Shown here: positions 1-64,000 of the stretch, piece after piece
How positions within the stretch are numbered: position 1 is the first letter of the stretch
How the letters are laid out: each line of letters begins with the position of its first letter
Assembly: GCA_964252035.1 (NCBI GenBank)
Contig: OZ176207.1
Strand: one strand, 5' to 3'
Length of the DNA: 64,000 nucleotides
From: Podarcis erhardii
Taxonomy: Eukaryota
The notes under the pieces: generated by a model
Database searches by the model: none
What the model was told of the DNA's origin: nothing
What the model saw: the letters and a program-made list of their open reading frames with translations, nothing else
Position numbers and translations under genes: made by a program

Positions 1-288
1 CCGCCTCCCACGGTTGAGTCAGACTCATGCTGGTAGCTTCGAGAACACTGTCCAACCATCTTGTCCTCTGTTGACCCCTTCTCCTTGTGCCCTCAATCTT
101 TCCCAACATCAGGATCCTTTCCAGGGAGTCTTCTCTTCTCATGAAGTAGCCAAAGTATTGGAGCCTCAGCTTCAGGATCTGTCCTTCCAGTGAGCACTCA
201 GGGCTCTTTCCTTAAGAATGGATAGGTTTGATCTTCTTGCAGTCCATGGGACTCTCAAGAGTCTCCTCCAACTCCATAATTCAAAATC
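1..288 (-). mobile_element. Bov-B (RTE) LINE 3' fragment, cut by the window edge
   Basis: Nearly the same sequence as the Bov-B 3' region at ~53750-54040 (ctcatg..tagcttcgagaacactgtccaaccatcttgtcctctg). Confidence 0.88.
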
Positions 289-401
289 ATATAACAGAGC
301 TTTTAACCTGATCTTAAATTTCTTTTTTTCCCCCTGAACCACACTGATTTTCTCCAGTAATGGTTGCGATATTTCTTTGTTGCATTTCGTATTATTTTCA
401 G

Positions 402-566
402 GTTATGAAATTACTGGCATGGAAAATCTCCCTAAAGGACCAGGGATTATTATTTATCATCATGGAGTTGCTCCTCTCGGCTATGCCTTATTTGTGGCTA
501 GATATTTTTTAGAGACGGGGAGAGGGTGCTTTTCATTAATTCATCATGTCGCGTATTGGATACCAG
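402..566 (+). CDS. TMEM68: Paralog A catalytic-motif exon (165 nt)
   Basis: Acceptor ttttcAG at 400-401, donor GTaaat at 567; same length as the equivalent exons of B and C. Confidence 0.92.
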
Positions 567-3500
567 GTAAATTATTTAAATTTAAATCATGCTTTTTTAC
601 TTAAAACATGTAAAATATGACATAAAACAATGCTATAAGCTATGAAAAAAATGCTTTAAATTATAAAGCTGTATATGAGGAAAGCAGGTAAAAACAATTG
701 ATAAATAAAATAGCAGCAACAGGTGAAATAGTTTAGTTAGTGCAGATGAAGATACTTTCACACCAAGTCATTGCTAGTAAAAGAGAATGAATGCAGGATG
801 AATAATTATTTCCAGTTCAAAACTGAGTCAGCAGAAATGGTCTCCATGAAGAAATGCTGTGCTTTTCTGCCTACATTCTTCCCCAGAGATCTAAAAACTG
901 AGGAATCTGGATAATGTCATCTGATTCCTATGCTATGACTACAAGCTCTCATGTAATAATTGCTGTTCACTTTAATACCAGAACAGGGAAAGGCGTAGGC
1001 TTTGGGGTGTCTAAGTTGATGATTTCCTCAAGTACAAAGAGTTTTGCAAAGTTCAGTCATTAGTAAAGATGGGATATTCCTTACTGGAAAGAACAACGCA
1101 AAGTATGGGAATCTGCTTGGGAGCATCTGCACTAGCAAACCACCTGTGCAAAATCCTCTGTATTCAAACACCACTGGGTGGCAGCTGGGATGCAGTGGGA
1201 GCTACAGCTAAGGAAAAGGGCAGAAACCCAAGTGAAGCCCAAAAGACATGTCCGTGGCTTTCATAGCAAGTCCAACCTATCACCAAATCTGCACACAGAT
1301 CCCAGAAAACATGGCCCCACCCAAACACATAACCAATCAAGCACTCCCACACACATCTTTTATGCCCCCATGTGACACTGCAATCAAACACATGTGGCAC
1401 CCTTGCTGTAGTGTTCATGGCCCTCCACTGCCACTCCCCCCACATCATCTTCCTCTGCACGCACACAGCAGCCACACCAGGAAACTATGACATCACAGAA
1501 AGGTCATTTAAAGGAAGGAAGGAAGGAGGCCAAAGAGGCCCAGTAGCACAGAGCGCTGTTTGGAGTTTTTCCACTAGGTTAATTAATGCAGCATATAACC
1601 TCCACCCATATATCTGTGTACCAATCTCTGCTGGAGGTGGCGGTTTTCCATCAGCATAGTCTCCTCAGTTCCTTCTGTGTATCTCCTCCCCTCGCCTCCC
1701 GTGTGTGTGTCTACTGTATCCAAAAGCTCTGTACCCTAAAGGCATTGAAATTCCCCATCCATGAAATCATAGTTGAAATGGATGGCAGAGAGCTATGCTT
1801 GTGATCCATAATAGTGCAATATCTTTGGAATAATGGCACTTGTATTGTATCCACAGTATTTCCTAAATAAGTTTCACAAAAAACAGCATTCTTCTATTTG
1901 GAGCTTATTTTTTTCAGGGCTGCAGATGTTTTATTATGTGATCAGGTTGAAATCTTACAAGAAAGCTGAAATTGTGGAAATAATGAAGAAAGGCCATTTA
2001 CTGGGCATTGCACCTGGTGGAGGTAGAGAAGCACTGTATAGTCACGATTACTGCATAATGTGGGGTAAACGCACAGGTTTTGCTCAGGCAGCTTTGGAGG
2101 CGAAAGTGGTGAGTGATCTTTGTGCAATCTGCATTGCCTTCACGATTATCCTAGATAAGACGTAATGTGTTGACATCCTTGATCCAGCATCCAAAAAAGC
2201 TGAGGATGGCAAATATCCTGTTTGGGGGTCAAATGATATCTGGAGTGCCACAGGTCTCCCCACCCCTGCTTTAAAACAAACCTACTGAAATTCATGACAT
2301 TTAAAAAAGAAAAGCATTTTCCTTTTATCTTTCTTTTTATATATAATTTTATTTTAAAAATTTGTTTTAATGTTTAAAATACTCATTTTACATCCTTAAG
2401 ATATCAATGACTTCCTTTCTTCTCCTTTGATAGTTCATTTTACATATCATAAATCCTTGCATATTTTACAAAAACTATACTATTCAGTTTTCCATTATTG
2501 AATCCATCAAAACACATTACACTGCAGAATTTATCTTAATGCTGCCAGTCATCATCTATTTCAAGATCCTTCTCATAATATGTCTGGAGCACTCAGTCTT
2601 TGATATTTCTAGAATAAAAAAAGAACCATACAATCTCCTGGAAATGTTTTCTTCTTAGCATACGGGGATTTAACCCTGAAAGCATGATCAATAGCTTGAT
2701 GTACCTCCTGCTTTTGAGTCTCAAGAAGATTTGCAAGTGCCTCAATTATTTTATCCCTTATTGCTTCACCAGATTGCTGAGCAATAGATCTAAATCATAA
2801 AAGCATCTCTTTTTGCCTCAATTCAATTAAAGCCAAATTGTCTGCCAATAGTTCCCGAGATGCTATAGCTGCCGCCAGTTGAATCCAGGGGGGAGGAGTA
2901 TAAAAGTTTGAATGCTTTTTCTTGAAAAAGAAAGTTTTCAAAGTTCTTATCCCCCCCGTCCCCCTCCTTTTATTTCCGATGGCAGACTTTCTTTGTTTCC
3001 TTCAATGCTTCAGCCATCTGGTTCCCATGCAGGATAGTCACCAATTCTAGAGAAGACTCCCCTTTTGTTCTCCTGGAAGTTCGCCAAATTAATCCAAATG
3101 CTAAAGACACTTGAATAATAAATCCCCTTTTCCTTGGTTTTATTTTCTGGGAAATCTGCTAATCAAAAACTTGACCTGATTGAGCAAAACCAATGTGATT
3201 TTTGGATTCAGCGCATCAGATTCGTCCTAAATCAACTGAAAAAACGCAGACAACAAATTTGTTGTTGACCAGTGTAATAAATCCCTTTTTCCTTCGTTTT
3301 ATTATCTGGAGCCCAGAGATGACAGCTTGACAGCCGGGTTAGGCCAGCACCAAATGGAACCTCAGACCTGTTGGGAACTCGTTTTTGACTTCCACAGGAG
3401 CCCTCAGAGTCCTGGTCATCCCCAAGACCTTTTTTGGGTGCTCGTTGCCTACGAGCTGCCGCCAAACTCCAAAATGCAGCGGACGGTTGGCTGAACCTGG

Positions 3501-6500
3501 CTTCCTTTCCCCCTCAGGGCAAACCAGGAAATTCTTTTTTCCCCTTCAATTCCTGAAAATCTGGAGGACAGCTTCTGAATTTCTTCATCTGAGATATTTG
3601 AATAAATGTGTCAGGAATTTTAAAGCCAATTACATTATCATTTATGAGTTGCTTCTCATTATAATCTCAGATGTGAAGCATTCTTCATAGTCCATAACAA
3701 AAATAAAGGCAGGATGGTTTGGACAAAATAATTATCCACTCCTCACCTTTCTTTTCATGTTTGTTTCATCTTTTATTTTTTTAGCCCATCATCCCTATTT
3801 TTACACAAAACATTTGTGAAGCATACAGGACCATTGGAAAGACAAGTAAGTTAAATACCTTGGTTAATCAAGAGATCTCAGGCAATATACATTTTAATAC
3901 TATAGAATGATCTTTTAAAAAGAATATCTATTTACTACTCACGAATAGATTTTATAGGGACATGGGTGGCGCTGTGGGTTAAACCACAGAGCCTAGGACT
4001 TGCCAATCAGAAGGTCGGTAGTTCAAATCCCCGTGATGGGGTGAGCTCCCATTGCTTGGTCCCTGCTCCTGCCAACCTAGCAATTTGAAGGCACGTCAAA
4101 GTACAAGGTAGGTACCGCTCCAGCGGGAAGGTAAACTGCGTTTCCGTGCACTGCTCTGGTTCACCAGAAGTGGCTTAGTCATGCTGGCCACATGTCCTGG
4201 AAGCTGTCTGCGGACAAACGCCGGCTCCCTCGGCCAATAAAGCGAGATGAGAGCCGCAATCCCAGAGTCGGTCACAACTGGACCTAATGGTCAGGGGTCC
4301 CTTTACCTTTACTTAATATATTTTATTCCATGTCCACTTATCTGCAAAACTGTGCTGCCTGCCTCAGTACTGAGTGAACATGCCCTTGCTTAGTTTTCTA
4401 TTAGATTTAACAGAAAGCTATAATCGATAAATGTGGGAGCAACCCTAAAATGGAGGGGAACTGAACAGGAAACATACCATATTCTGTAGTCTATTGTACA
4501 CAACTTATGACTGATTGCAAAGAGCTGAGAAGAGCTGACTGAATATCTTGTACAGTGGTACCTCAGGTTAAGTACTTAATTGGTTCTGGAAGTCTGTACT
4601 TAACCTGAAGCGTTCTTAACCTGAAGCAGAAAGTAATGGAAAGTGGATTGATCCGCTCCAGATGATGAAAAAACACCCCCTAAAATAGCAATTTAACACA
4701 AATTTTACTGTTTCACAAGACCATTGATCCATAAAATGAAGGCAATAATCAATGTACTGTACTATAAAATAAATAAGACAGTATTTTAGATGAAAAGAAT
4801 TAAAATTTATTTCCAAACTCACTGTTTGGAGCGGGCTCAGGGTCCTCTTCCACAATCACAATTGGCTTGGCTTTTGGCATTCGTGGAGGCCTCAGAGAGC
4901 TCCTGGAGCCCAGTCGCAGAGCCTCTGCAGCCACCATGGATGTCGGGGCTTGGCTCCCGGCATTCGCGGAGCCGCTCTAGGCAGCGCAGATGTCAGGGCT
5001 TGGTTCCCTGCATTTGCAGAGGCCCCTGACAGCTCCGTAGGCTCTGCCGATGTCTGGGTTTGCCTCCAGGCAATGTCCTCCGAGAGCTTGGAAAACTTAC
5101 TTCCGGGTTACAATCCTTCGTAACCCAAAAAAACGTAAGTTGAAGCGCTCGTAACCCGAGGTACCACTGTATCTCTTTTCCCAAGCACTCATATTATTTA
5201 ACTCTTCCTCTCTTCCTATTTATTGCAATTGCTAAACACTGAGAATTTCAACTAATTTCAGATTTGATATGGTGTCGCTTTCCTTCAGAATCTTCTTCCA
5301 TTTCATACACAGGGCTGACAAAATGGCTGTATGATAAAACTCGATGTATGCTTCTTCCCATTTACGGAGGGTTTCCAGTGAAATTGAGGACATTTATTGG
5401 AGAACCCATCCCATATGATCCAAATATAACAGCTGTAGAGCTGGCTGAAAGAGTAAGTTAACTCTAAACTTGGAAGTTTAAAAGCAGAATGTTTCTTTTC
5501 CTCTTGGTTTCTCTCTCTTTCAGCTCTAAATTGTATTGTACATATTGATTTCCTCATTCTATATGACCTGATATAGGGTTCATTATATATACTTTTGTGC
5601 ATTATGCCCATCACTCAATTTCCCCTTTCCTTAACTTGTTGAGACTAATTAAATGGGGGGGGGGGAACTATGTGGTACAAAGATAGATCTGCTCATGCAA
5701 TGGGATTTCTTCTTCCCATTATACTAGGGTGGACTATACAAAATAATCAAATAATAGATCTTATTCTAATTGCTCCTCATGAAAATTTTGGTCAATTGCA
5801 TAAAAAGTTGTTGAGCTGAGCTTCTTTGGGCCATTGGTCAGAAAGTTGAGATTTGGGGGGGGGGCGGTTGCCCTCTCCCCACCCCAACTTCCCACAGGCG
5901 CAAAACAGAACCAGAGCCACTCACGTAGGCACCTGAAACAGCGCACACACAAATTCCCCCCCCCAACTCGGATATTTCCTTAAAATGGAAAAAAGAAACC
6001 CCCCAGATGGCCCCAGAAGGACCAGTCTGGGATTTCCCAAACATATGGCAACCCTACACAATGTGCCCCAGAATTTGCCTGACAAGGTGGCTCCAAGCCA
6101 CCCTAGTGCTAATTTTTGAGGATATGGAGAGGGTTGAAGAGGAAGACAATTTATTGTACATGTTGATATATGTTGCATGTACACACTGATGTGTGTTTAA
6201 GAGAGCATTGGATACAGCTTTGTTAAACGGTGCCATAATTCCTGACCAACTACCAAGCTATCAACTCTGAACCTGCAACACATATACTGTAATTTGTTAT
6301 ATTTCATGCATCAGGAAGCTCCTATATGAGATGCCGTTTCACTGAATACAATGTCAAACACAGATACCATTTGTATGGTATTACATTGCATGACTTATTC
6401 TACCTGCTCCTGCAGGGGATGATACACTTTCCCCCTTCCTCCAGGAAAACATTGGACTCTGAATCCCAAAGGGAGGGGGCTAAGGGGAGGAGCATGTAGG

Positions 6501-7228
6501 GTCCTGGTGGCTAATGGGAACAGGGTGGGAACATTGTTTAGTATGCCTGATCCTTCTCCAAGCACTTTCTGCTTGTTTACTTGCTGCATCAAGCTTCAGG
6601 TTTTGATTGCCTGTTTAAAGGGGCAGATAAGAAATTTCTTTCTGCAAGGGGTTATGCCTTGGTTGTCCTGAGGTTCACTCCTTTTATCCTACATTGTAAC
6701 AACCATGCAAGGTAGCTACTGTGTACAAAGCAGCCCAAGGCACATATGTTTGATTGTTTCTCTGCCATTCTCATACAGTGCTTTTGGTAAACATACAGAG
6801 AGTGGGCTGGATTCACTGAGAGATGAGCAGTTTCCTAGTGGGGGTTCCTCACCCTGGCTGCTCTGGCCCAACCCTCCATGTTGAAGAAACCACTTTTGAG
6901 GGTTGAGAGACAAGGACTCTCATGATGCAACACATCTCTGTGTACAAAGTCAGTTGTGTATCCCAGAAAGAAGTCACATATTGTGCTTCTATAGCTGGAA
7001 TAAATGGGTTGCCTCTGGTTCTGATCCCTTTAGCTTTTTCCTCACAGATATTAATAACTGTGAATACCTAATTTGCAATCTATTCCTATAACACAATGTA
7101 TTCCTCTGGTTTTCTTTCAACAGGCGAAGACTGCACTTGAAAATCTTCGGGATAAACACCAAAAAAGGCCAGGAAATATATTAAGAGCTCTATCAGAACG
7201 ATTTGATAAGCATTACAAAGCTAACTAG
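402..7228 (+). CDS. TMEM68: TMEM68-like paralog A (5'-incomplete; exons 402-566, 1918-2108, 3785-3845, 5313-5452, 7124-7228)
   Basis: Five GT-AG exons splice in frame to GYEITGMENLPKGPGIIIYHHGVAPLG...GHLLGIAPGGGREAL...GFAQAALEAKV-PIIPIFTQN...YGGFPVKLRTFIGEPIPYDPNITAVELAER-AKTALENLRDKHQKRPGNILRALSERF*. This is collinear with TMEM68. The first coding exon lies upstream of the window. Confidence 0.93.
1918..2108 (+). CDS. TMEM68: Paralog A exon (191 nt) containing PGGGREAL
   Basis: Acceptor ttttcAG at 1916-1917, donor GTgagt at 2109; one codon shorter than the 194-nt exons of B and C. Confidence 0.92.
2335..3560 (-). mobile_element. Degraded L1-clade element carrying ORF1 (HAL1-like); boundaries approximate
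   Basis: The minus strand reads LALIELRQKEMLL*FRSIAQQSGEAIRDKIIEALANLL...IDHAFRVKSPYAKKKTFPGDCMVLF, an L1 ORF1 coiled-coil/RRM pattern with stops. An A-rich tail follows near 2335-2390. Confidence 0.6.
3785..3845 (+). CDS. TMEM68: Paralog A exon (61 nt) PIIPIFTQNICEAYRTIGKT
   Basis: Poly-T tract plus AG at 3783-3784, donor GTaagt at 3846. Absent from the ORF track; read directly from the sequence. Confidence 0.92.
3957..4313 (+). mobile_element. Sauria SINE
   Basis: tRNA-like head gggacatgggtggcgctgtgggttaaaccacagagcc and tail gacctaatggtcaggggtccctttacctttac; matches the two other copies in the window. Confidence 0.9.
4553..5169. mobile_element. Tc1/mariner (Tigger-like) MITE
   Basis: TIRs CAGTGGTACCTC...GAGGTACCACTG with TA target duplication at 4551-4552 and 5170-5171. 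Confidence 0.88.
5313..5452 (+). CDS. TMEM68: Paralog A exon (140 nt)
   Basis: AG at 5311-5312, donor GTaagt at 5453; encodes LTKWLYDKTRCMLLPIYGGFPVKLRTFIGEPIPYDPNITAVELAER. Confidence 0.93.
7124..7228 (+). CDS. TMEM68: Paralog A last coding exon (105 nt including TAG)
   Basis: cAG at 7122-7123; AKTALENLRDKHQKRPGNILRALSERFDKHYKAN*; candidate polyA signal ATTAAA at 7295-7300. Confidence 0.9.
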   Translation, partial: AKTALENLRDKHQKRPGNILRALSERFDKHYKAN

Positions 7229-7541
7229 TCCATATAAAATAGTTGCAGTGTTCATGAGAAGGTGTCTGTAATAGGAAGCATTAATAATTATGTTATTAAA
7301 GCTAAGTTGATATACACAGGATTGTGCTGGATTTTATATGAATTATTTGGAAGGGTCCCTGGCTCAGTAGCTCAGCTGTGTGTGCAGAAGGTTCTACGTT
7401 TTTGAAGACGTACAAGTGCTTTTCTGCCCTATCCTGCAATATACCCAGAATTCCCCTTTTTGGGGAACTTGCACTAGTAGAGGCAGAATCGAAGAGTATA
7501 ACAAGTAGGCGAGTGTTTAACTAAACGTGAAATAATATTAC

Positions 7542-9155
7542 ATGTGAAAGAGTAATGTCTATAAATTACCTGTATTAAACAGTGGTACTTCTTTTATGTT
7601 TATAAAAGGGGGCTCCAAGATTTGAGCCCTATAATGCAAATCCTTTAAACCTATAGCAAGAAAAGTAGAGAAAACAAAAATACAGCTGGAATTGGTGAAA
7701 AAAGTGACTGATCTAACGAAAACAGCCAACTCACCTATGAATCTGGATCTGGTGCCCGCCCCACATTAGCACCGCCCCCCTGTTGAACACCCTCTTATCA
7801 GATGTCAAATAGATAAACAACTACACAACTTTCTGAAGACATCTGAAGGCAACCCTGCATCAGAAAGTTTTTAACTGATGATGTGTTGCTGTGTTTTTTA
7901 TGTTCTAAGCTGCCCAGAGTGATTGGAACAACTAGGCTTTTATTTTATTTTATTTTATTTTGTTTTATTTTTTAAATAATATTTATTAGAGTTTAAAGAT
8001 TACAAAAAGGAGGAAAAAGAATTAAACAAATCAATATAATAAAATACAAAAACAGAAACAAAAACACTACATGAAACATTGAATTAACAAAACAAAAACA
8101 ATTAAAAACACTTCCAATATTTTCAATCTTAACTTTCATTCACTTGTTTCATTGACTTCCTCACGCCTCCCTTTTTGTATTCCACTTCAATTAACTGTTT
8201 CAGCAGTTCCTTTCCATCTTCATCTATTTTCTGTCCTGTAATTAATCTTAACATATTCTAACCTTGTTTTTTCCCTTTAATACATTAACAATCTATCTGT
8301 ACCTAGTTCCTTATAACATTTCTGCCAAAGCCATATAACTTCATTCCACCATTTTTCTATAGCTCATTAATTTTACAATATTTCTGTAAATAATCTTTAA
8401 ATTTTTTCCAATCTTCTTCCACCGACTCTTCTCCCTGGTCTCGGATTCTGCCAGTCATTTCCACCAATTCCATATAGTCCATCAACTTCATCTGCCATTC
8501 TTCCCGGGTGGGTAAATCTTGTGTCTTCCAATACTTCACAATGAGTATTCTTGCTGCTGTTGTAGCATACATAAAGAAAGTTCTGTCCTTCTTTGGCACC
8601 AATTGGCCGACCATGCCCAGGAGAAAGGCCTCTGGTTTCTTCAGAAAGGTATATTTAAATACCTTTTTCATTTTGTTATAAATCATCTCCCAGAATGTCT
8701 TAATCCTTGGGCATGTCCACCAAAGGTGAAAGAATGTACCTTCAGTCTCATTACATTTCCAACATTTATTTTCGGGCAAATGGTAAATTTTTGCAAGCTT
8801 GACTGGTGTCATGTACCACCTGTAAATCATTTTCATTAAATTCTCTCTTAAAATGTGAAAGAGTAATGTCTATAAATTACCTGTATTAAAACAGTGGCAC
8901 TTCTTTTATGTTTATAAAAGGGTGCTCCAATATTTGAGCCCTGTAATGCAAATCCTTTTAAACTTATAGCAAGAAAAGTAGAGAGAGAGAAATACAGCTG
9001 GAATTGGTGAAAAAAGTGACTGATCTAACAAAAACAGCCAACTCAGCTATGAAGCTGGATCTGGTGCCTGCCCCGCAGTAGCACCGCCCACCATGTTGAA
9101 ACCAACTTATCAGATGTCCTATAGATAAATAACTACACAACTTTCTGAAGACATC
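7542..9155 (+). repeat. ~300-bp direct repeat pair (7542-7843 and 8853-9155) flanking the L1 fragment
   Basis: Both copies run from atgtgaaagagtaatgtctataaattacc to ctacacaactttctgaagacatc, with scattered substitutions and small indels. Confidence 0.92.
7938..8852 (-). mobile_element. L1 LINE, 5'-truncated (ORF2 C-terminus, 3' UTR and tail)
   Basis: ORF 8357-8836 encodes CWKCNETEGTFFHLWWTC, the L1 ORF2 cysteine-rich domain; (TTTTA)n tail at ~7938-7975. Confidence 0.9.
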
Positions 9156-9903
9156 CCTGTATCTTATTCCTTTGACAAAAAAGAGGTGTTGGTGACCAGT
9201 CTATAGTTGTTGCACTCTGTTTAGGTCTAGATGGAGTGTAGTGATCAGGTGGGATTGCTATGAGGAATTATAACAAATATAGAGTAAGCCATCTGTGTCA
9301 GCAATGAAAGCATTGCGTTGTCTGGGTTTAAACTATTTTGATATGATTCTTGATCAATCCACACCTCTGCATCCCTGTTCCATTTCTCTTTCTTCACCAG
9401 TCATGTACACTGCCAGTTGCTTCGCCAGGCAGGCATCCTGGGCCATAAAGATAGTGGGCAAGCTTCTTTGAAGGCCTTTCTGATATGTTAATCCCAGGAT
9501 GTTAATCTTAGGGCCAGGAAACAGATCTCACATGAAGGTGATAATGATCGCTGTCCTCCTGGCCATCCTTCTTATCATATATATTGCTTGTTTATCACCT
9601 CTGGGGTTGCCAAATGCTCTCCTTTGTAGTTCTGTTATTTATTTACCCCATGCCTAATTAGTTTTGGTAGTTTAACTTTCTCCCCACATGGATTTGTTGA
9701 AATGCTCAGAAGAAATCTGATTGGTTCTTACGAACACTCTGTAAAAAGTTCTTTTGTGAATAAAACAACCTGGGCCGAGGGGGCTGGAGACACAGACAGA
9801 GATTATTATACGTACCCTTCCCACAGTCTTGCTGGTTCAAGCCTCTGTGTGTATTCTCATTAATCAGAGTTCAATCCTTCCTTTACTTTGGGAACGCCTC
9901 AAG

Positions 9904-9920
9904 TGGTGCCCCGTGTGAGG
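9904..9920 (+). promoter_or_regulatory. Retroviral primer-binding site complementary to elongator tRNA-Met 3' end
   Basis: TGGTGCCCCGTGTGAGG is the reverse complement of CCTCACACGGGGCACCA (vertebrate elongator tRNA-Met 3' end, from memory) and sits 2 nt after the LTR-terminal CA. Confidence 0.8.
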
Positions 9921-10893
9921 CTAAGCTAAAAAGAAACATATGAGGCTTGTAAAAAAAAAAAAAACTCAGCGTGTGAGGCAAAGCAAAAGGAAACCTCAGC
10001 AAAAGGAAACCCCCAGGATTGGACTCCCCTCGGAGCTAGCAACCTGCTATCCCTTGGTCACGGTGGATCATCTCCTGCAAAACGATTCCCAGACTTAGGA
10101 TCTCATTCGCTCGGAACGAGCCCCAAAGACGTGCGTCTATACCCCTTCAGGTGAGATCATGGGAAGCAAGCTTTCACATGAGCAGGAAAAGCATAGGAAT
10201 AATTTGTTATTTTTGCTAGCTCAGGCAGGGCATGATAAGCATCTAGCACCCTTAGTAGAAAAAATGTTGTTAGGGATTGCTAGACTGTGCCCCTGATTTC
10301 CAGAGGGGGGTCCTTATGACATTAAGAAATGGAATGAGCTGGGAGATGCACTCCATAGACATCCTCAGGCATCTGTACAAGTTTTGCACACCTGGCATTT
10401 GTGTAGAGACGCAGTTGGAAAGCTCTCTAATGCTTTGCTCCAACCACCCGTTGTCTCTGTGAATGCTCCCACATTGTTGCAACCCCTAGCTGCTTTTAAA
10501 AATACCATAATATTGCTTCCCCCATCTCAGCCTCTAGATTTCAAGCCTCTCTCTGAGGTCATGCCAAATGTAATCAATTTCCAGTGGCACCTTCCTTTGC
10601 CAAAGATTTGCCTGGGTCGAATGTAAATTCCATGCCACCTTCTTTGTTGGACCAATGCCCGCAAGGGGCTCAGACCACAGTGCAAAAATTGGTTATTCCA
10701 AATATGGCAGAAGGAAGCAGTGAAGGAGAAATAGCTGACACCTTACCATTATTATCAGTCTGTCCTGTTGTTCAGAATGCACAGGAACAGAGAGCCAGTG
10801 AATCATTGCCCTTCGCAGTTTTTAAACAATTGAAGCAAAGTGTGACAGAAAATGGCTTGCATGGCATTCTTGATGGGCTAAGAGGAGCCAGTA

Positions 10894-11230
10894 CAGTGGT
10901 GCCTCGCAAGATGAAAAGAATCCGTTCCGCGATTCTCTTCGTCTAGCTGTTTTTTCGTCTTGCAAAGCAAGCCCATTGACGGCTTAGCGGATTAGCGCTA
11001 TTAGCGGTTTAGCGGCTTTTAGCGGCTTAGCGGATCAGCTGATAAGCAGCTTAGCGGCTTAGAAAAAGGGACGGAAAGGAAAAAAAACCTGCAGGAACTC
11101 GCAAGACATTTTCGTCTTGCGAAGCAAGCCCATAGGGAAATTCGTTTTGCGAAGCGCCTCCAAAACGGAAAACCCTTTCGTCTAGCGGGTTTTCCGTCTT
11201 GCGAGGCGTTCGTCTTGCGGGGCACCACTG
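10894..11230. mobile_element. Tc1/mariner MITE inserted in ERV gag
   Basis: TIRs CAGTGGTGCCTCGCAAGA...TCTTGCGGGGCACCACTG with TA on both sides; internal (TTAGCGG)-like repeats. Confidence 0.88.
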
Positions 11231-11420
11231 TACTTAAATTCCAAACCTTGAAGCCTCTGAAGTTTAAATGAAACAATTGGCTTATGAAAATGAAAATGCT
11301 GATTGCAAGACTGCTCTTAAAGCAAGTTATCAGAAGCCAGAAACAGATATTGCTCAAATGAGTAAGCCTTGCCAGAATATTGACACCGAGACTCACAAAT
11401 CTGCCCTCCTAGCAGCAGCT

Positions 11421-11544
11421 AGAAACTACAAACATGAGTCTGACCAAACTGCGGGAGACAGTGGAAGATAGGAGTGCCTGGCGTGCTCTGGTCCATGGGG
11501 TCACGAAGAGTCGGACACGACTAAACGGCTAAACAACAACAACA
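11421..11544 (+). mobile_element. Bov-B 3' terminal fragment inserted in ERV gag
   Basis: ...ggggtcacgaagagtcggacacgactaaacggctaaac(aac)n; 10-bp TSD AGCAGCAGCT at 11411-11420 and 11545-11554. Confidence 0.9.
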
Positions 11545-13989
11545 AGCAGCAGCTTTGTCTCCTTCAGTCCTTCATCCTGCTAAAGACAGGCAATGCCACA
11601 ACGGATGGCCTTCCAGCCTGAGTTTAAATGGGAGAACAAACACTGTTGTGCCAGCTGATTGTCAGGATTTTACTGAAGCTAAATTAGCAGAGCCACCTAT
11701 TGCTTCTAACACAGTTGCTTTTAACACACAGTCTCCTGTGACAGATCTGCGCCATGCCACTAAGTGCAGTGCTGGTTTGAATCTAAAGACAGCAGAACTT
11801 CCTAATTTCAGTTCCAGTGCCCTATGGTGGTTTATAAAATTAAGACATAGCATACAGGTCTGATTCCACCTCAGACAGTGAGACTTATTCTTCATCACCT
11901 GTTGCAGACTGTTTTTTCTCCTTTCCTCCCTCAACTTAAAATTCCTAATGAATTTACTTTACAGCAGTTGCAGAGTTTTGGGGTCAATTCATACGAGTGA
12001 TTTTCCTTGATACAATGTTTTCACCTACAGGACTACTTTTTCCCCAGACGCTGCTGACAGAATAGTGATTTTAAAGTGGCTACATTTGCCTAACACTGGA
12101 TTTAATATTGCTGTTTGTTATTTGCTTTTTTTCTAAAGAGGAACACGAGTCCCTAATGAGTTATTCTCTTTCCTACCAGTTTACATTTACTGATTAACAT
12201 GGGATAGTTTATTTTAACCCTCCTAAAGATTCACGCCTAGTTTTAATTCAACAGGTACCCTGGAAATTGGTTTCTGTCCAAAAGCAGGTTCCTATTCAAC
12301 ACCTCTAGAGTGTTTTAACATAAGGATTCTGAAAATAACTGGCATATTTTTTGCAGCTAATCAGGAAACTGACAGAGACCAGCCTACACTTTCACTGCAT
12401 TTTGTGATTTTTGTGTGAAGTGGGATATCTTTTTAGCACATTTGGCTAATTCCTATCTTTCTCCTATGCTAGATTTTAATCTACTCTTTGTTTTTGACAC
12501 TGAAAAATCTCTTGACAAATAGAATTGCGCCTTTCTATGCTGCTCATGTTTACTCTCACGGTTGCTCCCATACAGGATTCAAAGATATAATTTCAGAAGG
12601 AAATCAACATGCTGATTCTGCTCTGAAATCCTTCTGTCCATTATTTTCTAATGTACTTGATAGCCATGCATTTTTCCATCAGGGAATTATGCAGCTGATA
12701 ACATATTTTTTTCATTCCTTTGACACAAGCTAAGGATATTGTTGATGGAGGTCCTTCCTGCGCGTTAACTTCTGTTAACTTTACCTTAAATTAACTGTTT
12801 CCTGAAGTAAAAGGAAAAAGTCTGGAAGGGACTCAGCAGATTGGGAGATAACATCCCTCTCTGGAAGTTTGTGGTTTTTAATCTGCCTTTTAGTAGGTTC
12901 TAAGTGATTTTAATGGATTTTGGTAGGTTTTAGCTCTTCTTCAATTGATTCATGAAGGGACTAGTGAAGATTGGAGACCTGTTTGTTTTTTGTTTTTTGG
13001 CTTTATTTGCCTTTTATATGGCATGGATATTTGTCTTTATTGCATCTATGACTGAATTGCAGACAGAGAACTTCATGACACAGCATTTTTGTGGATAAGG
13101 AAGGTCAGCTACTTTATAAATCCTCATAAATCTTGAGAACCTGGTGATAAAGCATTGTGGTGTGTGGGGGGGAGTGAAGAGTAATGGTCTTTACAAGACT
13201 CCAAAAAAGAAAATTAGAACAAACTAACCATGTCAAACAAATTAAACAAGGCAAGGCTATCAAATTATTTCTCCCCTGTTGATCAAACCCCTTAATGCAG
13301 GAAAGTACTACTACTCTGTCACAACGAATACCTCTCCCCTCAAAAATAGAGTAAAACAGACCACCATATGTGTATGTGATTATTGCTCTAAATTAAAGAG
13401 AATTAAAGAGAGAGGTCCAATGGAAAAGCTTTTCCTGATGCAGCGCTAGGATTTAATATTGTAAACAGAACATGTTATCAAGGTTTACGTATTGCAGGAT
13501 ATCTTGCAAGCACATCTTGACCCCATAACTTACATTTAATTAAAAAGGGCCACGACTTCCCAGAAGCAGCCTCCCCAAGCCCTCCCTCTTTTTCACAATG
13601 CTTTGTTTCCTCATACAGATGGCACACCCACCAGAGTCTCTTTAAACCACCACATAAAGGGTCAAGACTCCATAGGGGTGAAAATTGGCCAACGAAAAAG
13701 TGCACCAGACAAGCCTTCTGCTGCTTCCAGAGAGGTGACTGAAGTAAAGGCAATTTAGGCTTACCAGGAATGTAAGTAAACGTTTTTGTTCATAGAATCA
13801 TAAAATGTAGAGTTGGAAGGAGCTCCAAGGGTCATCTAGTTATCCCAACAAAGTCTCTCAGCCAATTTGAAACCATACTGGACCCTGCTTCGTTTGCAAA
13901 TGTGCTAGAACCTAAATAAAAAAAATACATAGCAAACTGAGGTTCTGTCCCCGCCCCATGGTAGAAAGTACCCGATATATTTCTTTTTT

Positions 13990-14470
13990 ACAAAAACCGG
14001 CAGTCTCCTGCTGAAGTACGTAGGCGCAAACAGCTCGAGGCAGCCTCACTTGCGACCGCAGACTCATCCGCAAGACTGCGAAGCTCCTTTTAACGCCAGC
14101 GCGACTCCTCCCTAGCAGACGCTTCGAGCTTGAGGCTACCTTCACCGACAACCTGCTGCGAACAGCAGCAGCCGAGCCCCTCGGAAGGAAGCGCCGGTGA
14201 GGATCTCTGGAGGCCGATACCCATTTCCTCGTGTCATTCTCCTTCTCCTTCTCCTCCCCTTCCGCCCTCCGCTAGCGACGGACGAGGTAACCGCAGAGGT
14301 GAGGCAGAAGGGCGCAGGGAGCTCCCGCCGGGTCCCCCTGCGAAGCGCCCACGTGAGGAGCTGAGGACGTCCCGTGTGAAGGAAGCTCGGCGCGCAGAAG
14401 AGCCTGAGAGGAGGCGAGGCGAGGGGAAAGCGCGCGAGCGGAGCAGGGCGGGAGAGCGGTTGATGGGGGG
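13990..14470 (+). promoter_or_regulatory. CpG island: probable promoter and non-coding first exon of paralog B (candidate donor AG|GTGAGG at 14298/14299)
   Basis: Sharp CpG/GC-rich block in an AT-rich background, ~1.1 kb upstream of the acceptor at 15583-15584; strong donor consensus. Confidence 0.6.
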
Positions 14471-15604
14471 GGGGGGAGGCGAGGGAATGGTGGAGCTGCT
14501 GTGGCTATGGAGCTGAGCAACTCTGAGAGTCAGCTGCTGTGGCTATGGAGCTGAGCAACTCTGCGTCACTCAGTCGCCCTCCCCCAACACACACAACTAG
14601 GGGACCTCCAGGTGTTTGGGACCCTGGCGTCTGTCAACTTCTACCCAACCCTCATTCCTTTCCCCAAGCCCTCAGGAGCACTCAGCCTTCTAGCACCGCC
14701 TTGGCTCTTCCTTATTCTCCCATGTAGCGCCTTTTCCTATTGTGAAGGGGAGATCCACTTCAGGGCTCCCCCAGAATGCCCCATTGGGGGACTTCTGCTG
14801 GGTGGTGCTGAAGAGCCCACCAGAGGCAGCTAGCCCACCCACGTGCTCTGAGGACAGAAAATGGAACTCTGTGCTACTTGGGTGCTGCTGGCTTCACTCT
14901 GAAGCTAGGAGGACAAGTTGCGGGGGGGGGGGGACTTTTCTATCCTATCTAGCCCATTGCAAAGAGGAACTACACTGTTAAGTCTCCAGCCCGGAACTTA
15001 AGACACAGTGGGCACCTGCACCCAGGGGGTGCCACATGCTGGGGGAAGGCAGGCACATGTGCCAAAGGAGCGTTTACCTGGGAGTAAGCTTCCTTTTGCA
15101 CAGTAGCACTTGCTCTTGAGTAAATATGCAGAAGGCAGCACTGTGAATATGTATAGGATTAAAATGATTTTGGATATGAGGTCCAAGCTATGCTTCTAGG
15201 CAGAAGAAATTTACTGGGTTACCATTCAGTACCTGCTCCATAGTGATAGTTACAACATCCTGGCACATTTGCTCACAGTATTGTGTGCCTGCTGCACGTC
15301 CTCTCCTTAATCAGCTGAACTATACGTAATGTTCTACCATCTATGGTGCAGAGAACTAGTGTTCACAGCCTCAGGCGAGACATGTGATGTAGATTGGCTG
15401 GTGTAGTTCTTGGGCAAGATAATTTGATTGTATTGCTAGTATCTCTAGAACAGGAGGAATATTTAGCAGCTCACAACTGGTTTTTCTGGAATGAAGAGAT
15501 GCTTCAAGTTTTTTTTGAGGAGACTACAGTTTGTGGTAGAAAGGGTTTCACATTGTTTTATTCTTTTTCTTAAAAAAAACCCAGGACATTATTAGTGTGA
15601 ATAA

Positions 15605-15899
15605 ATGCTACATACAACTATGACATACTCTACATGCCTTAAGTATCTGATGGAAGAATGGATTTTTCTTGAATATCTCCCATATGTGATCATCTGTTCA
15701 GTAGTGCTGGTGTTTATCAACATCCTGTTATTTTTTACAATTCCTACATGTGTGCTGCTTCTTCTTTACCTTTCTTCTTTGGTCCTCTTCATCTATGAGA
15801 GGACACATAAACTAAAAGAAGCTTATTCCAGTAAAGCATGGGATGGTGCACGACTAATTATAACATTCATGTGGGATAGACTTGGAAGATATTTGAATG
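15605..15899 (+). CDS. TMEM68: Paralog B first coding exon (acceptor at 15583-15584, exon begins 15585)
   Basis: TYSTCLKYLMEEW...LKEAYSSKAWDGAR...YLNG; donor GTaagc at 15900. Confidence 0.88.
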
Positions 15900-18800
15900 G
15901 TAAGCATGTTTCATCTTCGTCTTCTGATTTGTATGTTGTCTTTCCTTAATTAAAACCTTGCTCAAGGCAACTTACAACATGAGAATATTTACCATAATTA
16001 CAAACAAAACCAAACTAGTTATCAACGTTTAGCGCTGCTCAGCCCTTGCCACCAGGCAAGCGCTCATGTGCAGGGCAGGGGTGAGGTGAAGGAAGGTCAA
16101 GAGTATTGTCTGCGTTCTCTTGCAGCCAGGTGTTGTGTGCTGGGTGGGAAAGGGGCGCAGAGAGTGCCCTTCACCCTCTGCTCCCCAGACCTTGCCACCG
16201 CTGTGCCGGCACTCACACAATGGGCAGGGGCAGGGCGTGGATAGTGTGTCATTTGAGGGTTCACAACCCCCCAAATTGTGGTTTTGGGGCAATGGCCCCC
16301 TTGGCACCTCACACTACACCACTGGAATCTACTATAGTTCAGTTACCCATTCAGAATTACTTAATTTGAAATAACAACCCTTTTGCACTTTGTATTCCAA
16401 ACAGGTTACGAACTACATGGCATAGAAAACCTACCAGATGGACCAGGCCTTATAATATTTTACCATGGAGCAATTCCTATAGATTATGGTTACTTTTTAT
16501 CCAAACTTTTTCTTCTGAAGCGCCAAAGTTGCTATACAGTAGTTGATCGTTGTGTTTTCAAACTTCCAGGTGATGCTCTTTGTTAATTTAAAACTGATTT
16601 CAGGTAATGTGTGTAATACTAAAATATACCCCATCTTCCCCAAATGGTTTAGGAAGCTTCAGCCTTTTGCAGCATTAGTTTCCTAGTGAGGAGCGGTTAA
16701 TGGAGACACAGGTTAGTAGGTTGCTAACTACCAGCCATCAAAAGTTTTCTCTGCTTGTTTCAGGAAGCAATGCCTAGTCCTCAGTGGTCATGAAAAAGCA
16801 TCTTATATCAGTAAATTAAAGAAATGAATAGAGGGAGTTAGAATCTGCTGGATGAGGCCAATGGCCCATCTACTCCAGCATCCTGTTCTCACAGTGGCCA
16901 GTCAGGTGCCTAAGAGAAGATCCAAGCTTGTGCAGGATCACTCTCCCCACTTGTGATTTCCAGAAACTGGCAAGATTTTATCTATTATCAAAATGGTAAA
17001 ATCTATAAATTTCCCTCTGCTTAGCATCAGGGGTAATGCTGTTTACACTGGCTAGATAAGTCCTTCATTAGATAAGGCAGTTTTAATGCCTAGCATTAAA
17101 TATTTGAAGCACAAGATTCAGTGTTGTGAGTATGGGGGTTTAGCCTGCTTGATGCCTGAGTCCCTTCTGAGTTCCCGGGGTCCTAGATCCAGCAAGGGTT
17201 AAAATGAAGGATTCCATTGTTGAACTAGCTGGGCAAGCTTTTTGATGAGTTAATGGCCCTTAGTGTAGCAAGGGAAATTGCTCTATGCCAGAGAGCAAAT
17301 TGGTGGGTCCTTGGCCAATGGAAAACAAGCCTTTAATCAAAGGTTCTATGCCAGGTCACCAGGTCATGTGACTGAGTGGACTGGGCTTAAGATCCAGTCT
17401 AAGTTCCCCGCTCCCCATCCCACCACATCCTCAGAACACCCTTTTGGGGTGACTTTCAAAAGCCTTTGCTCAGTCAGTCTCAGTTCAGCCAGGATGAGCA
17501 AATTATGCTGGCATATCTTCAGCTGAGCCAGGTTTGGGGCTGTTTATTTGTTTATGTCTTCTTGTTTATATTTTATAGGTTTAAAAAACTTAGGTGCTGT
17601 AATGTGGCTTTTACCTGGTACACAGCAAGAGTGTGTAAATGTTCTAAAAAATGGTCATCTGCTGGGAATTTCACCAGGGGGAGTTCGAGAATCACTATTT
17701 AGTGATAAATCATACAAACTTATATGGAAAAATCGGAAAGGTTTTGCTCAAGTGGCTATAGATGCCAAAGTGGTAAGTACTATTCATATATGATTATACA
17801 TTTGGACACTTCTGAATGCATATATGTTATCAAACAAAATAAGAAGCTAAACAGCTAGAAGACATGTTATGTTTTTTAACATAAAAATGTTGTTAATCAA
17901 TAATCTAAAATTATAATTTTCATGTGCATGGGATTCACTTAATATAACTAAGATCCATGCTGTAAAATGAAGTAATAGCGATCTACCAAACAATTATATT
18001 TAAACTATTACCTGTGGTTATGCCTGTTAGCTGCAGAGAAGATCCAAGATGCCTAAGTATCAGTCTGTAACTGATTTCAGGGCTCGAGGCCACTGTCCTT
18101 CTGAAGTAACTTGATTATCAAAGGGGATCAGGACTTGCGCTGGTCCTTCCATTTGCATTAATTCTCATTTCTCGGTCTATAAGATCCACCTTGTGAAGAT
18201 AAATCTCCATTCTCTAAAAGAATCTTTTGAGGAGTTTTCCCATGTAAATATCACATAAATTAATGATTGCTGCATGCAAGCACTACTATTGTGACCTCTG
18301 TTTTCTTCAGAACAAAAGGAAGACTACAAGGCACTAGTTAAATTTCAAACTTCAGCTCTGAATAACTTTATTGACTTGATTAAACCTTCTGAGTAAGTGA
18401 TATGCTTTTTAGCAAGGCAACTTAAAATATTTGAACCTATGTACATTTTATAGTTAATACGGTACAGTACAGAGAAACTATGGCCCTCCAGTTGTTTAGT
18501 TGAATTCTAACTTCTACAAGCCCCACCCTGCGTGGTTAGAGGTCAGGGTGGATGGGAGTTGCAGACCATCAACATATGGAAGGCCACATCTTCCTGGTCC
18601 TACACACAGCTGTTCTGTACATTTCAGAGTTAAATAGTGGCACACTAGAAATTCAAATTAAATCCAGACATGTGGAAAATTAAGCATCTTAAAAAAGTAA
18701 CTTTCTGCTTCAAGAAGTGCTTTGAGCGGTGAGAAATAACTGATTAAAACATACCCATTTGGAATACTGTAAAAAGGTATGATATAATTCTGCAGAAGTC

Positions 18801-21800
18801 TGGCCCTTTGGAATCCCATTCTAGTGCGGGAGAGAAAAAAATGGTAAAACATTTAAAATGAAACAATGGGTCTTAATTGCATTTTATTGTCTTCTGCTCT
18901 TGAAAGTGCTAATTGAAGTCTTCTGCTCTTGAAAGTCAGTGATTGTGCTAATATTGACTGAATCTAGAAAATTACAACTACCCAATAGACAAAGATCATC
19001 ATATTAGATTAGCCTGGGAGGATGCAGGCATTTGTTTCTGAAAATAATATATGACCTGTAAAAAAAGGCCCAAGCTATTCACCATTTCCCTATTTTTCAC
19101 ATATTTATAAACAACAAAAATCCCCTGTGCTGCAAACAGAACAATCTGACAATCCAAAAGCAACACAATAGGCTAATAATATGATTACAACACTTTTATA
19201 TCACTACTGAATTGTATCTTAATTTACAATCAGATAACATACAATATATACATGGTGACACCAACTAATATGAGTTAAGAAAATGTCCCAAAGTAAGGGA
19301 TTTTTTGGCTAGTATAACATCACAAAGAATCACTCAAGCCTGTGGCAACATGCCTTCCAAGGTAAGTGTAAAGTCAGGCAAAGCACAACATATGCAGTGT
19401 TTTGCAGGGAATTTGTTGAAGCATGTTGGTGCTCCAAAATCAGCAGTCAGATTGTCACATATCTACAGCATGGTCTTCATATGACAAATGGTTACATAAA
19501 ATGTCTACCTTAGGAACACGCATTACCTGACCAAAAGAGCCAAGGCTCCCCACCCACATGAAGAGGGCGGGAGATTATTCCTGCTCCTTTATCTAGTCTA
19601 GCAAAGCAAGTTTCATGTGATGTCATCACATTAGCAAGTTTTGCAACCTCTTGGCCAACCTTTGCAGAACGAGGGAACTTGCAACATGCCATATCATGTC
19701 TTTGAGCCTCAATGTGCAGTTTATAGAAGCTTTAGAAGGGGAAGAAGAATAAAAAAGAGAAGGGAAAGTAGAACTTTTGGTGAGGAGAGTAAAACAAGAC
19801 TCTGAAAAGGGTCAATAAGTTGAGCTTAAATCCTGACAAGACAGAAGCACTGTGGGTGAGCCATTCCTGTGTTTGGGAGACTGGTTGTGTTTGGGAGGCG
19901 GGTTGCAGTTCTGCTACATATTCTGGGGGGTACTTCAAGATCCAGCTAGGGTAGGAGTGATTTTTCTCCACTTCTGTTGGTCTGTTGTCTGTGACCGTTC
20001 CTGAATTGGGATAGCTTGACTACAATTTTGAAACATTGGCAATTTTGACTATATAATATTGTAATGCACTATTTGTAGGACTACCCTTGAGGTTGGTTCA
20101 GAAATTGCAGCAAGTGCAGATTTCTAGAGCCTGGTTGCTGGCATCTAACAGTTGTGCTGAGGAAGCCACTGGCTACTAGTATGGTACCAAGTAGGACTGA
20201 GCAATATCTGGTTTTCAATATTGTGATATTTCACCAGCTAAACATTTGTTATATACTGATCTATCACAATGTATGAAATAAGGATGCAGCTATGTAGAGG
20301 CTTCATGATTTCCCCCGCACTGTGATTTTTGCGTAGTGCGCGCGCACACCCACACACACATTATTATTCGCAATATATTGCCAGGTCAAATATATTTTGG
20401 AGCCAAGATAGACTGTAAGAGTGGTTTGCCAGCTGGGTGGGAACTTACAGAATTCCTTTCTGGTAGCATCAGCTACCTGTGTGTATATTTATTCTCAAGA
20501 TAAAGACTGAACTTTAAATATGCTAACTTTAACTATCATGTTTTCTCTCCTCCCTTAGCCCATCATTCCAATGCATACACAAAATGTTCGGGAAGGATTT
20601 AGGATCTTTGGACGAACAAGTAAGGCATGCAGATATTTAGCTTGTACTTTTAAAATGTTGTGTTCTCCAGCCTGCAGCTCAGTGCCTGCTTCAAAAGACT
20701 TGCATAGCACTTCCTTACACATGAAAATAAATCCTGTTCATTAAACAGAGTGGGGAAGCTTTTGCTAATGCGTTTGTTGGAGCAGCAAGCTCACATGCAT
20801 GCTAGGAGCTTCATGGTTGGTCTGGACATTTGTTTTAATTTTGGTACTAATGTGGACTTCTAGTTTTAACTTAAAATCTTTAAAAACTATTCCTTCTCCT
20901 TAAGTACTGGGAGTCATCACATCTTGGCTATGGGCAGAGTCAATTGGTCAGGATAACACAGGCAGGGCTAGGAAGCTTTTCCAACCAGCCCTGGACCTCA
21001 CTGTTGAGCTCACCAGAAGAAGATAACAGCCAGTGTTTTCTTTTCGCTTCCCTTTAATTCAAAGGTGTTCAATGCAGAAACATTCTTCTCAGGAAAGAGA
21101 ATAAACAGGATATACTGCATGGCTCCGCCACTTTCTCCTCACAGCTGAGAAAGGTGTTTTCTTGGGGCACAAGCCAAGTGCTCAAGTGGCTTTCTGCCTC
21201 CTTCTGCCAGCCCACACTTGCAGGGAACAAGCCAGCCTCAATACAAAGTGGCCAATAGGTTCTCTTTCCCTCCTTTGTCCTAAGCAGGGAATGAACCTCT
21301 GAGTAAGGGAGCCAGCTGGTTGGCCATCTTTTGCATTACCTCAGCAGCCACAGAAACCTCATCTCATGGCACCTAGTGCCCATGGATGCACAGAGAGCAG
21401 AAGAAATTAGTGGGTAATTCCCTTAAAAAGTTGGGGGGCTCTCTTGTTTTACACCTTTATTTTTAAACTAAAAACTATGAAAAGCAACAAAGTTGGCTTC
21501 TGCCTGCTTTACCTCGTTACCTGAAAGAGGCAGAGCCCAAACACTTTGGAGAAAGATAGCTCATTCTCTCTCCTTCTAAAAAAGCAAATTCCCTTTTACC
21601 TTATGTGATATGGGACTGGAATGTGGCAAGAGCTAAATAGTAGTACTGCTATTGATCTCAGCGGAATATAGCTTTGAAGAGTTTAGTATCAATTAAAGCT
21701 CTAGCTAAAACCTTTATAGCAGGGGTCAGAAAACCTTTTCTGCAGGGGGCCAGTCCCCTGTACCTCTGACCTTGTGGGGGGCTGGACTATATTTTGAAAA

Positions 21801-23180
21801 ATAATAATGAATGAATTCCTATGCCCCACAAATAACCCAGAGATGCATTTTAAATAAAAGTACACATTCTACTCATGTAAAAACACACTGATTCCCGGAC
21901 CGTCTGCCGGTTGGATTTAGGCGATTGGGCCGGATCCGGCCCCTGGGGCTTAGTTTGCCTACCCATGCTTTATAGCTTTTTGAGCTTAAACATACATGAT
22001 TTGAATGTACAGTACAAAAGTATTAAAGATGTGTATAAACCTGTGCCTTTGGAATAGGATTGATAAGATTCAGATTAAAAATGAATGTACATATGGATAT
22101 CCCAAAAACACTGAATTCAGAAAATGGTCTCAGGCATGTAGAACCCTTCACATATGTACAATGCTGCATATTTACGAACAGATGTTTTAATTTCTGAAGA
22201 GCTACTTTATTGATCTGCAATGGAAGCTGTAAACCTTAATTAGAAGTCTTTCTGGGTGCAGGCACAGCAGTGAATTCAAATCCACAAGGACTCCCTCAGT
22301 AACTTCCAACAGGATGCTTTTGTGTGCTCATTGAAGTAAACAGCAAAACCCTTGTAGTCAGAGTACATCAATATATGTATCCCAGCAGTGGAGCAATGGA
22401 CTGATCCTAGGGAAAAGAATTTTTAGATTAAAAAAATGATTTTCCTTTTTTTCCCCCAACATAAAGGGCACTCACATTTTTTTAACAGAAAGAAAACTGA
22501 TATCTTGCTTGTTTCTTTTTTGCCCTCTGGATTTTAAAAAGGATTCACTAGGTGGTGTTTTGAATCTCTTCGAGTGCCTTTTCTTCCTGTATATGGTGGA
22601 TTTCCAGTCAAATTTCGTACATATATTGGTAAACCCATTCCATATGATCCAAATATAACAGCTCCAGAGTTAGCAACAAAGGTATGTTTTCTGCTAAACC
22701 AATATAAAACACCAGCAATACTGTTTCATTATAAATGTGCACTCAAAATATTCCTATTTAAGAGAAATGAGTTGTTAGCTTTAATAGCTGGTAATACATT
22801 TACTAAGCCCTCTATTAAAACAGTTTGAAAAGAGAAAGCGTTTTTCTAAAAACATGTAGGCTGCAGTGCAGTATTGTCACCTTTAGAACTATATTGCTAA
22901 GCCATTTGGAGGTTAGAGCATTATTAAACACAGGCTCAAGTCCTAGAATTCTAGTTTTATTTGTACATGACTATTGCAGCCTTTTATTTGTTTGAAAATA
23001 ATATCTATATTTGTTTGAACAGAGAGAATCTGTCACAAGGTTTATGTCAGGAGTGGGTAGAAAATTGAAACTGACCATGATCTGTCACCTGGGTATCTAG
23101 TACCTAGTGCTGGTTGCTATGATTTTCTTGCAAGGAAAGTTGGTCTGATCAAGCAAGGCATTTATTTTGTTCTTGATGAA

Positions 23181-23222
<42 letters not shown>

Positions 23223-23345
23223 TGACTTGACAAAGATTAGGTTGACCCTCATTTTTAGCTCCTGAGTATGCATACGTTATTTGCAAATCAAAATGTGTTG
23301 AACTTTCAAATACTTATTGATTAGGGAAACTTGAGATGGTGTTTT

Positions 23346-23376
<31 letters not shown>

Positions 23377-23928
23377 GCGTTATTGTTTTAAATAGCATTA
23401 GTTCAATGTGGCTTATTCTACTCAGTTCCTATGACACTGGACAGTATATGATACAATATAATAAGGTTATCAGTTAGGCATACAATGTAATAAGGTTAGG
23501 GATACAATGTAATAAGGTTATCAGTTAGGCATTCTACTTGACTACAATTGCCATAATCTCTACTCACCGGCTAAACTGGCTGGTGCTGAGAGTTGCAATC
23601 CAATAACTTCTGGAGGGCATTGGATACCCCTGAATTAGGGTGAGGCCAGATCCTAGTCGTCATCCCCATGAGCTGAAGGAGTTCAAATGAGGAATCATTG
23701 TTTGTATATAGATTTGTAGACTTCATATGCATTTCACTATAATTTTTCAGGTGGATTAATTTACATGCCCATGGAGCTGTAGTAGTGAGATGCATAACTT
23801 TCCCCTCTTTTCCTCATTTTCAGAGTAAGGCAGCACTCCAGGCATTAATTCAAAGACACCAGCAAATTCCTGGAAACATCTATGATGCTTTAATGGAAAG
23901 ATTTCACAAAGAGAAGAAAAAACCCTGA
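15605..23928 (+). CDS. TMEM68: TMEM68-like paralog B (exons 15605-15899, 16405-16569, 17579-17772, 20559-20619, 22542-22681, 23824-23928; 960 nt, 319 aa)
   Basis: Six exons splice in frame. Hydrophobic N-terminal segment, FYHGAIPIDY motif, SPGGVRESL, GFAQVAIDAKV, YGGFPVKFRTYIG and PIPYDP are all present. The start is either ATG 15605 or ATG 15620 (better Kozak context). Confidence 0.93.
16405..16569 (+). CDS. TMEM68: Paralog B catalytic-motif exon (165 nt)
   Basis: cAG at 16403-16404, donor GTgatg at 16570; GYELHGIENLPDGPGLIIFYHGAIPIDY. Confidence 0.92.
16830..16975 (-). mobile_element. CR1-type LINE 3' end remnant
   Basis: ctgctggatgaggccaatggcccatctactccagcatcctgttctcacagtggcc resembles the squamate CR1 3' UTR (recognised from memory). 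Confidence 0.55.
17579..17772 (+). CDS. TMEM68: Paralog B exon (194 nt)
   Basis: tAG at 17577-17578, donor GTaagt at 17773; GHLLGISPGGVRESLF...GFAQVAIDAKV. Confidence 0.93.
19790..20200 (+). mobile_element. L2 LINE ORF2 remnant
   Basis: Degenerate NKLSLNPDKTEALWV and CNALFVGLPLRLVQKLQQVQ motifs. Confidence 0.65.
20559..20619 (+). CDS. TMEM68: Paralog B exon (61 nt) PIIPMHTQNVREGFRIFGRT
   Basis: tAG at 20557-20558, donor GTaagg at 20620. Confidence 0.92.
21720..21967. mobile_element. hAT-family MITE
   Basis: Termini CAGGGGTCAG...CCTACCCATG; 8-bp TSD CTTTATAG at 21712-21719 and 21968-21975. Confidence 0.85.
22542..22681 (+). CDS. TMEM68: Paralog B exon (140 nt)
   Basis: aAG at 22540-22541, donor GTatgt at 22682; FTRWCFESLRVPFLPVYGGFPVKFRTYIGKPIPYDPNITAPELATK. 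Confidence 0.9.
23183..23220. repeat. (GT)n microsatellite
   Basis: Perfect GT run. Confidence 0.97.
23347..23376. repeat. (TAAA)n microsatellite
   Basis: Perfect tetranucleotide run. Confidence 0.95.
23824..23928 (+). CDS. TMEM68: Paralog B last coding exon (105 nt including TGA)
   Basis: cAG at 23822-23823; SKAALQALIQRHQQIPGNIYDALMERFHKEKKKP*; AATAAA at 24103-24108. Confidence 0.92.
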   Translation, partial: SKAALQALIQRHQQIPGNIYDALMERFHKEKKKP

Positions 23929-24372
23929 AATGAATTATTAGTAAATTTCAGCAGTTTTTTCTCTAATCAAATATATAAACTTTGTCTCAAATAACTTCAA
24001 CAATTCCTCCACATTAACATTGAGTATAAATGATCTGCAAAAGGACGTTATGTACTGAAAACAGAGATGATTTATGGACTTTTGTAACCCAATTAAATAT
24101 TTAATAAAAAAAAAAATTGAAAAAAAATTCGGTCTGTGTCCACACGAAGTCTCTCATCTGTGACCATATATCAAAATAATATTTCATAGTTCTTTTCTCG
24201 TTATGATTTCATTAATGTGCACCCAGTTCCATATCTTCCATTTCCTGTTGTGTTTACTGTGGTTTTCCATCCTGATTTTTTTAAAGCCCTTCCATTTACA
24301 CTTCTTCCATTCTTTTCCCACAAAAATCCCCAGTCTTGAGGTAACACCTTGCCAGAGTTTTAGACTTAAATA

Positions 24373-24884
24373 CCGTATTTTTCGCCCTATAGGATGCACC
24401 GTCCCATAAGGCGCACCTAGTTTTTTTGGGGGGAAATTATTTTTCCTCCCCCCAGGCGCAGGGCTGGGGCGGAGGAAGCCCAAGCTTCCCCCGACCCCAG
24501 CCCCCAGAACAGGCAACTCTCCGCAAGCCGCGGGAGCCCAGCGCCGGGCTCCCACGCCTTGCGGAGAGCTGCGCCCAGCCTTCGGCATGCAGGCAACTCT
24601 CTGCAAGCCGTGGGAGCCCCGTGCAGGGCTCCCGCACCTTGCGGACAGCTGCACCCAGCCTTCGGCATGCAGGCAACTCTCCGCAAGCCGTGGGAGCCCG
24701 GCGCGGGCTCCCACGGCTTGCGGAGATCTGCACGAAGCCTGGAGAGCGAGAGGGGTCAGTGCGCGCCGACCGCTCTTGCTCTCCAGGCTTCAGCGAAAGC
24801 CTGCATTCTCCCCATAGGACACACACACATTTCCTCTTCATTTTTGGAGGGGAAAAAGTGCGTCCTATAGGTCAAAAAATACGG
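24373..24884. mobile_element. Tc1/mariner MITE (CCGTATTTTTCGC TIR family) with three internal 80-bp hairpin repeats
   Basis: TA-CCGTATTTTTCGCCCTATAGG...CCTATAGGTCAAAAAATACGG-TA; repeat units start at 24510, 24590 and 24670. Confidence 0.88.
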
Positions 24885-25397
24885 TATATAATTTTTTTTA
24901 TTTTCATGATTCAGTTATCCATTTTTCAATTCCATGAAAGGATTTATGTACATGTGAGGATGTGTGTTCTAAGAAAGTGTGTGTGTGTGCGCGCAAGAAT
25001 GTCATTTTATGCCTTATGCATTTAAAAGCAACCCTTAGCAGGAGGGATATGTGTGGAGGGGTGGCAACCACCAGCCATGGTGGTTGCCATCCATCAAATC
25101 ACCTGACATGCAACAGCCCAAATGCTATTGCATATTGGCAGTGGCAGGCACTGCAAAGAGCAGCTGCCACGTGAGAACTGAGCTTACCTCCTCCTCCCAT
25201 TCAAAAAGTGCCTGCCTGCCCATTGCTGAACACATCAGTCCAGGATGTGGCACAAAGTGGTCAACACATCGAGAAGAGGGACAACTTCTGCTCTGCTACT
25301 GGTATACCTATTCCTACAGAAATCTTTTTATCACTGGCTGCCTTGCCCTTTGAATCAGAAATGAGGGTTTCGTTCTGACTGCTTTTTAAAAGATATA

Positions 25398-25987
25398 CCA
25401 TATATTTGCTCCATAAGATGCATCCGACCATAAGACGCACCTAGTTTTCAGAAGAAAACAAGAAAAAAAATATTCTGAACGAAACAGTGGATGTATGATT
25501 TTTGTGGTTCATGCTGTGGCCACAAACATGTGATTTGACGGTGAGTTTTGGGTAGCCCAATGCAAAAATCCTGAGGATCCATGTGGATTCGTGCTTTGTA
25601 ACCATGTTTTTGCACCATTGCGGCCCCATGCAACAGTGGGTGCGTGATTTTTTTGGTGCAGGCTGTAGCCATGGACATGCTATGTGATCTGATGGTGAAT
25701 TTGGGGTGACTCAATGTAAAAATCCTGAGGATCCATGGGCTTTTACCTCCCCCCTCTCAGGCAGCCTCCTTTATTGCTAGCATCCCTTATCTCGCTTCCG
25801 ATCACTTGCGATCAGTGGCTTTGTTTCAACACCCACTTCCCTCTTTCAAAAAACAACACCATGATCTCCTTTTTGCCCCTGGGCAATTCAGCTCCAGGGA
25901 CCACGCATTCACTCCATAAGACGCACAGACATTTCCCCTTACTTTTTAGGAAGAAAAAAGTGTGTCTTATGGAGCGAAAAATATGGG
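25398..25987. mobile_element. Tc1/mariner MITE (same TIR family, more diverged)
   Basis: ccatatatttgctccataagatgc...gtcttatggagcgaaaaatatgg; subterminal blocks are shared with the other copies. Confidence 0.75.
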
Positions 25988-26304
25988 TATGTGTATTTTC
26001 TGTTTATTTCCAAGTAAGCAATGTTATATACAAAAAGGGCAACCAATAAAATTAAAAAGTTTGTATTTTTTCTTTGGCATAGGAGGTTAGTCTGTTGGTC
26101 AAGATTTTTGACCTTAAAGAGGGCCATGAACGAGGTGGGGTTTCATTTCAGGAAGCAAGGGGCCCAATGATACGTTGTGCCCAAGAAACCCCAGAAATCT
26201 AGAGGCAGCCTTGGGTTCAGGACTAAATGAACAGTTTCCTGTTCACTTACTCCCAAACCCCAGCTGTCTGCACAATAGGTCAACTTATTCTATAACACAA
26301 GATC

Positions 26305-26828
26305 AGTGGTTCCCAATTAGGGGTCCGCGACGCCATCCCCTGCCAGGGCCTTGCTTATCTTGGTAATTACACAATGAAAACACCAATAATGATCCACGGA
26401 TCACTCAACCTCTGCTTAGAGAAAGAGGGCACTGCGCTTACCTTTCCAGGGGCTGCCGCCGCCACCGCTTCTTGTGTAGCAGGTAGGCAGAGTGAGCTCG
26501 TCTGCTCCGCTCCCTGGTCCACAGGAGCACTATGGGGGTGGCAGTGACAGGAGGAAGAGGCCGAGTGGCGGCGGCTCTGCCAATCAAATGCCATGCCTGG
26601 TTTACCTCAGCGTGGCGCGGGGAGGTCTCTACCAATCAAACACCACTGAGGTAAACCAGGCACGGCGTTCGATTGGCAGAGCCCCCGCCACTCGGCCTCT
26701 TCCCACCGTCGCCATTGCCGGGAGTCTTGGCTTTGTAGAGGGTTCTTAAATGGCCAGGGGGGTGGGGGTGGATTTAGGACCCAGGCGGGCCTGATCCGCC
26801 CTGGGGGACTGTACTTTGCCGACCCCTG
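26305..26828. mobile_element. Probable hAT-type MITE containing a ~60-bp inverted repeat
   Basis: Termini CAGTGGTTCCCAA...TTTGCCGACCCCTG resemble hAT ends; no perfect TSD found. Confidence 0.45.
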
Positions 26829-26884
26829 TTCTACTTGTTTTCAATGACTATCAAGTTTAGAGGACTCTTCCACTGCTTCTAGGT

Positions 26885-27630
26885 TAAGGTTACCAGATTT
26901 TTTTCAATGAATCCATGGACACTTTAAATAAATAAATAAATAAATCACATTTGGGACGTTGATGCTGCAGCGATGGCGGTGGCAGAGGGGCGGCCACTGC
27001 CTTGACCTTAACCGCCACGTTTCCCCTTCCTCCGAGGCTTCTATCTCCTTTCTCCATGATCCATGAGCCTGGGCAGCCCCATAGTTGTTGGTTCTTCGGT
27101 GGTGGTGGTGGTGGGGAAGTGGTGTGTGGTGGGTCAGGCATGGAAAACGGAGGAGGGCCGAGAGTGGCAGCAAGGCTCGGGCAGCGCAATGCCTCCCTTC
27201 TCACTGGAGCAGCCCCAATTCCATTCCTACCTGTGTGCAAGCAGGAGGGGGCGAGGATCCCTCAGCTGGGAAGGGAGGCTTCCCATTGCTTAACTGAGCG
27301 ATTCCCCCCCTGCCACCGCTTGCACACAAGGAGGAGTTGGGAGGCTGCTCCAATAGGCAGCATGAAACCTCCCTTCACAGCTTAGTTGCTAGGGTCAGGG
27401 AAGGTGGAGGCAGCATCTTAAAAGCCCCTGCACCACCATCATATGGGGACTTCCGAGCAGCTCCTGAAGCCAGCCAGAGCCAACTGCTCTGGGCTGCTGA
27501 GACAGCTGCTGCTGCATTTCCCAGGGACATTAGATGAAATCCGGGGACATTCCGGGGATGGAATTTGTCCGGTGACTTATTCACAAATCTGGGGGCTGTC
27601 CCTGGGAAACAGGGACATCTGGTAACCCTA
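26885..27630. mobile_element. hAT-family non-autonomous element
   Basis: TIRs TAAGGTTACCAGAT...ATCTGGTAACCCTA; 8-bp TSD TTCTAGGT at 26877-26884 and 27631-27638. Confidence 0.88.
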
Positions 27631-27807
27631 TTCTAGGTAGGGTTTCAAGTGACTCTTGGCTTATGAGTTTCGGATTCATGTCTCATCTTGGAAGTCCAAC
27701 AGGGGAAATACCTAAGCAAATTGCCACGTTTAGCACAATAGCTTCCTCTCTGATGATTTAATTTTGTGCTAGGGCTGGGCAATACTTTCTTTGCAACATT
27801 GTGATAT

Positions 27808-28290
27808 TCTTCTTCTTTGGTGATCACTCATAGTCGAGTAAGATTGTCTTCCATAAACACAGTTTTAGCAATGAGTCCATAAGTGATTGTGGAGGCCAAT
27901 TCTGGATCCATACTTCCTTCCACAGTGGGGACATTGGTTCACAGGCGAGAGTTGATCACGGTATGGATTTGCCAAGTGCTCCTTCCTCTTAGCATGTTTC
28001 TCTCTTGCGTCCTGAGTTCAAATGTCTTCAAAGCCCATGACACCTTTGGTAAAGGCTGTTCTCCAACTGGAGTGCTCGCAGGCAAGTGTTTCCCAATTGT
28101 TGGTGTTTATACTACATTTTTTTTAGATTTGCATTGAGACAGTCTTTAAACCTCTTTTGCATTACACTTTCCATTTTTAAGTTCGGAATAGAGTAGTTGC
28201 TTTGGAAGACAATAATCAGGCATCCACACATGACCAATCCAATGAAGTTTATGTTGAAGAATCATTGCTTCAACACTGGTGATCTTTGCT
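27808..28290 (-). mobile_element. RTE-clade LINE 3' fragment (not Bov-B)
   Basis: The minus strand reads QKRFKDCLNANLKKC...WETLA...QCPHCGRKYGSRIGLHNHLWTH, the C2H2-type C-terminus of RTE ORFs; (GAA)n tail. Confidence 0.8.
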
Positions 28291-28716
28291 TCTTTGTGAT
28301 ATATCAGCAGCTAAATACCTGTATATGCTGATATATCACGATGACTTCGAATTTATCTTGCCTGCTGCATCTGAGATACATAGCCCAGCCCTACACGGTG
28401 AGCAAGTCCCGATGCCTCTTAAGCTCAAATGCAAATCATGATATATTGCCGAGTAAAGCCACCATCACGGTCTGCTCCCATGCTGGTCCTGGGCGATGCA
28501 TCAATGCATCGCTCAGGCCTATGTAGTGCAAAAGGCAGCCTGTGTGGATTTTTTTTCTTGTTTTCTGTGGGAAGCTATGTAGATACATTTTGGGTGGGAG
28601 GAAACAGATATATGGCAGAATCCTAATAAATTCAACAGTTCGTTCTTATCGGGTAATCAGCAATGATAAAAACCTCACTCCAAATAAGTACTGTATTTGA
28701 CTAATTAATCTCTTTA

Positions 28717-30915
28717 TTTTTTTAAAATAATATTTATTAAGGTTTCAAAAATTACAGAAAGAAAAAGTAAAAAATGACACATTAAACAAAAGCAAAACAA
28801 CACATCACAATATAAAAAGGGGGGGAAAACAGAGAAATAAAACCCGTTAAACAAAAACAAAAACACACAAAAAATGCATCAAATCTCCTCATTACTAATC
28901 TTTCATTAGCTTATTTCCTTGACCTCCTCCCACCTCCCTTTTTTTGTATTCTAGGTCAATTATCCATTTCAGCAAATCCTTTCCCTCTTTTAAATTTTTT
29001 GTCCTGTAAATTGTCTTAATATAATGTAACTTTACTTTTCCTCCTTTCACCAATTAACAGTCAGTTATTCCCAAATCCTTTATATCATTCCGGCTAAAAT
29101 CATATAATATTATTCCAACATCCTTCTAACAGATATTAATTTTACAATATTTCTGTAAATAGTCTTTAAATTTCCTCCAAATAACATTTCTGCTAAATCC
29201 ATAAAATATCAATCCACCAATTATCTATCACTCATTAATTTTACAATATTTCTATATATAAACTTTAATTTTTTCAATCTTCTTCCATCAACTCCTCTCC
29301 CTGGTTTCGGATTCTGCCAGTCCTTTCCGTCAATTCCATATACAGTAGTCCATCAACCTGGAGATCTTATGTCTGAGGCTCTTAACTCTTTTCCAGGTCC
29401 CTTCTGCCGATCTCCTTCATATTCTTTGATGCTAGAGAGCAAATCAAGAAAACTCCATCTTAACAATATTTTTATTCCTTCTGGACAGTTCAGCCAGATT
29501 TCCATAGTTGAGGCTAGGGTCAATAAAGTATTTCAGGTCGTATTTCAAGATTCTTCCAAATCCAAAGGCCCTCAAACCTTCAATCTCCTCCAAGTCCATG
29601 TCCATGTCCCAAAAATCAATTAATCCCTGGATAGAGGGATCATTCTGACTTTCCTTCTTCAGTCCAAACCAGGAACTAATCCTCGAAATCTGACTTTTTC
29701 TATATTCAATCATAGAAGGCCTCAATTTATAGTCTTCAATTTGCTTCTGTAAAAGTAAAAGTCCCACTTGTGTTATTTTAGGTTCAAAAACAACAACTTT
29801 CTCCTTTTCCTCCACCATTTGTTCTGCCAAAGTAGGTTCCTGTGCCAAGTCCTGAATTATTTCTGTATTGGTGCTCTCTTCTCGTATCAAATTAGTCACT
29901 TTCTGTTCCAAGTTATCAACTTTAAAGGTCGTGGCATCTGTCTTTTTATTAAGCTCTTCCAGCGAATGACTTATTTTACATAATAGAGTCACAATATCTT
30001 CTCCTATCAACATTTTGAATAGTCCAAGGTCAATCACTGGTTCTCAGAATCCTTATCTTGCAGCTGGAGATCCCCCAGTTACACTCCTGTAACAGTTTCA
30101 AAAGCTCCCTCTAGAGGGAAGCAGTCTCCACTTGTATGAGTTCTTTCAAGCACAGCTCAAGCAATAAACAAAGTTTCAATTTTCGGTTACTTTTCCTCCA
30201 TTTTGAATGCAGAAGAGGACAATGGAAACAGTATCTTGCTCTTATTTCAACTAGCTGTCAAATCCGTTCTGTCAACGAACTTTCCCCAAACGTCATCTGG
30301 CAACCCGTTCCCAGTTTCAGAGCTGAGGTGATTTGATTTTCCCCTCACTCCTGCAGGCTTACTAAGTTCAATTCAAAGCTTCCCCCCTCTTCACGTGCCT
30401 CCAAGGGGGGTTTTGTATTTTTAACTGATGGAAATTTAATCTTTTATCAAAGGCTTTCAAAGGCTGCTTGTAACGTCTTTGCTTCAGTCTATTTACAAAA
30501 GCGGAAGGCGGACTTCCTGTTTATGACCTTCCTGCTTCGGCGCCGAATTAAGATACTTAAAAATCCAATTTTTCGTTCTACTCACGGGTAGTTGTTTAAA
30601 ATCCAATTGTCCACAGGGAAAAGTCAGTGCTCTCCAGCAACAGCAATGCGGCTTCACTCCGTGAAAGAAGCGGTCGATTCAAAGCACCGCGCCGCTCACC
30701 CCACGTCGCTCCGGATCCCCTAAACAGGGTTTCCCCGTGAGTAGGGGAGGCGCAAAAGGTGCCAGCCGAATCCCAGGTTCACAGGTTTCTTCCACCTGTG
30801 ATTTCAATGGGTCTCCGCCTTCGCCGTGGCGGTCAGACCCTGTTTTTCACGGAGTAAGTTCCTCCCGATCGGAGGAGCTCAGCCATTGCCGGAGGCGCCA
30901 ACCCGGAAGTCGACC
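28717..30915 (-). mobile_element. Internally deleted / non-autonomous L1 (5' UTR, ORF1-like coiled-coil ORF, last codons of ORF2, 3' UTR)
   Basis: 14-bp TSD AATTAATCTCTTTA at 28703-28716 and 30916-30929. The 5' end begins ggtcgacttccgggttggcgcc. ORF at 29444-30037. 29230-29370 and the 3' tail are homologous to the L1 at 7938-8852. Confidence 0.85.
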
Positions 30916-30967
30916 AATTAATCTCTTTAAGCCAGAGATGAAACCTGGGCACAGAAGGACTAAATAA

Positions 30968-31008
30968 GTTGTTGTTGTTGTTACTACTACTACTACTACT
31001 ACTACTAC
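30968..31008. repeat. (GTT)n(ACT)n compound microsatellite
   Basis: Direct reading. Confidence 0.95.
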
Positions 31009-32950
31009 CAACATTACAAAATTCCAGCTGTTTTCTTCTAAGTCTTCACCAATACTTTATTAAGCCCCGACCAGGCCTTCACCTATGTCTTGAAGGTGCA
31101 AGATCCCTCAGTCAGCAGAACCATATGCTACAAAGTTTTGCTAAAATGTACCATCTCAGATTACAAGTAGGAAATAAAATGTTTGAATACTCTCTCATAT
31201 AAATAGCCTTCTGCATATAGAACACGGGCAAGTTAGGGACACAATTGTTTGTTTGTTTATTCAGTTGTAGTGGAGCAATGGAGACAAGTTTTTCCTACTG
31301 TCTGGAGATAGGAATTTTGTGGTAATATCACAAATTTTATGGTCTGCTTTTTAGTATACCTAAAATCCTTTGCTTATTAGGGGCCACCCCAAATTTTCTT
31401 CAAAAAATTGCTTTGCACAGGTAGCTACTATAGAGTTATCAAAATTTTCAAAAGTAGGGGGTCCGTGGCTTGGCTTTTGAAAAATAGTAGGTCCTCAGTA
31501 ATTAGCTAATTGGGAACCATTGCACTGAGCTGTAGCAATTCAAAGCTGAACATCTAGCCAGAGGCAGATTTAGGGGAACACAACTGGTTCATGAAGCCTC
31601 AAGGGCACCACAGTGGGCGCCGCAACTATGAAGTACAGTAACTGGGAGGTGAGAGGCAGGGGGATGTGGATTTTGGCTTTGCACAGGGCGCCGCTTGAAT
31701 CTGAGACCCCTATGGTGTGCCACTGATCTAGCCCCAGAATGTAACAATACTGTACTTGAGGAACAAGCATTTCCTAATCCTTAATTCTCCTCCTATGTGA
31801 GATTGTGATTCAGCATGGCCCCAACTTGTTTGTTCTACTCCAGGATGTTCATGGTTGTCCCAATACACCTATGCAAAATAAACACACGGATTTCATACGT
31901 CATACACACTGTCAGATTTACGTATAAGCTAAACAAGCTATTGCTTAGGGTCCCACTCTCTTGGAGGCCCCCAAAAAATTTAAAGGGAAAAAACCCTGGA
32001 TGTACATTTCCAAAATATAAGATAAAAAACATATAAAATAAAACCTACATACAGTTAGAGCTTAATAATTATTTCACTATTAATATACTTCTTCTTAATT
32101 GCATTTCACTATTAATATACTTCTTAATTGCATTTCAGTTCCAACAGTTACTTTGATAAAATACATATTTTGTTATGTGCAAATGGCTTTAGATACCTGT
32201 TAGGTCCATAAATTACCATATAGCATATATTCAACACAAAATACAGCGACAATTTGTTGTTGACAAAGGACCCCGTTACCTTCAGTAGCTTAGGGCCTCA
32301 TCAAACCTAAATCCGGCCCTGGTCATACAAACTGACTTCAATTTACCTATTTTCCTAGGTTGCAGTTATCTTCATGTAGGCACAGAATCAGTGGCCCTAA
32401 GTGACAGATGTCCTGCAAAGAGCTATACATAGAACTCTGTTCATCTGCTTCATCTAATGTTCTGGGGGTATTCCTAACACCACCACCACTGCCTTTCTGT
32501 TAATTTCAGGGAGAAGAGAGGAGGGATAATTCTACTGGGTGTCATGAAATGCTTGCACAGATAGAATGACTGAAAGAGCACAGTATTGTATTGAATTCCA
32601 CCCTATATCTTTTCATTAGATGGAGCAGATAAATCACCACAAGGTGGAGTTCTAAGTACAGCTTTGTTTCCAGAAGACCAGTGAAGAAACAGACGTGTGA
32701 GGACCACTGTGTGGCAAACTTGCTACATGGAAAACAGTCTATATAAGAAGTAGTTTGCAAAATGCGTAATGTGCACAAGCCTTGCTGTGAGTACACAGTG
32801 CAAAACGCATGCATGTATGATTGTTGCATCTAACAATGTACAAGGAATTTTAATGTAGTCTCTCTTACCAGGTTTTTATGAATACTTTTGCTTCACTTTG
32901 TACTCTAGCCTAAAAAAACTGTTGTGATGCTACCTGTAAAACCCATAGCT

Positions 32951-33086
32951 TAGGCATAGGCAAACTCGGCCCTCCAGATGTTTTGGGACTACAACTCCCA
33001 TCATCCCTAGCTAACAGGACTAGTGGTCAAGGATGATGGGAATTGTAGTCCCCAAACATCTGAAGGGCCAAGTTTGCCTATGCCTG
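32951..33086. mobile_element. Palindromic hAT MITE
   Basis: Termini TAGGCATAGGCAAACT...AGTTTGCCTATGCCTG; 8-bp TSD CCATAGCT at 32943-32950 and 33087-33094. Confidence 0.9.
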
Positions 33087-33146
33087 CCATAGCTTAAATC
33101 TTTCCTTTCATGGAGCATCTACTAGGTCATCTTGGGAAAACCAGTA

Positions 33147-33378
33147 CAGTGGACGCTGGGGTTGCGAACCTGATCTGTGCAGGAGGCATGTTCGCAACCC
33201 ACAGCGCCACATCTGCGCACGTGCGGGTCATGATTTGGAGCTTCTGTGCAAAACGCGATTTAGCGCTTCTGCGCTTGCACTGAAATCCGGAAGTAACCTG
33301 TTCGGTACTTCCGGGTTCGGCGTGGTGTGCAACGCAAAAACATGCAACCTGAAGTGTCTGTAACCCGAGATATGACTG
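33147..33378. mobile_element. Tigger-like MITE
   Basis: Flanked by TA; imperfect TIRs CAGTGGACGCTGGGGTT / AACCCGAGATATGACTG; a related terminus recurs at ~33424. Confidence 0.6.
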
Positions 33379-33739
33379 TAACTCTCTGTCCCGGTACTGT
33401 TTCTTTGCAATGTAAGGTCAGAACAGTCATACCTCAGGTTGAAGTAGCTTCGGGTTGAGCGTTTTCAGGTTACACCCCACGGCGACCCGGAAGTAATGAA
33501 ACGCGTTACTTATGGGTTTCGCCACTCTGTGGTTTTAAATTGTTTTCCGTGCTTTGCATTTTTAAAGTGCCCTGGGACCTCAGGGTGAACGGCGGGCAAC
33601 AAATTACATTGTTAACAATAATGATAATAAGGGGATTTATGCATTTGCCTTGGCAGGGTTGTTTTAGATTTCCCTTTTCCCTTTTTAGATTAGTACTAAA
33701 TAAGATGTGAGCTACAACAGCCTCTGCAGCTGCCTTTCT

Positions 33740-34430
33740 TGTTTGGAAGCAGCCATACGCCGTCCTCCCTTCCCTCTGGGCGAGACGGGAGATGGGCGTT
33801 TGTTTTTTTAAAGGCTTCCGACGCGCAGCCGCAAAGCAGTCTCTGTTACGCGTCCCTCTGCCCTTTCTTTTCTCTATGGCGCATTTCCCGGAAGCCGCCT
33901 TCTCTGACTTGTTCAGGCACCTGTCCTCCTACTCAATGGGAGCAGCGGCCCTAAGCTTAGCGAAGAGCACGCTGTCCTCTTTTGGTGCGTCCTCACTCGG
34001 GACAATGGGATAGCGGTGAAGTGCCAGGAGTGGCCGCTTGCCATACCGCCCCTTTGGGGGCGGCAGGAGAGGAAGAAAAGGCCGAGCTCTCTCGCCGAGT
34101 GAAGCGTCTCTGCAGCTGCAGCTGCCGCCGCCGCATCCTCCCTCTCCGAGACAGGTGAGGCCCGTCTTCCCTTCCTCCTCGTTAGGATGCAGCAAGTTGT
34201 CTCTTCGGGCGGGGAGGAGAGTTGACAGAGGGAGGGCAGCCCTTCCTGGCTCCTTTCTCGCCTTCCCCTCCACCCCCTTTACATGGGCAGCCTTTTCTGT
34301 TGCTTTTCTCCCCAACTTCTCGCAGGACTTCCCATCTCCGTGCCGGTTTGGGCGCTCTCTCCCTGATTCTGACTTGAGTCCTTGCGTTGTGGCGCGGGCG
34401 CCGTTAATATTTCCCGTGCTTTACGAATGT
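33740..34430 (+). promoter_or_regulatory. CpG island: probable promoter and non-coding first exon of paralog C (candidate donor CAG|GTGAGG at 34154/34155)
   Basis: CpG-rich block ~1.1 kb upstream of the acceptor at 35497-35498; YY1-like ATGGCG at 33876-33881 and ETS-like CCGGAAG at 33888-33894. Confidence 0.62.
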
Positions 34431-35501
34431 TGTAGGGGCTGCTTCACGCAATTCTTACAACCCCATGTCAGGTAGATATTGCAGGTGTGCAGCTGGGAAA
34501 GCGCGGCTCCCATTTGCTGGAAGCCACCCAGAGAATTTATAGGAGAGACAAGATTGGAGCTGGTCTTTCCTGATTTGTAACTTTATCAATTCAGCTATCG
34601 GTCATCAATTTGCAGTAGTGTCTCCCTGTGCACTGAGTTGCTGTTGTGTGTGCACTTGAGCATTTGTTTTTATGTGGGAGTGCCTTTTTGTGGGATATTC
34701 ACTTGTCTGCTTGCTCTTTATTGCTCTTTCAGCTCTTTATTGCTGAAAGAAAGACTTTGAAACATGATGAGTGCCCCCCAAAGGACCAATAGCTCTTTTT
34801 GAAAAACAGGTGGTTATTTCATCAAAAAGACATTTGTGGCCCCATCTCTGTCAGGTACACAGATCTAGTCAATGTATCCCAGTAAACCCATGTGAATTAA
34901 ACGAATGAAGATGATCACTGAAGCCTTTTTAAATCAGAGCAGGTTTCCATCATAGAACTCAGTTTGCTGCTCTTGTCTTTGTCACTGCACTACACAAAGA
35001 GGATGATGCTGGGACACAGCAAGAGAACCGAAGAAAGCCATACATAAATTGTTGTTGTTGTTGTTTATTAGATATATATACTTCCCTTCATCAAAAGATC
35101 TCAGGGAGGTTCACAAGATAAAGTCTGGAACAAAGTCCCTCCTGTACAAAGAAAGCTATCTTAGATGGGCTTTGGATTTTACAACATTGAAAGCCTGTTT
35201 TCTACTATTGTAAAAGTGCTACATGGGAGATAAGAATCTGTTGCCATACGTTGCACTTCATAGACTTTAAGAAGCAGAGGGTAGACAAGTATTACAGGTT
35301 CCCTAGTTGCTTCACTCCCAAACTTGATTGTTGTGTTTACTTGGTAATGACAGCAGTCTGTATTCAACTTAAGAGTATTCTGGTCTTTAGTGAAAATTGT
35401 CTGGAAATTCAAACTGACAATTCCAAACACTTCTTTATAATATACTATGCAGATCTTTATATACTTTAAAAAACTTGTTTTGTTTTCTTTTTAAACAGAA
35501 T

Positions 35502-35829
35502 ATGATAGGCCGAAATGAATCCTGTGGTGCAGAGCAGATGCCCATGTCTTACTTGACTTGCCTGCTTTACATACTGGAAGGATGGACTGGAGTCGAACAC
35601 TTGGACGAATATCTGAGTTACCTGGTCTACCTCACATGGCTCTTTGCACCATTGCTTGTAGCATTTTTACTTCCTGCACTCATCCTCATTCTTGTATATG
35701 TCAGCATTTTTATTCTTCATATTTACAAGTTACGGACACACCTAAAAGAGGTTTATTCAAATGATTTTTGGGATAGTGCAAGACTTGCAGTGTTAACTTT
35801 GTGGCATGTTCATGGAAGAATATGGAATG
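35502..35829 (+). CDS. TMEM68: Paralog C first coding exon (exon begins 35499)
   Basis: cAG at 35497-35498, ATG at 35502, donor GTaagt at 35830. Confidence 0.93.
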
Positions 35830-38800
35830 GTAAGTACATTTTTCTTATGTAGATGATATAAGCTAAATAGTCTTCAAGTATAAGGATACAAAATCCTATA
35901 CTTGTTTTCAGAAGAACTTTCCCAAGCATTTTTTTCAGTAGCACTGCATAAACTACTTTGTTATTACAGTTTCAGAGGTTCAGTACTTTTTTATTCCACT
36001 TCCTAATCAATCACATTCCTATATTCAGAATGTGTATGCGTTGTAAAAAAATTTGTTTGATTAAAGAGGAATTATTCCACTGTAGAAAGTAGCTTTATAT
36101 TTTACATTCACGTATGTTTGAGGGAGGCAAATGATAATAAGGTTTATGTTAAAGGAGCTCTTTCTGAGTTGTTCATTGCTAACTAGTTGCACCATGTATT
36201 TCCCAACCTCACTGGACTTTCTGGAGATCGTAAAAAGAAGCAAAAAACAAAATCATTTTGATTTTGCACCATCTATTACCCAGATGTGTGTTTGTGCACA
36301 CACCTCTTTGATGAGGAATGCATGGTGTGTGCATAGGAATGCATAGGCCTTTTCCTACAGGAAAGTGGAATTCTGTTGTGATTCATTCCTTTTAAGCAAG
36401 AACTGCACCAGTCTAAGAGGGTACATGAGATTCTCAAGACAATATAACAATAAACTCTTTAGCTTGTTCACTATAAATCTTGGACTACAAGGCTTTTTAG
36501 ACAAGCTTCTTGTTAGGGAGAAGTCTTGTAGAATAGACAATAATGGGGGTGCATCAGTGCTTTCCTTCCTTCTTCCCAGCTGCCAGAAATCAAGGTGTTC
36601 CTGTGAACTTTCAAAGAAAACAGGAACTTCACGTAATGAACTCTGTCTACTTTTCTTCTGCTTCAGACTACCTTAACTATTGTTTCCCAGTCTGGTATGT
36701 CATACTTATTGTCTGTTACTTTCCTGTGCTGTACAGGCACTAATATTTAGCAACTGTATTCAGGTGACGTAGTTTGTCCTTGAAAGACAGATTTAGTCTG
36801 TGTGAATATTTAAATATATTTTGAATTTATATGCCCAATGATGTGGGGTTATTTTTTTTTAATAAGTAAATCGGATTTTTTACAAAAGGTTCTAAAAGAT
36901 ACCGTGAAAGTCAATAATGAAACAATTAAAGGCTTTCTAGGCATGGTTGCTAGACTTCTTCCCTTCTTTTTGCTTTAACAATGTATGCTAATTGTAGCAA
37001 GTATATTTTAGAAAAAAATGAATAGCATGAGATTGCCTCTGAGTCTGACTAATGGAATTGGTGGCAAAGTATAGTCAGAAAAACTATAGTCTCTTTGCTT
37101 GAAAAACTACATGATGACCAGGAAAACCAGTTACGTTGTTTCAAGCCTGCAATACTATGTCTACTCATTCCCATTCAAGTCCCATTCAATTCAGTGGGGC
37201 TTTACTCCTAGACAAATGGGGTTCCAACCTCAGTCAGTATTTCTGCTCCTTCACTTGCAAATGATAATGAATAGCTTCACACTTATTTCTGTTCAAAACC
37301 TAAGCAGCCTAATTAATCCTTCAAATATCCCATAGCTCAGGGGAGGACAGACTTCAGGCTTGTGGGATTTACATTTTTTTCTATTAAAACCTGAAGATCT
37401 ATTAACCAGAGCCAGGTACAAACAGACACAAGTACTTAGAATTAATAAATTCTGAACCCAGTGACTTTGAGCATCAGAACAAAACTGAACTCTTCAGTCC
37501 CTCCACACACTAATGCATCACTTTCTGCTTCATTTCAGCACTATGCAGTAATGTGGGTGTGGGAGTCATTGCTAAACAATTGGGGATTTGGGAATCCTTG
37601 CCAATCTACTTAAATTCCCCAGAAATCTGCTGGTAGATTTTGCTCCACAGTGTCCATCAATGCCCTAGCCTAGCCTAACCTGTCATATGGAGGGAAATAG
37701 TTAAATAAAGGAAAGTATGCAATTAGGGCAGGAAAGAGGAACCTGTGGCCCTCCAGCTGTGGTTGTACTTGCAAGTTCTCTAAGCCCCAGCCAGCATGGG
37801 CTGTGGGTGTGGATCATGGGGGTTGTAGTTAACATTTGAAGAGCCTGAACTTTTCTGTCCATGACATAGGCCATGATATAGAAATCTTCTGTATTTCTGT
37901 TCAAGCCAGCAAAACCTCTTAGCCACAAATGCTGTGACCCAAATTCTAAGAAGTTGGTTATTCAGGATTAGAGTGGCAAACTGCAAGAACCACCCACATG
38001 TGTTGCCTCTTGATTCACTGGAATCTTTGATTGTCCTTGAATCTTCCTGCCACAATTGACATCCTCTCCTGCCACACCAGTGTGGCAAGCCACACCGCTT
38101 GAGAACCACTGACTTAAACCATCGGTCTAATAAGGCACATATATATGCTTTTGCCAATATATTGGTCTAGCATTTTATGTCATTCTCTTCCCCCATCCCA
38201 AGCTTCACAATTATGTGGACCTCCAGAGGAAAGAGTACAGAAAAACTAGTGGGGAAGATGGAAGAATGACTGTGGAAAGTCCAACAAGTTCAGCAAGTGT
38301 GTAATTATAGCAATTATCCACATTCATTTAGGGAAGTGGGGAGAAGCCCTCTTTATGGAAAAAGGCATTTTACAACTTTTAAGAATTAGAATAAAAATAA
38401 TTAATGGACTGAGTAAAGGTAAAGGGACCCCTGACCATTAGGTCCAGTTGTGACTGACTCTGGGGTTGCGGCGCTCATCTCGCTTTATTGGCTGAGGGAG
38501 CCAGTGTACAGCTTCCGGATCATGTGGCCAGCATGTCTAAGCCGCTTCTGGCGAACCAGAGCAGCGCACAGAAACACTGTTTACCTTCCCACTGGAAGGT
38601 ATTTATCTACTTGCACTTGGATGTGCTTTCGAACTGCTAGGTGGGCAGGAGCAGGGATCGAGCAACAGGAGCTCATCCTGTCACGGGGATTTGAACCACC
38701 GACCTGATCGGCAAGTCCTAGGCTCTGTGGTTTAACCCACAGCGCCACCCGCGTCCCTGTAATGGACTGATATATACAAATATTAAGTTGTGTATTATCA

Positions 38801-41800
38801 GGCAAATGCTGTAACAAATTCAGTCTGCTTCTGTTCTTAACCTGATAGTCCCCAGTAAATGGCTGGCATAGGACAAAGGTAGCTAATCACTTTAAACCCA
38901 AGGACTGCATTCAGTTTTGACCAACCTGCTTGAGGGTTTGATGCCAGAGGAGAGAAAAAGAAATTCATGTTCACCTGCATGCACTGTACTGCAGGGCACT
39001 TGTTCACCAATGAATCTCTGTCTCTGGCACACACCGCAACCATGCACATACAGGGATCCTTTCTTTTTCTTCCCCTGTGCAACTCTTCATTAATTCTACA
39101 GGTGACAGCACCCTTTGTCTTTGTCCTCAGTGCAACTTAATGGCAACAGCAATCTCTCCATTAACTTGACTGGAGAAGGGAAAAGGCCTTTGGTGGGCCA
39201 TGTGAGGCTGTCTTGTGGGTCTGATCTGGTCCATAGTTCATAGATTCGTCACCACTGCCACAGGATACAATAGTATACCTTAAGGCAGTTTACTGTCAGT
39301 GTACCATAAGAGCAGTGCTAGGAAATATTTGTTGTGCCAGATGCTTACATGTTTTATGCTGGTGCTTAGCAATGTGAAATATTATTTTGCCGAATATGAC
39401 CACCTCTTTTATTCATGTATCTCTATGGTCTCCCTTATTCCTGAGTTCAGATCTTTGTAGTTGTATACAACCTAGATAGCATCAGTTTTATAGACCGTTA
39501 TTCATCTCCCTTTTCACCTGACCACTGATACTGTGTTAGTGGCACAGGTTGATGAACCTGAAAGTCAATAGGAACAACAATTAGGACATGCAACAAAAAG
39601 TTGCCGTGTATCCTTGCCCCCCCCCCCCAAATAACAGGGTTGTTCTGTACTCTCTGGGTGCTATAAGCTGTAAGGGCTTAAGCAAGCCATCTCAAGCGCT
39701 TAAGCAAGCCTGTCATTTCATATGAAGCTAACTTTGGTAACAGGTTGTGCTTCTCTGGTAATTCATTATCCAAATTTAAAAAGCATACTTAGTTTTTAAT
39801 ACAGCACAGGACCAACTGTTGTAAAGTAGTTGTACAATACCCACAGTGGATGAAGCAGAGCCTTTAGCAAAGTGTAATGGAAGAGTGGTTTGGCCAGGAT
39901 TCTTCAGGAAAACTTGGAAAGGAATGGGGTTGAGACAGCTACCCAAGGCAGATCCCAGAATAAAATGACATTGCCAACCCAAAAGTGAAAAACTAGGTTT
40001 AGAAAACCCGAATTTACAGTGGGTGGGCATGATGTAACCACAAGTTTTTGATGTTGAAAATTATTGCAAAGACATGTTCTTTCTTGACAAAGAATGAAAT
40101 TTATGATATTTTATTTCTTGTAATGAAAATTTTATGTATTTTGGACATCATGGGGGAAAATGGCTACTGGGCAGCCATTTCGTACAACTTTCCTACAATC
40201 CATAGCTGTAATAGAAAAAAATTAATGAAACAAAGTTGTATATCTTAAAAATTAAAATAATATTGGTTATTATAAGTTCTTTTTGAAAGTGTAGACTTGT
40301 TTTAATTTTGGGAAATTTGAAGTTATTACAGCTATGGATTTTCTAAACCTAGTTTTTCCACCCAAAAAACTAGGCTACAAGTGCATTTTAAAAAAAATTT
40401 TAAAAAAATAGGCATTTATAAAATCTTTTGAGTGCTGGTGTATTTTTTTCTTAAATCGTCATCATTTTATTGAGCTCTGTGTAAAATTTCAATCTGATAC
40501 TTGTTTATGGAGAAGAAGAAGAAATGTACACAAGGGTATCTTATGCCGAGGGTCTCAATAGGGACAGACAATGCAGATTTAACAAAACTTCGAAGTACTA
40601 TAAAATTAAAACCGTTTGAGATGGAGGGAAAAATTTAAGTGGGTTTCAAATTTCATCAACATCTGAGATGGATGGTGACATGACCTCATTGAAATGACAT
40701 GGAATGACCCTTTGCTTAAACTCAGGTTGATGACGGTTCTTGGATATTCTTAAGCATTTCTATTTGGCTAAATAGTCAGGTGTTCACATGAATTTATCTT
40801 TACCTGTCTTGCAGCCCAGGGCTGGTCCAGGCATTAAGCAGAGTGAGACTGCTGCCTCAGGCAGCAGAAGCCCCCAAGGCTGTGTCCTTATGGGCACCCC
40901 TTCTGCCCCACTGCCTCCACCGCTGCCATTTACACTGATTTCCAGCGAGATTTTTCTTCAAATTGGCACCATTGCTGGAGGCACCAGGATGGCACTTCCT
41001 GTTTCTCCTTAAGCGAGTAAAATGGGACACTCCACCCCTGTTGCAACCTACCTATGTGATGAAACATAATTATAATTAGATTATGAAACAATGAACTGAA
41101 GGTTGGGAAGTTCCCCTATTCAGATCTTGCCTCAGGTGACTTGGTAAACAATTTTGAGTATAGCACAATAAACATAGAAAAATTTCTAAATATTTTACCC
41201 TACCTTGCCTTAACCTGAAATGATTTTATTCCATTCTTTCTAAAAAAAAGCCCAGACCAGTACACTACATTTAAAAACTTATAAATGATCGACATGGAAG
41301 GGCAGTGAAATAGCAGAACTACTAAATTCCATAGCCCGTTTATGGCCCAGATCCCCAGGTGAACATTTTAAAAATTGGTATCTGAATAGTGACAGTGTGG
41401 GGGACAACCACATTTCCTTTGGGAGGGAGTTCCATGTTCAGGGTGCTGCCACTGAGAAGGCCACTGCCTTAGACCACCACCAATAAGCCAGGCCACTGGT
41501 TGGATCTTGGAACACAGACCTGTAGGTATTGGGAGAGCACTCCCATTGGGAGAGTAGGTATTGGAAGGAGTACTTTGCTCCTAAGTCATCTGGGGCTTTG
41601 TACACCAGTACCAACACATTAAAATAGGCCCAGTAGCATGCAGTCAGCCAGTGCAGAGTTCTGAGGATTGGAATCACTTGAATCCCATCTGGCTGCCCCT
41701 TTTAGGAGCCTGGCAACCACATTTTGCACTAACTGCATCTTCCAGACTATAGTTAAGGGTAGCCCCACGTAGAGTGCATTGCAGTAACAAGTCATGAGGT

Positions 41801-44800
41801 TATCAGAGCGTGGATTACTGAGACCTGCTGTCCAAGTCCATGAATTGCTATAGCTGGTGAGGAGTAACTATTCCCACTGAGGCTACTTGTACTTCCAGTG
41901 ACAGCTTTGAAATCTTGGAGAGCTCCCAAACCATGTACCTTTTTTCAGGTACAGTGCAACCCCATTCAGAACAGTCTCTCCAATTCCTGGACTTGGAAAC
42001 TCTAAATGTGAGCAGGTGGTTCTTAAAGATTAGCATCTACAGCTCCAGGTCCTCTGTGCAACAGCAACAACAAAGGTGGTTATTCCCCCACTTTGCAGGT
42101 GTTTTCAAGAAGAGGGTGTGCCCATGAAGTAGTCAGTGAAATCTTTTGAGTCAGATGGGACAGATTCCTTATCAACAGAAGAATTCCTTTTGAAGGTAGT
42201 GTAATGTTGTAAGCGGATTTTCTCTACAGATTTTCATATATGTGCTTTCATGGGGTGGAGCCAATTGTATTGGGATGATCAGATATGTTTTCAGTTGCCC
42301 ACTCTACTTGCAGAAAATGTTTCTCAGGAGCAAGGCAGAGATGGAATGAGATTCTTAATATTTGATAATGGAACAGCAGCAATGATCTGAAAAGGACAAA
42401 AGCCATTGCAATTTTGGCAGGACACTATAATTCCTCTACAGAACAGGAATGTTTTCTTTGGAGATGGACTTTATTGATACTGACTGCATTTATCAAAGAG
42501 TGCACAAGTATGTTGAAGAGTAACTAAACAAGATTATGAGATTTAGCATATGCTGGTGGAGAAACTGAGATGAACCCCCGATGGTTACCTTTGTGTCCCA
42601 AGGTAACCATATAACCCAGATTAGAAGCTCTTACTATTTTTCATTGACAGAAGCTAGTCCAATACAAGATATCATTTTTAAGAGCAATGTAACTTCTGTC
42701 TAAAGTAACAAAAGAGAAGTCAGCAGTTACCTAACTGGCAGACAAGTCAGTCATTTATGAGGGCATTAAAAAGTAGTTCAAAAGAGGCTTCCTTTCCAGG
42801 AATGTACTCAATCCTTCATATTGAATGTCCAGTTGTGATGTGGCCTTTGCTTGCCTGTCATTTGCAACTGTAGTTCTGGTGCTTCTTTGAGTAAGCTTTT
42901 GCAATGCAAAGTTGATATCAAATGTTAACCTTCCCTTCTCTTCTTAACAGGTTATGAGGTGCACGGCCTAGAAAAAATACCTGATGGACCAGCCCTATTT
43001 ATTTTTTATCACGGAGCAACACCTATAGACTTTTTCTACTTCGTGTCTGTTGCTTTTACTAAGAAGAAAAAATTCATCCATGTAGTTGCTGATCACTTCG
43101 TCTTTTCATTACCAGGTAAAAACTGTGAAATGTGATTATGATGCTTGTAGATCAGTTAAGAGTACTAACTGGACATCTGAAGACACGTGTTATGGACAGG
43201 GTTTATTTGTTTGTGTACACAGGTGCATTCATACATAAATTCAGTGAGCAAATATGCAGTTTGTAGAGTTTTAGAACAACTCAAAATGCAGAAATGAACA
43301 CTGGCTGTGTTTGTATGTCGTTTTGTTTCTCTCTCCTCCCCCCCCCCCTTACATTTATATCCTACCTTTCTTCCACCATGGAGCCCAAGGTGGTATACAT
43401 ATGATTCCCAGGCAGTTCTGCATTGAGATTCTGACCAGGCCTTGGCCCTGCTTACCTGTAGCAATGTGGTAGCTCCATGTGACTTCAGATCGCAGACCTG
43501 GGATCCATAGCTTACCATGACACATGAACACACTCACTGAGAATGTTCTTAAATTGTGGCTTCTGCATTGCAGATTTGAAATTTAACTTACTTTATTATG
43601 ATTTGCTTACTGGACTGAGTTCTGTCTTCAGTGGTGAAAATCGGTAATAATGATCTGAAAAGGGATTGACTGTACCTTTTCTAGTTGTAGCCCTTTGAAG
43701 ATGGAAACAGTATCTTTCATGACTTTTAAAAATATATCCTATATTAAAAACTAAATAACCATTCCTGAGGAATGGTTAGAAAATAAGGTGTTTCTTATTC
43801 ACAGTTGCAGCCCCATACAGATGTAATACTTAACAGTGGTTAGAATTTGCCATAGTTGTTTCCTTTACCCTTTGCTAAAATTCCCAAATGTGCCATGAAA
43901 TATATCTTGCTGTGCTAATTACCCTTCGGTGAGAGTGGTGTAGAAAAACACTGTTAAACTAAATAAAATTTAATGTGACCAAATGGAACGGTCACTTGCC
44001 AAATTATTAATTGTACCGAGAATTCTGTCTGATTACACCAAACTCTATGAAACTTTTAAATTTATAGTCTATAAAACAATTCACAAATTTTATGAAATAT
44101 AATGTGTCTTCAAAACACTAACTTTTCTAGAGTGATAATAGTAATGGTTTGTTGTTTCTGTATTAGTACCATGTAAGCCCTGCAGCACTAAGCTTGAATT
44201 GGCCCAAATGCACCTGATATGTGGAAATTAGGTAACAAACTTTGTCCTAGAGAAAAATGATGAGTCAATAGTTGCTTAAAATTATCACTATTTTGTTTTG
44301 AAAGTACCGTATTTTTTGCTCTATAAGACTCACTTTTTCCCTCCTAAAAAGTAAGGGGAAATGTGTGTGCATCTTATGGAGCAAATGCAGGCTGCACAGC
44401 TATCACAGAAGAAGCCAGAACAGCAAGAGGGATTGCTGCTTTCACTGCGCAGCGATCCCTCTTGCTGTTCTGGCTTCTGAGATTCAGAATATTTTTTTTC
44501 TTGTTTTCCTCCAAAAACTAGGTGCGTCTTGTGGTCTGGTGCGTCTTATAGAGCGAAAAATACGGTAAATGTTTTGATTAAGCCCAATATTGATGCAGGA
44601 GGATGTGAACAAGAGGTGGGTGCTGGACTGCATTTAGGTGTATAAAATCCAATTCTTTCATGGTTTTGTTCAATATTTCCATTTTTCTTTTTTGCCTACT
44701 GTTTATTCCAGATTTCTCTCATGAGCTATTTGTTTCTTAACTCTTTGCAGGTTTCAAAATCGTAGTTGAAGTGTTTCGTACTTTGCCTGGATCACAGGAG

Positions 44801-47800
44801 GAATGTATAAAAGCATTAAAGAGCGGATGCTCATTGGCCATTTCACCAGGAGGAGTTCGGGAAGCCCTGTTTGCTAATGAATACTACCCCATACTATGGG
44901 GAAATCGTAAAGGATTTGCTCAAGTGGCTATTGATGCAAAAGTGGTGAGTGTTTTCTGAGCATAAATGCAATATAACTTCAGGCATCTTAACCAAACCAG
45001 CACCATCAGTGTTGGAATCTTTCTATATGTAAAATCAACAAAGTAAAGACAGATGATTTGCTTGCTCATGTTCTTCATCCAGAGAGAACTACAAGAAGCA
45101 GAGACAAGCAAGCAGAAATTGAAACAAAATGGATGCACTTAATGGCTCTTCAAAAAATGTTTATATGGAAGCCCACCACATACATTGAGAATCTATATAA
45201 ATAATGTTTCCATTTATCCAAGTTGATCAGATCTTACATATTCCAAAGTAGTTGTATAAATGGTAAAGTATTGTGTTAGTGCCCTGGTTCTTCTGTGTAA
45301 CACCGTAGTGTATGCCAACAAAACCATCAATTTCCTGGAAATTACAGAACATCAAATAAAATCCTGAATTGTTCCTCCTGTCTTATCTTTTGAATGGCCA
45401 TCTAGACTAATGTGAATAAATGAATGTGTTATATGCAAGGCTATTACTGAAGATTTCTTAATAGGTTATGTTGCTTTCAGATGTTTTGTCTGATTGACTA
45501 TCATACAGTCTGATGGCTTGATCCATATTTTTTTTTTGGAGGGGGGCTGTCCTGGTACAAAAAAAGGCTTTAATTGTATCAGTCTTTTCATTCTGAAAAT
45601 TAATTTCATTTGCCCTTGTTTTAAATAAATAGAAGGCAAAGTCTGCTTTTTCAAATTGCATTGAGGATGAAATTAATGATCTTATGGACAAAATAATGTT
45701 TTTTAACAGGAACAGCTCACATAGAATGCTGAGAAGTACCGTATTTTTCGCTCTATAAGACACACTTTTCCCCCTCCAAAAATTAAGGGGAAATGCAGGC
45801 TCCATGGCTTCAGCGAAAGCAACGCAAAGCCAGGAGAGCAAGAGGGATCGGTGCACACCAATCCCTCTTGCTCTCCTGGCTTTGCTTTGCTGGAGAGGCG
45901 CTGCACAGCTTTCCCTCTCTGCACAGCGCTCTTTCAGCGAAGCTGGAGGAGAAATGGAAGGGGCTCCGTTTCTCCTGCCGCTTCGCTGGAGGGGCGCTGC
46001 GCAGAGAGGGAGATATTTTTTTTTTTCTTGTTCTCCCCCTCTAAAACTAGGTGCGTCTTATGGTCTGGTGCATCCTATAGAGCGAAAAATACGGTATCAG
46101 AAGTGATAAGATATTGATTGTGATCCTATATACCTTAATTTTTAGCATTCCAATTGTTTCTGTTAGAATATGCGGCTATGAAACACAAGCATTTGGGTGA
46201 AATAGATTCTTGTTCTAGTTGTGAGTAGAGTGGTTTGGTTTTCCTTTGAAAATACAGATTTACCTTGAGGGTTTTTCTTACTCCAAAACAAATTCTTTCT
46301 TTCTCTACAGAATCACATTCTAAGTTTATAGGTGTAATAATAGGGGATTCATATTATGCTGTGGCTAAAAACTCAATTTTGTGATAGAGACCCAGGTTCA
46401 AATGCCCATTCCCATATGAATCTCATTGGGTAATCTGTTTCACTGGACAGCTGTGAAAAGAGTAAGTGGGAAAATTGCACTAAGCTCTTTGGAGCAAGCA
46501 TAAGATACAAATGTAATTAATGAATGGTTTAGCATGGTTCTCTCGGCTTTCTACTCATTTAATAATCCTATAATGATACAAAGTAATCGTTAGTGTGTAA
46601 TCACTGAGGAATGCACTCTGTTATTTAGGATGCAACGCCTTGAGTGTGAGACAGAAACTGCTAACGCATGTCCTTCATCTTTACAGCCCATCATTCCCCT
46701 TTTCACACAAAATGTTCGGGAAAGCGTTCGAACATTTGGTGGAATAAGTAAGCAACTTCAGTTTTTGGGGTTTTTATATTATGCTTTCAGTTGTTACATT
46801 TATTGCTTTCCTGGTTGAACCTTTGGCTTGCTATCTTTGGTGCATATAGGGGTAAGATTTTCTTTCTTGAACGATGTGGTTGACATTTTAATCATTAAGT
46901 GCTGTGAAGTGAATATGTATTTGTAATCCAAAACATCTGGAGGGATGAGGTTGCTTTATGCTAACTCCAGCTCTACAAATCCACAAGTGTCAGTTGTCCT
47001 TTTGGAATTATTAGCAAAGCCTTAATACCTAGATATATACTGTTCTGTGTAGCAAGGTGTTCCAGACTGGTTCCATTTTTTCTTAAATCTCCTATTACCT
47101 TCCCCCCACCTATGCCTTTGACATTCAATTTTGTAAAAAAGAGAGACAGAGAAAAAGTGTAATTCACAACCATTACAAAATATAACAGAAGGCTTTGTTG
47201 CCGTTCTATCCCCTGATCCTTTTTGTTGCTTTCCTTTCTATTGTTTTCTGCCTCCACCCTATTCATGCTCAGTCCTCTCATATGTCTGCTTCTCAGCCTA
47301 GCCTTCAACCATCCTTTAGGCAGCCACCATGAATCTGTTTATCCCATACTTTAGTTTCCATACTTCATAAGTCATCTTTCTGCTCTGCTTTCCCTGTGCC
47401 TGCTTCCTGCCTTCTCTTTTTCCTAGGCACTATACAAGAGGTTTTCCCCACCCCACCCCCCAAACCAGGCTCTTAAAAAAAATAAATGGAGGGTCACTAT
47501 TGTAGTTGTTAAGTAAATCTTAAAATATTAGCTAATTGCATGTATAATCAAAGATAAAGAAGGCAGACTAAATTTCATTTAAGGGTCTTCCTAAAAGGGG
47601 TGGGGAATTTGCTGCAGTTCTCACACTTGTTTAGATATAAGTTCTGTCCCTCTTATGACAATAGCACATTGATTGACTATGGTCCTATGAAGACCTAAAG
47701 AAAGGCTAAGCAGAGAATCTACTGGTATTTATCACAGGACATGCTCCCTGTCTTATAACACAGGTATTTAAGAAAGCAGCAATATGTTTCTAGAACAATG

Positions 47801-49618
47801 ACTCTTTCCTCCAAAACAACTTTTGGAATCTCTTCTTTTACTATTCTACACTAGGAAGAGAGGTTATGTAGGACCTAAGGCTTCATTCATACTTTATACT
47901 AAGCTATAGTTTTGGATTCCTGCACTTCTCTTTTTCTTCTCACAGTCATGCAGAAGAGGAGATCATAAGTTTTTGCTTCTGTTTTCAAGTAACTGTAGTT
48001 ATTCAGTATGTTGAACCAAGAACTGTGGTTAGTGTTAACTATAGTTAAGGAAATGCAGTAGGATTCCCTAAACCAGAATTAATATCAACAGTTTGTCCAG
48101 ATTCAGATATTACTGGTTGGTGGGAAATGGAAGCAAAAGCTTGTGATTGGTGGTGGGGGTAACATTACATGCAAACACAACCTACATCTTGGAGATATTT
48201 CAGCAATTATTTCTTCTCTCTCATGACTTCTGGCTTAGAATGCATAATCTGTGCAACTAGCTCAGGATTGGATATACCTGTACATATTCCAGAACTGTGA
48301 GGCTTTTAGCTTGCATCAGTAATTTATGAGGCATTACTGTATAAACATGACTTGAAAGCCATTGCCTCCAAGATACCTTTAAAGAGTTGCATGATTTGGG
48401 CAACAGAACTTTATTTTACCTTCTATTCTCTTAAATATGTCTTCCCCCGCCTTCTTTTTAATGAACCAGAATTTCTTAGATGGGTCTATGAGAAGACTCG
48501 TTGGCCACTAGTCCCATTGTATGGAAACTTCCCTGTCAAACTACGCACATATATTGGAGATCCTATTCCATATGACCCAAATGTCACTGCTGCAGAACTG
48601 GCAGAAAAAGTAAGTTTTTGTTTTCATAATGCTGAAGTAGCAAAGTTACTATCCTAATCCTAAATAATTGTAGTGTAATATTCCTATGTTCTGAATACAG
48701 TTATGGAAACATCCCAAAGAGCCATGGGATGAAGCTGATTAATTTCATTGATTTTGAGGTGAACTGCCAAGATTGCCCAGCGGTATGCTAAATCAGTGGA
48801 GAACATTTTGGGAGGTTGTGATTTGAGAATGGGAATGGGAAAAGGTGAATTTGACCTGGCTGAGATAAAGATGCAAAGAACTAAAGAAACAAGAGAGTGC
48901 AAGGACAGTAGAATAAGGAATAATGAGAGATGGGAGAAGAGTGTCACATATCTCCTTTTGAAGATAGACCTTACAAGCTTTAAAATACATTTGTTGAAAC
49001 ATATCCAACTTGAATCTTGCTATTCTGGACTCACAGCCAGAAATTTCTCTTATTCCATTCTTGGTCATGATGCTAGAGTGTATTGTGACTTCTCAGCTTC
49101 AGGTTTTTCTGGATGATTCAGCCTGTCATTAGGCTGGGTTAAGGAAGAGGACCAAGTTTACCTTGCTACGCATATGGGGTATTATTAGAGAACAAACATT
49201 AGATTTCTTGTGGGTTTTGTTGCATATTTTGGGTCTGGACCCCATGTTAACTATTTAGCTTTGCTAACTATATGCTATAAATCATTGGATAGAAAGCATC
49301 AGAATTCTAACTTCAACCCACCTGACAGTTGCTAATACTTCGTACTCCATTTTGTGCATTTGCATCTCACAGTTGTTTTGTAATTTTGAAATTAAACTGC
49401 TGGTATCTTGGGTTTTTATTGCTACTAAAAGGGCTAAATGCTGGTTTTAATTTTAATCTGTGACTGACTGAAAGCTGTTACAATAATGAGCTATTTTCTT
49501 TTTGACCTTATAGGCAAAAAATGCAATACAATGTTTAATAGACAAACATCAGAAAATACCAGGAAATGTATTTAGAGCATTGATGGAACGATTTGAAACA
49601 CAGAAAAAAGAAGACTAG
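35502..49618 (+). CDS. TMEM68: TMEM68-like paralog C (exons 35502-35829, 42951-43115, 44751-44944, 46687-46747, 48470-48609, 49514-49618; 993 nt, 330 aa)
   Basis: Six exons splice in frame. The N-terminus MIGRNESCG resembles human MIDKNQTCG (from memory); FYHGATPIDF, VVADHFVF, SPGGVREALF and GFAQVAIDAKV motifs are present. Confidence 0.95.
38413..38759 (-). mobile_element. Sauria SINE
   Basis: Reverse complement of the SINE at 3957; 11-bp TSD TAATGGACTGA at 38402-38412 and 38760-38770. Confidence 0.93.
41380..42100 (-). mobile_element. L2 LINE ORF2 C-terminal remnant
   Basis: IPILRTLHWLTACYWAYFNVLVLVYKA...AFSVAAP matches the L2 C-terminal pattern HITPxLxxLHWLP...FKxLxLxYKA...AFSxAAP. Confidence 0.75.
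42951..43115 (+). CDS. TMEM68: Paralog C catalytic-motif exon (165 nt)
   Basis: cAG at 42949-42950, donor GTaaaa at 43116; GYEVHGLEKIPDGPALFIFYHGATPIDFFYF...VVADHFVFSLPG. Absent from the ORF track. Confidence 0.93.
44307..44565. mobile_element. Tc1/mariner MITE (CCGTATTTTTCGC family)
   Basis: TA-CCGTATTTTTTGCTCTATAAGAC...CTTATAGAGCGAAAAATACGG-TA. Confidence 0.9.
44751..44944 (+). CDS. TMEM68: Paralog C exon (194 nt)
   Basis: cAG at 44749-44750, donor GTgagt at 44945. Confidence 0.93.
45739..46094. mobile_element. Tc1/mariner MITE (CCGTATTTTTCGC family)
   Basis: TA-CCGTATTTTTCGCTCTATAAGAC...CCTATAGAGCGAAAAATACGG-TA. Confidence 0.9.
46687..46747 (+). CDS. TMEM68: Paralog C exon (61 nt) PIIPLFTQNVRESVRTFGGI
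   Basis: cAG at 46685-46686, donor GTaagc at 46748. Confidence 0.93.
48470..48609 (+). CDS. TMEM68: Paralog C exon (140 nt)
   Basis: cAG at 48468-48469, donor GTaagt at 48610; FLRWVYEKTRWPLVPLYGNFPVKLRTYIGDPIPYDPNVTAAELAEK. Confidence 0.93.
49514..49618 (+). CDS. TMEM68: Paralog C last coding exon (105 nt including TAG)
   Basis: tAG at 49512-49513; AKNAIQCLIDKHQKIPGNVFRALMERFETQKKED*. Confidence 0.93.
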   Translation, partial: AKNAIQCLIDKHQKIPGNVFRALMERFETQKKED

Positions 49619-51339
49619 TGTCTTTTTGGGTTCACAAATAGTTGTAAAATATTTTAAAATTATGTTTATGATGTGATGTAATATTTGAGAAAAATGCTAT
49701 TGTATTTTACTTTCTTTACAGTTGTACAGTTTTACAGAAAAACAAGTTATTTCCCCAAAAGATCCTTGTTAAATCTGGAACTTGGGAATCTTACTCTTTA
49801 GGTACCAACACAAAAATTTGATATATTTTTAAAAGCACAGTTGTACCTTGGAATAAGCTATAAAATGGCTTTTTTGGTTTGTTGAAAATATATGAAATTT
49901 CCATACAAATTTTATTTAAATTGAAGATAACATTAGGATGTATTTGAACATTATAGTTGTGTCCATTTCATGTCTCGTGTGGTGTAACAGAGATTTTCCA
50001 ATCATGATAAAGTCCTTAATTATATTTATTAACATTTGTGAAATGAAGATGATGCTATTGCTGTCAAACTAAAACTGCAATAATACGCATGGGTACCTGG
50101 GAGTAAATCTTACTGAACTCAATGGAGTCTGGCTTCTGAGTATACACGCATAGGATTGCACTGTAAGGGTGCTTAGAAAAGGCCCTGTGGATGCCATAAT
50201 TTTACCATGTGTAAGGAACATTTAACTTGCATTACCTTCATTTGAAATCCCTAGAAATGCAAATTCCATCACAATTTGCTGTGCTGCAAAAGTATTTATT
50301 TGGAATTCCATGAACTTGCATTGCTGAGTTTTGCCTCTTTGTAGAGGGAGAGTATTCCCTCTAATACATCCCTTCAAAGGTTTTCTCTTTTTTCCATCTT
50401 TGGTGGTGGCTGAAGGTTTAGAATTTCCATAGACACTCTATAATAAGGAAAGCAAGCAGGATTAATACTATACAATTGCACAGTTCTTTAGCCCAAAAGA
50501 GCAGTAGTTGGATAGCCATATGCATCAGAAAAATTCCAAAACATGGCGAGTTTTAGCACTTTAGAAGGATGTGAATGCACTGAAAATTGTGTGGACCAGT
50601 GCTGTGCCAGATGGAAACTTAGCTAATTCACATAGCAGCCGCAGTTATCTCTCCCCATATATTATGAAAGCTAAGTGGTGGGTGTATAGATACTGCCCCA
50701 TTTGTGATGGCAGCGTTGAAGCCACTGAGAGTTGTTGGGAGACTGGCTCCACATAACGGCCTTAACATTTATTTAAAAAAAAATTATGCACTGCTTCCGG
50801 GTTAAAAACACGCAGCTGGAAGTTGTTTACAAAAAAATTAAAACAAGCAAACAAAAAAATTAACAGCAATAATGTAAAACTTCCAAAAAGGTAAAATAAC
50901 AATAGACCAGAAACATATTTGAAAAACCACCTGGCGCTCTTATGTAGAGAGTGCATTTTGGCACCAACTGCTGGCAGAAATATATGACAATACTGTGAAA
51001 GCCTGATAAATATCTTGCATGAAACCACGACCACACAAGCATTTTCCTGCCAAAATGGATAAAGAGGCCCTGGATGCAAAATGATAGGTCAACATGTTTA
51101 TCCTTGGAATTGTATTCCAACTTTGTCTGTAGTAAAACTAGTAATATTTAATGCTTTAATTAGGTTGTTTTTTTTAAGTACTTTTAAAATTTGTTGGCTT
51201 ATTTAACCTGAAGAGAGCTGGTTTGTGCTCCATAAATTGATGAGTTATACTGAACTTTCAGTGATGTGACTTCTGTTTAAATACCCGCTTTCAGGATAAT
51301 AGCAATTCTGATATTTAGGTGTAAATACTTGAGTGGTAG

Positions 51340-51677
51340 GGACACAGGTGGCGCTGTGGGTTAAACCACAGAGCCTAGGACTTGCAGATCAGAAGGTCGG
51401 CGGTTCGAATCCCCGTGACGGAGTGAGCTCCTGTTGCTCGTCCCTGCTCCTGCCAACCTAGCAGTTCGAAAGCACGTCAAAGTGCAAGTAGATAAATAGG
51501 TATCGCTTCAGCGGGAAGGTAAACGGCGTTTCTGTGCGCTGCTCTGGTTTGCCAGAAGCGGTTTAGTCATGCTGGCCACATGACCCAGAAGCTGTACGCC
51601 GGCTCCCTCGGCCAATAAAGCGAGATGAGCGCCGCAACCCCAGAGTCAGTCACGACTGGACCTAATTTGACCTTTAT
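51340..51677 (+). mobile_element. Sauria SINE
   Basis: Full head and body; 11-bp TSD TTGAGTGGTAG at 51329-51339 and 51678-51688. Confidence 0.93.
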
Positions 51678-53668
51678 TTGAGTGGTAGCTTATTTCCTAA
51701 ATTGATATGCTACTTTTAAACATTCCAGAATAACTTGCCATGCTCATTTGTACTTCTTAAAATTAATATTTATATATTTAGCTTATTTGTTATTTTGCAG
51801 AGTTTATCTTTATTTTGTAGGTTTAGCTTAAGTAAAGCTACTTTAAAAATTGTCAGGAGCAAACTCCAGCTGAAGATGCTGTAAAATAGACTTTTTCAGT
51901 ATACTTGAATACTAATCTGCATTGATTTGGAATATGTGAAATTGAGTTTTACATTACTTTTCAGATTTTAATATGTGTAAATAGGGCCTCACCCAAAACT
52001 CTTCAGGAGATCAATGTGTACTTCTTCTGGTCAGGGTAGGCCTTCCTGTTCAGTGAACATTTGAGCACTTATCTGCGCCTATCAGAAGATTGCTAGATTC
52101 AGGTTAGAATTGAGCTGCCAGAAAATTAAATTGGTTTGTTAAAATACATTTGTGGGCACTGATTTCTCTCTCAAGTGCCTAAATAAATGGGATATGGTAT
52201 GATTTTGCTTTTTAAAAATGGTCCCATGTCACAATCTTGCAACAAATGTAAACCTGATGATATGAATAATGATGCAATTACATCCGGATCCAGTTTACTT
52301 TCTCTTGCATTAAAAAACAGTGGCAGCTCTAATACCAATTAAAAGTGAATGATAAGACAAATGACATTTTTAGAAACCTCTTTCTTTCTGTGATTGTAAG
52401 TTGTTTTAAACTGATCTTGACATTGTGTTTGAATTGCTGTAGCCAGTCCTGGGACCTTAGGGTGAAGGATGCATAATAAATTTTAATACTGTATGGAAAA
52501 CAGCTCAGGTGGTTTCTGTTGACTTGATCAGATGTCATACTAGTGCAGTGCAAACATTATAGTTATTTGTCCTTGCCCACAACTCCTTGCTGGAGTTCTG
52601 ATGTATATAGAAAAGCTGTCACATGCAGCAGCTTCTTGACAACAGCGCAGGTTGTAGCCAAAAGTGATTGAAAGAGCCTGTATGTATCTCAGAATGTATA
52701 ACTGTATGAAGATATGTGTGCTCAATTCTGGTGTGTGAGAGACAGAGAAGAGAGAGAACGATTGGGTGGTGGTGGCAAATATAACAGTAAGTTGTTTTTA
52801 AAAATAATGCAATCTCATGCTGAACTGCAATTGTTTGTGTTACAAACCTGAAAAAATGGTACTGGTACATTCCTTCATTTTTAAAAAGTATTGAATTGAG
52901 TATCAAAGCAAAATGCAGTATAATTATTATGGTCAATTAACATATCTCAGTTAGTTTTTCCACATTCTGTTTTCTGCATATTTGTATGGTATTCTGTGAA
53001 GTTTTTTTTTTAAACTGCAGAATAAAGTTGAAATGGCAACTACAACAAAAATCCTGTGTGTTTTTCTTAATGCTTATAGTTTTCTTGAATAATAAATAAA
53101 AATAAATAACTGAATAAAATGAACTTTCAGCCAGTTTCAGATAAACAAGCACAGATGTGTATCACTACTAGAGTAGACAGAAACACCAATAATATACCCA
53201 GGCATATTGCAGACAACTAGCCTAGCAAGTGTTCAGTTGTGTTAAATGCATAACGATTTTGCAGGAAGGCAATTATCTACTGTTAGAGTTCCTCTCTTTT
53301 TAACGCTGAAAAGAAAGAATGTCTAGACAGTTTGTCAACTTCTGTCAGGAATGTGATAATCATTAGACTAATTAGTTTGAAAGCCAAATTAGGCATCAAA
53401 TGTAGGATGGCATGGATAAGGTGAGGACAGCGTTCAAGAGTGTCTTCCTTTGCTTGTGCAGGGGAGCCGCACCAAGTTGACATATTCAGCTCTCTCCTTC
53501 AGAATCCAAGCCAATGGCGTCTGTTATATTGGAGGGAGGGGGTGGGAAATAAGTCGTCTTATGGCATTTGAGGGCGTAAGGCTAGCTGCTACATTTTTAA
53601 TGTTGGTTTGTTTCTCTATTGAAGATTTTTAATCCCTCTAATTTGCATGCAATTTTAGCAATGTAATT

Positions 53669-54821
53669 GTTGTTGTTTAGTCGTTTAGTCGTGTCCGACT
53701 CTTCGTGACCCCATGGACCAGAGAACGCCAGGCACTCCTGTCTTCCACTGCCTCCCGCAGTTTGGTCAGACTCATGTTTGTAGCTTCGAGAACACTGTCC
53801 AACCATCTTGTCCTCTGTCGTCCCCTTCTCCTTGTGCCCTCCATCTTTCCCAACATCAGGGTCTTTTCCAGGGAGTCTTCTCTTCTCATGAGGTGGCCAA
53901 AGTATTGGAGCCTCAGCTTCACGATCTGTCCTTCCAGTGAGCACTCAGGGCTGATTTCCTTAAGAACGGATACGTTTGATCTTCTTGCAGTCCATGGGAC
54001 TCTCAAGAGTCTCCTCCAGCACCATAATTCAAAAGCATCAATTCTTCGGCAATCAGCCTTCTTTATGGTCCAGCTTTCACTTCCATACATCACTACTGGG
54101 AAAACCATAGCCCTTTACTATACAGACTTTGGTGGCAAGGTGATGTCTCTACTTTTTAAGATGCTGTCTAGGTTTGTCATTGCTTTTCTCCCAAGAAGCA
54201 GGCGTCTTTTAATTTCGTGGCTGCTGTCACCATCTGCAGTGATCATGGAGCCCAAGAAAGTAAAATCTCTCACTACCTCCATTTCTTTGCCAGGAGGTGA
54301 TGGGACCAGTGGCCATGATCTTCGTTTTTTTGATGTTGAGCTTCAGACCATATTTTGCGCTCTGCTCTTTCACCCTCAATAAAAGGTTCTTTAATTCCTC
54401 CTCACTTTCTGCCATCAAGGTTGTGTCATCTGCATATCTGAGGTTGTTGATATTTCTTCCAGCAGTCTTAATTCCGGCTAGGGATTCATCCAGCTCAGCC
54501 TTTTGCATGATGAATTCTGCATATAAGTTAAATAAGCAGGGAGACAATATACAGCCTTGTCGTACGCCTTTCCCAATTTTGAACCAATCAGTTATTCCAT
54601 ATCCAGTTCTAACTGTAGCTTCTTGTCCTACATAGAGATTTCTCAGGAGACAGATGAGGTGATCAGGCACTCCCATTTCTTTAAGAACTTGCCATAGTTT
54701 GCCGTGGTCGACGCAGTCAAAGGCTTTTGCATAGTCAATGAAGCAGAAGTAGATGTCTTTCTGGAACTCTCTAGCTTTCTCCATAATCCAGCGCATGTTT
54801 GCAATTTGGTCTCTGGTCCCT
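53669..54821 (-). mobile_element. Bov-B LINE 3' part (RT domain with YADD, frameshifted) of a 5'-inverted insertion
   Basis: ORFs encode GTRDQIANMRWIMEKAREFQKDIYFCFIDYAKAFDCVDH...NLRYADDTTLMAESEEELK and MVFPVVMYGSESWTIKKA...; (AAC)n tail at the left end. Confidence 0.95.
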
Positions 54822-56353
54822 TCATGGATCACTGCCTTGCCGTGGCGAAGGGGCTTGAATAACTCAGAGAAGCTATGAACTATGCGGCTTACTGCAAACT
54901 CAACCACCTGACAATTGATCATGGAAAATCAAAAGTACTGGTCTTTACCAGGTCTCGGAAAACTTACAGCTGGAAGTTAGATGGAGTCCAATTAGAACAG
55001 GTTTTCAAATTTAAATACCTGGGAGTCTTTTTTCACTATAACCTAAGCTGGAAGCCACAGATACAGTATTTACTGAACAAAGGGAAAACAATACTTTACA
55101 CTCTACTCCAATTTTTTGCGGCCGACGGAGCCTCCCACATCCCTTCTGCATTGAAGGTGTACCACGCAAAAGTGGTTTCCACCCTCTGTTATGCTGCCCC
55201 GCTCTGGGCCCCAGGGTCCAATTTAACATCGCTGGGGACATTGCAGAATCAGTTTCTCCGTCGCCTCCTGAAACTCCCCATGTGTGTGAGCAATGCAGCC
55301 ATACATCTGGAGTTAAATATTGCATCATTGGAGACGGTCATCTGGAAGCGAGTCTTTGGCTATTGGCTGTCCAGCTGGCATAGGCTTCCCGACCATTACC
55401 TCTTTCAGTGCCTCTGGTGGGATGACTTTGTTAACCCATGGGTAGGAAAAATCCATGCCAAACTTTTGAGCATCGGAATTTCCCCAGCGGACTCCTTAAA
55501 GATGAACCTACGCTCAGCCAAAAGCCTTATCGAGCAAAGATTAGCAGACATTGAAAATCAACACAACCTCTCCAGGGGTGGGGGTGTCTGCTCTCCCAGG
55601 TATCACGGAATAACCCCACCACTTGGCCTTCCATCATACATGTCATCTCTTTCATCTGCACCACACCGACTTGCATTTATTCGTGCAAGGTTCAATGTTT
55701 TTCCATCGAACCTGTTGAGCTACAGATTTTCCAAGGGTTTGGTGTCTCCGCTATGCGAGTGTGACGGGAAAACATTTGAATCTCTTCCTCATATAATGTT
55801 CAACTGTCCCTTACATAGCATAGCTAGGACTAAATTCCTGGGTCCTGCTTTACTGCGCTTGGTTGGCAGGCCTGTTGAGTCACATGCCGCACTGCTCTTG
55901 CAGGATACAGATCCTTCTGTAACTCTGCAGGTGGCGAGATTCCTGAATGCAGTTATCTCACACACAAAAACCACCAAAAAAACCCAACAACAACAAAAAC
56001 TAATCGGACAGTCATGATGAAAGTGCATGACGGATCTCGTCTCCAGTTCTCCTTTTTCTGTGAACCGTCCCTTGGATCTTTCCGGGCCCCAAGCCGTTAC
56101 TGTCACTGTTCAATGACCCACCCTTGCATCGTGGTGTTCCCCTTCTGTTGTTAGATGTATTGGTTTTTATGCTTCTGTGCTTTTATGTTTGTACATATTT
56201 TATGGGCTAATAGCCGTAAAATAAATAAATAAACTATGCCAAGCAGGGCACCCAAGATGAACAGGTCATAGTGGAGAGTTTTGACCAAACGTGATCCACC
56301 TGGAGGAGGAACCGGCAAGCCACTGCCAAGAAAACTCCATGGACAAAGACAAC
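54822..56353 (+). mobile_element. Bov-B 5' end in inverted orientation, split by a nested LINE (54822-54885 and 56232-56353)
   Basis: tcatggatcactgccttgccgtggcgaaggggcttgaataactcagagaagctatg continues after the insert as aactatgccaagcagggcacccaagatgaacaggtcatagtggagagttttgacc. A 12-bp TSD AGCAATGTAATT at 53657-53668 and 56354-56365 brackets the whole composite. Confidence 0.8.
54886..56231 (+). mobile_element. 5'-truncated non-LTR retrotransposon (L2/RTE-X-like ORF2 C-terminus with CCHC knuckle) nested in Bov-B
   Basis: Open frame to 56017 with KSKVLVF...EQVFKFKYLGVFF (RT thumb) and LCECDGKTFESLPHIMFNC; (AAAT)n tail; 8-bp TSD AACTATGC at 54878-54885 and 56232-56239. Clade assignment is tentative. 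Confidence 0.85.
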
Positions 56354-56574
56354 AGCAATGTAATTATGTTATTTTGTTTTATTCTTTATGAACCTTTCAA
56401 TTGTAAGCCAGCTTAAGAAGCCCTTTGATTTTGAAAGGCAACACACAAGTTGCAATAATAATAACTAATAGTAATAATAATAATTCTGCCTATTTACTGG
56501 ATCTAGGATGGTAAATTAATCCCAGTTGCTGGGAATCATAGGAAAACAGTGCTTTCATGCTCATGCTCATGCTC

Positions 56575-56850
56575 ATGTGCTGTGCAGCGCTCCGTCTCGC
56601 TGTTCTGGCTTCGGGGACAGCCTTTGAAGCCTCCGCAGGGCAGCGGGGTGCCTTCTCTCCGGTGCCCTGCGGAGGCTTTGCGCAGCTAAACCCAAGCTAG
56701 AACAGCGAGACAGAGCGCTGCACAGCTCTCCGTCTCCCTGTTCTGGCTTTGGGCTTAGCCGCGCAGCCTGCATTCACTCTATAGGACGCACACACATTTC
56801 CCCTTAATTTTTGGAGGGGAAAAGTGCATCCTATAGAGCGAAAAATACGG
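56575..56850. mobile_element. Partial Tc1/mariner MITE (CCGTATTTTTCGC family, right end only)
   Basis: Ends CCTATAGAGCGAAAAATACGG-TA; the left TIR is absent and is replaced by (ATGCTC)n. Confidence 0.75.
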
Positions 56851-57509
56851 TATTCCTAGTAAAGAGTTTAGGATCCTACAAGCTACTTGGCATTGAGACA
56901 CCTCAGCCTCACACACCATTGTTATTGTTAACATTTACTAAGGAGTGGAAACCTCAGACTTTTTGCATGAAAAAGAAAATGAAATAGTGGCACTTGGATT
57001 TGAGGATTGAAGATAATGTTTGTTTATAGAAAGTGGTATTGTTTGGTGTTATACTGGAACAGATTAAGTGAATATTGTTTATATATAATGGACAGACAAA
57101 GAACAGGAAGTTCTTTAGTTTTTTCTCTCTCTTTTAATACCTTTTATATTTCTTTTTCTTAATCTTTCTTTCATTCTCTCCCCCCCCCCCTTCTATGTTT
57201 TTATCTTATTTAATGTTTTAGTTTGGACAAAAAAGGATATTTTATATTAAGCTTTGTATTTCTCCTTATAAACTCTAGTAAATTCTATTATATATAAAAA
57301 TAAATTGCTGCAGTTTTGGGAGGAAATTCTTTCCAGCAGAAACCGTGGTTGGATTGTGGAAGCAGCTAATAATTGTGTCTCAGATATATGGACTCTTTGT
57401 GTTGACATCCATGCCAAATCTAGATCCCTGAAGACTTACCGTTGCACAGTTGCTCAATCTTTTGAAACAGAATGCATTTACAAGCAGATGACAACCCATT
57501 AAAAGACTC

Positions 57510-60500
57510 CACGGCATCCATAAAATGACCACAGTGTACTTTATTTAATGATTTGGTACTTCGTGTTGCAATAAAAAAAAATCTACAAAATCCAAATATA
57601 TAAAATTTTCAAGTTTTCCTTTGAAGTTTTACAAGAAAAATCAGGTTGTAACCAAAGAAATTTGTTAGTATGAAGCACTACTTTCAACTTCATTTCATCA
57701 CAAATTGCAACTTACTTAACAGACCAAAAGAACTATGGTACTGTAGTACACCAAATACTTCACACACTGTGTTCTTTACTATAGCACATGTAACCACTGC
57801 CACACAAGACAGTAGTCTCTAGCTGATAAAGACACTCTTCACGATCGGGACTCTAAAGGAATGTTCGTATACATGGAATCTGAATATAGTTATTTACAGG
57901 AAGGATTTCATTTCATTTAACTATTTTTTGAATCTTCATTTCAAACAGAATACCCAATACATTTGTACAATGTTTACAATCCATAGCACAAGAACTGTCA
58001 TGAATATCATTCAACTCGAGTCACTGTGCTTGTACCAAGGGAAATATCTACACTTTCCATAAACACAAAGGTGATCTCCCAGAACTTGTTTCTGATAATG
58101 GTTAAGTATTGAGTAAAAGCACAGTAACAATTAGTTAACACAATCAGTGTATAATTGCAACAGTTTACAACAGGAGCTGAGAAATTATTGATCCACTCTA
58201 TTCCATTTGTTAGTCTGCTGTTGACAGTCACATTTCATTGTTATGGCATGTTTTTCAGAGTTTTATATAATTACATATCTGGTACAGGAGAAACAAAATG
58301 AAAAAGACTCATGAGTGGAAAAAGCACAAATCTTTTAAGGCAAATTAAGCATATACAAGCAGTGACCGTTTCTGTTCCTGGGTATGTGGTTTTTGATTCT
58401 GGATAATTAAACAACACCTCACAGACCCATAGCTTCTGATCCAGCTATGCATGCACTGAGCTGAACAATCTACCCCACTAATTAAGATGGTTGATACTGT
58501 TGACTGTGGACACATCTATCACTATTTTTTTTTTAAGGGAGGGGTCTAAATTCATCTTCCCTACCACTGAAGTGATTGGTGCTGCCATTTCCTATCAGGG
58601 CTGTTCTCAAAGTTCCTAATCTACCCCCTCCTGCCCAAAGGTAGATGAAGCCTGGAAATTCAAACCAAGCACTATGTTTCACATCACAACACAAGACATG
58701 TGGAAGCTTGTTTCTGTGCATGCACTGTCCTAATTGGATCAGGTAAAGATTGTTAGCAACTACAGTATGTTCTGTTCAGTGTCTTCTATGAATAAATTGG
58801 CATGGCTTTGAAACAGGTTTCATTTTCTAAACTGGGAAGGGCTGGTTGAGACAGAAGCCCTAATAAATACAAAGTGCATGCTTTAATATCTAGAGGGAGG
58901 AGAAAAATTAAAGGTAGCTGAGGTAGTTTGATGTAAAAATGCAACGTGTCAGAATAGCAAAAAAAAAAAAAAAAGTTATTTGGAATTTACTCACTTATAT
59001 GTCTTTGGGATATTAATTAAAAATGGACATGACCCAGCCAGAGTTAAATATGTGTAAGTTCCATCTGGATTCAGCTGAAATAAGAGGAACTTAAACATCC
59101 TTAGTGTTCCCTGGGTTATGCCCAGGAATCCCTAGGCATGATCACTTACTCTGCTGTAGTCCCATTTACTTGACCAGTTTTGTATCAGTAAATAACAAAG
59201 TCTCAGTAACTAAACTGTACAAACAAAAAGAACATTTAGAACTGATTTTCAAGTATTGATATGTTTTTGCAGGTCTTAATTTTTTTTCCAAATATGAGAT
59301 AACAAAAAAATGACATGACTAGAATGCTGTGCTAACAATGTACCATCTGAACAAGCAATAGCCCACTTAGCTGAGCTTCAGCAGGATTTCATAACAGCAT
59401 CTGTAAGATATATTTTTACCACTGGAGACAGTCATACTTGTAGGAGTCTATATTATGTTGCATTGTTTGGTCTCTAGCGAAGGGGTGTTGACACTGTTCG
59501 TTCAGTTTAGCCCAGTACAGCTACAAGGATGAGCCCTGCAGTCCTCTGTTGTATGGCACTGCATTTAGTCAAAAGGGCATAGATAACACTCTGTATTGTT
59601 TCCAGATAGGCCATGTCCACATTGGAAGGTGTCACTAGCCTTACTCTAGCATTTCATGCACATGAAATTGCTCCCCTTGCAATATACCATGCAAGATCTT
59701 AAGCAACAGCCATGAGGACAGAAAGCACCCTGCTTCAGATCTTCACCCTCTATGAACTGAAAGGCAATGGGGCAGAGGTTAGCACTCTTGTCTATGCTCA
59801 TGTGTAGGTTTTATGTGCAAGCAGAACTCCTGTTTAGGACTAGTATTCCCCACACTTCATTTCCTTGCTTTTAAAACTGTAGATTTCATATCCCGCCCCC
59901 GCCCCCAATCTCTGTGCCAGTGTTGATGGCAACACAAGTAGTCAGGGCTAGCTCCACTCTTGAGGGGACCCTCAGCATTGAGTATTCTAGTGCACACGGT
60001 TCTATGAAGGTGGGGTACCCCATGAGCCCAGGAGGGGGTGATATTAAGGGGTGTAGCATGCAGCAGCACTCACTAAATGATGGTAAGCTACAGGGCCATT
60101 GAGCACCCTGGTGTAGCATTGCTCTGTGGCATTGTGGGAAATGTAAAAGGCAGCTGTAACGTATTTATTTCTCACAATGCCCCAGAGAGATGCTATGCCA
60201 GAGGTGTGCTGGGATATTGCAGGAAATGTAAATGTCACTCCAAGCCACTCACAGCAAGTTCAGAGTTAGGGATGTCTAAGGAGAGCAGGTGCTGAATCTG
60301 GACCTGCTCATAGTGCAAAGGCAGGACCCAGATGTTAGCAGGGAAGAACAGAGCAAACGTACAAACCTAGTAACATTGTTGTGGGGCTGCTTGATTTCAA
60401 GGATGGAAAACTGATGGGCAGATGGGGCCCATGGATGTGTTCCAAGAGATAAAGGGCCAGAGTCCTTTATGGTAAAGGGGCAGATACAGATAACTAAATG

Positions 60501-63500
60501 CCCAGGAAAATAAAAACACTGAATTGGGGAGGGGAGAGAAACAGGTTTCATTAGAGTGGGGGACTGCATTGGAAATTTGGGGTGGGGGAGAAATAGGGAC
60601 GGGAACTATCAATGCAATAGTTTCAGAATGATCAGTGTTGGTTTTTTTTTTTTTTAAGGACATCTTTTAAAATAACCAGACTCTGTTGCAAAATGCCTAG
60701 ACCCAAGATCCAAAGGTAGCAATTTGATACTAGCTGTGATGACCCTGAGATTTAAACTTGCTGCCCTGAGAATGGACCCCAAAATCCCAGTCTCAGCATC
60801 AAACCTGAGACCTACCAAACCTAGGCAAACTCCAAACAGATCTGGTGGAGTAATAGTGGAACAATGAGCATTATAGCCCAAGTCTAACTATTTCTGCTCA
60901 GAAGGAAGGAAGTTCTATGGAATGTATTGACTGTATTAGGGCCCTTTCCCAGATAAGTGGGGTTATCCCTTAACCACTAAAACATACAGATAGTGTCCTG
61001 TTTTACTGAATTAGCTATAAACTGTGGATTGTACTGTGCATCCATTTCTAGTTGCATGCTAGACAACTCTGAGAATTTTGTAATTCTAGTGAACTGACTG
61101 AGGCCTCCTGAACAGAATATTCTAAAATGCTCATCTTGGATTCATGTGGAATGGAAATGAACAAACCATATCCTGAAATGTTCATTTATCACAGCACTCT
61201 CTTCTTAGCAAAGAATTATTGCCCTAATATGGATTATGGTGGAGAGTATATTCCTTTTAATTTGACATTAAAAAGCCCTTTGCCCCATTTGTTTGCAATT
61301 TGGCAGGCTTACTCCACCCACTCTAGAGGGGATACTGTGCCTGCAAATTTCATCTACTCCTGCCAAGGAGAACACATTATAGACATTTTTAGATTTCTCA
61401 TTAGAGTGAAATTCAGAGCTTTACTGCACAAGAGTATATTGAAACCCATATCACAGATTGAAATGGACAGATCATGTCAGAAATATATTAGTTTGTTAGG
61501 ATTATTTAAAAAAGAAGATCTACAAGACAAATCTTGGGGCCTGTGCCTACCTCTAAACATTTACTAAGTAGATCCCATGGGTTTTAATGAAGTATTTTAA
61601 TATTTATATTTATATTATTTATTTTTATATATTTATTTTCCAAGAATGTGCTTAGCTAAAGAAACAGGCTGATTTATTAATTACGATCCCTTGGATACCA
61701 CATATGTTCAGCAATTGCCAACCTGATGAACATAAAATAGCCATGTCTTTCAAGGATAGAACAACATTATGAAATGAATGTTCATTCATTATGGAATGAA
61801 AATCCATGGGATTCAACAACAACAGAAAACAGGTTGCAAAAGAGGCAGATTATTATGTTCTACACTGGGAAAGAAGGAGTTGGAGTTGGATGAAGTCACA
61901 GAAGAAAAGATTTGCCATGTTACACTTCCTCACCCTTTAAACTAACCCTGATGCCAAGACCAGATAATTCTGGTACATTTGGAACCATTGCACAAGAAGT
62001 GATGTCTGGAATGGCTCCTCTTGCAGCTCACTGTCTTTGTTGTCCCTGTACCCTGGTTTCATGCTGACACCTATCATTTGCACCACCACTGTACTGCAGC
62101 TGCCTCCCTCCTATGATCTGACCTGCAGCAACAGCATGCCAGGTGATGTGGAAAGCCTGGACCAGTGGCCCCCATCATAGGCTTGTCCTTTGTCCCCATC
62201 CACCACAGCATCTGCCTTTGCATTAATGATAATAGGAGGCCATAGGATTAGGCAGAAGCGAAACTGCTCCCTTCCCAATGGCACATGAAAAAGATTAGGC
62301 ACTGCATACTACAAGAGCATGATGGGCCTGGGAGCCCAGCTGCTGTGGTGCTTGCACCAGAAAAACATGCCTATGTGTAGTCATCACATGGAGGAGGAGG
62401 AGGAAGAGAGAGAGAGGTAAGCCTTTTGTAAACAGCACGTGGTGTTAGCTCACAGTTTCAGAGGTATGATAATGAAAATAACAATTTCAAAAGCTCACAA
62501 CCAATGATAATATGCATGCTATTACATACACCATTAAGTTGGAATTTAATCTTAAATCTAATCGCTTGCTATTGGTTTTACCCCCTCCTCTCCCACATAA
62601 ATCTGAAATAGCATTTCTTCACATTTTTGTTGTGGTTTATTCTTTATGTTTCGTCATCATTACTTTGGATAATGTATCACCAAAAACCATGAACTAATTG
62701 CTTTACAACAGTTTAATCAGAAGTTATTCCCACTGAGTCCAGTGGGACCTGGAATAAGAGAAAATTAAGGCTACCTAGGAATAAGTGGGCCTTAATTCCT
62801 CTTTGCCCCACATAAAATATTAGAAAGAAACACTGCCTTCACTTCCTGTTCCCATTTGAAAGCTGCCATTTGGGTGGAAGGTCTATGACACGGAAGCAGG
62901 AATCTAGAATACAGCATAAGCCCCACCTGAATGGCACTGACCTCAGTGTTTAAGTAGTATAGAAGCATAGAAAGCTGCCTTGTGCCAAGCAAGACCAGTG
63001 GTCCACCCAGCTTTGTCTACAATGACTGGCAGCAGTTCTTCATGGTTTCAGACAGGATCTCTCCCAGTTAGAGATACTGGAGGTTCAATCCAAGACCTTC
63101 TACAGGCAACTCTTCATTCCCCCTACCTCCATTTGTTCAGAAGTTGCTATGCTTTAAAAGGAGAGTCGTGCAAATATGTATAAATTTGTATCCAATAAGG
63201 CATTTAAGGAACCCATTCCTGGATCTCACGACACTGGGGCTTAATGTTAAAGGACAAATTCGCAATCCATGTCCGAGAGAGTCGAACAGACAAGAAAATC
63301 ACTACTTTTCAAATCAACCTGGCATAGTTTTATTATGTGACCTCGCAAGAACATGCTTTTGACCTCAGAGAACACATAGCTATTTGTGGAAGGATACCTT
63401 TGTTTGAAAACTGAAATGACTTAAAAGTTTAATGTAATTAAGTAGACATTTGATGCTTCTGTGGGGGGTGGAAGTGGGATTGTTCCTTTTTTTAATCAGC

Positions 63501-64000
63501 TGTGTATGAATCACTATTTATGACAGATATATGTCACAAATAAAGATATTGGGGGGGGATCGTCATGCCTTTTGGGGTAAGAGGGGGTCTTTTGGAGAAA
63601 CTGCACCAGGGCCCCTAACCACCTTTAACTGGCCCTGCCTGCTTGTTTGATATGCATCTGAATTTGAAATCCCTCAACTTTATGTAACTTTATCAATACT
63701 CTTAGTGCTTTGAAATAGTTAGAATGCAAATGCATTTGTGGGAGGAATAAAGCAGCTTATTGAGGAGTTGCTTCATTGAAACTAACAACTCAATCAGTTA
63801 ATTAAGAATGGCAGCTATATAATTACATTCCTGTTGAGACAAGCCTACCCAGAGGTTTATAAAGTTCAGGTAATTTTAATCTGTTTTAGTATTTTAACCT
63901 TTGTATGTTTTAAACTATGGCTGTGATTTTTTCTTGATTTTACTGTTGTATCTTTTTCTAAACAGCTTTGATGATTTTGACAACCAAGCAGTGTAAAAAA
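57510..64000 (-). other. Possible long 3' UTR of a convergent gene (XKR4 by human synteny); no coding exon in the window
   Basis: Minus-strand AATAAA at 57540-57545 (plus-strand TTTATT) beside a minus-strand U-rich, TE-poor stretch. Human TMEM68 lies tail-to-tail with XKR4. The identity is inferred from synteny only. Confidence 0.3.

Follow-up and report, generated by a model that had tools for sequence, protein, structure and literature searches.

Do the three head-to-tail TMEM68/DIESL genes in this stretch of the Podarcis erhardii genome represent a lizard expansion of a single-copy gene, or do they have separate and older histories? In human and mouse, TMEM68 (DIESL) is an ER acyltransferase that provides a DGAT1/2-independent route to triacylglycerol (TAG) and is kept in check by TMX1 (PMC10482677, PMC9916437, PMC5417663). 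A sequence-only reading of the locus had taken the three genes for an old, retained expansion of this gene in lizards. We consider it likely (a probability of roughly 80 per cent) that they instead represent three deep lineages and form one end of a large tandem array of ER acyltransferase genes of the TMEM68/DIESL family in Podarcis.

Across the whole 64-kb window (the full stretch of DNA analysed), seventeen TMEM68/DIESL exons on the plus strand make up three head-to-tail genes, here called A, B, and C. A search of the intergenic parts of the window identified no further TMEM68-like exons or pseudogene fragments. Gene A is truncated by the window start, with its first coding exon lying upstream of the window. 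Its modelled exons E1–E5 (402-566, 1918-2108, 3785-3845, 5313-5452, and 7124-7228, stop included; lengths 165/191/61/140/105 nt) have GT-AG splice sites and an open frame. Gene B was modelled on the same strand with six coding exons at 15605-15899, 16405-16569, 17579-17772, 20559-20619, 22542-22681, and 23824-23928 (295/165/194/61/140/105 nt), which encode a product of 319 aa. The model for gene C, also on the plus strand, has six coding exons at 35502-35829, 42951-43115, 44751-44944, 46687-46747, 48470-48609, and 49514-49618; the gene is placed at 35499..50499, with a product of 330 aa. An AG acceptor at 35497-35498 directly precedes its first coding exon, and its 3′UTR runs from 49619 to past 50499.

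Two unstranded CpG-island-like segments lie upstream of genes B and C. The first, at 14001..14750 (GC 0.64-0.65, CpG o/e 0.62-0.87), is 0.9-1.6 kb 5′ of the gene B ATG and is the probable promoter and 5′UTR region of that gene. The second (33751..34500), 1.0-1.7 kb 5′ of the first coding exon of gene C, probably contains the promoter and a 5′UTR exon of C.

All three genes have the same exon phases, an AG and a GT flanking each internal exon boundary, zero stops, and zero frameshifts, which verifies the earlier description of three intact genes in head-to-tail order. The exons it listed were also right, though for both B and C it left out the first coding exon, which is present. The same six-coding-exon structure, with the same boundaries, is found in the window genes, in their Zootoca and P. 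muralis orthologs, and in the B-type gene of the pigeon (boundaries at aa 110, 165, 229, 249, and 296). Amino acid identity over the whole protein is 50.7% for A/B, 48.8% for A/C, and 55.8% for B/C, in agreement with an old divergence (49-56% among the three). Identity over the catalytic exon is 22/55 (A/B), 31/55 (B/C), and 17/55 (A/C); the hand counts of 23, 32, and 18 of 56 made previously are reproduced exactly when the split Gly codon is counted. The introns had been described as lacking similarity, which is true in general, except that one interspersed repeat is common to them.

Homologs were gathered with an exon-2 profile search, which matched TMEM68-like proteins, and then with three homolog searches seeded with database proteins. 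PF01553 was scored on Podarcis orthologs that are 93-95% identical to A and B, and exceeded the gathering cut-off of 23 in each case (39 bits for the B ortholog P0414; 29-33 bits for the A-type proteins P0428 and P0425). Single window exons gave sub-threshold matches only, as expected for fragments. The 330-aa P. muralis gene that occupies the position of gene C has a recorded PF01553 match. Tree placement, PF01553 matches of orthologs, and exon structure all agree on the proposed TMEM68/DIESL family membership.

In a careful maximum likelihood tree, for which TMEM68-like proteins of amphioxus and tunicates served as outgroups, gene C falls within the canonical vertebrate TMEM68 clade (96/93). 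Gene B groups with sequences from birds, tuatara, and squamates (100/100), and gene A belongs to a lacertid-only clade (100/99) inside a clade of turtles and squamates (100/96). A quick tree of 121 rows gives the same placements. Since the paralog clades II and III branch outside the whole canonical vertebrate clade in the rooted tree, the duplication dates are not fixed by it, and a single sauropsid origin of all paralogs is not rejected by the AU test (p = 0.12). An origin of all three genes by duplication within lizards is rejected on the basis of the tree, in which C is canonical and B groups with birds, and of the gene order in pigeon. The proposed expansion of a single-copy gene into three lizard genes therefore does not stand, and lizard specificity is retained only for gene A (squamate/lacertid), not for B and C.

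The window genes are also not an array of three, as had been supposed, but the last three of a far larger cluster, as the P. muralis and L. agilis loci indicate. In P. muralis, the cluster genes are found at 37.95-38.43 Mb (about 0.5 Mb), and for several of them RefSeq already contains predictions named "TMEM68-like" or "DIESL-like". Window positions 3982-35523 are collinear with P. muralis at 93-96%. In L. agilis, a D-type gene lies ~0.55 Mb from an A-type gene, and those squamate clade-III genes that could be located share a chromosome with the cluster. The order of a B-type gene followed by TMEM68 is present in pigeon too, and in fused thrush gene models. The pigeon locus examined has two copies, compared to about a dozen in lacertids. 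Multi-copy arrays of the TMEM68 family occur in birds, crocodilians, and turtles. These observations suggest a history in which the B paralog would have arisen no later than the bird–lizard ancestor, still remaining head-to-tail just 5′ of TMEM68, and in which the family would have grown in squamates to roughly a dozen tandem genes. Gene A would be young and part of a burst confined to lacertids, which lies within an expansion confined to squamates and, more broadly, within the turtle and squamate clade.

Gene C is the canonical TMEM68/DIESL ortholog and is transcribed and spliced as modelled. Stranded RNA-seq supports the joints 44943/4>46686/7, 46747>48470, and 48609>49514 with 78, 140, and 152 reads, respectively, and mRNA contigs cover E2-E5. 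A 330-aa gene is found at this position in both P. muralis and L. agilis, where the comparison concerns position and length only for P. muralis and the first exon only for L. agilis. No squamate ortholog of gene C was present in the lists from the three homolog searches. The gene has a long branch, and of the 118 positions that show no variation from fish to mammals, 13 are different in it. It resembles human and mouse TMEM68 in orthology, 330-aa length class, PF01553 domain, and His/Asp dyad, as well as in its single long hydrophobic helix and its luminal N-terminal tail with an N-glycosylation sequon (NES) and both luminal cysteines. In TMEM68, this tail is ~49 aa long and glycosylated, and is followed by the membrane helix.

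Gene B shares all of these features with human and mouse TMEM68 except at its shortened luminal N-terminus, where the first ~9 residues are missing together with the sequon and the first cysteine. It is 97% identical to its counterpart in P. lilfordi and 95-96% identical to that in P. muralis, with an equal 319 aa from end to end, and its orthologous exons are intact in P. muralis and Zootoca. Eight RNA reads bear the B-specific E2-E3 junction sequence, an indirect sign that B is spliced. Full-length B-type genes are present in twelve squamates, tuatara, and birds. The bird genes annotated in RefSeq as "transmembrane protein 68-like" or "DIESL-like" (Columba livia, Anas, Tinamus) belong to the same clade as B (100/100) and match it in exon structure and in their position and orientation directly 5′ of canonical TMEM68, though with just 56-58% identity. 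Our literature search found incidental mentions of the bird TMEM68-like gene and no functional study.

The catalytic dyad is His130/Asp136 in the human protein, within motif I HGAIPID (PMC10482677), and H129/D135 in the mouse protein (PMC5417663). Genes B (YHGAIPID) and C (YHGATPID) both have this dyad, and B also preserves motifs III and IV. B and C keep the other acyltransferase motifs as well and, by homology, most likely work as DIESL-type lipid acyltransferases. As membrane-bound enzymes of this type, they would convert diacylglycerol to triacylglycerol.

In gene A, motif I reads YHHGVAPLG, with Gly in place of the catalytic Asp, so that the dyad is incomplete. Judged from its sequence, A is a family member by descent, not by active site. 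It has 88-94% amino acid identity to the Podarcis RefSeq TMEM68-like proteins P0376, P0425, and P0428, with near-identical tandem copies in P. muralis blurring its orthology. Four fixed changes unite the subclade of A with one other of the three lacertid subclades: Y>H at the Tyr preceding the catalytic His, D>G, E>D, and R>C at the Arg just past motif IV. Each is fixed in seven or eight of eight lacertid proteins from three genera, and the ancestral states prevail among the other aligned sequences (Y and D in 100%, R in 93%, E in 65%). The Asp>Gly state occurs in intact genes of Zootoca, Lacerta, and Podarcis, all of which have unaltered motifs III and IV. The N-terminal luminal tail of A-type orthologs is ~20 residues shorter, and both luminal cysteines are gone. 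A shares its clade and exon structure with the squamate and turtle clade-III "TMEM68-like" genes, among them the D-type (L. agilis P0284, snakes P0072). The D-type shows 80-85% conservation between snakes and lizards and retains the dyad, whereas the subclade of A evolves fast and carries Tyr>His, Asp>Gly, and Arg>Cys.

The predicted structure of an A-type protein (pLDDT 88) has a long helix at residues 17-61. Its best structural matches (Foldseek E 1e-7 to 1e-3) are T. maritima PlsC (5KYM), PatA, LpxM, and GPAT, and PlsC is the best solved match. Such PlsC/AGPAT-fold enzymes belong to the same PF01553 superfamily, but they have only 9-16% identity to the A-type proteins, act on other substrates, and are bacterial or plastid proteins.

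Given the four fixed changes, either an altered chemistry or a role outside catalysis is probable for A and its sister subclade. One possibility, which we regard as rather unlikely, is that the lacertid Gly-group including A consists of neofunctionalized enzymes, with a catalytic centre rebuilt in a single series of steps, that make or remodel lineage-specific lipids under diversifying selection; signalling or pigment-carrier esters are candidate products. If true, the cluster would be a reptile lipid-diversification locus on the alternative TAG pathway. Another, equally tentative possibility is that the Gly-group paralogs are pseudoenzymes that keep the fold and membrane anchor and regulate active paralogs, perhaps as their binding partners or as competitors for the TMX1 brake. 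A non-catalytic role of this kind would be consistent with the loss of an Asp that is invariant elsewhere, with a confidently predicted fold and a conserved open reading frame, and with the absence of the luminal residues and cysteines from A-type proteins. However, the catalytic His persists and another, adjacent His is fixed, a pattern closer to remodelling than to abandonment. PatA and LpxM, two related acyltransferases, are described as pairing the catalytic His with a non-canonical acidic partner, which in PatA comes from elsewhere in the fold, and a PatA-like arrangement, offered as a lead only, would likewise argue against a pseudoenzyme.

All three genes show fast protein evolution among lacertids with their reading frames kept. 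The dN/dS of gene A against Zootoca is 0.57 (0.33-0.94), and that of gene B is 1.2 against Zootoca (0.66-2.9) and 0.94 against P. muralis. For gene C, dN/dS is 0.59 for exon 0 only against L. agilis. Given these high recent values, strong purifying selection is excluded, and neutrality is not rejectable by dN/dS alone. It is in this light that A, and perhaps B, might be viewed as redundant copies drifting to pseudogenes and intact only because little time has passed, the more so as A lacks the catalytic Asp and the P. muralis annotation at its position is a shorter, 282-aa product with no recorded Pfam match. We consider this very unlikely. Based on intron indel rates, 6.1 frameshifting indels were expected in B and 3.7 in A, but none was found in either (P = 0.002 and P = 0.025), and replacements avoid canonical-invariant columns in both genes (B: odds ratio 0.30, p = 0.016; A: odds ratio 0.33, p = 0.022). 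Simple pseudogenization is rejected on these two results. In addition, dN/dS at the paralog level is 0.2-0.3, and the broad occurrence of full-length B-type genes and of the intact Gly-state genes described above speaks against drift. There is evidence, then, that the copies have been retained, with frames kept open far better than expected under neutral decay. Of the observations named in advance as counting against a retained lizard expansion, multi-copy arrays across sauropsids and a dN/dS of ~1 for B were found, but disabling mutations were not.

The sequence-only reading had further proposed that a single-copy TMEM68 gave rise to three retained lizard paralogs that may supply specialised neutral lipids for the skin barrier or femoral-gland secretions. 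The copies are indeed intact, old, and retained, squamates do have a large lineage-specific burst, and fast protein evolution would fit signalling or secretion lipids. An Anolis preprint also ties a "TMEM68 gene cluster" to dewlap hue (10.64898/2026.06.28.735067). The proposal is nonetheless unlikely: C is canonical, B is older than lizards and has the same position in birds, and extra copies are also found in turtles and crocodilians. Our literature search on TMEM68 expansion in reptiles and on a possible connection to femoral glands turned up no dedicated study and no paper tying these genes to femoral glands. Separately, TMEM68 appears among the sweep genes in one Eremias paper.

DIESL/TMEM68 has been known as a second route to triacylglycerol only since 2023 and has been studied as a single mammalian gene. 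Mammals have one TMEM68 gene, whereas this Podarcis lizard has a gene cluster, with gene A lacking the catalytic Asp. With the three window genes read as three deep lineages, sauropsids would have had at least one extra copy adjoining TMEM68 since before the bird/lizard split, and one lacertid lineage would have fixed a rebuilt catalytic dyad in genes that are still open. As these genes are already in public annotation, what is gained is the order in which they evolved and the active-site variant rather than a new kind of gene. The locus offers natural variants for probing the function of the dyad and the luminal tail, as well as candidate genes for reptile-specific lipids.

Gene models were built from a six-frame self-comparison of the window followed by a reading of splice sites. 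The self-comparison grouped similar stop-free segments of the + strand into five triplets and one pair, and the splice-site reading arranged these into three head-to-tail genes, A, B and C. Gene A has exons at 402-566, 1918-2108, 3785-3845, 5313-5452 and 7124-7228, with its first coding exon upstream of the window start. Gene B (15605-15899, 16405-16569, 17579-17772, 20559-20619, 22542-22681 and 23824-23928) encodes 319 aa, and gene C (35502-35829, 42951-43115, 44751-44944, 46687-46747, 48470-48609 and 49514-49618) encodes 330 aa. Every internal exon boundary is AG/GT, phases are identical across the three genes, and no stops or frameshifts were found in their exons, which bears out the sequence-only reading's description of three intact TMEM68/DIESL genes. 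No further TMEM68-like exons were found within the window. Protein identity is 50.7% for A/B, 48.8% for A/C and 55.8% for B/C. In the catalytic exon the counts are 22/55 (A/B), 31/55 (B/C) and 17/55 (A/C); adding the split Gly codon reproduces the 23, 32 and 18 reported earlier.

The introns had been said to lack similarity, and this holds among the three genes with the exception of one interspersed repeat. Its copies at 3906-4390 (an A intron), 38327-38886 (inverted, in the long first intron of C) and 51248-51689 (downstream of C) are the sole non-exonic similarity between gene regions. A LINE fragment occupies 53600-56100 on the - strand, where an open reading frame (54230-54922) matches reverse transcriptase PF00078 (E 2e-29). 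Sequence flanking it recurs at 1-400, in A's first intron at the window start, and at 11410-11530. A 380-aa + strand frame (54875-56017) overlaps the reverse-transcriptase frame and has no Pfam match. Directly 3' of the B stop, within CpG-rich 24251-25000, is an 80-bp tandem repeat with internal palindromic parts (24510-24740; 2.9 copies, 86% match).

Single window exons gave weak PF01553/DAGAT matches in Pfam, and a profile of the three exon-2 translations retrieved 651 proteins from a representative protein library. With database proteins as seeds, three homolog searches recovered vertebrate proteins named TMEM68, TMEM68-like and DIESL-like. The Podarcis orthologs of A and B exceed the Pfam cut-off for PF01553. 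Across its full 319 aa, B shares 97% identity with a Podarcis lilfordi protein and 95-96% with P. muralis; A shares 88-94% with several Podarcis proteins. The P. muralis chromosome record OZ076961.1 aligns collinearly with window 3982-35523 at 93-96%. These matches assign the window to a Podarcis wall lizard. In P. muralis a 330-aa PF01553 gene follows B, at the orthologous position of C. The 330-aa PF01553 gene at the C position in Lacerta agilis comes after an A-type gene and has a first exon 91% identical to that of C. Our models of A and B agree with RefSeq models of congeneric species; RefSeq already contains predictions of the genes, which go by several names.

Four RNA runs were aligned to window:44500-50499. 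C is expressed: one stranded run crosses its joints exactly (78 reads for E2-E3, 140 for E3-E4, 152 for E4-E5), and the first mate lies on the minus strand in all reads, so the RNA is of the + strand. Coverage runs on through the 3'UTR past 50499, and contigs of two other runs, one with a different species label, cover E2 to E5. The stranded run differs from the window at two positions in about 500 coding bases of C (one Cys>Arg, one silent) and by 1.6-2.8% in non-coding sequence. Eight reads join an 18-base string, unique in the window to the start of B exon 3, to exon-2-like sequence, which is indirect evidence of a spliced B mRNA.

Two maximum-likelihood trees, one built quickly from 121 proteins and one more carefully from 75, recovered the same three clades. 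Clade I (96/93) holds C together with TMEM68 of fishes, amphibians, mammals, turtle, crocodile and birds; within it C groups with sauropsid sequences (100/97) on a long terminal branch (0.33). Clade II (100/100) comprises bird ‘TMEM68-like’ proteins, tuatara and twelve squamate proteins including B. Clade III (100/96) contains a squamate paralog (D-type), turtle copies, a squamate-only burst (100/99) and, nested in that burst, a lacertid-only clade of three subclades (100/99), which includes A and adjoins the amphisbaenian Rhineura. The proposed lizard expansion therefore fits A, and does not fit C, which belongs to the canonical clade, or B, which sits with birds and tuatara. The window's three genes are intact, and each is of a different age. 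C is unusually diverged for a canonical copy, with 66-68% whole-protein identity to turtle, crocodile and bird TMEM68 and with 13 changes among the 118 positions that do not vary from fish to mammals, whereas the D-type paralog keeps 80-85% identity between snakes and lizards. With amphioxus and a tunicate as the root, clades II and III branch outside clade I, and an AU test did not reject a tree uniting all sauropsid sequences (p = 0.12). The more economical account, though not proven, is that the paralogs arose on the sauropsid stem and then evolved rapidly. In the literature searched, we found no paper describing the division into three clades, the burst in squamates or the lacertid group lacking the catalytic Asp.

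Synteny supports an old age for B. In pigeon, canonical TMEM68 lies 8.5 kb downstream of a B-type gene on the same strand; two thrushes have fused gene models, B-type then canonical, and one alligator model fuses two B-type units. The P. muralis cluster includes TMEM68-like genes P0377 at 37.95 Mb and P0374 at 38.14 Mb (opposite strand), at least three A-type copies at 38.33-38.36 Mb with a period of 13-16 kb (L003 143-6047, 11552-19143 and 28095-28741, within OZ076961.1:38.33-38.43 Mb), a gene at the position of A (38.40 Mb), B (38.41 Mb) and C (38.43 Mb). The D-type gene of L. agilis shares a chromosome with an A-type gene, at a distance of 0.55 Mb. Counted as distinct RefSeq protein clusters, a lacertid genome carries about ten to twelve family genes. 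The array is thus not confined to three genes, and together with the extent of the P. muralis and L. agilis clusters this makes the window three consecutive genes at one end of a cluster. A is 93-96% identical to several of the P. muralis tandem copies. This suggests that A-type copies duplicated recently or underwent gene conversion, and it leaves A's one-to-one orthology uncertain.

The P. muralis gene at A's position (L004 1-3285, same region) is annotated with a 282-aa product and no recorded Pfam match. Other A-type genes encode 311-313 aa; the short product may reflect an incomplete gene model or damage to this copy. In L. agilis (CM020422.1:49.58-49.61 Mb) the C ortholog follows an A-type gene by 6.9 kb with no B-type gene between, and the B cluster has no L. 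agilis member; in this species B may have been lost or relocated, or may lack annotation. The P. muralis annotation also has an XK-related gene (665-aa product, PF09815) on the other strand of OZ076961.1:38.33-38.43 Mb, spanning the A-type copies, B and the beginning of C. The cluster may sit inside a very large intron, or the XK-related model may extend too far; the window showed no XK-like exon.

Against the Zootoca locus (L002), dN/dS is 0.57 for A (95% bootstrap range 0.33-0.94) and 1.2 for B (0.66-2.9); it is 0.94 for B against P. muralis and 0.59 (0.2-2.0) for C exon 0 against L. agilis. Within the window, A/B and B/C give about 0.3 and about 0.27, with dS saturated. For B (15605-23928) against Zootoca, dS (0.038) is below intron divergence (0.066), with dN at 0.047; small numbers or synonymous-site constraint in short exons are possible causes. 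Neutral decay is opposed by two independent tests. Short frameshifting indels are common in orthologous introns, and the coding sequences expected from them to carry 6.1 (B) and 3.7 (A) carry none (P = 0.002 and P = 0.025). Replacements are also depleted at columns that canonical TMEM68 keeps invariant, both for B against Zootoca (odds ratio 0.30, p = 0.016) and for A against the Podarcis protein P0376 (odds ratio 0.33, p = 0.022); for A against Zootoca the avoidance is not significant (p = 0.13). Selective retention, as first proposed, stands in the sense that the genes are kept, although at most residues the constraint is weak or shifting.

The catalytic His and Asp of motif I (His130/Asp136 in human DIESL, PMC10482677; H129/D135 in mouse, PMC5417663) are retained in B and C, whereas the Asp is replaced in A. 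Motif I of A reads YHHGVAPLG, with Gly for Asp and His for the Tyr preceding the catalytic His. This state is shared by the A orthologs of Zootoca and Podarcis and by a second lacertid subclade (Zootoca, Lacerta, Podarcis); one further gene has Asn, and the third subclade retains Asp. Among 63 aligned proteins, four columns set these eight lacertid proteins apart: Tyr>His and Asp>Gly (Tyr and Asp in 100% of the others), Arg>Cys after motif IV (Arg in 93%) and Glu>Asp (Glu in 65%). Motifs III and IV are unaltered. An A-type structure prediction is confident (pLDDT 88, pTM 0.82), and its best solved matches are PlsC, LpxM, PatA and GPAT. In the luminal N-terminus, C retains two cysteines and a glycosylation sequon, the initial portion is gone from B, and about 20 residues and both cysteines are missing from A-type proteins.

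By these residues, the catalytic apparatus is complete in B and C and rebuilt in A's lineage. B and C would act as ER acyltransferases of the DIESL type, and A's group may transfer acyl chains by a changed mechanism or to a changed substrate, or act non-catalytically. With their shorter luminal tails, A and B could differ in their control by TMX1, the protein that restrains human TMEM68/DIESL. The role in skin or femoral-gland lipids suggested earlier is a reading of low probability; a preprint associating a ‘TMEM68 gene cluster’ with dewlap hue in Anolis (10.64898/2026.06.28.735067) and a study listing TMEM68 among sweep genes in Eremias are leads only.

What the first reader, a model, noticed from the sequence alone, without database searches (positions are those of the whole stretch)
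455..555. Paralog A has lost the catalytic-motif Asp (YHGAIPID becomes HHGVAPLG) yet stays intact
Seen: His codon CAT at 461-463 is kept, but the Asp position six codons later is GGC (Gly) at 479-481; B and C have HGAIPID and HGATPID. The Tyr before the His has become a second His, and the downstream xDH motif (C: ADHF) reads IHHV, so a second conserved Asp is also gone. Other exons show PGGVRE to PGGGRE with a one-codon deletion, and QNVRE to QNICE. Known: the His/Asp pair of this motif is the proposed catalytic dyad of TMEM68 and related PlsC-fold acyltransferases. Inference: A is either a pseudoenzyme (lipid binder, TMX1 decoy or regulator of B and C) or an enzyme with rewired His-rich chemistry, loosely like the HPHG motif of DGAT2/AWAT enzymes.
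Basis: partly seen in the sequence, partly recalled or inferred. Interest (0 to 1): 0.8.

Follow-up and report, generated by a model that had tools for sequence, protein, structure and literature searches.

The report
Lizard DIESL-like enzymes without catalytic aspartate
A wall-lizard copy of the fat-making enzyme TMEM68/DIESL really has lost one of its two proposed catalytic residues, and it belongs to a lizard-specific, fast-evolving gene array that selection keeps intact, so it is a working protein with a remodelled active site and not a dead gene.

Summary

The change is neither an assembly error nor a rare allele. The same GGC and CAT codons sit in the syntenic Podarcis muralis ortholog (window about 95% identical), in sister paralogs and in Zootoca.

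A is not simply one of three genes. It is the last member of a lacertid-specific tandem array of about 0.4 Mb. At least 15 annotated copies from Podarcis, Zootoca and Lacerta carry His-His...Gly, arising in two or more changes at this codon.

Overall dN/dS in the array is about 0.95. Even so, no exon has an indel or stop, where about 27 of each are expected under neutrality.

Site models show 32% of codons under strong purifying selection, and the catalytic His and motifs III and IV are invariant across the lacertid copies. About 12% of codons are under positive selection (omega 4.7; LRT p = 3e-19).

Asp-less and Asp-keeping copies evolve alike (p = 0.84).

A is therefore a functional PlsC-fold protein for which the Asp became dispensable. 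Whether it still transfers acyl groups (my preference, about 45%) or only binds lipid (about 33%) needs an assay. Exon 1 lies outside the window.

The parts
402..566 (+). Paralog A exon 2 (phase 1 in, phase 1 out). It holds motif I and motif II.
   Evidence: It is 95.6% identical to P. muralis L002 11107-11271, with 7 nonsynonymous and 3 synonymous differences.
455..481 (+). Motif I, Y-H-H-G-V-A-P-L-G: extra His at 458-460, catalytic His at 461-463, and Gly (GGC) at 479-481 in place of the dyad Asp.
   Evidence: The same codons occur in the P. muralis and Zootoca copies.
533..556 (+). Motif II region, S-L-I-H-H-V-A-Y. The Asp of xDH is replaced by His (CAT 542-544).
1918..2108 (+). A exon 3, with motif III PGGGRE (2013-2030) and the one-codon deletion relative to B and C.
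   Evidence: The exon plus its flanks are 100% identical over 248 nt to P. muralis.
3785..3845 (+). A exon 4, with motif IV PIIPIFTQNICE (Arg to Cys in QNxRE, a change shared by all lacertid A-type copies).
5313..5452 (+). A exon 5 (the FPVKLRTFIGEPIPYDPNITA block).
7124..7228 (+). A exon 6, ending ...SERFDKHYKAN and a TAG stop. An AATAAA/ATTAAA hexamer lies at 7295.
15605..23928 (+). Paralog B, six exons, dyad intact (His 16464-16466, Asp 16482-16484), motif II VDRC.
   Evidence: It groups with Hemicordylus TMEM68-like.
35502..49618 (+). Paralog C, six exons, dyad intact (His 43010-43012, Asp 43028-43030). It groups with bird TMEM68 and TMEM68-like proteins, so it is probably TMEM68 proper.

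Best explanation
Window 402-7228 holds exons 2-6 of the 3'-most member of a lacertid-specific tandem array of TMEM68/DIESL-like, PlsC-fold acyltransferase genes. Exon 1 lies about 1.4 kb upstream of the window.

In the ancestor of this array the constraint on the dyad Asp was lifted. The codon then changed at least twice, GAC to GGC (plus Asn and Glu in single copies). In 14 of the 15 Gly copies, the otherwise family-invariant Tyr before the catalytic His also became His (TAT to CAT).

Shown: the change is fixed and shared across genera, and A is intact wherever it can be seen. The family is kept open by selection. The catalytic His, motif III (PGGxRE) and motif IV (PIIPxFTQN) stay invariant, and no family codon is called positively selected within them. 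About 12% of codons are under positive selection; they lie in the N-terminal transmembrane helix and in the helices flanking motifs I and II. Losing the Asp brought no further relaxation.

Inferred: A encodes a functional ER-membrane protein whose lipid pocket is diversifying. It still uses the conserved His for acyl transfer without the classical Asp partner. That could be a His-only mechanism, or His assisted by the new neighbouring His or another residue, as in other members of the superfamily that place the helper residue elsewhere. It probably has altered acceptor or acyl specificity.

I put about 0.85 on 'functional, selection-maintained Asp-less protein'. Within that, I put about 0.45 overall on 'still catalytic'.
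For: Sequence and gene model.

Synteny: the window is collinear with and about 95-96% identical to P. muralis OZ076961.1 (L002). The ortholog there has an intact canonical 313-aa ORF including exon 1, and the same HHGVAPLG.

Same motif elsewhere: P. muralis P0091 and P0112, the second L003 gene, and Zootoca P0092.

Family table: the Asp is kept in nearly all of the other 92 family members, and Gly occurs only in lacertid copies.

Tree and AU test: the best tree implies two changes, and strict monophyly of the Gly copies is rejected at p = 0.019.

ORF maintenance: 0 exon indels against 26.9 expected from intron gap density. 0 stops against 26.7 expected on the 8-taxon tree, and against 6.7 in A's own clade (P = 0.0013).

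Site models on 10 CDS: M0 omega 0.97; M2a beats M1a with 2dlnL = 85, p = 3e-19; classes are omega 0.06 (32%), 1 (56%) and 4.7 (12%). The test remains significant exon by exon with exon-specific trees.

Core positions: of 65 family-wide core positions, A deviates at only four (Y129H, D136G, L187M, K295R). Gly-type copies are barely more decayed than Asp-type copies once the two dyad-site changes are set aside.

Invariance: 24% of columns are invariant over a clade tree length of 4.38 substitutions per site, including the His and motifs III and IV.

Branch model: omega is 0.98 on Gly branches and 0.96 on the others, p = 0.84.

Structure: the AF2 model of P0091 has pLDDT 86.6, and its top PDB match is PlsC 5KYM at E = 3.7e-8.

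Precedents: PatA uses His126 with a distant Glu200 (PMC8519569). DGAT2's HPHG needs both His residues (PMC3075658).
Against: The Asp is otherwise almost invariant across more than 90 vertebrate family members, which argues that it matters for the ancestral reaction.

A has also lost the motif II Asp and the Arg of QNxRE.

Overall omega is about 1. For A alone against its P. muralis ortholog, the data cannot exclude neutrality (omega 0.68, CI 0.27-2.39; P(no stop) = 0.31; P(no indel) = 0.02).

One Zootoca copy of the same clade is frameshifted.

The RefSeq model of the P. muralis ortholog skips the canonical exon 1 and adds an unrelated exon.

No expression data and no activity data could be obtained. 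Only H130A, not the Asp, has been tested in DIESL (PMC10482677).

Gene conversion among paralogs (incongruent exon trees) can inflate site-model tests.

No model coordinates were available to measure active-site geometry.
Confidence: 0.45

Rival explanations
1. A is a pseudoenzyme: a stable, selection-maintained PlsC-fold membrane protein that binds lipid or acyl-CoA, or a partner protein, but no longer catalyses acyl transfer. Examples would be a sequestering protein, a scaffold, or a regulator of active paralogs or of TMX1.
For: One of the two proposed dyad residues is lost, together with the motif II Asp and the QNxRE Arg. The ORF and fold are maintained. The dyad position behaves as a neutral site in the whole lacertid clade, taking Gly, Asn, Glu or Asp. 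The Pfam acyltransferase score is lower than in Asp-type copies: 33-39 bits against 42-51.
Against: The catalytic His and motifs III and IV remain invariant although the family's omega is about 1. Gly-type copies show no extra relaxation relative to Asp-type copies. The near-constant pairing of Asp to Gly with Tyr to His at the neighbouring core position looks like remodelling and not random decay. There is no evidence of any kind for TMX1 or B/C binding.
Confidence: 0.33
2. This particular copy (A) is a young duplicate drifting toward pseudogene status. Its intactness reflects too little time, or gene conversion from functional neighbours, and not selection on A itself.
For: A against its P. 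muralis ortholog gives omega 0.68 with CI 0.27-2.39, and only about 1.2 stop-creating changes are expected since the split. A Zootoca member of the same clade carries two 1-bp insertions in exon 2. The RefSeq model of the ortholog is aberrant. Exon 3 is 100% identical to P. muralis while exon 2 has 10 differences, a mosaic pattern consistent with conversion. Exon 1 is not visible in the window.
Against: There are no indels in 659 nt of exons, against 3.8 expected from A's own introns (P = 0.02). All splice sites are canonical. The ortholog has an intact 313-codon ORF. The clade holding A has 0 stops against 6.7 expected. A against its paralog P0091 shows 29 nonsynonymous and 3 synonymous differences (omega 2.8, CI 1.3-13.9), which is not a neutral pattern.
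Confidence: 0.15
3. The Gly codon is an assembly or sequencing error, or a rare allele.
For: None found.
Against: An identical GGC codon with identical neighbouring codons occurs in independent assemblies of P. muralis (four genes) and Zootoca (two genes). GGC also occurs in the second Gly clade from Zootoca and Lacerta.
Confidence: 0.01

Closest known systems
Human/mouse TMEM68 = DIESL (DGAT1/2-independent TAG synthase, PF01553)
   Same: A has the same six-exon layout as B and C, and lies in the same XKR-neighbouring locus as its P. muralis ortholog. It has the same PlsC fold (on the P0091 model), the catalytic His, PGGxRE, the RxGFA...VPIIPxFTQN block and the C-terminal helix. It retains 61 of 65 family core positions.
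   Different: The dyad Asp (D136 in human DIESL) is Gly. The preceding Tyr is His. The motif II Asp is His. QNxRE reads QNxCE. There is a one-codon deletion after motif III. The N-terminal segment is shorter. A belongs to a lizard-only array under positive selection, not to a single conserved gene.
DGAT2/MGAT/AWAT family (PF03982, HPHG motif)
   Same: Both have two His residues around the catalytic position, and both His residues are essential in yeast DGAT2 (PMC3075658). They share the RxGF...A...VP...F block. Pfam DAGAT gives near-threshold hits to residues 158-230 of the A-type proteins.
   Different: The motif is YHHG, not HPHG. The DAGAT score of 21.3 is below the cut-off of 22 and does not cover motif I. 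Phylogenetically A sits inside TMEM68-like. That DGAT2 lacks an Asp at the equivalent spacing is my recollection and was not tested here.
PatA (mycobacterial PIM acyltransferase) and LpxM: LPLAT-fold enzymes with a relocated or different acidic partner
   Same: Both are among the top fold matches. PatA's His126 is assisted by Glu200 from a distant segment (PMC8519569), and a Glu is listed as the catalytic residue in the LpxM entry 5KNK. This shows the fold tolerates other His partners.
   Different: They are bacterial, with about 10-14% identity.
Rapidly evolving tandem gene arrays in squamates (e.g. the Anolis TMEM68 paralog cluster linked to dewlap colour, bioRxiv 10.64898/2026.06.28.735067)
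   Same: Both are squamate-specific clusters of TMEM68 paralogs, with lineage-specific copy-number change.
   Different: That work reports an association signal at a cluster. It does not describe loss of catalytic residues or selection on the proteins, and it concerns a different squamate lineage.

Membership tests
TMEM68/DIESL-like acyltransferase (PF01553, LPLAT/PlsC fold) | Pfam PF01553 above the gathering score | tested here: met
   The full-length closest paralog P0091 (about 87% identical to A) scores 33.5 bits against a cut-off of 23. A's exon 2 alone gives no hit and exon 3 alone scores 14.3 bits. A itself cannot be scanned whole because exon 1 is off-window.
TMEM68/DIESL-like acyltransferase (PF01553, LPLAT/PlsC fold) | PlsC-like alpha/beta fold with N-terminal membrane helices | tested here: met
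   The AF2 model of P0091 has pLDDT 86.6 and pTM 0.83. Foldseek's top hit is PlsC 5KYM at E = 3.7e-8, followed by LpxM, PatA and GPAT.
TMEM68/DIESL-like acyltransferase (PF01553, LPLAT/PlsC fold) | Catalytic His of motif I | tested here: met
   CAT 461-463. The His is invariant in all 31 lacertid and outgroup sequences.
TMEM68/DIESL-like acyltransferase (PF01553, LPLAT/PlsC fold) | Dyad Asp six residues after the His (D136 in human DIESL) | tested here: not met
   GGC (Gly) at 479-481.
TMEM68/DIESL-like acyltransferase (PF01553, LPLAT/PlsC fold) | Motif III (PGGxRE) and motif IV (VPIIPxFTQN) | tested here: met
   PGGGRE at 2013-2030 and PIIPIFTQN within 3785-3820. Both are invariant in the lacertid clade.
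TMEM68/DIESL-like acyltransferase (PF01553, LPLAT/PlsC fold) | Phylogenetic placement and synteny with TMEM68 | tested here: met
   A is in tandem with B and C on one strand. It falls in a lacertid clade sister to the Rhineura TMEM68-like protein, inside the squamate TMEM68-like radiation. In P. muralis an XK-related gene model spans the locus.
TMEM68/DIESL-like acyltransferase (PF01553, LPLAT/PlsC fold) | N-terminal transmembrane exon present and open | not testable with these tools
   Exon 1 lies upstream of the window. The P. muralis ortholog has it intact at L002 9054-9333.
TMEM68/DIESL-like acyltransferase (PF01553, LPLAT/PlsC fold) | DAG/MAG acyltransferase activity; TMX1 binding | not testable with these tools
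   Needs an enzyme assay and co-immunoprecipitation.
DGAT2/MGAT family (PF03982) | Pfam PF03982 above the gathering score, and the HPHG tetrapeptide | tested here: not met
   The best score is 21.3 bits against a cut-off of 22, covering only residues 158-230. The motif reads YHHG.
Pseudoenzyme | Loss of a key catalytic residue with the fold and ORF kept under selection | tested here: met
   Asp to Gly. ORF maintenance and a purifying-selection class of codons.
Pseudoenzyme | Demonstrated lack of catalysis | not testable with these tools
   Needs an activity assay.
Unprocessed pseudogene | Disabling mutations (stop, frameshift, broken splice site) | tested here: not met
   None in exons 2-6, and all splice sites are AG/GT.
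Unprocessed pseudogene | Neutral evolution of the coding sequence | tested here: inconclusive
   For A alone, omega is 0.68 (CI 0.27-2.39). At clade and family level neutrality is rejected, both by the absence of stops and indels and by the site models.

The most novel reading that the evidence does not exclude
The Asp-less His-His active site (perhaps together with the clade-specific Cys in QNxCE) is catalytically competent. It would be a second, convergent, DGAT2-like or PatA-like solution within the DIESL family. It arose more than once in lacertid lizards and sits in a positively selected array that makes lineage-specific neutral lipids, for example skin or gland signalling esters or pigment esters.
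Probability: 0.3. Interest if true: 0.8.

Novelty: new variant of a known kind. Interest (0 to 1): 0.6.

Why it matters
DIESL/TMEM68 was recognised as a third route to triglyceride only in 2023. Its mechanism rests on a His/Asp dyad of which only the His has been mutated.

Here nature supplies a set of closely related, intact proteins that differ mainly at that dyad: Asp, Gly, Asn or Glu, with Tyr or His next to the catalytic His. All of them sit within one genome region and under one selective regime. That is a ready-made panel for asking whether the Asp is needed, and what the neighbouring His does.

It also shows that a 'housekeeping' lipid enzyme has become a large, positively selected tandem family in wall lizards and their relatives. 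This points to lineage-specific lipid chemistry that has not been described in the literature I could search.

Tried and rejected
(1) Assembly error or rare allele: rejected by identical codons in other assemblies.

(2) 'All copies are neutrally drifting pseudogenes', suggested by omega of about 1: rejected by the absence of indels and stops, and by the M1a/M2a site models.

(3) 'Loss of the Asp caused relaxation': rejected, since a two-ratio branch model shows no difference and core-position decay is similar in both types.

(4) Single origin of Gly: strict monophyly is rejected (p = 0.019). A clade of the Gly copies plus the Asn copy is not rejected (p = 0.094). One origin followed by a further change therefore stays possible, and I claim only 'at least two changes at this codon'.

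(5) A sign test for coupling of His(-1) with Gly: only two independent contrasts exist, so there is no power.

(6) PDB sequence search with P0091: no hit.

(7) Pfam on single exons is too weak to be informative.

(8) Two look-ups of encoding contigs (P0116, P0098) found nothing, so clade 2a has no CDS in the selection analysis.

(9) I could not get an ortholog of C as a purifying-selection control. I also could not get model coordinates to measure distances in the active site.

(10) My first splice mapper failed and was rewritten. My first exon 3 ends were 3 nt short and were corrected.

Full report
**What is in the window**

The window is lizard genomic DNA. Three TMEM68/DIESL-family genes lie in tandem on the + strand:
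- A: exons 402-566, 1918-2108, 3785-3845, 5313-5452 and 7124-7228. Its first coding exon lies upstream of the window.
- B: 15605-23928, six exons.
- C: 35502-49618, six exons.

Every junction is a canonical AG/GT. The exon lengths and phases match the RefSeq models of relatives that I mapped exon by exon.

**The observation**

In the frame starting at 404, A reads Y-E-I-T-G-M-E-N-L-P-K-G-P-G-I-I-I-Y-H-H-G-V-A-P-L-G-Y.
- CAT 461-463 aligns with the catalytic His of B and C.
- GGC 479-481 aligns with their Asp codons (GAT and GAC).
- CAT 458-460 replaces their Tyr.
- Motif II reads SLIHHVAY (533-556) against C's VVADHFVF.

The literature basis is right. Human DIESL's active site was identified as His130/Asp136, and H130A kills activity (PMC10482677). 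Mouse H129/D135 were proposed earlier (PMC5417663). Only the His has been mutated in those papers.

**Not an error, and orthologs share it**

A search of the representative protein library with A's exon 2, followed by a word-index search, found lacertid proteins with the same motif. Examples are Zootoca XP_060133804 and several Podarcis muralis 'DIESL-like' proteins.

The window is collinear with P. muralis OZ076961.1 at 38.385-38.413 Mb (window 1-18886 = L002 10706-28267). Identity is about 95-96%, so the window comes from another wall lizard or a close relative.

The P. muralis ortholog has the same CAT CAT GGA GTT GCT CCT CTT GGC. Using the canonical exons, it has a complete 313-codon ORF, including an exon 1 with ATG and a GT donor at L002 9054-9333. 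Expression, and exon 1 in this genome, remain untested.

**A is part of a much larger system**

The P. muralis genes I fetched span 37.95-38.41 Mb, and the Zootoca genes span 37.19-37.61 Mb of one chromosome.

In an 87-protein tree, the lacertid copies form one clade (28 tips) sister to the amphisbaenian Rhineura protein. This clade sits inside a broad squamate radiation of TMEM68-like genes. B and C belong to other, older clades, and C groups with bird TMEM68 and TMEM68-like proteins.

Across 92 other family members the dyad Asp is nearly invariant. Within the lacertid clade, 15 sequences from P. muralis, P. lilfordi, Zootoca, Lacerta agilis and the window have Gly. One has Asn, one has Glu and 11 keep Asp.

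Fourteen of the 15 Gly copies also have His instead of the family-invariant Tyr before the catalytic His. None of the Asp copies does.

All lacertid copies, Asp-type included, share the QNxRE to QNxCE change.

**One origin or two**

With the motif columns removed, the careful tree places A's clade (HHGVAPLG) as sister to the Asp-keeping clade (98/93 support). The other Gly clade (HHSIWLRG / HHxxILVG) lies elsewhere, next to the Asn copy. That implies two changes.
- The AU test rejects strict monophyly of the Gly copies (p = 0.019).
- It does not reject a clade of the Gly copies plus the Asn copy (p = 0.094).
- Both Gly clades use GGC and CAT, each one transition away from GAC and TAT. The codons between them differ strongly, so a shared short conversion tract is unlikely.

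I therefore claim at least two changes at this codon in the array, most simply two Asp to Gly events.

**Is it decaying**

Pairwise dN/dS within the array is high: pooled 0.89 (CI 0.67-1.22). The maximum-likelihood GY+F3X4 estimate is 0.94-0.97. dN is about equal to intron divergence. Taken alone, that looks neutral. Three results say otherwise.

First, exons carry no indels in four orthologous pairs, where the pairs' own introns predict 26.9 gap openings. They also carry no stops, where the codon model predicts 26.7 stop-creating substitutions on the 8-taxon tree. In A's own clade 6.7 are expected (P = 0.0013). Even with a three-fold lower indel rate, the indel result stays at P of about 1e-4.

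Second, I ran my own implementation of the codon site models. It reproduces IQ-TREE's M0 likelihood exactly. It shows strong heterogeneity:
- M1a improves on M0 by 137 in 2dlnL.
- M2a improves on M1a by 85 (p = 3e-19).
- The classes are 32% of codons at omega 0.06, 56% at omega 1, and 12% at omega 4.7.
- Gene conversion can mislead this test, so I repeated it exon by exon with exon-specific trees. It stays significant in every partition, from p = 2.6e-9 to 0.0035.

Third, conservation falls where an enzyme needs it.
- Of 65 positions that are at least 93% identical across the rest of the family, A differs at four (Y129H, D136G, L187M, K295R).
- Over a clade tree length of 4.38 substitutions per site, 24% of columns are invariant. 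These include the catalytic His, PGG..E and TGFA..A.EAKVPIIP.
- The sites inferred to be under positive selection lie in the N-terminal transmembrane helix (positions 40-51), at 81/85, just after motif I (122, 125), in and around motif II (135, 143, 144), and at 153-158, 194 and 244/246.
- Mapped on the AF2 secondary structure, these are helices flanking the catalytic centre. I infer, but did not show, that they line the lipid pocket.

**Did losing the Asp change the regime**

No. A two-ratio branch model gives omega 0.98 on Gly branches and 0.96 on the others (p = 0.84). Gly-type copies show no more decay at core positions than Asp-type copies, apart from the two dyad-site changes.

The simplest reading is that the constraint on the Asp was lifted in the ancestor of the lacertid array. 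The position then drifted or adapted (Gly twice, Asn, Glu), while the His stayed essential.

**What can be said about A itself**

Against its P. muralis ortholog, A has 12 nonsynonymous and 5 synonymous differences (omega 0.68, CI 0.27-2.39). It has no indel, where 3.8 are expected (P = 0.02).

Against its paralog P0091 it has 29 nonsynonymous and 3 synonymous differences (omega 2.8, CI 1.3-13.9).

This fits a functional, diversifying copy, but cannot by itself exclude recent relaxation. One Zootoca member of the same clade has two 1-bp insertions in exon 2, so the array does lose members.

**Fold and family**

P0091 is about 87% identical to A. Its AF2 model is confident (pLDDT 86.6, pTM 0.83). 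Its best PDB matches are PlsC (5KYM, E = 3.7e-8), LpxM, PatA and the GPATs. It passes Pfam PF01553 at 33.5 bits against a cut-off of 23, lower than the Asp-type copies at 42-51 bits. Pfam DAGAT stays just under threshold and covers only the motif III-IV region.

So A is a member of the TMEM68-like clade by descent and fold, but it fails one defining catalytic feature.

**Mechanism**

Two readings remain.

(a) Catalysis is retained without the classical partner. The superfamily offers precedents:
- PatA's His126 is tuned by a distant Glu200 (PMC8519569).
- A Glu is the catalytic residue named in the LpxM entry 5KNK.
- DGAT2 depends on two His residues in HPHG (PMC3075658).
- The near-constant pairing of Gly with a new neighbouring His, the invariant catalytic His and the intact motifs III and IV all favour this reading.

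(b) A is a lipid-binding pseudoenzyme. This is favoured by the near-invariance of the Asp elsewhere in the family, and by the additional losses in motif II and QNxRE.

I prefer (a) at about 0.45, against 0.33 for (b). I give 0.15 to A being a decaying copy. No evidence bears on TMX1.

**Novelty**

In the searchable library I found no paper on a lacertid TMEM68 expansion or on loss of the dyad. A 2026 preprint notes a TMEM68 paralog cluster in Anolis associated with dewlap colour. An Eremias study lists TMEM68 among sweep genes.

A withheld follow-up report exists for an overlapping stretch of this same window; I did not see it. The scan has no record of this dyad loss on other DNA.

**Limits**

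- The site models used 10 sequences, fixed relative branch lengths and naive posteriors.
- No CDS from clade 2a was available, and no ortholog of C was available as a control.
- I had no model coordinates, no expression data and no reads.

Noticed in passing
window 15605-17772 (B exons 1-3) against L002 24983-27166: Paralog B also changes fast between the window species and P. muralis. By eye there are about 11 nonsynonymous and 2 synonymous differences in 217 codons. Its motif II differs between the two species: VVDRCVF here and VADRFVF in P. muralis.
   Followed up: partly
L001 13323-13489 (Zootoca vivipara OY735909.1): The Zootoca copy behind XP_060133804 has two separate 1-bp insertions in exon 2. 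The RefSeq model reads through in the shifted frame, skips exon 3 and borrows a distant last exon. It is a broken array member annotated as a protein.
   Followed up: partly
L002 10001-10013 and 14313-14486 (equivalent to about window 3313-3486): The RefSeq model of the P. muralis ortholog of A (P0115) starts at a 13-nt alternative first exon. It also inserts a 174-nt exon with no family homology, while an intact canonical exon 1 (L002 9054-9333) is left unused. This hints at transcript-based evidence for an unusual isoform.
   Followed up: partly
window 1888-2135 against 372-596, compared with L002: Divergence from P. muralis is mosaic. Exon 3 plus its flanks is 100% identical over 248 nt, while exon 2 has 10 differences in 165 nt and none in its flanks. 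Exon-specific trees of the array also disagree: in exon 3, P0093 groups with P0096. Both patterns suggest gene conversion among paralogs.
   Followed up: partly
L002 and L003, minus strand, whole length: In P. muralis an XK-related (PF09815) gene model of 665 aa spans both loci on the opposite strand. The acyltransferase array therefore seems to lie inside an intron of an XKR gene.
   Followed up: no
window 54875-56017 (+) and 54227-54922 (-): A 380-aa ATG-started ORF with no Pfam match overlaps the end of a reverse-transcriptase (PF00078) fragment on the other strand. Related repeat copies occur at 1-400, 11412-11528 and 53680-54380.
   Followed up: partly
protein P0156 (Emys orbicularis) and P0095, P0104 (P. 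muralis, Lacerta agilis): There are further isolated departures at the dyad Asp: His in one turtle paralog, Asn in one lacertid copy and Glu in another.
   Followed up: no
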